Below, piece by piece: positions 1 to 31,671 of a stretch of 31,671 nt of DNA. Each line of letters begins with the position of its first letter. The stretch's first letter is position 1. The position numbers were made by a program, and so were the translations under genes. The notes under the pieces are model-generated. The model had not been told where the DNA came from, did not search any database, and was given only the letters and a program-made list of their open reading frames with translations. Origin of the DNA: Thermodesulfovibrionales bacterium (lineage in GTDB: Bacteria > Nitrospirota > Thermodesulfovibrionia > Thermodesulfovibrionales > UBA6898); the NCBI GenBank assembly GCA_044450345.1, contig JBIOIY010000037.1:1-31671 (forward strand). The letters are read 5' to 3'.

Positions 1-469
1 TGGTGAAGGCACAACATTTTTTGTCTATCTTCCTGCATTAGAGGCTTTGGAAACATTGGCAGTGACTGTTCCTGCAGACGTCCGGGCTCTCAGAAAAGGC
101 AGGATTCTCCTGATGGACGACGAGGATATTGTCAGGAATATTGCCGGGGTCATGATCAGATCGCTTGGTCACGAAGTGGAACTGGTTGAAAACGGCAAAG
201 ACGCGATCGACAAATATCGTGAGTCAATGAGATCGGGCAGACAGTTCGACATCGTCATCATGGATCTCACGATTCGCGGGGGCATGGGCGGTGAAGAGGC
301 GATAAAAGTACTTCTTGAGATTGATCCCGACATCAAGGCAATTGTATCAAGCGGATATACCGAGAGTTCTGCCATCTCTGAATATGGAGCATTAGGATTC
401 AAGGCATGTCTCACAAAGCCTTATGATATCGTTTCGTTGAATGGTACGTTGAATAGTCTGCTGGATTAA
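1..469 (+). CDS. Hybrid sensor histidine kinase/response regulator, C-terminal part (5' truncated by the window)
   Basis: The frame is open from base 2: GEGTTFFVYLPA (end of an HATPase_c domain), then a receiver domain with ILLMDDE, IVIMD, VSSGY and LTKPY. Confidence 0.9.
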   Translation, partial: GEGTTFFVYLPALEALETLAVTVPADVRALRKGRILLMDDEDIVRNIAGVMIRSLGHEVELVENGKDAIDKYRESMRSGRQFDIVIMDLTIRGGMGGEEAIKVLLEIDPDIKAIVSSGYTESSAISEYGALGFKACLTKPYDIVSLNGTLNSLLD

Positions 470-534
470 TTTTCTCTGCCATTCGCTGTTGTAGCCGGCC
501 TTCTACCGGTATATACTTAAGAAATGGGCATAGC

Positions 535-1077
535 ATGGAACAGGTAAAGACCTTTAAGGCAAGAAACGGGCAGGAGATCACTCTCAGGCCGGCTGAGACT
601 GATGATTCCTGCGCAATCGTGAGTACAGTGCGGTCCACCGCGCTTGAACGCAGTTATGTCCTCATGGAGCATTATGGCAGGAATATCGAGTCTGAGAAAG
701 AGTATATCAGCGGTCTGGACCGGGGCAAAAACCTGCTTATGGTCGCGGTCGCCGAAGCCGATGTGGTAGGCTGTCTGGCAGGGATCCAGGCGGACGCCGG
801 TCGATGGGAATCGACGGCCCACATCCTCCATCTCGGACTCCATATTAAAGAGGCCTACCGGGGGCTGGGCATCGGATCGGAGATGCTTGCCTATGCGGAG
901 GCATGGGCGGTGCAGCGGGGCTTCAAGAAATTGGAGGCGAGCATCTTTACCGGGAACAAGCGTTCTCTTCACCTCTTTAACCGGGCCGGCTTCACGGAGG
1001 AAGGGGTAAGAAAGGTCCGGATCAGAGTGGGCAATGATTACCTCGATGAGGTGCTGGTCGGCAAAATACTGCCGTAG
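535..1077 (+). CDS. GNAT family N-acetyltransferase
   Basis: Acetyl-CoA motif A YRGLGIG and N-x-R-S-x-x-L-F-x-x-x-GF-x-x-EG. Confidence 0.9.
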   Translation: MEQVKTFKARNGQEITLRPAETDDSCAIVSTVRSTALERSYVLMEHYGRNIESEKEYISGLDRGKNLLMVAVAEADVVGCLAGIQADAGRWESTAHILHLGLHIKEAYRGLGIGSEMLAYAEAWAVQRGFKKLEASIFTGNKRSLHLFNRAGFTEEGVRKVRIRVGNDYLDEVLVGKILP

Positions 1078-1149
1078 CCAAATAGGGGATCATCCTGATG
1101 TCACCAAACTCTTTAGAAAAGCATATGGCAGCTCCCTCCCTTCGACAAG

Positions 1150-2055
1150 ATGATTACCCTTAACGAGGACTTCTACAAAAAAATCCTTGATAGTCTTTAC
1201 GACGGGGTGTATTTCGTCGATCTGCACAGAAAGATCACCTATTGGAACAAGAGCGCTGAATCTCTCACCGGATACAAGAGTTCAGACATTATAGGCAAGC
1301 ATTGCTGGGACAATATCCTTGTACACGTCGATTTGGACGGGCAAAACCTATGTCAAGGACCGTGCCCGCTCGTTAGATCGATGAAGGAAGACGCAATGCT
1401 GGAACAGGAAGTGTACCTAAAGCACAAAGATGGACACAGGGTCCCCGTTCTGCTCCGTGCAAGTCCGATTAAAAATGGAAAAGGGCACATAATCGGGGCC
1501 GTAGAAATATTTAGCGATAATTCCCCTCGAATTAACCTTGAAAATAAAGTCGAGGAATTGCAAAAGTTGGCCCTGCTCGATCAGCTCACCGGGTTGGGGA
1601 ACAGGAGATATGCGGAATTAGCCGTACATACAAAATTGGACGAAATGCGCAGGTATGATTGGGATTTCGGCGTACTTTTTATAGATGTCGATAATTTTAA
1701 GAAGATCAATGACACCCATGGTCATGAGACCGGCGATAAGGTCTTGCAAATGGTGGCCAAGACACTATATAACGGGGTCAGGTCGTCTGACATAATAAGC
1801 AGATGGGGCGGCGAAGAATTTGTTGCATTCATTCCTCATGTGGATAAACAGACATTTTGCGCATTAGCCGACAAACTCCGCATACTTGTCGAGCAATCGG
1901 GCCTTTTTGCCGGACAAGGATTAGTCAATGTCACCGTCTCCATCGGAGGCACAATCTCAAAAAAAAGCGACACCGCTGAAGAATTGATCGACAGGGCGGA
2001 CCAACTGATGTATAAAGGCAAACTATCCGGACGCAATTGCGTGGTAGTGGATTAG
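1150..2055 (+). CDS. PAS-domain diguanylate cyclase
   Basis: N-terminal PAS (YWNKSAESLTGY), DQLTGLGNRR, DVDNFKKINDTHGH, RxxD I-site (RSSD) and intact RWGGEEF. Confidence 0.95.
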   Translation: MITLNEDFYKKILDSLYDGVYFVDLHRKITYWNKSAESLTGYKSSDIIGKHCWDNILVHVDLDGQNLCQGPCPLVRSMKEDAMLEQEVYLKHKDGHRVPVLLRASPIKNGKGHIIGAVEIFSDNSPRINLENKVEELQKLALLDQLTGLGNRRYAELAVHTKLDEMRRYDWDFGVLFIDVDNFKKINDTHGHETGDKVLQMVAKTLYNGVRSSDIISRWGGEEFVAFIPHVDKQTFCALADKLRILVEQSGLFAGQGLVNVTVSIGGTISKKSDTAEELIDRADQLMYKGKLSGRNCVVVD

Positions 2056-2110
2056 CAACTAAGTCCTCACCTCCTTACGCTTTAGCTATTTCAATCTAAC
2101 CGTCCGCCGC

Positions 2111-2132
2111 AGGGCGGGATTCTCCCCGCCCT
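2111..2132. terminator. GC-rich hairpin between convergent GGDEF and iscU genes
   Basis: AGGGCGGG-attctc-CCCGCCCT perfect 8-bp stem; no strong U-tract. Confidence 0.45.
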
Positions 2133-2141
2133 CACGCACGT

Positions 2142-2510
2142 TTATTTCTGTTTGCTCCTGTAGTCCTCAATCGCCTTTTTCAGCGCATCAGCGCCGAGGT
2201 TCGAGCAGTGCATCTTCTGGGGAGGAAGCCCGCCGAGCTCCGCCGCGACCGCCTCTTTCGATATCGCGAGCGCCTCATCGAGGGTCTTTCCCTTCACCAT
2301 CTCGGTCACCATGCTGCTGACCGCGATCGCCGCGCCGCAGCCGAAGGTCTTGAATTTCGCGTCCACGATCTTACCGTCCCTTACCTTGATAAAGATCTTC
2401 ATCGCGTCGCCGCAGGTCGGGTTGCCTTCGATGCCTACGCCGTCGGCGTCCGCCATATCACCCACGTTCCGAGGGTTCGTAAAATGGTCCATTACTCTTT
2501 CACTGTACAT
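2142..2510 (-). CDS. iscU: Fe-S cluster scaffold IscU/NifU N-terminal type
   Basis: MYSERVMDHFTNPRNVG, NPTCGD, TFGCGAAIA, KMHCSNL; ATG at 2510 preceded by the SD-like GGTGGAG. Confidence 0.95.
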   Translation of the reverse strand: MYSERVMDHFTNPRNVGDMADADGVGIEGNPTCGDAMKIFIKVRDGKIVDAKFKTFGCGAAIAVSSMVTEMVKGKTLDEALAISKEAVAAELGGLPPQKMHCSNLGADALKKAIEDYRSKQK

Positions 2511-3694
2511 TGTTCTCCACCTTCCTCTCTGTCTCCCCAACCCTGCGCAAAAGGGGAGATCTCTCTCAGTCTTTTGATTACCGCCGGAAATTCATTCACC
2601 ACATAATCAATGTCTTCGCCCGTGTTGCCCATTCCGAGAGTAAATACTATCGAGCCCTGCGCAAGGCTCGACGAGATACCCATCGAAAGCAGGACCGGCG
2701 ACGCCTTCAATGCCTTTGAAGAACAGGCCGAACCACTCGCCGAAAAAATGCCCTTTGCAGCAAGGAGGAGAAGCATCGCCTCCCCCTCTATATACTCAAC
2801 ACAGAAGCTCGCATGGCCGGGAAGCCTCTTCTCCCTGTCGCCTGTAAGATATACCCTGTCCACCCCCGACATCGTATCGATTATTCGGTCCCTCAACGGC
2901 CTTACGTATTCCATTCTCTTTTTCAATTCCGCCCTGGCAATTTCAGCCGCCTTTCCCATGCCGACGATGGCAGGGACGTTCTCAGTGCCCGCCCTTCTCC
3001 CCGACTCCTGGATACCGCCGTAGATCAGCGGGACGATGCGCATCCCCTGTTTCACATAAAGGGCGGCCGCGCCCTTCGGTCCGTAGAACTGATGGGCCGC
3101 CATGCTAAGGAGGTCTACCCCGAGATCTTTGACATCAACGGGGATGTTCCCGGTGGTGGCAACCGCGTCGGTATGCACCACGATATTCTTCTCTTTTGCG
3201 ACCTTCACGATCTCCTTGATAGGCTCTATCGTGCCGACTTCGCTGCTGGCGTGTGTCACGGATATCAATACGGTTTCCTTCGTGATCGCTTTCTTTACCG
3301 TCTCGGGGTCGACGAAACCCTTTTTGTCCACCGGGAGATAGGTAACGACGAAACCGCTTTTCTCTAAAAAGCGGGCCGAGTTAAGGACCGAATGGTGCTC
3401 CATCCTGGAGACAAGGACGTGTTTGCCCTCGTTCTGCTTCGCAAGGGCTATCCCCCGAAGGGCGAAGTTGTTCGCCTCGGCCCCGCTCGCCGTGAAAATT
3501 ACTTCCGCAGGCTTCGCATTGATGAGGCCGGCGACCTTTTCCCTGGCATCTTCTATCGCCGTCTTGGCCCTCATCCCGTATTCATAGACGCTGAGGGGGT
3601 TGCCGAACTCCTCCCTGAAATAGGGCAGCATCGCGTCGAACACTTCCGGAAGAAGTGGGTTCGTCGCGACATGGTCGAGATATATCTTCTTCAT
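2492..3694 (-). CDS. iscS: Cysteine desulfurase-family protein (IscS/NifS group I), PLP Lys replaced by Gln
   Basis: IYLDHVATNP, EHHSV, HTDAV, RAGTENV, SGSACS. The canonical HK(F/I)YGPKG reads HQFYGPKG. Start taken as ATG 3694 (GTG 3700 is an alternative). Confidence 0.9.
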   Translation of the reverse strand: MKKIYLDHVATNPLLPEVFDAMLPYFREEFGNPLSVYEYGMRAKTAIEDAREKVAGLINAKPAEVIFTASGAEANNFALRGIALAKQNEGKHVLVSRMEHHSVLNSARFLEKSGFVVTYLPVDKKGFVDPETVKKAITKETVLISVTHASSEVGTIEPIKEIVKVAKEKNIVVHTDAVATTGNIPVDVKDLGVDLLSMAAHQFYGPKGAAALYVKQGMRIVPLIYGGIQESGRRAGTENVPAIVGMGKAAEIARAELKKRMEYVRPLRDRIIDTMSGVDRVYLTGDREKRLPGHASFCVEYIEGEAMLLLLAAKGIFSASGSACSSKALKASPVLLSMGISSSLAQGSIVFTLGMGNTGEDIDYVVNEFPAVIKRLREISPFAQGWGDREEGGEQCTVKE

Positions 3695-3696
3695 AA

Positions 3697-3948
3697 TCAC
3701 CTCGCATGCTTCTTTATATAAAATTTGAAAAAATCAGCGGACTCCTCCATACCGAGAAACTCGTTGCCCGTCTTATCGCACCAGGCAGGGATATCTTCGA
3801 GCGCCCCGTCGTAGTCGGTCATGATCTCAAGTATCTGCCCCTGGTCGAGCTCCCTTATCTGTTCCTCCAGCTTCAGAAGGTGCATCGGACACATCATATA
3901 GACGATGTCTGTCGTTACATCGGGTTTTACGTTCTCTACAAATTTCAT
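3697..3948 (-). CDS. tusA: TusA/SirA family sulfur carrier protein
   Basis: 83 aa from ATG 3948, overlapping the iscR stop. DIVYMMCPMH (CPxP-like), GQILEIMTD, DIPAWC..TGNE, FYIKK. Confidence 0.85.
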   Translation of the reverse strand: MKFVENVKPDVTTDIVYMMCPMHLLKLEEQIRELDQGQILEIMTDYDGALEDIPAWCDKTGNEFLGMEESADFFKFYIKKHAR

Positions 3949-4424
3949 CTCGCCAGACTGTGCGCCGCGCCCTTCCCGGTTTTTTTCCTTCCAATGTTGC
4001 CCTGTAAATCTATCTGCTGGCTGCCTTTTAAAAGGTCCCTCAGCGTCATCTTGTCGAGAAAAGCCTCGATGTTCTCTCCGAGGGACTTCCAGAGAAGATG
4101 GGTCACACAGCCCTCGACCCTCATACACCCCTCCTTGGGATCAAGGCACGACGTAATCGCCACAGGCCCTTCGAGTTCCCTTAAGATTGCCCCTATGCTT
4201 ATGCTGTCGGGGTCCTTACTCAGCACATAGCCGCCTCCGGGACCTTTAACGCTGTTGATGATTCCGGCTTTGCGCAGTGTGTTGAGTATCTGTTCGAGAT
4301 ATGCAACCGACACGTCCTGCCTCTCCGATATCTCCTTGATCGTTATCGGACCGCAGCTATATCCCCTGGCGATCTCATACATCGCCCGCACTCCGTACTG
4401 GCCTTTCGTGGACAACCTCAACAT
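3945..4424 (-). CDS. iscR: Rrf2 family regulator, IscR-like
   Basis: LSTKGQYG, YLEQI, SVKGPGGGY and C-x6-C-x5-C-x2-H (CLDPKEGCMRVEGCVTH), matching 3Cys-1His cluster ligation; first gene of the isc cluster. Confidence 0.9.
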   Translation of the reverse strand: MLRLSTKGQYGVRAMYEIARGYSCGPITIKEISERQDVSVAYLEQILNTLRKAGIINSVKGPGGGYVLSKDPDSISIGAILRELEGPVAITSCLDPKEGCMRVEGCVTHLLWKSLGENIEAFLDKMTLRDLLKGSQQIDLQGNIGRKKTGKGAAHSLAR

Positions 4425-4430
4425 ATATCT

Positions 4431-4463
4431 AAATTAAAATACTCTAGTAAATCTGTCAAGTAT
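4431..4463 (-). promoter_or_regulatory. sigma70 promoter overlapped by an IscR type-1-like operator
   Basis: Minus strand TTGACA-N17-TAATTT. The 25-mer ATACTTGACAGATTTACTAGAGTAT (4439-4463) resembles the IscR type-1 consensus ATASYYGACTRwwwYAGTCRRSTAT. Confidence 0.7.
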
Positions 4464-4585
4464 TATTTCATTGACCTTTTTTGGCCGGCCCGCCATGCGG
4501 TGCATAAACAAGGGCCGTTGACTGCTACGAAGTATATGAGTGGGAGAAAAAATAGCGGGATACAGGCTTGTCCGGTGCCGGACCG

Positions 4586-5395
4586 CTAGCCCCGTAACGC
4601 CACAGCAACCTTCTCGCCGACGGCTATATGGTGTTCATCGGCGGCATTTCCCCTGCATATGAAGAATTCAAGAAGACCCGAGCTGTTCACGACGGAGCAT
4701 AGATTCCCTCCTTCTCCTTCCGCATAAAAACTCCTTAGGGGGATTTCCCCACCCCTGAATATGACTTTGCACTGCCGCCCTTTTCCCGCGCCGCATGCCT
4801 TATCCATATCGGACTTTGTTATGTTCGTAATGGCATTGCCGAACCTGTCAACAAGAATGACCTCGCCCCGTAATTCACCTTCGGGAGTCAACTGCGGCAG
4901 AGGCAATGCAATCTTTTCGTAATCGGTAATGAGGTCGCCGAATTTTTCCATGCCGACCCCCCTCGAAAACCATCCTGCGACAGGTGCAAAGACGTCGCGG
5001 CCCTGAAATGTGGCGCTTTCCTTACTGAGGAAATAGTGCTCCGCGGTGACATGCACCACATCGAGTGTTTCATGCTCCATCTTGTAGATAAAGGAAAAAA
5101 CTCCGTTGTCGGGACCCAAAAAATAATGATGGTCCGACATTATAAGGACCGGTCTCCTATGGGACCCCACGCCGGGATCTACAACCACGACATGGAGCGT
5201 TTCATCCGGGAAGTAGCGGAAATTCATTCCTATCGTGTATGCGGCCTCCTGAATGTCCTGCGGTCTGATCCCGTGAGTGATGTCGATGATTTCGGCCCCG
5301 GGATTGATTTTGAGGATCACACCCTTCATAACGCCGACGAAAGGGCTGTCGCAGCCGAAGTCCGTGGTGAGGGTTATGATAGGCCTATCGGGCAT
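4586..5395 (-). CDS. SAM hydroxide adenosyltransferase / chlorinase-fluorinase family (DUF62)
   Basis: [55 protein letters not shown]. Confidence 0.92.
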
Positions 5396-6296
5396 GGACA
5401 GTTCCAGTTAAAGAACCGATATCCTCTATGCCTTCCTTTTCCATATAATCGATTATACCATCTACGATCCCGATCGTCGCGCCCGGGTCCACAAAATTCG
5501 CGGTGCCGACTGCAATCGCAGAGGCGCCGGCTATGATAAATTCTATCGCGTCATCGGAGCCCATGATACCGCCCATGCCGATAATCGGGACCTCCACAGC
5601 ATTGAACACTTCGTATACCATCCTCACCGCCACGGGTTTGATTGCCGGTCCGGAAAGACCGCCCGTGACATTCGCAAGCATCGGCCTCCTCGTCCTTATG
5701 TCGATCGCCATCCCCGTAAGCGTATTTATCAGAGACAACGCGTCCGCGCCCGCCTCCACCGCCGCGCGAGCCATTACCGAAATGTCGGTCACATTGGGGG
5801 AAAGTTTGACGATAAGAGGAAGTGTGGTCCTTTTTCTGACCGCACTCACCACCTCGAATGTAACCTTCGGGTCCGTACCGAAGATGCACCAGCCGGCCTG
5901 TTTGTTGGGACATGATATGTTCATCTCAAGGCCATGGACGCCTTCAGCGGCACAGAGCATCTCGGCGGCAATCACGTATTCGTCCACCGAATCCCCGAAG
6001 AAATTTACGATGACGGAAGTATCGTATGTTCTCAGGAAAGGCAGCTTCTCTTTTATAAACCTGTCGATGCCGATATTCTGAAGGCCTATGGCATTAAGCA
6101 TTCCCGCTGCAGTCTCGACCACGCGTGGAGGGGGGTTGCCTTCTTTTGGCTTGGGAGAAAGACCCTTTACGACCACAGCCCCGAGCCTGCCGAGGTCGAT
6201 AAACTCCGCATATTCCTCGCCGTAGCCGAACGTACCCGATGCGGTCATGACCGGGTTCTTAAGCCTCAATTTGCCGATGTTTACTTCAAGGTTCAT
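5385..6296 (-). CDS. pyrD: Dihydroorotate dehydrogenase, family 1B catalytic subunit
   Basis: [48 protein letters not shown]; adjacent to pyrK. Confidence 0.96.
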
Positions 6297-6342
6297 ACCT
6301 CTATCCTCTAACTAAGAAGTCCTTGGCAAAACACTGCATTTT

Positions 6343-6401
6343 GTCATTCCCGCTTGTCGGGAATCCTTCCCCAAGAAAGATCCCGGACAAGCCGGGATGA
6401 C
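6343..6401. repeat. REP/REPIN-like inverted doublet of palindromic units
   Basis: GTCATTCCCGCTTGTCGGGAATC (6343-6365) and GATCCCGGACAAGCCGGGATGAC (6379-6401) are imperfect inverted copies, and each forms its own hairpin. Confidence 0.7.
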
Positions 6402-6460
6402 GGACTGAAGTCCCGTGAAACCTGAACTTGAATGAGCAAAAATGTCTTGTCCGCTGCTTC

Positions 6461-7228
6461 TCACCACACAATCTCCTTTGCGTCAAACACCGGCCCTTCC
6501 TTGCATACCCTTTTATAACCAGACCTTGTCTTTACCACACATCCCAGACACGCCCCGATCCCGCACGCCATATGCTCTTCGAGTGAAACGTATGCCTTTA
6601 TGCCGTTTGCCATTGCGGTCTTTGAGATCTCTCCGAGCATGACATTAGGACCGCAGGCATAAATGACAGGTCGATGCAGGGCGTCACGTTTCCTGATGAA
6701 ATCAGACAGGACATCCACCACCGTACCTCTTACGCCGCATGAACCGTCATCGGTGCATACGACCAGTTCCCTGTAAAACGATTCAAGGGCATCCGTCATA
6801 AAAAGCTCTTGCTCGGCGCGTGCGCCGTAAAAGACGAAGGCCTTTTTCGAAAGTTTTTCGACGAGGGAGAAAACCGATGCGATCCCGATACCTCCGGCGA
6901 TCACGAGGGGGCTCTCCGAATCAGACGGCAGGGGATAGCCGTTTCCGAGAGGACCCATTACATGAAGCACCGTACCTTCCTTTAAATCTTTCAGGATGGA
7001 AGTTCCCTTCCCCTTTATCCTGTAGAGCATCTGAAAACCGTCCTGCGTGCGTCTGAAAAGGCTGAAGGCCCTCTTTAAGAGAGGGTCAAACCCCTTGCTC
7101 ACCTCAAGCATATAGAACTGTCCGGGGAGGGGTTCCGTCATCGCATCGAGGTTGGCGAGGGAGAGGATGTTATGGTTTTGGGTTACAGGCCGGTTCGATC
7201 GTATCTCTGCCCTGAAGTATCTACTCAA
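6461..7228 (-). CDS. pyrK: Dihydroorotate dehydrogenase electron transfer subunit
   Basis: PGQF, GPLGNG, AGGIG, YACGP, SLEEHMACGIGACLGC..VCKEGPVF (2Fe-2S); TTG start. Confidence 0.95.
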   Translation of the reverse strand: MSRYFRAEIRSNRPVTQNHNILSLANLDAMTEPLPGQFYMLEVSKGFDPLLKRAFSLFRRTQDGFQMLYRIKGKGTSILKDLKEGTVLHVMGPLGNGYPLPSDSESPLVIAGGIGIASVFSLVEKLSKKAFVFYGARAEQELFMTDALESFYRELVVCTDDGSCGVRGTVVDVLSDFIRKRDALHRPVIYACGPNVMLGEISKTAMANGIKAYVSLEEHMACGIGACLGCVVKTRSGYKRVCKEGPVFDAKEIVW

Positions 7229-7694
7229 AATTGATCTCTAGTATCTCGTACTCTATCGTCCGCGCGGGCGCCTTGATGATCGCGGTGTCGCCGACGTCTT
7301 TGCCGATGAGCGCCTTTCCCACAGGGGAACTCAGGGATATTTTGCCCTGCTTCACATCAGCCTCCTCGGTGCCGACGAGATAAAAGACGTACTCTTCGTC
7401 AGCCTCGACATCCAGGACCTTCACCTTCGCCCCGAAGGCGACCTTCGTCTGCTTTATCTTCGAAGGGTCGATGACGTCCGCGAGTGCGATCTTCGCCTTA
7501 AGCTCCTGTATCCTCCCCTGGATAAAACCCTGCTGATCCTTGGCCGCATGATATTCGGCGTTCTCGGAGAGGTCGCCGTGTGCGCGCGCCTCCGCTATCG
7601 CCTGTATGTTCTTCGGCCTGTCGACCTTCATGAGCCTCTCGAGCTCCTCCTGCAGTTTCTTAAACCCGGCAGGTGTAAGCGGTACCCTCTGCAT
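7221..7694 (-). CDS. greA: Transcription elongation factor GreA
   Basis: AIAEARAHGDLSENAEYHAAK and ISLSSPVGKALIGK. Confidence 0.97.
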   Translation of the reverse strand: MQRVPLTPAGFKKLQEELERLMKVDRPKNIQAIAEARAHGDLSENAEYHAAKDQQGFIQGRIQELKAKIALADVIDPSKIKQTKVAFGAKVKVLDVEADEEYVFYLVGTEEADVKQGKISLSSPVGKALIGKDVGDTAIIKAPARTIEYEILEINFE

Positions 7695-8010
7695 TCTTAC
7701 TCCTTATATTTATTTATGCACGAAGCCCACCTTGTTAGAAAATCTCGGTCTTCTGACAGGGTAAAGTAATGTAACACGCCGGAGGATTTTTTTCAAAGAA
7801 GACGAACTTGCTTAACAGTTGCCGGATGTCATTCGAGAGGAACATTTTCTGCGACGCGGAAATCTTAGAGTATCGCCGCCGCCAGCGCTGTGGTCAGAAT
7901 CTTTCGCGAAAGGGCAAACACCTAACCTGTCTTTCAGCCCCCGTTTATTTCTGGTCTCAGTTCTGAACTTTTTCTTGATATCAGCCATCGGTTAGGATAA
8001 CATGATCAAT

Positions 8011-8229
8011 ATGAAACCCGAAGACCGCAACAGTAGAGAAAAATAAAGCGGGTACAGTCAACAGGAATTAGCCGACATATCAGGAGTAGCCAATGTTTGT
8101 ATTTCACGATGGGAAAATGGAGCAAGGGAATTACCTTTTTCCCTGCATTTTGCCCTAAGCTGCATGACGAAGAAAGACAATGAATTTAAACAAAGAGGAA
8201 TCAGGGAAGAAAGGAGGCTGAAAGGATGA
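8011..8229 (+). pseudogene. XRE/Cro-like HTH regulator pseudogene (in-frame TAA at 8044-8046)
   Basis: Translates MKPEDRNSREK*SGYSQQELADISGVANVCISRWENGARELPFSLHFALSC..., a typical HTH_3 pattern (SQxELA..GV....ISRWE.G.R). Its TGA overlaps the next ATG. Not in the ORF track. Confidence 0.75.
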
Positions 8230-8540
8230 AGTTACAAGGATTTTTGTGGTCTACGGTGGGAAGTCCGTCGCAGGAAATGGAGGTGAGTAGTTGCATCTTT
8301 AATAACAACAGCTTGTCGTTAGAGTATTATGATAGTGGCGACCAGTACCGTCTTGAGATCTCATCAAAAGACGGCATTGTTTTCGAAGGAAAATATGAGG
8401 GACCGAGTGAACCCGGGAAGGTATTGCTGAGATATTATCAGAACAAAAAGGGGACTGCTCACTTGTTTTACGGAGAGTGGTCTTCAGATACTGAAAAAGG
8501 GGCTTATTTTTTTGAACTTTTCGACAAAAGCAATGGATAA
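8226..8540 (+). CDS. Hypothetical protein (104 aa, predicted beta-rich, low GC)
   Basis: AGGAGG SD upstream and an ATGA overlap with the XRE pseudogene; no recognised motif. Confidence 0.6.
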   Translation: MKLQGFLWSTVGSPSQEMEVSSCIFNNNSLSLEYYDSGDQYRLEISSKDGIVFEGKYEGPSEPGKVLLRYYQNKKGTAHLFYGEWSSDTEKGAYFFELFDKSNG

Positions 8541-8573
8541 TTAACCCCAAAGAGAAAGAAAGGTGAAAGTTAA

Positions 8574-8636
8574 ATGGGCATGCTCTATTTAAGGGGTAAA
8601 ACATGGTGGGTACAATATTACCGCAATGGCATGTAG
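8574..8636 (+). pseudogene. Truncated N-terminus of a phage-type tyrosine integrase
   Basis: MGMLYLRGKTWWVQYYRNGM* with an AGGTG SD; resembles arm-binding N-termini of the M-G-x-x-Y-x-R-G-x-x-W-W-x-x-Y-Y-x-N-G type. Only 20 aa remain. Confidence 0.6.
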
Positions 8637-8930
8637 GGGATATTCAAGAATGCGCCATTTACGATTAGGCCAAGGTTCGTTCCCGTTGCTTTTGCGGACT
8701 GGGAGGTGAAAGTAACGCGGGGCCTCACCTCGGAGAATATTTCTTCCAGCCAACTCAATAATATCAACAAGGAAGTTTTAATTGACCTGATAATGATAAT
8801 TTGATATCCTGTGAGCAAAAGGGGAATAAATGCATGGAGGATCATCTCTGAAGCAAAAAAAGGCTTTAAGCAGCGGTCTGAATTTTGCTCTCATGTTAAA
8901 CGCTTTGCAAAAATCTATCGATCAATAACC

Positions 8931-8967
8931 GAAGGCGTTTCCTGTTCATTCAGGAGACGCCTTCTTT
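8931..8967 (+). terminator. Rho-independent terminator-like hairpin
   Basis: GAAGGCGTTTCCTG-ttcatt-CAGGAGACGCCTTC followed by TTT. Confidence 0.6.
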
Positions 8968-9092
8968 AATTGAAAGTGGGGATAAGAAGACGCTTTGATT
9001 TTCAACTGTAGAGGCGGGTCTTGTTGCAAAAGCAATGTGGCCGGTCTATTGAAGGAGAGATTTTTTGTCCCCAGGCAGGAGGATGGGTTCTA

Positions 9093-12000
9093 ATGAAGCG
9101 TATGAATAGACACACGCCGATAGCCAAGATCATGCGCCCGCGATTGGCCGGGGTCCTGCCCCGCGCGAGACTGTTCGGCCTGCTGGACAGGGGATGCCGT
9201 TCCCCCGTCGTCTGGGTAAACGGGCCGGCGGGTTCGGGCAAAACCACGCTCGTCGCGAGCTGGCTCGATGCAAAGAAAATTCCCTGCCTGTGGTACCATC
9301 TCGACGAGGGCGACAGCGACATCGCCACGTTCTTCTACTATCTCGGCCTCGCGGCAAGGCGCGCTGCTCCCCGCTACAAGACACCGCTCCCCCTTCTCAC
9401 CATGGAATACCTGCGGGGCGTACCGACATTCACGAAACGGTACTTCGAGAACCTCTGCTCCCGGTTGAGGCCCCCGCACGTGATCGTTCTTGACAACTAC
9501 CATCACCTGGCGGATAATTCGCCCTTTCATGACATGCTCCGCGACGCCCTTGACGTCATCCCAGAGGGGATCACTGTGATCATCAACAGTCGCAGCACGC
9601 CGCCGCCGTCCCTGGCGCTCCTCAACACCTACAAGAAGATACATCACATCGGCTGGGACGAGCTCAAGTTCACCCTGAATGAAACCAGATCGCTTATGAA
9701 GGAGGAGAGAAAGACAAGACCGCCAGGCGAGACCGTCGAGCATCTTCATCGCTTAACAGAGGGGTGGGCAGCGGGACTGACCCTTCTCAGGGAGCGGATT
9801 GGGAGGCTTACGAGCGCTTCGCACGAGCTTGACCGGTTAAAACCCGATGAGTTTTTTGATTATTTTGCGACCGAGCTGTTCCAGAAGGCGGACGAAGGGA
9901 CACAGAACGTTCTGCTAAAAACAGCCTTCCTGCCCCATGTCTCATCGAACGCTGCCGCTGAGCTGACGGGGAATGTACAGGCCGGGACGCTCCTGGCGGC
10001 GCTCAGCCGCAATCACTTCTTCACCGAACAGCGGCCGGGTCATGATCCCATATACCAGTATCATCCCCTGTTTCAGGCATTCTTACAGGCTCGGGCGAGG
10101 CAGATATACGCCGGAACGGAAATTTGCGTGCTCCTGAGCCGGGCCGCCGAACTTCTGGAGGAGGAAGGCCAGATCGAGGACGCAGTGGAACTCTACCGCG
10201 TATCGGAAGCCTGGGATGGCCTTGTACGGATCATTCTTTCTAACGCGCAGACCATGATGTCTCAGGGTAGGAACCGCCTGATCGAGGCCTGGCTTATCAG
10301 CCTGCCGGCTTCCCTGCTCGAGCAAGACCCCTGGCTTTTGTACTGGATGGGCATATGCAGGATGCCCTTTGCTCTTCTGGAGGGGCGTAAATATTTCGAG
10401 AAAGCCTTCGCCCTTTTCAGAAAGCGGCGCGATGCATCAGGCGTGTTTCTTGCGTGGGCCGGTGTTGTTGAGTCCATTATCCAGGAATTGGGAGACCTCA
10501 GTCAGATGGATCCCTGGATTGCCCTTCTCGATGCTCTCATGAAAGAATATCCCGTTTTCCCTTCGACGCAGATTGAGGGGCACGTGACGGCCCGCATTTT
10601 TATGGCGCTCTCTCTGAGGCAACCGTGGCATCCTGCATTTGATTCTTGGAGGGATAAGGCCATAGCGCTGCTCGAAAGCAGTGCTGAGGCAAGCTTGCGG
10701 ATGCTGTGCGGTTTTTACCTGCTCTCGCACTTCATTCAGGTCGGCGATGCGGCTTCGTGCGAGCGGGTGATAAGTACGATGAGGGCCATCATCAGCTCGA
10801 ACAAACAGGTTTCGCCTCTGGCTTACATCATGGGAAAGATGGCCGAGGCCTGGCTGGCATGGACAACCTGCTCGTATGAAAGCTGTCTGAGGATGATGGA
10901 TGAAGGCCTCGAGAAGTCGAGGGACAGTGGGGTCCATCTGTGGGACTATCTACTTCTCACACAGGGGTTGTGTGCTTCACTGATGTCCGGCGATGTTCGC
11001 CGGTCCGAACAGCTGCTCGGACAGATGGCGTCTGCGCTCGAACATGGTCGTCCTCTGGACAAATATTATTATTACGGGCTGACAGGTTGGCACAGCATGT
11101 TGCACAACGATATGCAGCGTGCAATTTCGATTTCATCAACATCGTTCGCCTTGGCGACGAAGATTGGTTTCCTTGGCGCTGAAGCCAGAAGCCGGTTGGC
11201 TCAGGCTCACTATATGCACGTGATCGGGAAATATGCACAGGCGAAAGAGCACATTGCGAAATGCCGTACGATCGGACGAAAAGTGAAAAGCGCCATCATT
11301 GTATTCTATTGTGAGCTAAAAGCGGCCGCAATTGCGTTCACCGAAGGCGACGAAAGAGCGGGCTTAGAATCCCTGCGTGATGCGTTAACCCTGGGTCGGG
11401 AAAAGGGATACGCCGCATTCAATTTCACCCTTTTGCCGCAGGAAGAATTGTCTTCTTTGTGCGTAAAAGCACTTGAAGCGGGGATCGAACCGGACTTCGT
11501 CATGGAAATGATCCGAAAGCGAAAGTTGGTCCCCGAAACGCCTCCGCTGCATGTGGAGAACTGGCCGTGGCCGGTCAAGATCTTCACGCTCGGTCGCTTC
11601 GAGATCGTCAGGGACGGAGAGCCCATTCATTTTACCGGAAAAGTGCAGAAAAAGCCGCTCGAAATGCTGAAGGTTTTGATCGCCTTCGGCTCTAAAGATG
11701 TGGATGAAGAACGGATCGCCGATGCGCTTTGGCCGGACGCTGACGGCGATACGGCGCGGGTGTCGTTCAAGTCGGCGCTGCACAGACTTCGCCAACTGCT
11801 TGGCAATGAAGAATTTATTCAGTTGAAAGAAGGCAGGATAAGCTTGGATCGGCGCACTTGCTGGGTCGATGCGTGGGCCTTTGAAACCGTGGCGGAACAT
11901 GTGGAATCCCTGCGGCGAGAGTTTGAATCGGCAGGCCAAATACCCTCACTTCGAAATCCGAAGAACGAAAGGTACGTACATCTTCTCGAAAAGGCCGTTG

Positions 12001-12365
12001 CTATGTATCATAGCCACTACCTCGGCAACGAGAGCTACAGGCCATGGGCGCTCTCTCTTAAGGAACGGCTGCGGAACAAATTTCTTCATATTGTTGACCT
12101 GCTGGGAGATTACTGGACGACGCAACAACCATCCCGCTCTCAATCGGCAATGATCAAAGCAATTGAATGCTATCAAAGAGGCATAGAGATCGATGATGTG
12201 GCCGAGGAATTTTATCAGAAGCTCATGATCTGTTATGGGAAGCTGGGCAGGAACGCAGAAGTCGCAAAAGTCTACAAACGCTGTCGTGACACCCTCGTTG
12301 CGTCCCTCGGCGTCGAGCCGTCGAAAGAAACAGATGAGATATACCGGAACATTATCAAGTTGTGA
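9093..12365 (+). CDS. MalT-like STAND ATPase transcriptional regulator with C-terminal winged-HTH and BTAD (SARP-type) domain
   Basis: Walker A GPAGSGKT, Walker B VIVLDNYH, TEGWAAGL, YQYHPLF, helical repeats, then IFTLGRFEI..DALWPD..LHRLRQLL..CWVD and GVEPS at the end. ATG 9093 follows AGGAGG. Confidence 0.9.
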   Translation: MKRMNRHTPIAKIMRPRLAGVLPRARLFGLLDRGCRSPVVWVNGPAGSGKTTLVASWLDAKKIPCLWYHLDEGDSDIATFFYYLGLAARRAAPRYKTPLPLLTMEYLRGVPTFTKRYFENLCSRLRPPHVIVLDNYHHLADNSPFHDMLRDALDVIPEGITVIINSRSTPPPSLALLNTYKKIHHIGWDELKFTLNETRSLMKEERKTRPPGETVEHLHRLTEGWAAGLTLLRERIGRLTSASHELDRLKPDEFFDYFATELFQKADEGTQNVLLKTAFLPHVSSNAAAELTGNVQAGTLLAALSRNHFFTEQRPGHDPIYQYHPLFQAFLQARARQIYAGTEICVLLSRAAELLEEEGQIEDAVELYRVSEAWDGLVRIILSNAQTMMSQGRNRLIEAWLISLPASLLEQDPWLLYWMGICRMPFALLEGRKYFEKAFALFRKRRDASGVFLAWAGVVESIIQELGDLSQMDPWIALLDALMKEYPVFPSTQIEGHVTARIFMALSLRQPWHPAFDSWRDKAIALLESSAEASLRMLCGFYLLSHFIQVGDAASCERVISTMRAIISSNKQVSPLAYIMGKMAEAWLAWTTCSYESCLRMMDEGLEKSRDSGVHLWDYLLLTQGLCASLMSGDVRRSEQLLGQMASALEHGRPLDKYYYYGLTGWHSMLHNDMQRAISISSTSFALATKIGFLGAEARSRLAQAHYMHVIGKYAQAKEHIAKCRTIGRKVKSAIIVFYCELKAAAIAFTEGDERAGLESLRDALTLGREKGYAAFNFTLLPQEELSSLCVKALEAGIEPDFVMEMIRKRKLVPETPPLHVENWPWPVKIFTLGRFEIVRDGEPIHFTGKVQKKPLEMLKVLIAFGSKDVDEERIADALWPDADGDTARVSFKSALHRLRQLLGNEEFIQLKEGRISLDRRTCWVDAWAFETVAEHVESLRREFESAGQIPSLRNPKNERYVHLLEKAVAMYHSHYLGNESYRPWALSLKERLRNKFLHIVDLLGDYWTTQQPSRSQSAMIKAIECYQRGIEIDDVAEEFYQKLMICYGKLGRNAEVAKVYKRCRDTLVASLGVEPSKETDEIYRNIIKL

Positions 12366-12513
12366 TTATAAATTTCCTGCAGGTTGGCCATGCTTAACAC
12401 GGGATGCCTGTTATATTTCTGTAGCCTCTGGTATGAACCCGTGACCCGTCGGTTGTAACAGGTTGATTTTCATGACCATTCTGCTCTTTCTTTTCTGCAA
12501 ATTCATCTTTGCG

Positions 12514-12551
12514 AATCCGTAACCAATCCGTAACCTCCCCCATGGTACGAT
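12514..12551 (+). promoter_or_regulatory. 11-bp direct repeat (putative SARP/BTAD binding site) and extended -10
   Basis: AATCCGTAACC twice (12514-12535), then TG-G-TACGAT (-10 at 12546-12551). Confidence 0.6.
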
Positions 12552-12628
12552 GAACCCATAGACAAAGAAGAAGGAGCCGCTTGCATGCGGATGGTCGTTG
12601 ACCATCAACTCACAAAGGAGGTCTTACC

Positions 12629-13030
12629 ATGTCACACAACAATGGAATCAAGAAGCTAAAGGCTGCAATCGCTTTTTCCGTCCTTGTAAATGTGGTTTAC
12701 GGCATAGCATTCTTCATCGCCCCAGGGATAATGAGCGTATTGGCGGGCGGGACGCCTGTTGAGACCGGATGGCTGCGCTGGTCCGGAGGCATATTGCTGG
12801 GGCTCGCGGCAGGCGGGATTCATGCGTACCGGGACCCGGTCCATCAGAAATCGATGATTACCACGATGATTCTTGCACCGTTCTGTTCCGGGTTGGCTTT
12901 TTTATATACGCTGCTGGCCGAAACGTACTCGGTCCATACGTGGTTCATCGTCGTTCCCTGCATAGTCGTGTTCGCGATGTCCGGCGTTATGCTCTGGGCC
13001 AGACAGGTGGCGAAGGAGGTTCTGGTATGA
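12629..13030 (+). CDS. Hypothetical membrane protein (about 4 TM)
   Basis: AAGGAGG SD and four hydrophobic segments. Confidence 0.75.
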   Translation: MSHNNGIKKLKAAIAFSVLVNVVYGIAFFIAPGIMSVLAGGTPVETGWLRWSGGILLGLAAGGIHAYRDPVHQKSMITTMILAPFCSGLAFLYTLLAETYSVHTWFIVVPCIVVFAMSGVMLWARQVAKEVLV

Positions 13031-13123
13031 ATCGGCGGGATGCGGCTGAAGGTGAGATTGACGCATACGGCGCTATCACCCTCACCGCCGTACACCTTGT
13101 CTCCCCTCAATCAGGAAGGTTCC

Positions 13124-13354
13124 GTGGATAATTACATCGTCCGAATTTACCGGCGGGAGAAGGATAACCCTCGCGTGCTTGCAGGGCTGGTCGAAGAAGT
13201 GGGGACGAAAGGCAAGAAAGCCTTTAATGACCTCGATGATCTGTGGGAGATACTCAATTTCATAAAGCGTGACACAAATGGTCGAAGGGAAAAATCAGCG
13301 CGCCTGAACAAGAAAATTGCTGAGAAAGAGGAAAATACGAAAGGGCATCAATAA
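13124..13354 (+). CDS. Small hypothetical protein (YIVRIYR type)
   Basis: GTG 13124 after AGGAAGG: (M)DNYIVRIYRREKDNPRVLAGLVEEVGTKGKKAFNDLDDLWEILN. The upstream extension from 13040 looks non-coding. Confidence 0.65.
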   Translation: MDNYIVRIYRREKDNPRVLAGLVEEVGTKGKKAFNDLDDLWEILNFIKRDTNGRREKSARLNKKIAEKEENTKGHQ

Positions 13355-13377
13355 GACCCGAGGAAGGAGGATACGCC

Positions 13378-14304
13378 ATGTCGGGCACTACTGTCGTTGA
13401 AATTGCCGCTGGAACAGTTATCGGAGCACTGTCAGCACTCTGGCTTTACGGCGAGCGCGGACGACTGCTGCGGAAATCGACCTGGGCATCGATGAAAGCG
13501 CAGGGCTGGAAGAATGTGCTGAATTTTAAAGCCACGCACGCATATATCTACGGGCGATGGACCAAAGAGTATATATACGTCCTCCGCAACATCATTTTCC
13601 CGAAATTGAGCGATCGTGGCAGGCAAAAATGGGCTGACAAGTATCATGGAAAAGTAATTACGCACGAACAGGCTCGTTCGGTTATTACCCTGAACAGAAA
13701 TATTCCTTTGCAGGATTTGGAACAGGTTATTCCCTATCCCACTGCTCGTACCATAATATTGAACGGTCCTCCTGAAATCGTCTCGTACGAGTGCGGCTGC
13801 AGAAACTCCAAGCCGAACCACTGCTCTCCGACCCGGGTGTGCATGGTGATCGGCAAACCATTTACGGATTTTATGGTCGACCATCATCCGCAGAAAGCCC
13901 GGCGCCTTTCCCAGGCTGAAGCACTCGATCTTCTGAAACAGGAACATGAGCGGGGACATATGCATACCGCATGGTTTAAAGACGTGATGCTTGACCGATT
14001 TTATAACATCTGCAATTGCTGCAAATGCTGCTGTGGTGGGATCGAAGCCATGATCAGATATGGTACGCCCATGGTCTGCTCGTCAGGCTATGTGGCCAGT
14101 GTGGACGCGTCCAGATGCGAGGCATGCGGGACGTGCGAGAAGGCGTGCCCGTTCGGCGCCATAACAACTGACAAGACAGCGAATGTCAAATGGGAAAGCT
14201 GCATGGGATGCGGCGTCTGCGAAGAGAAATGCCCTAATCAGGCGATGTCGCTCATGCGTGACGAAAAGAAGGGGTTGCCCTTTGATGTCCGTTCAATGGC
14301 GTGA
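13378..14304 (+). CDS. 4Fe-4S dicluster protein with an additional Cys-rich domain
   Basis: CEACGTCEKACP and CMGCGVCEEKCP; also ECGCR and ICNCCKCCCG; hydrophobic N-terminus; AAGGAGG SD. Confidence 0.85.
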   Translation: MSGTTVVEIAAGTVIGALSALWLYGERGRLLRKSTWASMKAQGWKNVLNFKATHAYIYGRWTKEYIYVLRNIIFPKLSDRGRQKWADKYHGKVITHEQARSVITLNRNIPLQDLEQVIPYPTARTIILNGPPEIVSYECGCRNSKPNHCSPTRVCMVIGKPFTDFMVDHHPQKARRLSQAEALDLLKQEHERGHMHTAWFKDVMLDRFYNICNCCKCCCGGIEAMIRYGTPMVCSSGYVASVDASRCEACGTCEKACPFGAITTDKTANVKWESCMGCGVCEEKCPNQAMSLMRDEKKGLPFDVRSMA

Positions 14305-14453
14305 AGACGCGTTAATAAAGATGAAATTGAGAATAAACAAGGGAGAAAGGAAAGGGCAGTCCCCAAATGGTCATCAAGATTATCGAAGGGGCAAGGGAAA
14401 AAGATTGTGGTTATTAACTGTCTCATTTGAGACATGAAAGGGGAGGAATCAAA

Positions 14454-14826
14454 ATGAAAACAAAAGAAAGAGAAATAGTAAAGAATGCTTCAGCAAGCGC
14501 AAGCCAAACTGCAGAAGACAATGATCAAGAAATGCACGAATGCCTTGCAAAACTAAAGGTGTGGCGAGTTGAAAACCTCATGTCACCTGGCGGAATGGAC
14601 AGGTTTGCACAGGATATCAGGTCGAAGGGGACCGAAAACGGCGCAGAAAAAACAAAAGAGGTACAAAAAAATAGCTGCAAGACACCCGCAAGGGCTGGCA
14701 GGACAAACTGGGCCTACAGGACTAATGGGCCCAGCAGGACCAAAGGGTGAAAAAGGGGCCTGGAATATGCCCGGCCCCTGGATCTTCAAGTTATCGCTGC
14801 TTCAGTATTTGACGATAACCGCCTGA
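14454..14826 (+). pseudogene. Probable frameshifted remnant with a short collagen-like Gly-X-Y tract
   Basis: ORF from ATG 14454 (GGAGG SD) stops at 14750. In the +1 frame, 14692-14763 reads GLAGQTGPTGLMGPAGPKGEKGAW (8 Gly-X-Y), just after an A7 run at 14665-14671. Confidence 0.4.
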
Positions 14827-14832
14827 CTTTCT

Positions 14833-15162
14833 CTATCTTCTATCTTCAGAAGATTCAATACGCACTGCACCGTCTGCTTCGCGGATAGGCTGCTCGTCGG
14901 GGGCCAATCTGAATACCTTCTGGCGTCTTGCCGACATATCGCGTATAACCATCATCGCAAGTCCGCCGCAGACTGCAACCATAAACAGCATGCCTAAAGA
15001 GACATAGGCCGTCACGAGATTGCCGGCGTAGGGTTCATAAAGACCCTTTAACAATGGCGGCACTATTCCGACAGCAATAAGGGCAAGCGCAGGCACTATT
15101 GCCGGTCTCCAGTCTGTCCCTGCCTTTGCCGTCTTTCCGATACTACTTCCTTCCTTCACCAT
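14833..15162 (-). CDS. Hypothetical membrane protein (2 TM)
   Basis: Two hydrophobic stretches, AAAGGA SD and upstream promoter-like elements. Confidence 0.6.
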   Translation of the reverse strand: MVKEGSSIGKTAKAGTDWRPAIVPALALIAVGIVPPLLKGLYEPYAGNLVTAYVSLGMLFMVAVCGGLAMMVIRDMSARRQKVFRLAPDEQPIREADGAVRIESSEDRR

Positions 15163-15211
15163 ACCCTAAGTATCCTTTCCGGGCCTCAGCCCTTTAAAAT
15201 AGTATAAGACT

Positions 15212-15273
15212 ATCTTATTAACTCATAAGTAATCTTGTCAAGTTCAAAGTTTAGGTAAGCATTTCTTGTGCCA
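15212..15273 (-). promoter_or_regulatory. Candidate sigma54 and sigma70 promoters for 14833..15162
   Basis: Minus strand TGGCACAAGAAATGCT (15258-15273; GG-N10-GC) and TTGACA-N18-TAAGAT (15212-15241). Confidence 0.5.
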
Positions 15274-15559
15274 TATCAAGGCCTTATTAATATATTGTAA
15301 TAACCTATATTTATTGTAAGTACTTCTTAACTTGCCGTTTCTCGACATGAAATGCTTCTGTCAGTAACATCTGTGGTAGCAGATGGTCATCGAATAAGGT
15401 AGTCCGATGCTGCGTTTGGGAATAATCAGGGGACTGGAAAGATGAAGGCGATGGGGATGCAAAAAATAGAAGTGCGCATATGATCTTCCCTCTATTCAAT
15501 TGCAATGAGAATCAAAGAGAGATATAATTTAAGATACATATCAGCCTGGAAGGAGCACT

Positions 15560-15838
15560 ATGGATATTCATGAGGAAATTAAAAAGGTTGCATACGAACT
15601 GTATGAAAAGTGCGGCAGGATAGGGGGCCGAGAAATTGAAAATTGGCTAGCCGCAGAGAAAATGGTAATGGCCCGCCACGCGCAGAACGAAAGAGGCATA
15701 AAGGCCGTGACCCGTACGCCCAAAAAAGCTGCTGTCGCTGCAAAAGCCCAAAAGACCAAAACCCAAGATGCAGGATCGAGGGACATTTCGACCGGGAAGC
15801 CAGGGGCAAAAAAAACAGCACCGAAGAAAAAACAATAA
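15560..15838 (+). CDS. DUF2934-domain protein with a Lys/Ala-rich tail
   Basis: EEIKKVAYELYEKCGR.GG.EIENWLAAE followed by a histone-like K/A/T/P tail; AAGGAG SD. Confidence 0.8.
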   Translation: MDIHEEIKKVAYELYEKCGRIGGREIENWLAAEKMVMARHAQNERGIKAVTRTPKKAAVAAKAQKTKTQDAGSRDISTGKPGAKKTAPKKKQ

Positions 15839-16003
15839 AAACGGCCAAATAAGCGACTCGATAAAACGTAGGCCTCTCCGTCTCCCGATCTCTTCACACA
15901 AAGATGAAAAACCAAATACCGGGTGGGACCTCACATTTCTCCTCTTTCTGTATTAAAATAAATTGTATTTAAATCTTCCCGAGACCCTCCGAGGAGGCAT
16001 GCT

Positions 16004-16522
16004 ATGAAGAAGGCTGAAGAAAAGGACTTAAAAGAAATAGTTGCGAGGAGAATAGATCTCTTCAAAAAGAAACCGGATGCGGCGCTCTACAGGCCCAGGG
16101 TGTCTTCTAGGCATGTGAAAGACCTTTACACCGAGACCGCGGTGCGGGGCCATCTTGTCAAGGCAGATTACCCGGGACCCGCCGGCGGCGGCGACCTGGC
16201 CCCAAACCCCGTTGAACTGCTTCTCGCGGCATTCGCGGCGTGTATCGAAAGCGCGTTCTATGAGTTTGCCGTCCACGAGGGGCTTGCCGTGAATTCGATA
16301 TCCGTAGAGATAGAGGGTACACTCGACCTGAGGGGCCTTTTCATGATTGATGATATCCAGGCGGGCTTTAAGGACCTTACCTATCATTTCACCGTCGAAT
16401 CACCGGATGATGAGGGCAAGATAAGAGACCTTGCCGAAAGGGTGATAGCCCACTGCCCCGTGGTGGACAGTCTCGTAAAACCCACGCAGGTATCGGGCAC
16501 GATCGTTATTAGGAAATCATAA
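16004..16522 (+). CDS. OsmC/Ohr family protein
   Basis: D.P...GGGD.APNPVELLLAAFAAC, EGTLDLRG and HCPV; GAGGAGG SD. Confidence 0.9.
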   Translation: MKKAEEKDLKEIVARRIDLFKKKPDAALYRPRVSSRHVKDLYTETAVRGHLVKADYPGPAGGGDLAPNPVELLLAAFAACIESAFYEFAVHEGLAVNSISVEIEGTLDLRGLFMIDDIQAGFKDLTYHFTVESPDDEGKIRDLAERVIAHCPVVDSLVKPTQVSGTIVIRKS

Positions 16523-16631
16523 CTCCCCTTTTACCCCCTCTTATCTTTTCACCTCGGCGAATCCGCCTGAGTGCGGAAAGAGGGGAAGAGGCGCCATGCC
16601 TACCGGCAGGCAGGAAGCCTGGGGGCGTTAT
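16519..16631. repeat. Nested palindromic intergenic element
   Basis: Outer ATAACTCCCC / GGGGGCGTTAT, inner CCCCTCTT / AAGAGGGG, with TCCGCctgagtGCGGA and TGCCTACCGGCAGGCAGG hairpins inside. Confidence 0.5.
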
Positions 16632-16639
16632 CTTACCCT

Positions 16640-16766
16640 CCCTTAAAATGGGTAATTATTCCCCATTAAAATGGGGAATTTTTCTACAATAGCACGAGTC
16701 TTTCTCACCGTACGTCCTCTGGGTCTGCGGAAACAGGCCCTTTTTCCCCGTGGCACTCTATTTGCT
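16640..16766 (+). promoter_or_regulatory. sigma54 promoter with tandem upstream activator-like sites
   Basis: TGGCAC-TCTAT-TTGCT at 16751-16766 (GG-N10-GC). TTAAAATGGG repeats at 16643 and 16666, the second inside the palindrome TTCCCCAT-taaa-ATGGGGAA. Confidence 0.75.
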
Positions 16767-16782
16767 CTCTAAATACATACCT

Positions 16783-17127
16783 ATGGCCGAAACACTGCTA
16801 TGTTCGAACAATCCGATCCTCGTCAAGAGTCTCTATGGAATTCTGAGAGACGAAGGGATCAGCGTCGATACCGCGGACCATCCCTCCCTTGCGGTCCAGA
16901 TGGCGCTTAAAAAAAAATATGCCGCGCTGGTCATCGATTCGGAGCCATTCGGCCTCTCGGTCGAAGACGCGATAAAGATCATTAAGACCGTCCTTCCGGA
17001 GATAGTTGTAATATTCGTCGGATATGATACCCTTGATACAGATGTTCTGAGCATCGAGGCCCCTATTGACCTCGATCAGTTCAAGAGCACAATCCGGAGC
17101 ATCGGCAGGATGCATATCATGCATTAA
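16783..17127 (+). CDS. Degenerate (pseudo-)receiver domain protein
   Basis: Receiver-like pattern (TLLCSNNP..LRDEG..V..A..ALVIDSE..G....AIKIIK..P...VIFV). The N-terminal acidic pair is replaced by SNN and the conserved Lys is missing (EAP). The ORF-track GTG at 16750 lies in the sigma54 -24 box. Confidence 0.7.
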   Translation: MAETLLCSNNPILVKSLYGILRDEGISVDTADHPSLAVQMALKKKYAALVIDSEPFGLSVEDAIKIIKTVLPEIVVIFVGYDTLDTDVLSIEAPIDLDQFKSTIRSIGRMHIMH

Positions 17128-17148
17128 ATTCAGGAGAAGGGAGAATTT

Positions 17149-18189
17149 ATGGAACCACGGGAAATCATTCTTAAGGCTTTTGAAAAAGGGAAACCGGAAC
17201 GGGTCCCGGTCACGCTCTTCGGCGGCGGGATGTGGAGCATCAAGGACTACGGGTCGACATTCGAGGAGTTGGGCAAGGATGCGGCCAAGATGGCCGACAT
17301 GTGCATCAAGGAGGCGGAGAGGATCAGGAGCGATGTAATCTATGTGGGCTCGGGATATAACAACTTCCACGCATCGGCCCTCGGCACCGCTTTCGGTGCC
17401 GGGGTAAAATACCGCGAGATAGGCGCACCGGACCTCACCAAGCACTTCGTCAAGTCCGAGGAGGATATCGAAAAGCTCAACATGGATGACGTCCACAAGG
17501 ACCCAGTCTTAAAAAACGTCTTGGAAGCCACGCGGCTTGTCCACCAGAAGATAGGGAAAAAATATCTGGTCACCATGACCTGCTGGGGCCCCTTCACCCT
17601 CGCCGCCAGGTTTGTAGGGGAAGAGGACTTCATGAAGTTTACCTTCAAAAAGCCGGCATTCGTCGAGAAGATGGTCAATTTCTGCGCTGACCTGCTGATA
17701 CACCTCTATGCGCCTCTGGTTGCCGACGGCTCGCTCGAGTGTCTGAGCATCGCCGATCCCACGGCCTCGGGCGACCTCATCAACCCCAAACAGATGGCCA
17801 AATTCGCGGTGCCGCCGCTCAAGAAAATGAGCGACTGGGCGAAATCGAAGAACGTGCATACCATCCTCCATATATGCGGCAATACGAGCGACCGGCTCGA
17901 ACAGTTCATCGATACCGGCTGCAGCGTGATCTTCTTCGACCAGAAGGTCGATATTGCCAAGGCCAAAGAGGTCCTTTTAGGCAAGATGTGCTTCGGCGGG
18001 AATGTTGCTCCGGTCCACGTACTCCTGAACAAGACCGCGGCAGAGGTCGAAACGGCCTGCAAGGAAGTGATCGAGATCGCCGGGAAAGACGGCGGGTTCG
18101 TGCTCGTGCCGGGCTGCGACATACCGCCCACTATCCCTTATGAAAATCTGAAGGCATTCCATGACGCTGCATTTAACTGGAAGTATTAA
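17149..18189 (+). CDS. MtaA/CmuA-type methylcobamide:thiol methyltransferase (URO-D fold), copy 1
   Basis: KPERVPV, GPFTLA, IADPTASGDLI, zinc motif LHICG...PGCD. Confidence 0.88.
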   Translation: MEPREIILKAFEKGKPERVPVTLFGGGMWSIKDYGSTFEELGKDAAKMADMCIKEAERIRSDVIYVGSGYNNFHASALGTAFGAGVKYREIGAPDLTKHFVKSEEDIEKLNMDDVHKDPVLKNVLEATRLVHQKIGKKYLVTMTCWGPFTLAARFVGEEDFMKFTFKKPAFVEKMVNFCADLLIHLYAPLVADGSLECLSIADPTASGDLINPKQMAKFAVPPLKKMSDWAKSKNVHTILHICGNTSDRLEQFIDTGCSVIFFDQKVDIAKAKEVLLGKMCFGGNVAPVHVLLNKTAAEVETACKEVIEIAGKDGGFVLVPGCDIPPTIPYENLKAFHDAAFNWKY

Positions 18190-18335
18190 GGGCGAAAAAA
18201 TTCCGGGAAGGGAGGTGAGTGCGCAGCAGCAAAGAATAAACCCTTATAAAGGGGGAGGCAAGAATGGGATTGTTTGATTTTATCAAGCAGCTTCTGGCCC
18301 AAGGGCCGGAAAAAAATGTTAGGGAGGAGACAAAG

Positions 18336-18782
18336 ATGGCAGATGCGAAGAAGATGACTGTAGAAGAAGTGAATGAGTATATGAAGAAACAGTGCGGTTT
18401 CGTACCGAGGATGTTCCAGATAATCAACACGGTCACTCCGGAACCGGGGAGGACCTTCGCGGATTTCTACGCGAGTATCTTCGGTGATGGCGCGCTGTCC
18501 AAAAAGGTGAAGGAACTGATGTTCATGTCGGGCGGTGTTGGATACTGCTCGCCGCGCTGCATCATCCACGTGATTCCCGCCATCAACGCGGGCGCGACCA
18601 CAGGCGAGATATTCGAGGCAGCATCGGTCGGGATGATCCTCGCGGGTTTTGTGCCGGGCGGCCCTGGCATCCCCTACGCGTTCGAATATGCCCTCAAGTG
18701 TCTTGATATCGAGGCAAAGTTCAGAAAGGGCGAGAAGTGGGAGTACCTGCCGCAGCCGAAGTTCGATCACGGCGTATTCTAA
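18336..18782 (+). CDS. Carboxymuconolactone decarboxylase/AhpD-like protein
   Basis: GALSKKVKELM, CSPRCIIH, AINAGATTGEIFEA. ATG 18336 follows GGAGGAG; the in-frame ATG 18264 also has a GGAGG SD. Confidence 0.82.
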   Translation: MADAKKMTVEEVNEYMKKQCGFVPRMFQIINTVTPEPGRTFADFYASIFGDGALSKKVKELMFMSGGVGYCSPRCIIHVIPAINAGATTGEIFEAASVGMILAGFVPGGPGIPYAFEYALKCLDIEAKFRKGEKWEYLPQPKFDHGVF

Positions 18783-18791
18783 AGAATACAC

Positions 18792-18895
18792 AAGTGTCGG
18801 TGTCGGTGGTGGGTGTCGGTAAGCGCAGAAAAACTGAAAATATTTACTTACACTTTTACAGCTGACACTACAAACTGACACTGACACTGACACTT
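18792..18895. repeat. Inverted hexamer-repeat hairpin element
   Basis: AAGTGTCGGTGTCGGTG...GTGTCGGT on the left and (CTGACA)n...CACTT on the right; complementary with G:U pairs. Confidence 0.6.
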
Positions 18896-18905
18896 CAAAA
18901 AAAGA

Positions 18906-18937
18906 GGGCAGCCTATTCCCGTGAATAAGGACTGCCC
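18906..18937. terminator. Stem-loop upstream of the mtrH-like gene
   Basis: GGGCAGCCTATTC-ccgt-GAATAAGGACTGCCC. It is flanked by A-runs, so the U-tract is on the minus strand; it may instead stabilise the mRNA. Confidence 0.4.
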
Positions 18938-18987
18938 AAAAGTGAAACGATAGCTTATTTTACCACAATTTTCGAAAAAGGAGCGCT

Positions 18988-19944
18988 ATGTTCATATTTC
19001 AAAAAGAACAGAAGGTCTTTGATTTTAACGGCATAAAGATAGGCGGCCAGCCGGGCGAGAATCCGCCCCTCATGATCTCCTCCATGTTCCACAACAAGGA
19101 CCGGATCGTGCAGGACCGCAAGGGGAACTTCGACCGGCAGCGGGCAAAGGAAATCATCCGGAAGCAGGAGGAACTCTCGAAGGTGACAGGCGTTCCCGGT
19201 ATGGTGGCGATGGTGGCGAATTCACCGGAAGAGGCGAAGATATATATAGACTTTTTCCTCGAGACGACGGACATGTCCTTCGGCATCGACATGTGGGTGG
19301 CAGAACAAAGGGCGAAGGCAACCGAATATGTATCAAAGCTGGGGGTCCAGAACAAATTCCTCTACAACAGCATAACCCCGTGGGACAAGGACATCAAAGG
19401 ACAGATTCAGCGGTTGAAAGACCTCGGGATAAAACATGTTGTGATACAGGCGTTTGACGACCAGGACCAGTCCCCTGCCGGAAGGGTGAAATCCCTTGAA
19501 TCGATCCTGGCGCAGGGTGCGGACGGCTTCGCTACCATTATCGTCGACACCTCGGTGATGAACCTCCCGTCGACATCGTTTTCCCTCGTCGCAAACAGGA
19601 TGATAAAGGAGAAGCACGGGTTCCCCTGCGGCGGGGCATATTCTAACGGGACGCATATGTGGAAAGAGATAAAGGCGATCTGGGGACTCGACGGCTTCAA
19701 GGCCATGGACGCGGTTGTCCAGGGCATGTCGTCCGCCCTTTGGTCGGACTTCAACTTCTGCGGGCCTGCCGTCACAGCCCCTAGGGTCTTCCCCGCGGTT
19801 GCGAGTGCGCATATGCTTCTTTCGACGCTCGTCTTCGACGAGACCGGCGTCATCTTCGACAACCCCGAACTCCCGTTGCGGAAGTATTTCGGCGATTTCA
19901 TCACCAAGATCCAGGAGGGCGGATCGAGGAAAAAAGGAAAATAA
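18988..19944 (+). CDS. mtrH: MtrH-family methyl-corrinoid:tetrahydropterin (THF) methyltransferase
   Basis: MFIFQKEQKVFDFNGIKIGGQPGENPPLMISSMF, LYNSI, IIVDT, GFPCGGAYSN; no other mtr subunits in the window. Confidence 0.88.
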   Translation: MFIFQKEQKVFDFNGIKIGGQPGENPPLMISSMFHNKDRIVQDRKGNFDRQRAKEIIRKQEELSKVTGVPGMVAMVANSPEEAKIYIDFFLETTDMSFGIDMWVAEQRAKATEYVSKLGVQNKFLYNSITPWDKDIKGQIQRLKDLGIKHVVIQAFDDQDQSPAGRVKSLESILAQGADGFATIIVDTSVMNLPSTSFSLVANRMIKEKHGFPCGGAYSNGTHMWKEIKAIWGLDGFKAMDAVVQGMSSALWSDFNFCGPAVTAPRVFPAVASAHMLLSTLVFDETGVIFDNPELPLRKYFGDFITKIQEGGSRKKGK

Positions 19945-19977
19945 CGATATGACATACAGAAAGGAGAATTTCAATTT

Positions 19978-21003
19978 ATGAATTCACGAGAGAGAGTCAT
20001 CAAGCTGTTCAAAAAGGAGGCGATCGACAGGGTCCCCTGTTTCAGCGGCATGGGGAACATAACCGAAACCGGTATCAACAAGCTCGGCTACCGGTTTGCG
20101 GGCATCCATCTTGACGCAAAACAGATGGCGGACACCGCGGCCACAACCTACAAACTCTTCGGCTATGAATGCGGAGTCGTACCTGTAGACCTCTGTGTCG
20201 AGGCCGAGGCGATGGGCTGTGAGATCAATGTCTATCCCCATGCGGAGGGCATACTCTACCCGACCATTAAGCAAAAACTGATCCACAGCGAGGACGAGAT
20301 GAACATCTCACTGCCGGCGGATCTCGGCTCCCGGGGCAGGGTCCCTCTGTTGAGAGAGGCGATAAGACTGCTGAAGGCCGATATCGGCAACGACGTTGCA
20401 ATAGGCTCGTATGTCCTGGGACCATTCACCCTCGCTGGCCAGATAATGGAGTTGAACGACCTGCTGAAGCTCTCGTTCAAGAAGGCCGACAAGGTGGCTA
20501 AACTGCTTGACCTTGCGGCGGATGCCATTATCATTGTCGCAAAAGAGTTTGAGAAGGCGGGCGCCGATTATATAACAGTCAGAGAGATGGGTGCCACGAG
20601 CGACGTCCTGAGCCCCCGGGTCTTCAAAAACCTTATCATGCCCCCGCTTCAGAAGGTGCTCAAGACGATATCGGTCCACTCCGTGCTCCATATTTGCGGA
20701 AAGACGAACGATATCGTCACCACCATGATGGAGGCCGGACCCACGGCAATCAGCGTCGAACAGAAGAACGACGTTGCAGAGTCGAGGAAGAAACTGGGAA
20801 GCGATGCGCTGATCTTCGGCAACTTCGACCCTTACAACGTACTGGTATCGGGCAGCGAAGAGCTCGTGCGCACCACGATGCGCAAGTGCATCGACGACGG
20901 CGTCAGCGCCGTCTGGCCGGGCTGCGACATCTGGCCGACAGTGCCGCCCCAGAACATGATCGCCATGATAGAAGAAATAAAAACGTATGGAGGTAAACAA
21001 TAA
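19978..21003 (+). CDS. MtaA/CmuA-type methylcobamide:thiol (CoM) methyltransferase, copy 2
   Basis: IDRVPCFSG, VPVDLCVEAEAMGC, GRVP, GPFTLAG, LSPRVF, zinc motif LHICG...PGCD, GNFDP. Confidence 0.9.
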   Translation: MNSRERVIKLFKKEAIDRVPCFSGMGNITETGINKLGYRFAGIHLDAKQMADTAATTYKLFGYECGVVPVDLCVEAEAMGCEINVYPHAEGILYPTIKQKLIHSEDEMNISLPADLGSRGRVPLLREAIRLLKADIGNDVAIGSYVLGPFTLAGQIMELNDLLKLSFKKADKVAKLLDLAADAIIIVAKEFEKAGADYITVREMGATSDVLSPRVFKNLIMPPLQKVLKTISVHSVLHICGKTNDIVTTMMEAGPTAISVEQKNDVAESRKKLGSDALIFGNFDPYNVLVSGSEELVRTTMRKCIDDGVSAVWPGCDIWPTVPPQNMIAMIEEIKTYGGKQ

Positions 21004-21686
21004 TGGCTGACGAAGCACGGAAAAAAGAGATCTATGACAAATTGAGAAACGGCGTTATCCAGTATGACGAGGACGCTTGCAGAGAGGGCGCGAATGAAGC
21101 AGTGGCGGAAGGGCTCGACGCGAACGAGGCGATCTTCGACGGCCTCGTCTCCGGCATGGAAGAAGTCGGCAGGCTCTTCGAGGCCCAGGAATATTTCGTC
21201 CCGGAGATTTTGATGTGCGCCGATGCGCTTTACGCTGGACTCGAGATCCTCAAACCCCACTGCCAGCAGATGGACCTGGGGGTGAAGGGCTCTGTCGTTA
21301 TCGGCACGGTCGAAGGAGACGTCCACGACATCGGCAAGAACCTTGTGAAGATGATGTTCGACGTCGCAGGGTTTACGGTCTACGACCTCGGCAGGGACGT
21401 CCCCCTCGACAAGTTCGTCGACGAGCAGATGAAGACCGATTCAGAACTCGTCTGTCTTTCTGCGATGATGACCACCTCGATGGTCGGCATGCCGAAGGTC
21501 ATAGAGAAGATCAAGGCAAAGAACCCCAACTGTATGATCATGATCGGCGGCGCGCCGACGTCCAAGGAACTCGCCGATAAATGGGGCGCAGACGGGTATG
21601 CCGAAGACGCCAGCAACGCGCTGAAAGAGGCGATCAAGATGGTCGCGTTTCTTAAAAAACTTAGGGACGAAAAGCTGAAGAAATAG
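21003..21686 (+). CDS. Methyltransferase corrinoid protein (MtaC/MttC family)
   Basis: B12 cap (GLVSGMEEVGRLFE..EYFVPE) and D-x-H-x-x-G (EGDVHDIGKNLV), DLGRDVP, LSAMMTTS, IGGAP. Confidence 0.96.
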   Translation: MADEARKKEIYDKLRNGVIQYDEDACREGANEAVAEGLDANEAIFDGLVSGMEEVGRLFEAQEYFVPEILMCADALYAGLEILKPHCQQMDLGVKGSVVIGTVEGDVHDIGKNLVKMMFDVAGFTVYDLGRDVPLDKFVDEQMKTDSELVCLSAMMTTSMVGMPKVIEKIKAKNPNCMIMIGGAPTSKELADKWGADGYAEDASNALKEAIKMVAFLKKLRDEKLKK

Positions 21687-21693
21687 GCAGCCG

Positions 21694-22335
21694 GTGAATG
21701 CCGACCCGCTGAAGCAGTTTCTTAAGGCTGAGGGCGCAACCCTCGTCGGAGTGGGCGATGTCACGAAGGCACTCTCAAAGGAGATCGTCCACCTGAGCAG
21801 AGGTATTGCCATCGCAGTAAACCGGAGCCTCACCAGGGATACTGTCGATCTGCTCATCCGTCTCCAGGCCCTGGCCGAGGGATGGCTTAAGGCGAAGGGA
21901 TACCGGAGCCTTTCTATCCCGCCGGACTCGGACCGGAAGATGGGCAAGATGATCTCGAAGCTTTACACGCTCTTCTGCCACAAGACCGCGGCGACCTGCT
22001 CCGGTCTCGGATGGATCGGGAAGAACGGCCTGATCATCAACGAGCAGTACGGGTCGAAGATGACCTGGGCGACCGTGCTGACCGATGCCCCGCTGGCCAC
22101 TGACCGGCCTTATATAGCATCGCAATGCGGGGAATGCGATCTCTGCGCAAAGCACTGTCCCTCCGGCGCGGTGAAAGGCCACCTCTGGTCGCTCGGCAAC
22201 CCCCTGAGGGAGATCGTCGCGTACGACAAATGCAGGGCCCTGAAGTCGGGGAGGACGGCGCTCAAGGAAAAACCCAATTGCGGGTTCTGCGTGACAGTCT
22301 GTCCCTATTCACGGAATGGAGGCACACACAAATAG
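21694..22335 (+). CDS. QueG/reductive-dehalogenase-like 4Fe-4S protein
   Basis: HKTAATCSGLGWIGKNGLII..YGS....ATVLTDAPL, CGECDLCAKHCP and CGFCVTVCP; GTG start. Confidence 0.8.
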   Translation: MNADPLKQFLKAEGATLVGVGDVTKALSKEIVHLSRGIAIAVNRSLTRDTVDLLIRLQALAEGWLKAKGYRSLSIPPDSDRKMGKMISKLYTLFCHKTAATCSGLGWIGKNGLIINEQYGSKMTWATVLTDAPLATDRPYIASQCGECDLCAKHCPSGAVKGHLWSLGNPLREIVAYDKCRALKSGRTALKEKPNCGFCVTVCPYSRNGGTHK

Positions 22336-22435
22336 TCCGGCGGCACTGATAAAATGTCATTTTTCTCAGAGAGATAAATATTGTTAGACGTATGCCGTTA
22401 TTAATGATTAATAAAATTACAGGAGGAAATACTAT

Positions 22436-24427
22436 ATGAGTCGTATGTTTAAGGTGATCTTCCAGCCGGCAGGCCGGAGGGGAGAGATAGAGGAAGGGAC
22501 CACAATTCTGAAAGCCGCACAGCGTCTCGGCGTCGACCTCGAGGCGCTCTGCGGGGACAAGAAGGTCTGCGGGAAATGCAAGATCAGGATCGAAGAAGGC
22601 TACTCCGAAAAAGACAATCTCGATTCCGGAATGAAACATATCACGCCGCAAGAGCCGACCCCCGATGAGATGAAGCATATAAAGCCCGAAGACGGACCCG
22701 GCATCAGGCTCGCCTGCTCATGCGAGATACACGGCGACCTTAAGGTCTTCGTCCCGGAGCGGTCGAGGGCCGGCAAACAGGTGGTGCGCAAGGCCGCAAA
22801 AGAACTTTCGATCGCCCTTGATCCGGCGGTCAAGAAATATACGCTGACATTTACGCCACCGAAGCTGCACGACATGACCACGGGCGATTACGAACGAGTT
22901 GTGAAGGCGATGGAAGATATTTATGGCATCAAGGACCTTACGTTCGACTTCGAAGTGCTCCTTCAGCTGCAGGATGCCCTGCGCACAGGTGAATGGACGA
23001 TAACCGTAACGGTCTGGCAGGGCAGGGAGATAATCAAGGTCGAACCGGGTCATGTGGATGTCTGCTACGGCCTTGCCGTAGACATCGGCACCACTACCTG
23101 TGTAGGCTATCTCTGTGACCTTTCGACAGGAAAGGTGGTCAACACGGAATCGATGATGAACCCCCAGGTCCCCTACGGCGAGGACGTCATGTCGAGGATT
23201 ACTTACGCCATGACCAACCCCGAAGGACTCAAGACTATGCAGGATGCGATCATCACCGGGCTGAACGAGATCATCGAGAAGGTGGTTGCGGAGGTCAAGA
23301 AGGACGGCCCCCATCCCGGCGTTGCGATCGACGACCTCACCATAGTCTTTAATACCGCGATGCACCATATATTCCTCGGGCTGAACCCGGTCTACATCGG
23401 ACGTTCTCCCTTCATCCCCGCTGTGCAGCGGTCGCTCGATATCAAGGCCCGTGACATCGGGCTGAAGATCAATCCGGGGGCATTCATTCATGTCCTGCCG
23501 ATCGAGGCAGGGTTCGTAGGCGCAGACAACGTCGGGGTGCTTATCGCCCAGGAGCAGTATTTCCAGGACGACATGGTCCTGATCATAGACATCGGCACAA
23601 ACGGCGAGCTTCTCCTCGGCAATAAGGACAGGGTATGTTCCACCTCATGCGCAACAGGCCCTGCCTTCGAGGGCGCGCAGATAAAGTTCGGCATGCGCGC
23701 CGCTCCCGGGGCGATCGAGAAGGTCAAGATAGACCACGTAACCAAGGAGCCCAAGTATAAAGTCATCGGCAAGGCAGATTGGCATACACACGTAGAAGGG
23801 AAGATCAACGCAAAAGGCATCTGCGGCTCAGCGATCATAGATGTTATCGCAGAGATGTTTCTGGCGGGGGTCATCGATAAAACAGGGAAGTTTGTCATGG
23901 ACCCCGGCACAAACAGGATCAGGAAAGATGCGGGAGGGAAGCCCGAGTATGTCCTTGCCTGGGCTGAAGAGACCTCGATCAACCAGGACATCACGGTCAC
24001 CCAGGGCGACGTCCGGGCACTCCAGCTCGCCAAGGGTGCGCTTTACACCGGCGCAAAGCTGATGATGCAAAAGATGGGCGTTACTAAACTCGACCGCGTC
24101 GAGCTTGCAGGGGCCTTCGGCAGCCATATCGACCGCGAGGCGTCGCTCATGCTCGGTATGTTCCCTGACGTGCCCATCGACAAGGTGGTGGTCGTCGGCA
24201 ACGCAGCAGGCGACGGGGCGAGGATGGCTCTTCTGAACAAAGCCAAACGGATCGAGGCGTCCGAACGCGCCCGTTGGGTCGAGTTCGTTGAGATAGCTAC
24301 CGAGCCGGCCTTCGAGAAGGAGTTCATGCAGGCGATGCATATCCCCCACATGAAGGACAAGTTCCCGAATCTCAAGAAGATGCTTGAGGAACAAAAATCG
24401 ATTTTGGCCCCGAGCATAAAAGGATAG
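22436..24427 (+). CDS. ATP-dependent reductive activator of corrinoid proteins (RACo/ASKHA, DUF4445) with N-terminal 2Fe-2S
   Basis: CGDKKVCGKC...RLAC, AVDIGTTT, NPQ..YGEDVMSRI, GFVGAD, IDIGTNGE, ATGPAFEG, GICGS, AGAFGS, GNAAGDGA. Confidence 0.93.
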   Translation: MSRMFKVIFQPAGRRGEIEEGTTILKAAQRLGVDLEALCGDKKVCGKCKIRIEEGYSEKDNLDSGMKHITPQEPTPDEMKHIKPEDGPGIRLACSCEIHGDLKVFVPERSRAGKQVVRKAAKELSIALDPAVKKYTLTFTPPKLHDMTTGDYERVVKAMEDIYGIKDLTFDFEVLLQLQDALRTGEWTITVTVWQGREIIKVEPGHVDVCYGLAVDIGTTTCVGYLCDLSTGKVVNTESMMNPQVPYGEDVMSRITYAMTNPEGLKTMQDAIITGLNEIIEKVVAEVKKDGPHPGVAIDDLTIVFNTAMHHIFLGLNPVYIGRSPFIPAVQRSLDIKARDIGLKINPGAFIHVLPIEAGFVGADNVGVLIAQEQYFQDDMVLIIDIGTNGELLLGNKDRVCSTSCATGPAFEGAQIKFGMRAAPGAIEKVKIDHVTKEPKYKVIGKADWHTHVEGKINAKGICGSAIIDVIAEMFLAGVIDKTGKFVMDPGTNRIRKDAGGKPEYVLAWAEETSINQDITVTQGDVRALQLAKGALYTGAKLMMQKMGVTKLDRVELAGAFGSHIDREASLMLGMFPDVPIDKVVVVGNAAGDGARMALLNKAKRIEASERARWVEFVEIATEPAFEKEFMQAMHIPHMKDKFPNLKKMLEEQKSILAPSIKG

Positions 24428-24437
24428 AAGTTATCAC

Positions 24438-24761
24438 ATGACCAAGGTCAGGGTGGATCCGGGGCAATGCGGCATGGCGGCCGTTGTCGAGGTGAAACAG
24501 AAAGGAAAGGGAGTCTTCGAACTGCGGATCACTTCCGACTGTGATATGGTCCGGAAGCTCGGAGAAGAGGTCCCCACCCTCAAACTTGCGGACGCCTTCA
24601 AGAAGCTGCTTGAAAATCCCGTATACAAGAAGGGGGCGACATGCATCAAGCATGTCGCCTGTCCCATTCCATGTGCCATCCTAAAGGCGCTCGAAGTCGA
24701 GGCCGGACTAGGCGTCCCAAAAGACGTTACGATGGTCTTCATTAGTGATGAAGACAAATAG
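24438..24761 (+). CDS. Small Cys-motif protein (DUF6951-like)
   Basis: PGQCG, SDC, HVACPIPCAILKALEVEAGL..PKDV; family assigned from memory. Confidence 0.65.
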   Translation: MTKVRVDPGQCGMAAVVEVKQKGKGVFELRITSDCDMVRKLGEEVPTLKLADAFKKLLENPVYKKGATCIKHVACPIPCAILKALEVEAGLGVPKDVTMVFISDEDK

Positions 24762-24788
24762 TCCCTTACCATAGGGTATAATCAGCTT

Positions 24789-25598
24789 ATGACTGATGTG
24801 GTCTATTACAAGCCATGGTTCCTCTTCCGTATCTGCGAAATCCTGGCCTTCGGCTATCTCTTATATTCATTCCAGAGGCGGATGAAGTCATGGGGCCGGG
24901 GACGGCAACGGCCAGGCACCGGGGGATGGACGCTGCAAACGATACGGATATGGCTTATGGAAGTCCTGATCCAGAGACAGCTCCTTGCCCTCTCCTTCTC
25001 CCGCTGGGTCGTCCATATGCTTATATTCTGGGGCTTCATCTGTCTGGGGGCGCTCTCATTATTCCTATTCCTCCTCTCGCTGGCGGAAATGTCGGGCATC
25101 GACGGCGGTCTCAGAACCTACTTCCTTCACGGCAGCGGCCACGCTGCGGTGAAAGTCTGGGGCGATCTCTTCGGCATCTTCCTGCTCGCAGGCCTTCTTT
25201 CCGCAGGCGTCCGGCGTCTCTTCCGGCGCCCGCGTCAGCTCGTCAATGACCAGGACGACATCGTGCTCCTGGCGTATCTCATCTGGCTTACTATCGGCGG
25301 TTTTTTCTTAGAGGGACTGCGTCTCAGTCAGATTCATCCGGATGTTGCGCGCTATTCTTTTGTGGGGCGTTTCTTTGCCCTGGCCTGGGCAATCAACGCC
25401 TCTGACATCGGTCTGTGGATGACAGCCGCGTGGACCATTCATGCCTTCAGCGGTCTCGGCCTCCTGCTCTATCTGCCAAATAGTAAACTCATACACAGTC
25501 TGCTCGGCCCGGTCGTCATCGCGCTGAACGCCTCTGAAGAACGGGAAAGGAAGGACATCTATTGGCCGAGGATAAAAAGTCACAGGCCGATAAAATAG
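24789..25598 (+). CDS. NarI-family membrane cytochrome b, HdrE-like (pair 1)
   Basis: About 5 TM; RWVVHMLIFWGF, GFFLEGLR, WTIH...YLPNSKLIH; overlaps the following CCG gene. Confidence 0.85.
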   Translation: MTDVVYYKPWFLFRICEILAFGYLLYSFQRRMKSWGRGRQRPGTGGWTLQTIRIWLMEVLIQRQLLALSFSRWVVHMLIFWGFICLGALSLFLFLLSLAEMSGIDGGLRTYFLHGSGHAAVKVWGDLFGIFLLAGLLSAGVRRLFRRPRQLVNDQDDIVLLAYLIWLTIGGFFLEGLRLSQIHPDVARYSFVGRFFALAWAINASDIGLWMTAAWTIHAFSGLGLLLYLPNSKLIHSLLGPVVIALNASEERERKDIYWPRIKSHRPIK

Positions 25599-26839
25599 CC
25601 GGAGGACTTACCCGGAGGCAGCTCATTGAGATCGAGTCCTGCAGCCGGTGCGGCGAGTGCCTGCTCTGGTGCCCGGTCTACCCTCACGACTCAAGGGAAG
25701 ATATCACCGCAAGGGGAAAGCTCGGCCGGCTCCGAAAGATGGTATCGGAAGACGCTGCTTCGGCCGCTGACGCGGCTCTTTTAGACGCGTTCTATGCATG
25801 TTCCGCATGCGGCCAGTGCCATGTGGTCTGTCCTATCCGCATCGATACCCCGGAACTTTGGGAACAGGCCCGCCAGGCCCTTGCAAGCGCGGGTCTGTCT
25901 CAACCGGAACCGCAGTTACAGCAGCTTGCGCTGATCAGGGAATGCAATAACTCATACGGCAAACCCCAGCGGGAACGGGGCCGTTGGGCAGAACGTGCCT
26001 GGCGTGCAGGGTTCCTCCGTGAACCACTCAGAACCTGGGACGAACGTCCGGCTTCTGTCCTCTATTTCGCCGGTTGCACGGCCAGCTTCGATCCGGCGAT
26101 GCAGCCGGTGGCTGTGCAGTCTGCACGCCTGCTTCAGGAGGCAGGGGTGGAGTTTGCTATCCTCGGGCAGGAGGAGCCATGCTGCGCCAGCAAGCTCCGG
26201 CGCATGGGGGACAGCCACTTTTTTCAGGAGGCAGGAAAGAGAGCAGAAATGCTCAGGAGCAAAAAGGTGCGGACGATCGTCGTCTCTTGCGCAGGCTGCT
26301 TCAAGGGACTGCATGCCGATTACCGGGGCATTCTTTCCGGTGACATCGAAGTGCTTCATCTTACAGAGTTCCTTGACGGCCTCATTCGCGATGGCAGGTT
26401 GAGGCCGCGGTATAACGTCCCCCTTTCGGTAACCTACCATGACCCTTGCCACCTCGGACGCCACAACGGCATCTATGAGGAGCCACGCAGGGTACTGAAG
26501 TCAATCCCCGGGCTGCGCCTCATCGAAATGCGCAGGTCCGGCCCTTTCTCCGCCTGTTGCGGCATGGGAGGAGGACTAAAGCTCGCACGGCCCGACCTGC
26601 AGAAAAAGATGTCGGCGTCGCGGATCAAGGAGGCGGAGGCTGCCGGCGCAGAGGCGGTTGTCACCCCGTGCCAGACCTGCCTCATGGGACTCACTGCAGG
26701 CGCCGCTGCCGCATCTTCATCCCTGCAGACATTTCACCTTAACGAAGTGCTCATGCGTTCCCTCTGCCCTGATATCACGGCAGAAAATATCGTAGCGGCG
26801 CTGGGAGAAATGAACGAACCGGATGAAGGGTCTTTATGA
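25562..26839 (+). CDS. HdrD-like heterodisulfide reductase catalytic subunit (pair 1)
   Basis: Two 4Fe-4S motifs (CSRCGECLLWCP, CSACGQCHVVCP) and two CCG domains (FAGC..CCAS..SCAGC; HDPCH..CCG..PCQTC); TTG start. Confidence 0.88.
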   Translation: MAEDKKSQADKIAGGLTRRQLIEIESCSRCGECLLWCPVYPHDSREDITARGKLGRLRKMVSEDAASAADAALLDAFYACSACGQCHVVCPIRIDTPELWEQARQALASAGLSQPEPQLQQLALIRECNNSYGKPQRERGRWAERAWRAGFLREPLRTWDERPASVLYFAGCTASFDPAMQPVAVQSARLLQEAGVEFAILGQEEPCCASKLRRMGDSHFFQEAGKRAEMLRSKKVRTIVVSCAGCFKGLHADYRGILSGDIEVLHLTEFLDGLIRDGRLRPRYNVPLSVTYHDPCHLGRHNGIYEEPRRVLKSIPGLRLIEMRRSGPFSACCGMGGGLKLARPDLQKKMSASRIKEAEAAGAEAVVTPCQTCLMGLTAGAAAASSSLQTFHLNEVLMRSLCPDITAENIVAALGEMNEPDEGSL

Positions 26840-26911
26840 CGAAAAGGATGCGTATTTAAGATCAGCAGACCCTGAGACGGCGTGATTGTGAGATAATATA
26901 AGCATAAACGG

Positions 26912-27595
26912 ATGGGAATGCTTCTGGTCATAATCGCATACCTGGTGTATGCTGCCTTCTGGGTGCGGCTCAGCCTGCATACGCTCCTTTGGTTAAAGTC
27001 GGCGCGCCAGCTGCTGCCCCACCACACAGCCCCCGATGTAAAACGATGGCCGGCCTTCGCCACTGCTGCATTGGACCTGTTTTTTTTCAGAAGGCTTTTC
27101 GCATCCAACAAATGCTTGTGGCTGGGTTCATGGGCTTTTCATACCGCGTTTCTCTTTGTCATCCTTCGTCACCTCAAATATTTTTTAAACCCCGTGCCCG
27201 ACTGCATATGGTGCGTCCAGCCCTTCGGTGTCGCGGCGGGATATGTACTCACGTTCTCATTGCTTTATGTGATGGTCGCGCGGATGGCTGCCAGGATAAG
27301 ATACGTCTCCTATCAGAACTATGTCATCCTGGGCCTCCTTTTTTTCATCGGTGCAACGGGACTTCTGATGAGAAATTTTTTCAGACCCGACCTCATAGAC
27401 GTGAAGAGTTTTGTAATGGGCATTGTCGCTTTCAGGCCCTCTCCGCTGCCCGGCAATTTTTTTTTCGTCATCCACTTTTCTCTCGCCCTTCTTTTGATCC
27501 CGTATCTCCCCTTTCATATTTTTACCGCGCCGCTTATCGTTATAGAGGCAAGCAGACGGCAACAGGGACTTGATATGGTGATGCATGGAAAATAA
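26912..27595 (+). CDS. NarI-family membrane cytochrome b, DsrM/HmeC-like (pair 2)
   Basis: FFRRLF, WLGSWAFH..FVILRHLKYFLNPVP, TGLLMR, FFFVIHFSLALLLIPYLPFH. Confidence 0.82.
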   Translation: MGMLLVIIAYLVYAAFWVRLSLHTLLWLKSARQLLPHHTAPDVKRWPAFATAALDLFFFRRLFASNKCLWLGSWAFHTAFLFVILRHLKYFLNPVPDCIWCVQPFGVAAGYVLTFSLLYVMVARMAARIRYVSYQNYVILGLLFFIGATGLLMRNFFRPDLIDVKSFVMGIVAFRPSPLPGNFFFVIHFSLALLLIPYLPFHIFTAPLIVIEASRRQQGLDMVMHGK

Positions 27596-28835
27596 TGAGG
27601 ATAATAATATCCGGAAGGAAACGCCGGGGGGACCTTTTACCTCCGGTCTGACTCCCCTGCAGCTCATCGAGATTGATGCCTGCACGCAGTGCGGAGAGTG
27701 TCTGAAATTCTGCCCTGTCCAGGACGTCACAGGGAACCCCCTTATCTCGCCCCCTGAGAAGATACGCATCTTCAGGGAATTCATAAGGGCCACGGAGGGG
27801 ATGAAGGCACGGTTGTTCGGCGCCGGGGAGATAGACCGGAAGCTCCTCGACGACTTCACAAAGGCCGTGTTCGAATGCACGACCTGCGGGGCCTGCGGCC
27901 AGCACTGCACCGTGGGTATCTTCACACAACGGCTCTGGCCCATGCTCAGGAAGGAGATGGTGAGACGGGGGCTGGGACCGATCGGACCGCAGGCGGAACT
28001 GCCGAATGCGATCGCACACACAGGAAACCCATATAACAAACCCGCCGGAGAGCGCTATGCGCCGTGGTTTCCCGCGGACGTAAGAATATCAGAGAAGGCC
28101 GATATCGCCTACTATGCCGGATGCACCGGGGCGTACGAGGCGCAGCCGATGGTTAGGGGAGATGTAATTGTGCTCGGTAAAAGCGGAGAGCCTTTTACGA
28201 TGCTCCCGCCTGAGGAGGAGGTTTGCTGCGGGTTCCCGTTGTTCATCACCGGCCAGCACGACATGCTTGAAGACCTGGTCCGGAGGCTGGTCGCTTCCTA
28301 CAAGGCCAGGGGCGTCAAGACACTTCTTTGCTCATGCCCGTGCTGCGTAAACATAATGTCACGGGACTGGCCGGCCTATTATGGGTCTGAACTGCCATTC
28401 AGGATACGGCATATGACCCAGTTCGTGGAAGACGCGCTTAGGACCGGGAAGCTGCTCATCAGGAAAGAGCTGCGCGAAAGACTGATCTATCATGACCCCT
28501 GCTACCTAAGCAGGGGCGTGGGGATAACGGAAGAGCCGAGGGCTGTGCTCAAGGCTATCCCGGGCGCCGAGCTTGTCGAGTTCGGAAGAAACAGGCTCGA
28601 GTCGAGGTGCTGCGGTGCCGGCGGGGCCGCACGAAAGGTCTTTAACGATAATGCGATCGCTATGGGCAGGCTCACCATAGACGAAGCCGTGGATAAGGGT
28701 GCAGACAGGCTTATCCTCAGCTGTCCTGCATGTTACGCTAAGGTAAACGAGGCGATGCAGGGATACGACCGCCAGATCAGGATCACCGATATCATGGAGC
28801 TCCTTGCGGACGTCGTGGAAAGGGGGGGCTCATGA
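27585..28835 (+). CDS. hdrD: HdrD-like heterodisulfide reductase catalytic subunit (pair 2)
   Basis: QLIEIDACTQCGECLKFCP, CTTCGACGQHC and two CCG domains (YAGC..CCG..SCPCC; HDPCY..CCG..SCPAC). Segments KARLFG, GLGPIGPQ and NPY recall Methanosarcina HdrD. Confidence 0.85.
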   Translation: MENNEDNNIRKETPGGPFTSGLTPLQLIEIDACTQCGECLKFCPVQDVTGNPLISPPEKIRIFREFIRATEGMKARLFGAGEIDRKLLDDFTKAVFECTTCGACGQHCTVGIFTQRLWPMLRKEMVRRGLGPIGPQAELPNAIAHTGNPYNKPAGERYAPWFPADVRISEKADIAYYAGCTGAYEAQPMVRGDVIVLGKSGEPFTMLPPEEEVCCGFPLFITGQHDMLEDLVRRLVASYKARGVKTLLCSCPCCVNIMSRDWPAYYGSELPFRIRHMTQFVEDALRTGKLLIRKELRERLIYHDPCYLSRGVGITEEPRAVLKAIPGAELVEFGRNRLESRCCGAGGAARKVFNDNAIAMGRLTIDEAVDKGADRLILSCPACYAKVNEAMQGYDRQIRITDIMELLADVVERGGS

Positions 28836-30088
28836 GTCATTTTCACATAAGATGCAGCAAATGCGGCAAGGAACTGAAGGACACATTCTGCGCTTTCTGC
28901 GAGCACTGTACGGATTCTCTTTTGACTACGGAATATATAGTGCCTTTCAGGGACGACTGCGGCCAGGGCATCTGGAAGTTCAACTGGCTTCCCGTCCATG
29001 CCCCGACGTTCGAGCAGCCGTGCACCGTCGTCTATCAGTCCCAGTGGCTTGCACGCCACCTGGCACTCGAGCACCTCTACATCGCTTACAACGGATTCTG
29101 GCCCGAGCGGGGGGCGCTCCTGCAGACCTGTACCTTCAAGGAGTTCGAGGCGGCAGTCGTTCTCCAAAACGCGCTGGAAAACGGGGTCAAGGGTCTCGTG
29201 GTCGCCTCAGCCGGAAACACTGCCCGCGCCTTTGCCCATCTTTCGGTGGTAGCGGGTTTCCCGGTGATTATTGTTGTGCCCAGGATGTGCCTTATGGAGA
29301 TGTGGTATCTTGAAAGCTCGTCGACGGTGCCGACCCTTGCGGTCGGCGACGGCGACTATTCCGATGCCATCGACGTGGCACGCCGTATCTCGGCGATTGC
29401 AAACTTTCCGTTTGAAGGAGGGGTAAAGAACGTTGCCAAGCGAGACGGCCTCGGCGCCACAATCCTCGAGTCCGTTTCACGCATCGGGAGGCTGCCGGAC
29501 CATTATTTCCAGGCGGTAGGCAGCGGGACCGGAGGTATAGGCGTTTGGGAGATGTCCGAGCGCCTGCTGCGCGAAGGCAGGTTCGGCGGCTCCCTTCCAC
29601 GTCTTCACCTTGCGCAGAACCTTCCGTTTGCGCCGATGGTGAAGGCATGGGAGCGGAGAAGTAGGGAACTGGCCCAAGAGGACCTAAGACCGGAGCTGAT
29701 AGGCCAGATATCGACACGCGTGCTCTCCACCAGGTATCCCGCCTATTCGGTGCAGGGCGGCGTCTTCGACGCCCTGACCGCCACAAGCGGCAGGATGTAC
29801 GGTGTGACTAACCGTGAGGTCTTCGAGTCCATGGAACTCTTCAGCAACCTTGAGGGCGTGGACATTGTCGCAGCATCCGGGGTCGCAGTCGGCGCTCTGA
29901 TTCAGGCAGTGAAGGCGAAAGCGGTCAGCAAAGACGACGTGATCCTGCTGAACATAACCGGCGGCGGCGAGATCGTGCTTGGCAGGGAGAAAAAAACCTA
30001 TAATGTAGAGCCGACCTTTGTCTCGAAGAAGGTGACTGACGCGGAGATAGGGGAGATCGTATGCGAAATCCTGAAGAAAAACTGTTAG
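28832..30088 (+). CDS. Cysteate synthase (threonine synthase-like PLP enzyme)
   Basis: YNGFWPERGA, TCTFKEFEA (PLP Lys), ASAGNTARAF, DYSDAI, EGGVKNVAKRDGLG, YFQAVGSGTGGI, LHLAQNLPF.PM, LLNITGGG; adjacent to comDE. Confidence 0.9.
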   Translation: MSHFHIRCSKCGKELKDTFCAFCEHCTDSLLTTEYIVPFRDDCGQGIWKFNWLPVHAPTFEQPCTVVYQSQWLARHLALEHLYIAYNGFWPERGALLQTCTFKEFEAAVVLQNALENGVKGLVVASAGNTARAFAHLSVVAGFPVIIVVPRMCLMEMWYLESSSTVPTLAVGDGDYSDAIDVARRISAIANFPFEGGVKNVAKRDGLGATILESVSRIGRLPDHYFQAVGSGTGGIGVWEMSERLLREGRFGGSLPRLHLAQNLPFAPMVKAWERRSRELAQEDLRPELIGQISTRVLSTRYPAYSVQGGVFDALTATSGRMYGVTNREVFESMELFSNLEGVDIVAASGVAVGALIQAVKAKAVSKDDVILLNITGGGEIVLGREKKTYNVEPTFVSKKVTDAEIGEIVCEILKKNC

Positions 30089-31218
30089 CGATTCTTAGAG
30101 ATGCAGGCGTGGATTTCACCGCCTCCCTACCATGCGAGAAGATCAAGCTCCTTCTCGAGATGCTGGGACGATCATTTTTCCACGTCCCCCTGACGCGTGA
30201 AGAGGAAGGCGTCGGCATATGCGCGGGCGCCGCATTGTCCGGGAAGAGAGCGGCGATGTTCGTTCAGAGTTCGGGCATCGGCAATATGATCAACTCACTG
30301 CTTTCCCTCACCCAATTCTATGAGCTCCCTCTTGCGGTCTTCGTAAGTCAGCGAGGGATTTACAAGGAAAAAATAGCGGCCCAATTCCCGATGGGCAGAC
30401 GGCTCCCGGCGATCCTGCGGGGGGCGGGGATCGGTTTTTCCCTCATCAGTTCAGAGGGTGATTTCGGGACGATCGAAAAGAAGCTCGCGGGATCATACCG
30501 GAATAACAGGGTCCACGCCTTTCTGATGAACCCGGCGATCTGGGAGAATTCGGAGGCTGCACGGAAATACTCAGGATGCGGATCGCTTCCCGCGTGCGGC
30601 TATCAGGCCGGGCCCGGGAAGGACGTCGAAGAGTCGTCTTTGCGCAGAACAGGGGTAAAACCGTTCTATACGCGCTTCGAGATACTTACTATGGTCGCGC
30701 CTTATCTCGAACCCAAGGTCGTTGTATGCAACCTCGGATTCCCGTCGAAAGAGCTTTACTTTGTCGGGCATCGGCCGTCAAATTTCTATATGCTCGGGAG
30801 CATGGGCATGGCAACGCCCATCGGTCTGGGCATAAGTCTATCCACGACCAAAGAGGTGATCGTCATCGACGGCGACGGGAGTCTGCTCATGAACCCAGGC
30901 ACCCTCGCGACCGCGGCCCATTTCTCCCCTGCCAATCTCACGGTCCTTGCGATCGATAACGGCTCTTACGGCTCAACAGGTGACCAGCCCACGCTTGCGG
31001 GTTCCTGCGTGGACCTGGAGGCCGCAGCAAGGGGCTTCGGGATAAGAGATACCTGCAAGGTTTCGACAAAGAAACAGTTGATTAAGGCCATGAAGAGCGG
31101 AGGCAAGGGATTGAGGTTCATCCATGCGCTTGCAGTGCCGGGAAACAAAGACGCCCCGAATATACCGATAGACCACCTTGAGATAAAAAAACAATTTCAG
31201 GAATTTCTGAAGACCTGA
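30061..31218 (+). CDS. comDE: Fused sulfopyruvate decarboxylase ComDE
   Basis: ComD part SLPCEK, PLTREEEGVGICAG, QSSGIGN, SQRG..E; ComE part NLGFPSKELY, NFYMLGSMG, ThDP motif DGDGS...DN. Confidence 0.9.
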   Translation: MRNPEEKLLAILRDAGVDFTASLPCEKIKLLLEMLGRSFFHVPLTREEEGVGICAGAALSGKRAAMFVQSSGIGNMINSLLSLTQFYELPLAVFVSQRGIYKEKIAAQFPMGRRLPAILRGAGIGFSLISSEGDFGTIEKKLAGSYRNNRVHAFLMNPAIWENSEAARKYSGCGSLPACGYQAGPGKDVEESSLRRTGVKPFYTRFEILTMVAPYLEPKVVVCNLGFPSKELYFVGHRPSNFYMLGSMGMATPIGLGISLSTTKEVIVIDGDGSLLMNPGTLATAAHFSPANLTVLAIDNGSYGSTGDQPTLAGSCVDLEAAARGFGIRDTCKVSTKKQLIKAMKSGGKGLRFIHALAVPGNKDAPNIPIDHLEIKKQFQEFLKT

Positions 31219-31492
31219 CCGGCGGATAGTTGACATGTTAACTGCCAATGTCCGATTTTTCGTATGCACCTCCTACTTTGGATTTATGGTGTAACTCTTA
31301 ATGCTTCTTCCGACTTGAGCAACTTGCAAAATATCGAATCGCAAAAAAGGCGAGTAGTCATTTATCCGATATTTTCTCTTAGTAAGAAACTTCTTGATAA
31401 TGAAAATGCTCACTATGTGATTGGAATAACAAACATTTGTTGTAATTTTTCACTTTCTGTGGAAAATGTAATCAGAGAGGTTTGATATACCA

Positions 31493-31671
31493 ATGCGCAG
31501 CTGTGTAGAACATTCAAAACAATGCCGGCTATTTGTTCTCCTGGTCGTGGTCACGTCTTTCGCTATAACATTACCCATGCAGCCGGCCGAACCGGCGTAT
31601 AGAATACCCGAATACGTTGGCTCTGAGGCATGCAGGTCCTGCCACAAAACAGAATACGAAAACTTCACAAA
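31493..31671 (+). CDS. c-type cytochrome, N-terminal fragment (3' truncated by the window)
   Basis: MRSCVEHSKQCRLFVLLVVVTSFAITLP...YVGSEACRSCHKTEYENF: signal-like hydrophobic stretch and CxxCH at 31631-31645. Not in the ORF track. Confidence 0.85.
   Translation, partial: MRSCVEHSKQCRLFVLLVVVTSFAITLPMQPAEPAYRIPEYVGSEACRSCHKTEYENFT

Follow-up and report, generated by a model that had tools for sequence, protein, structure and literature searches.

The analysed window was the whole contig C37 of a Thermodesulfovibrionales bacterium (31,671 nt). ORF calls together with Pfam and NCBIfam profile searches delineated an operon of 15 genes, all on the + strand, between 16783 and 31218. A 15-gene co-directional cluster behind a sigma-54 element had been claimed in the preliminary description, and all of its genes were found in place; the proposed start at 16751 holds for the -24/-12 element, whereas the first ORF begins with an ATG at 16783. 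The bacterial character of the contig was confirmed by the presence of GreA, Rrf2/IscR, GGDEF, IscS and PyrD. The following features were assigned:

16643..16680, + strand: two 15-nt direct repeats, 14/15 identical, with a 23-nt period, read from the sequence
16751..16766, + strand: sigma-54 type -24/-12 promoter element TGGCAC-N5-TTGC, the sole match in the window
16783..17127, + strand: small first gene, 114 aa, weakly receiver-like (Response_reg 17.1 bits, cut-off 30.2)
17149..18189, + strand: MtaA1, URO-D/MtaA-family zinc methyltransferase (PF01208, 201 bits)
18264..18782, + strand: AhpD/carboxymuconolactone-decarboxylase (CMD)-like protein (PF02627, 24.9 bits)
18988..19944, + strand: MtrH-family methyl-corrinoid:pterin methyltransferase (NF002142, 326.6 vs. 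287)
19978..21003, + strand: MtaA2, MtaA-family zinc methyltransferase (NF004889, 254.9 vs. 244)
21003..21686, + strand: corrinoid (B12-binding) methyl carrier protein (PF02310 and PF02607)
21694..22335, + strand: small 2x[4Fe-4S] protein related to the Fe-S part of reductive dehalogenase (RDH)/QueG (profile matches)
22436..24427, + strand: RACo-type ATP-dependent reductive activator of the corrinoid protein (PF14574, PF17651, PF17650, PF00111)
24438..24761, + strand: DUF6951, small Cys3His protein (PF22263, 99.4 bits)
24789..25598, + strand: cytochrome b-like membrane protein 1, NarI/HdrE/DsrM family (PF02665, 27.7 bits)
25562..26839, + strand: HdrD-like protein 1, 2x[4Fe-4S] and two CCG domains (PF02754, 111.5 bits, 2 stretches)
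26912..27595, + strand: cytochrome b-like membrane protein 2 (DsrM model, 75 bits, below cut-off)
27585..28835, + strand: HdrD-like protein 2 (PF02754, 2 stretches)
28832..30088, + strand: cysteate synthase, CysS (phosphoserine + sulfite to cysteate; TIGR03844, 443.2 vs. 324.9)
30061..31218, + strand: fused sulfopyruvate decarboxylase ComDE (sulfopyruvate to sulfoacetaldehyde; TIGR03845, 174.4 vs. 147.95; TIGR03846, 223.2 vs. 221.5)

The sigma-54 promoter noticed earlier was recovered, and a similar -24/-12 element was located upstream in five of seven related loci, the comparison being confined to those whose MtaA1 is preceded by 450 nt or more. The direct repeats lie 70-108 nt 5' of the -24 element and are a candidate site for sigma-54 activator binding. 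The short ORF behind the promoter also opens the cluster in 11 related loci (34-80% identity).

Both MtaA-type proteins carry the expected zinc motif, His-x-Cys ... Cys, which was legible in each sequence and invariant among 45 homologues of MtaA1 (H241, C243, C323) and 51 of MtaA2 (H238, C240, C316). MtaA1 remained under all MtaA cut-offs (TIGR01463: 193 bits, cut-off 235), its best solved relative being M. mazei MtaA (4ay7, 107 bits). MtaA2 scored 171 bits against the same structure and fell one bit short of TIGR01463 (234.4, cut-off 235.4). Both MtaA proteins stay far below the equivalog cut-offs for MtaA and MtbA (240 and 164 bits, cut-off 400; the 240 bits are those of MtaA2 with MtaA_Meth), which counts against the thiol-based reading proposed below. 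The MtrH-family protein matched the solved MtrH 8z9u_B (181 bits) and the D. hafniense methylcorrinoid:tetrahydrofolate methyltransferase 6sj8 (143 bits), and we infer that its pterin acceptor is tetrahydrofolate (THF). The corrinoid protein is present in a single copy in the genome and RACo carries four RACo/Fer2 domains; the earlier naming of these three proteins was supported by Pfam/NCBIfam matches.

According to Kountz and Balskus, the His-Cys-Cys triad is the mark of S/Se-methyltransferases in the MtaA superfamily, and clusters with two to three such MtaA-like proteins, a corrinoid protein and RACE are widespread in non-methanogens, where the enzymes are thought to use methyl-sulfides or methyl-selenides and not CoM; for one Mlp, methylation of selenide and slower methylation of sulfide are described (PMC10418091). 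These data favour the main alternative, on the whole somewhat unlikely, that the operon consists of two merely co-regulated modules. MtaA1, MtaA2, the corrinoid protein, RACo and MtrH would form an Mlp-type demethylase of methanethiol, dimethyl sulfide or dimethyl selenide, delivering the methyl group straight to THF without an organic thiol cofactor, and the cytochrome b/HdrD-CysS-ComDE part would make a sulfonate (solute, lipid head group or sulfite handling) alongside an unrelated quinone-linked reduction. The presence of a pterin methyltransferase, which type 1 mlp clusters lack, was counted against this division.

The assignment of cysteate synthase and fused ComDE in the preliminary description was upheld, as both proteins passed the NCBIfam cut-offs. 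Their family assignment shows a predicted route from phosphoserine and sulfite to sulfoacetaldehyde, in which the step from cysteate to sulfopyruvate would be performed by a general aminotransferase encoded outside the operon. To our knowledge, COG1900 (MMP16/ComF and L-ASST) is the sole enzyme family known to convert sulfoacetaldehyde to CoM. No COG1900 member was found in this genome (completeness 91%) or in any of the 127 cysteate-synthase-positive genomes of the class; the family occurred in 1 of 390 class genomes, one without cysteate synthase. Hence the genome encodes no known enzyme for the final step to CoM, and the earlier claim that CoM is the product was not supported. An M. acetivorans mutant lacking MMP16 is reported to require CoM in sulfide-free medium only, hence a ComF-independent route exists (PMC11844431).

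Cysteate synthase was detected in 126 of 390 Thermodesulfovibrionia species genomes. The co-occurrence of comDE and cysteate synthase with mtaA and hdrD, proposed earlier as a check, was observed in relatives: ComDE directly followed cysteate synthase in all 69 bacterial loci, an HdrD-like gene ended less than 200 nt upstream of it in 50 of 65, and, where the flank sufficed, MtaA2, the corrinoid protein and RACo were placed upstream in 48 of 51 loci, as were DUF6951 (50/51) and MtrH (45/48). Among 47 metagenome loci located via DUF6951 and no shorter than 5 kb, 44 showed the same order. In the related loci the order was preserved though protein identities drop to 35-65%. An assembly chimera joining archaeal genes onto a bacterial contig, a question raised solely because genes of the CoM type are chiefly familiar from archaea, gained no support and its probability is practically nil. 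The gene order was repeated in dozens of independent assemblies, with the same junctions on, among others, contigs 130 kb to 2.7 Mb long (L008, L054, L067, L076), the G+C content (0.51-0.60) showed no step over 16-31 kb, and genes overlap at the supposed junction (27585-28835 with 28832-30088); the chimera was thereby refuted.

The division into two modules draws on the 4-nt and 28-nt overlaps that make cytochrome b2-HdrD2-CysS-ComDE a tighter sub-unit, on the few genomes in which CysS-ComDE stands without other operon genes nearby (L029, L074) and on DUF6951 in Mlp-like clusters (MtaA-like protein, corrinoid protein, RACo) without cysteate synthase in the available flank (L160, L171, L172). 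DUF6951 may belong with the methyltransferases and not with the making of the thiol. However, the two parts were adjacent and co-directional in the 48 of 51 loci, at identities down to about 50%, and a hand count showed that CysS and DUF6951 share a patchy distribution in the class (both in 115 genomes, CysS only in 12, DUF6951 only in 7, neither in 256).

Both parts were also encountered together in archaea. In the genomes G390 and G391, in which neither mcrA nor COG1900 was found, the order CysS-ComDE-SsuA-like-DUF2096-CMD was observed, with DUF6951 also beside this block in G391 and the G390 contig stopping within CMD. Separate contigs of both carry MtaA2 (50-55%), corrinoid protein (66-68%), RACo (57-58%) and MtrH (37-38%); that of G391 (L104) additionally encodes MtaA1 (51%) and CMD, and a third G390 contig (L103) CMD-MtaA1 (48%)-cytochrome b-like. 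In archaeal locus L083, CMD and DUF6951 adjoin CysS-ComDE, away from the methyltransferases, again at odds with two separate modules. The recurrence of the set in a second domain of life supports the thiol-linked pathway proposed below.

Two cytochrome b/HdrD pairs had been reported. Both are present here, but only one is generally conserved, the first pair being detected, besides the window, in 4 of 77 related loci. In cytochrome b2, H77, H87, H188 and H202 were invariant (33 sequences), as were 8 ferredoxin Cys and 10 Cys assigned to two CCG motifs in HdrD2 (58 sequences), whose 3' end overlaps the cysteate synthase start by 4 nt. The best NCBIfam match of HdrD-like protein 1 was TfrB (177 bits, below cut-off). 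True DsrMK is encoded elsewhere in the genome, adjoining dsrAB, and no second copy of MtaA, corrinoid protein, MtrH, CMD or DUF6951, and no MttB, was found in the genome, which indicates a self-contained module. Genome searches revealed dsrAB and acetyl-CoA synthase (ACS) and neither mcrA nor COG1900, in agreement with a metabolism without methanogenesis. The absence of MCR leaves methyl-CoM without a known sink and CoM-S-S-CoB without a known source, so the pairs proposed as disulfide recyclers exist but have no known heterodisulfide to act on; the absence of both MCR and the ComF family also suits two independent modules.

Three further conserved genes had not been named before. In the AhpD-like protein, S-P-R-C-x-x-H, including C99 and H102, was invariant (alignment mean identity 78%) and the structure model matched CMD/AhpD folds (probability 1.00); the scores with arsenic-methylation AhpD domains were far below cut-off (TIGR04169, 22.5 bits; NF041537, 19.8 bits). 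The 2x[4Fe-4S] protein has eight Cys invariant in 50 sequences and sub-cut-off matches to TIGR02486 (60.8 bits) and TIGR00276 (55.2 bits). In DUF6951, C11, C35, H72 and C75 were invariant (30 sequences), and its model (pLDDT 92.5) weakly resembled SufE/SufU/IscU (Foldseek E 0.08-0.3, VIA Z 5.9); a role as sulfur or metal carrier of the IscU/SufE type is possible.

Based on gene content, we tentatively propose one sigma-54-controlled operon for corrinoid-dependent S-methyl transfer that carries its own sulfonated-thiol synthesis. With similar reserve, the product may be a dedicated thiol derived from sulfoacetaldehyde, in the simplest case CoM formed independently of ComF, serving THF-linked S-methyl transfer and quinone-linked disulfide recycling. 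The archaeal ComF would be bypassed: sulfoacetaldehyde would gain its thiol group, giving 2-mercaptoethanesulfonate (CoM) or a closely related compound, either through the sulfide that is plentiful in a sulfate reducer or through conserved operon proteins of unassigned role (AhpD-like, DUF6951, the 2x[4Fe-4S] protein or HdrD2/cytochrome b2). The two zinc methyltransferases would shuttle methyl groups between thiol/thioether compounds and the single corrinoid protein, re-reduced by RACo when oxidised, and the MtrH-family enzyme would join the corrinoid to THF and thereby to this dsrAB organism's Wood-Ljungdahl pathway. The cytochrome b/HdrD-like pair would couple the quinone pool to the thiol's disulfide (or persulfide) by electron exchange. 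Overall, a catabolic function is most likely, in which methylated sulfur compounds supply carbon as well as electrons for sulfate reduction. The conservation of biosynthetic and user genes as one unit and the invariant catalytic residues suggest such a thiol, and the link to THF would fit the D. hafniense likeness, folD inserted in 11 of 77 related loci and ACS in the genome. Transfer from thioether to pterin is uphill in methanogens by about 30 kJ/mol (Mtr reaction), so a thiol carrier toward THF brings no obvious gain.

The opposite direction, pterin to thiol, is downhill, as in the methanogen Mtr reaction, and this speaks for reverse flow from methyl-THF via MtrH and the corrinoid to thiols, sulfide, selenide or arsenic species. 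The methyl groups would come from the Wood-Ljungdahl pathway, the sulfonated thiol would accept or carry them, and the flow would serve to detoxify or volatilise. The weak arsenic-domain matches of the AhpD-like protein and the derivation of relatives from rice-paddy and groundwater MAGs, as given in their record titles, point the same way. Nevertheless, reverse flow appears improbable: profile searches revealed no ArsM-type enzyme in the operon, the quinone-linked Hdr-like pair would be left without a role, and folD and chemoreceptor genes within cluster variants (the latter in L011, L016, L020, L032 and L042) suit substrate use better.

SsuA-type ABC transporters are inserted in some variants (L022, L024, L042) and, together with the chemoreceptors, may reflect a sulfonate theme of catabolic flavour, consistent with the proposed thiol metabolism. 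Their position between DUF6951 and the cytochrome b genes (also in L113, L117, L118, L131, L139), in some loci with a chemoreceptor, would also fit degradation of an imported methylated sulfonate thioether, e.g. methyl-CoM from neighbours, with CysS-ComDE merely topping up the free thiol. This seems a little more improbable still, as most loci, this window included, lack the transporter, the substrate of SsuA/NMT1-family binding proteins is not readable from sequence, and we know of no environmental pool of such thioethers.

The preliminary interpretation thus stands as regards a conserved, non-methanogenic bacterial unit and is not supported as regards CoM as the product. The operon joins B12 methyl transfer, Hdr-like reductases and the first two archaeal CoM-synthesis enzymes in a sulfate-reducing Nitrospirota bacterium; literature searches returned no description of this cluster, and the data point to an undescribed sulfonated-thiol metabolism outside methanogens. 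As weak support, given their derivation from relatives and possible DNA carry-over, soil RNA library contigs 90-99% alike covered MtrH, MtaA2, the corrinoid protein, DUF6951, the HdrD1-cytochrome b2 junction and ComDE.

Fifteen genes on the + strand (16783–31218), called as open reading frames that overlap or lie a short distance apart, formed the operon, and their families were assigned with Pfam and NCBIfam profiles.

Genes of the operon, in order of transcription
Gene 1, + strand: small protein, weakly receiver-like
Gene 2, + strand: zinc methyltransferase MtaA1, URO-D family (PF01208, 201 bits)
Gene 3, + strand: AhpD/CMD-like protein
Gene 4, 18988–19944, + strand: MtrH-family methyltransferase (326.6 bits, cut-off 287)
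Gene 5, + strand: zinc methyltransferase MtaA2 (PF01208, 226 bits; NF004889, 254.9 bits, cut-off 244)
Gene 6, + strand: corrinoid protein
Gene 7, + strand: small 2x[4Fe-4S] protein, akin to the Fe-S part of reductive dehalogenases and QueG
Gene 8, + strand: RACo, the reductive activator of the corrinoid protein
Gene 9, + strand: DUF6951 protein
Genes 10 and 11, + strand: cytochrome b1 and HdrD-like protein 1
Genes 12 and 13, + strand: cytochrome b2 and HdrD-like protein 2
Gene 14, + strand: cysteate synthase (TIGR03844, 443.2 bits, cut-off 324.9)
Gene 15, + strand: fused sulfopyruvate decarboxylase ComDE, 385 aa (TIGR03845, 174.4 bits, cut-off 147.95; TIGR03846, 223.2 bits, cut-off 221.5)

The preliminary description had claimed a methanogen-like coenzyme M (CoM) module in a bacterium; its gene list was correct, since Pfam and NCBIfam gave the same families in the window, but the AhpD-like, small Fe-S and DUF6951 genes had been left out. 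A sigma-54 type element (TGGCAC-N5-TTGC) was located at 16751–16766, and such an element was present 5' of the cluster in five of the seven related loci having enough upstream sequence. No sigma-54 activator gene was identified within the window. Two 15-nt direct repeats (14/15 identical, 23-nt period) at 16643–16680, 70–108 nt upstream of the sigma-54 element, are a candidate activator site. Neither a terminator-like nor a sigma-70-like sequence was detected 3' of ComDE.

The zinc ligands His-x-Cys...Cys were invariant in both methyltransferases (H241/C243/C323 in 45 sequences of MtaA1, H238/C240/C316 in 51 of MtaA2). In HdrD2, all 58 aligned sequences kept the eight Cys of ferredoxin type and ten more that were assigned to its two CCG motifs; in the small Fe-S protein, eight Cys were unchanged throughout 50 sequences. 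Cytochrome b2 contained hydrophobic segments and four invariant His (33 sequences), from which haem binding may be inferred. By family assignment, the operon encodes enzymes that make sulfoacetaldehyde, Hdr-like iron-sulfur proteins linked to quinone, and every component of a corrinoid methyl-transfer system, in which two zinc enzymes are of the thiol type and one enzyme is of the pterin type.

Among the conserved proteins of uncertain role, the AhpD-like protein showed a mean column identity of 78% with an invariant S-P-R-C-x-x-H, and its predicted model matched CMD/AhpD structures. DUF6951 had invariant C11, C35, H72 and C75, the spacing of which may resemble that of the IscU ligands. Its model was confident (pLDDT 92.5); the Foldseek search gave nothing at E ≤ 0.001, and the top fold matches, SufE, SufU and IscU, were weak (Foldseek E 0.08–0.3, VIA Z ≤ 6.1), so that a SufE/SufU/IscU-like fold for this model is a lead only. 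Selenocysteine was considered for the AhpD-like and DUF6951 genes and rejected, as no TGA was aligned with Cys and each in-frame stop proved to be an overhang of the alignment or an isolated break. The DUF6951 gene of the closest relative found (L067, 7643–7966; cysteate synthase 91% identical) had an in-frame TAA at codon 24, and in a same-genus genome (G293:C8:618768–619070) one TAA lay within the DUF6951 match; in these two the gene may be dispensable or broken.

The host genome (3.19 Mb in 86 contigs, completeness 91%, contamination 1.9%), of which the window is the whole of contig C37, contained dsrA (540 bits) with dsrB alongside and an acetyl-CoA synthase domain (206 bits). It held no second copy of MtaA, the corrinoid protein, MtrH, the AhpD-like protein or DUF6951. 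The operon is thus a self-contained additional module in a sulfate or sulfite reducer having the Wood–Ljungdahl pathway. In this 91% complete genome, neither mcrA nor MttB was found and COG1900 (PF01837), the family of MMP16/ComF and L-ASST, gave no match; the MMP16 model TIGR03287 yielded only ferredoxin-domain matches of at most 25.6 bits. Across the 390 species genomes of the class Thermodesulfovibrionia, PF01837 was detected in one, which was not among the 127 with cysteate synthase. Sulfoacetaldehyde acetyltransferase (Xsc) was also considered, and the best host match is not Xsc because its score of 348 bits was below the cut-off of 676.

A scan for cysteate synthase with one genome per species revealed 85 confirmed relatives; the best 80 of the 85 comprised 77 bacterial records, nearly all labelled as Nitrospirae, Nitrospirota, Thermodesulfovibrionales or Candidatus Sulfobium MAGs, and three archaeal ones at 45–46% identity. 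Gene order was scored by comparing the fifteen window proteins with these loci. ComDE lay directly 3' of cysteate synthase in all 69 bacterial loci having enough downstream DNA, and an HdrD-like gene ended within 200 nt 5' of it in 50/65, the criterion being strict, as several of the 15 misses have an HdrD-like gene slightly farther off. MtaA2, the corrinoid protein and RACo were found 5' of cysteate synthase in 48 of the 51 loci with a flank of at least 8.4 kb, DUF6951 in 50/51 and MtrH in 45/48. The small first gene was kept in 11 loci. Both cytochrome b/HdrD pairs were present in only four of the 77 loci (L007, L010, L012 and L022), and the first pair of the window is an extra one. By a second, independent route, a search of metagenome contigs with DUF6951 gave 485 relatives; among the best 80 of these, 47 loci were 5 kb or longer, and 44 of them showed the window gene order. 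Thus, the family assignments and the synteny confirmed the reported cluster, and the co-occurrence of comDE and cysteate synthase with mtaA and hdrD was found in other genomes. An assembly chimera was excluded by the recurrence of the same gene order.

Within the class, cysteate synthase was above the cut-off in 126 of the 390 species genomes (about a third). At E ≤ 1e-60 it was present in 85 of the 264 high-quality genomes and in 43/53 genomes of the window's own family, and it was absent from three families (0/22, 0/57 and 0/21). By hand count, 115 genomes of the class had both cysteate synthase and DUF6951, 12 only the former, 7 only the latter and 256 neither. Of 14 named control genomes, only Methanosarcina acetivorans matched both cysteate synthase (over the cut-off) and DUF6951. 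DUF6951 clusters in a protein atlas came from Nitrospirota, Thermodesulfobacteriota and Chloroflexota.

The same gene kit was detected in archaea. Neither mcrA nor COG1900 was detected in the three archaeal genomes whose cysteate synthases were the nearest archaeal ones among the best 80; one of these genomes is labelled Hydrothermarchaeota. In two of the three, G390 and G391, the genes 3' of cysteate synthase and ComDE encoded, in order, an SsuA/NMT1-like, a DUF2096-like and the AhpD-like protein; DUF6951 came next in G391, and the G390 contig stops inside the AhpD-like gene. Other contigs of the two genomes encoded MtaA2 (50–55% identical to that of the window), the corrinoid protein (66–68%), RACo (57–58%) and MtrH (37–38%). 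G391 also had MtaA1 (51%) with an AhpD-like protein (locus L104), and a third contig of G390 carried CMD, MtaA1 (48%) and a cytochrome b-like gene (L103). By their gene content, these genomes indicate that thiol-type methyltransferases accompany cysteate synthase and ComDE, without MCR and ComF, in both domains, and the high identities suggest that the kit was transferred between bacteria and archaea. The NMT1/SsuA-like protein directly 3' of ComDE in the MCR-free archaea (L082, 2948–3862; L083, 4038–4943) was of the cytoplasmic type; this position is presumably that of MMP16 in Methanosarcina (MA3297–MA3299), and the protein is another candidate for the step that is missing at the end of the pathway. 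A third archaeal arrangement (L084, 11224–15441) combined cysteate synthase with a class I/II aminotransferase, separate ComD and ComE and a two-subunit succinyl-CoA-ligase-like enzyme, suggesting yet another fate of the sulfonate.

CoM occurs in methane- and alkane-metabolising archaea and in aerobic alkene-oxidising bacteria. As in the type II (phosphoserine) pathway of Methanosarcinales, cysteate synthase and fused ComDE exceeded the equivalog cut-offs and were adjacent, an adjacency also found in methanogens (PMC4045070). Unlike in that pathway, COG1900/MMP16 was not found in the host or in the other genomes of the class that have cysteate synthase. The host is a bacterium with dsrAB but no mcrA, and the nearest archaeal cysteate synthases (45–46% identity, among the best 80 of 85) also came from mcrA-free genomes. 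The proposal that the host makes CoM without methanogenesis therefore stood as regards sulfoacetaldehyde synthesis and the lack of mcrA, but not for the last step to CoM, which had no known gene. The missing ComF is a real gap for a CoM reading. Chadwick et al. (PMC11844431) show that M. acetivorans makes its CoM mainly with MMP16, but that a strain in which MMP16 is deleted depends on added CoM only when sulfide is lacking; both this sulfide-dependent bypass and the sulfide-rich cytoplasm of a sulfate reducer soften the gap. The conserved proteins of uncertain role are the obvious enzyme candidates for thiolation.

MtaA1 and MtaA2 shared the URO-D fold and His-Cys-Cys zinc ligands with MtaA, MtbA and MtsA of methylotrophic Methanosarcina, and a corrinoid partner and an ATP-dependent activase were likewise present. 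Both scored below the equivalogs (MtaA_Meth NF040654, cut-off 400: 240 for MtaA2 and 164 for MtaA1; MtbA NF041608, cut-off 600: 176 and 162, respectively), MtaA2 reaching only the subfamily model NF004889. In contrast to Methanosarcina, there was no substrate-specific MtaB/MttB partner, and a soluble protein of the MtrH family provided the pterin link in place of the membrane-bound Mtr complex. The cytochrome b/HdrD pairs corresponded to HdrE/HdrD, a cytochrome b with a 2x4Fe-4S/2xCCG subunit: both HdrD-like proteins had two CCG stretches and Fer4 (Pfam), and the NarI-family match with four invariant His indicates a putative membrane di-haem cytochrome b partner. The CoM-S-S-CoB substrate of HdrDE is supplied by MCR, whereas no mcrA was found in the host genome to make a heterodisulfide. 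The pairs were rejected as DsrMK (DsrK model 63–83 bits, cut-off 400; DsrM 75, cut-off 300); DsrM/K-like genes closer to DsrMK were located on contig C6, beside dsrAB.

Kountz and Balskus (bioRxiv 2023, PMC10418091) have published the closest concept, the type 1 mlp gene cluster, which comprises MtaA-like His-Cys-Cys proteins, a corrinoid protein and RACE, lacks a tetrahydrofolate methyltransferase, is mostly from Firmicutes and is proposed to act on methyl-sulfur or methyl-selenium compounds. Several MtaA-like proteins with a corrinoid protein and RACE/RACo in a non-methanogenic strict anaerobe are common to both, but the operon additionally holds the MtrH-family gene (18988–19944, kept in 45/48 loci), the Hdr-like pairs and cysteate synthase–ComDE. 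The main text of the preprint contains no occurrence of Nitrospir-, cysteate or MtrH. Metagenome loci L160 (3985–9400), L171 and L172 had DUF6951 amid MtaA-like genes, a corrinoid protein and RACo (25–56% identical to those of the window), with no cysteate synthase or ComDE within the available flanks; their context looks like an mlp-type cluster from another lineage. As the main alternative to a dedicated thiol, the methyltransferases could be an Mlp-like methyl-sulfide/selenide demethylase feeding tetrahydrofolate directly, with cytochrome b–HdrD–cysteate synthase–ComDE as a second, merely co-regulated module. Such a division would account for the missing ComF and MCR but leaves without explanation both the co-occurrence across two domains and the matching patchy distribution of cysteate synthase and DUF6951 (115 genomes with both, 12 and 7 with one, 256 with neither), and it was considered rather unlikely.

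Bacterial three-component corrinoid methyltransferase systems that feed tetrahydrofolate, such as MtgABC of D. hafniense, are linked like the operon to the Wood–Ljungdahl pathway and also combine a substrate methyltransferase, a corrinoid protein, an MtrH-family methyl-corrinoid:tetrahydrofolate methyltransferase and an activase, and the MtrH-family protein matched the D. hafniense enzyme (6sj8) with 143 bits. In contrast to them, the operon has two zinc enzymes of the thiol type on the substrate side, and it also includes genes for sulfonate synthesis and for membrane redox proteins. In aerobic alkene-oxidising bacteria, the CoM synthesis genes (Xcb pathway) lie alongside those of the CoM-using enzymes, a precedent for placing the synthesis of a cofactor within its user operon, as would hold here. 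Their route differs, being phosphoenolpyruvate-based according to the available part of PMC11844431, as do their chemistry (epoxide carboxylation) and aerobic lifestyle.

In bacteria, the cluster represents a genuine and widespread variant of CoM-type methyl-transfer and Hdr biochemistry. That sulfoacetaldehyde is converted to CoM or a near relative, and that the methyltransferases and the Hdr-like complex have this thiol as their dedicated partner, was given a little under an even chance. The fuller proposal, that sulfate-reducing Nitrospirota and MCR-free archaea make CoM without ComF and use it as a methyl and redox carrier, is more speculative and on balance doubtful. The candidates for a ComF-independent synthesis would be the AhpD-like protein, the IscU/SufE-like DUF6951, the small Fe-S protein and the Hdr-like pair; methyl groups would be exchanged between methyl-S-CoM and tetrahydrofolate via one corrinoid protein, and CoM disulfide or persulfide would be reduced by the quinol-linked HdrDE-like complex. 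Methylation in the reverse direction is improbable. If true, the ComF-independent proposal would mean a third biology of CoM, neither methanogenic nor alkene-based, common to two prokaryotic domains. The operon, which about a third of the Thermodesulfovibrionia species carry, joins the first enzymes of the CoM pathway with CoM-type methyltransferases and a membrane complex of the Hdr type where MCR is lacking, and would either broaden CoM biology or reveal a new sulfonated thiol. It would also indicate a missing thiolation step independent of ComF and would offer a molecular handle on the use of methylated sulfur by abundant sulfate reducers of groundwater, wetlands and paddy soils.

Related clusters contained extra genes inserted between DUF6951 and the cytochrome b gene: folD in 11/77 loci, a chemoreceptor gene in L011, L016, L020, L032 and L042, and an SsuA-type ABC transporter in L022, L024 and L042; in L026, a transporter permease and ATPase lay directly 5' of cysteate synthase. 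The folD insertions support the predicted tetrahydrofolate link, the chemoreceptors suggest a substrate from the environment and the transporters seem to point again to a sulfonate. Degradation of an imported methylthio-sulfonate by the operon was rated as improbable.

The cluster is apparently undescribed. Literature searches on cysteate synthase with Nitrospirota and on DUF6951 found no paper, and those on CoM in Thermodesulfovibrionia or bacteria, on sulfopyruvate decarboxylase in Nitrospirae, Thermodesulfovibrio or Sulfobium, and on Hydrothermarchaeota with CoM or MtaA found no description of it. The terms methyltransferase, corrinoid, Hdr and coenzyme M do not appear in the Candidatus Sulfobium paper (PMC5812927). 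In the available parts of two MAG studies (PMC9326234, PMC6081815), mtaA in Nitrospirota-type sulfate reducers was taken as a sign of methyl-compound use.

In one soil metatranscriptome, contigs matched portions of the MtrH, MtaA2, corrinoid protein, DUF6951 and ComDE genes at 90–99% identity, and one contig crossed the HdrD1/cytochrome b2 junction (26381–27018). A fraction of 0.06 of the sampled words matched, and the contigs cover 18/30 bins, those without cover carrying no information; as the contigs come from relatives and DNA carry-over is possible, they are only a hint of expression.

The region 5' of the operon contained ordinary bacterial genes encoding a receiver domain, GNAT, PAS-GGDEF, IscS, TusA, Rrf2/IscR, PyrD/PyrK, GreA, a 1114-aa AAA/BTAD regulator and OsmC. 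The 1114-aa protein (9021–12365), with an N-terminal AAA ATPase and a C-terminal BTAD domain, is by its domains a probable large regulator; downstream of it were small genes without a family match and a gene for a 308-aa 2x[4Fe-4S] protein (13378–14304). On the - strand at 2492–5395, an IscS-type cysteine desulfurase, a TusA-domain protein and an Rrf2/IscR regulator were followed by a SAM hydroxide adenosyltransferase (DUF62 family), and a connection of this sulfur-relay set, 13 kb away, to the operon is possible. An A+T-rich spacer separated ComDE from an ORF truncated by the contig end (31493–31669), which has a hydrophobic N-terminus and a CxxCH motif and appears to be the beginning of a secreted c-type cytochrome.
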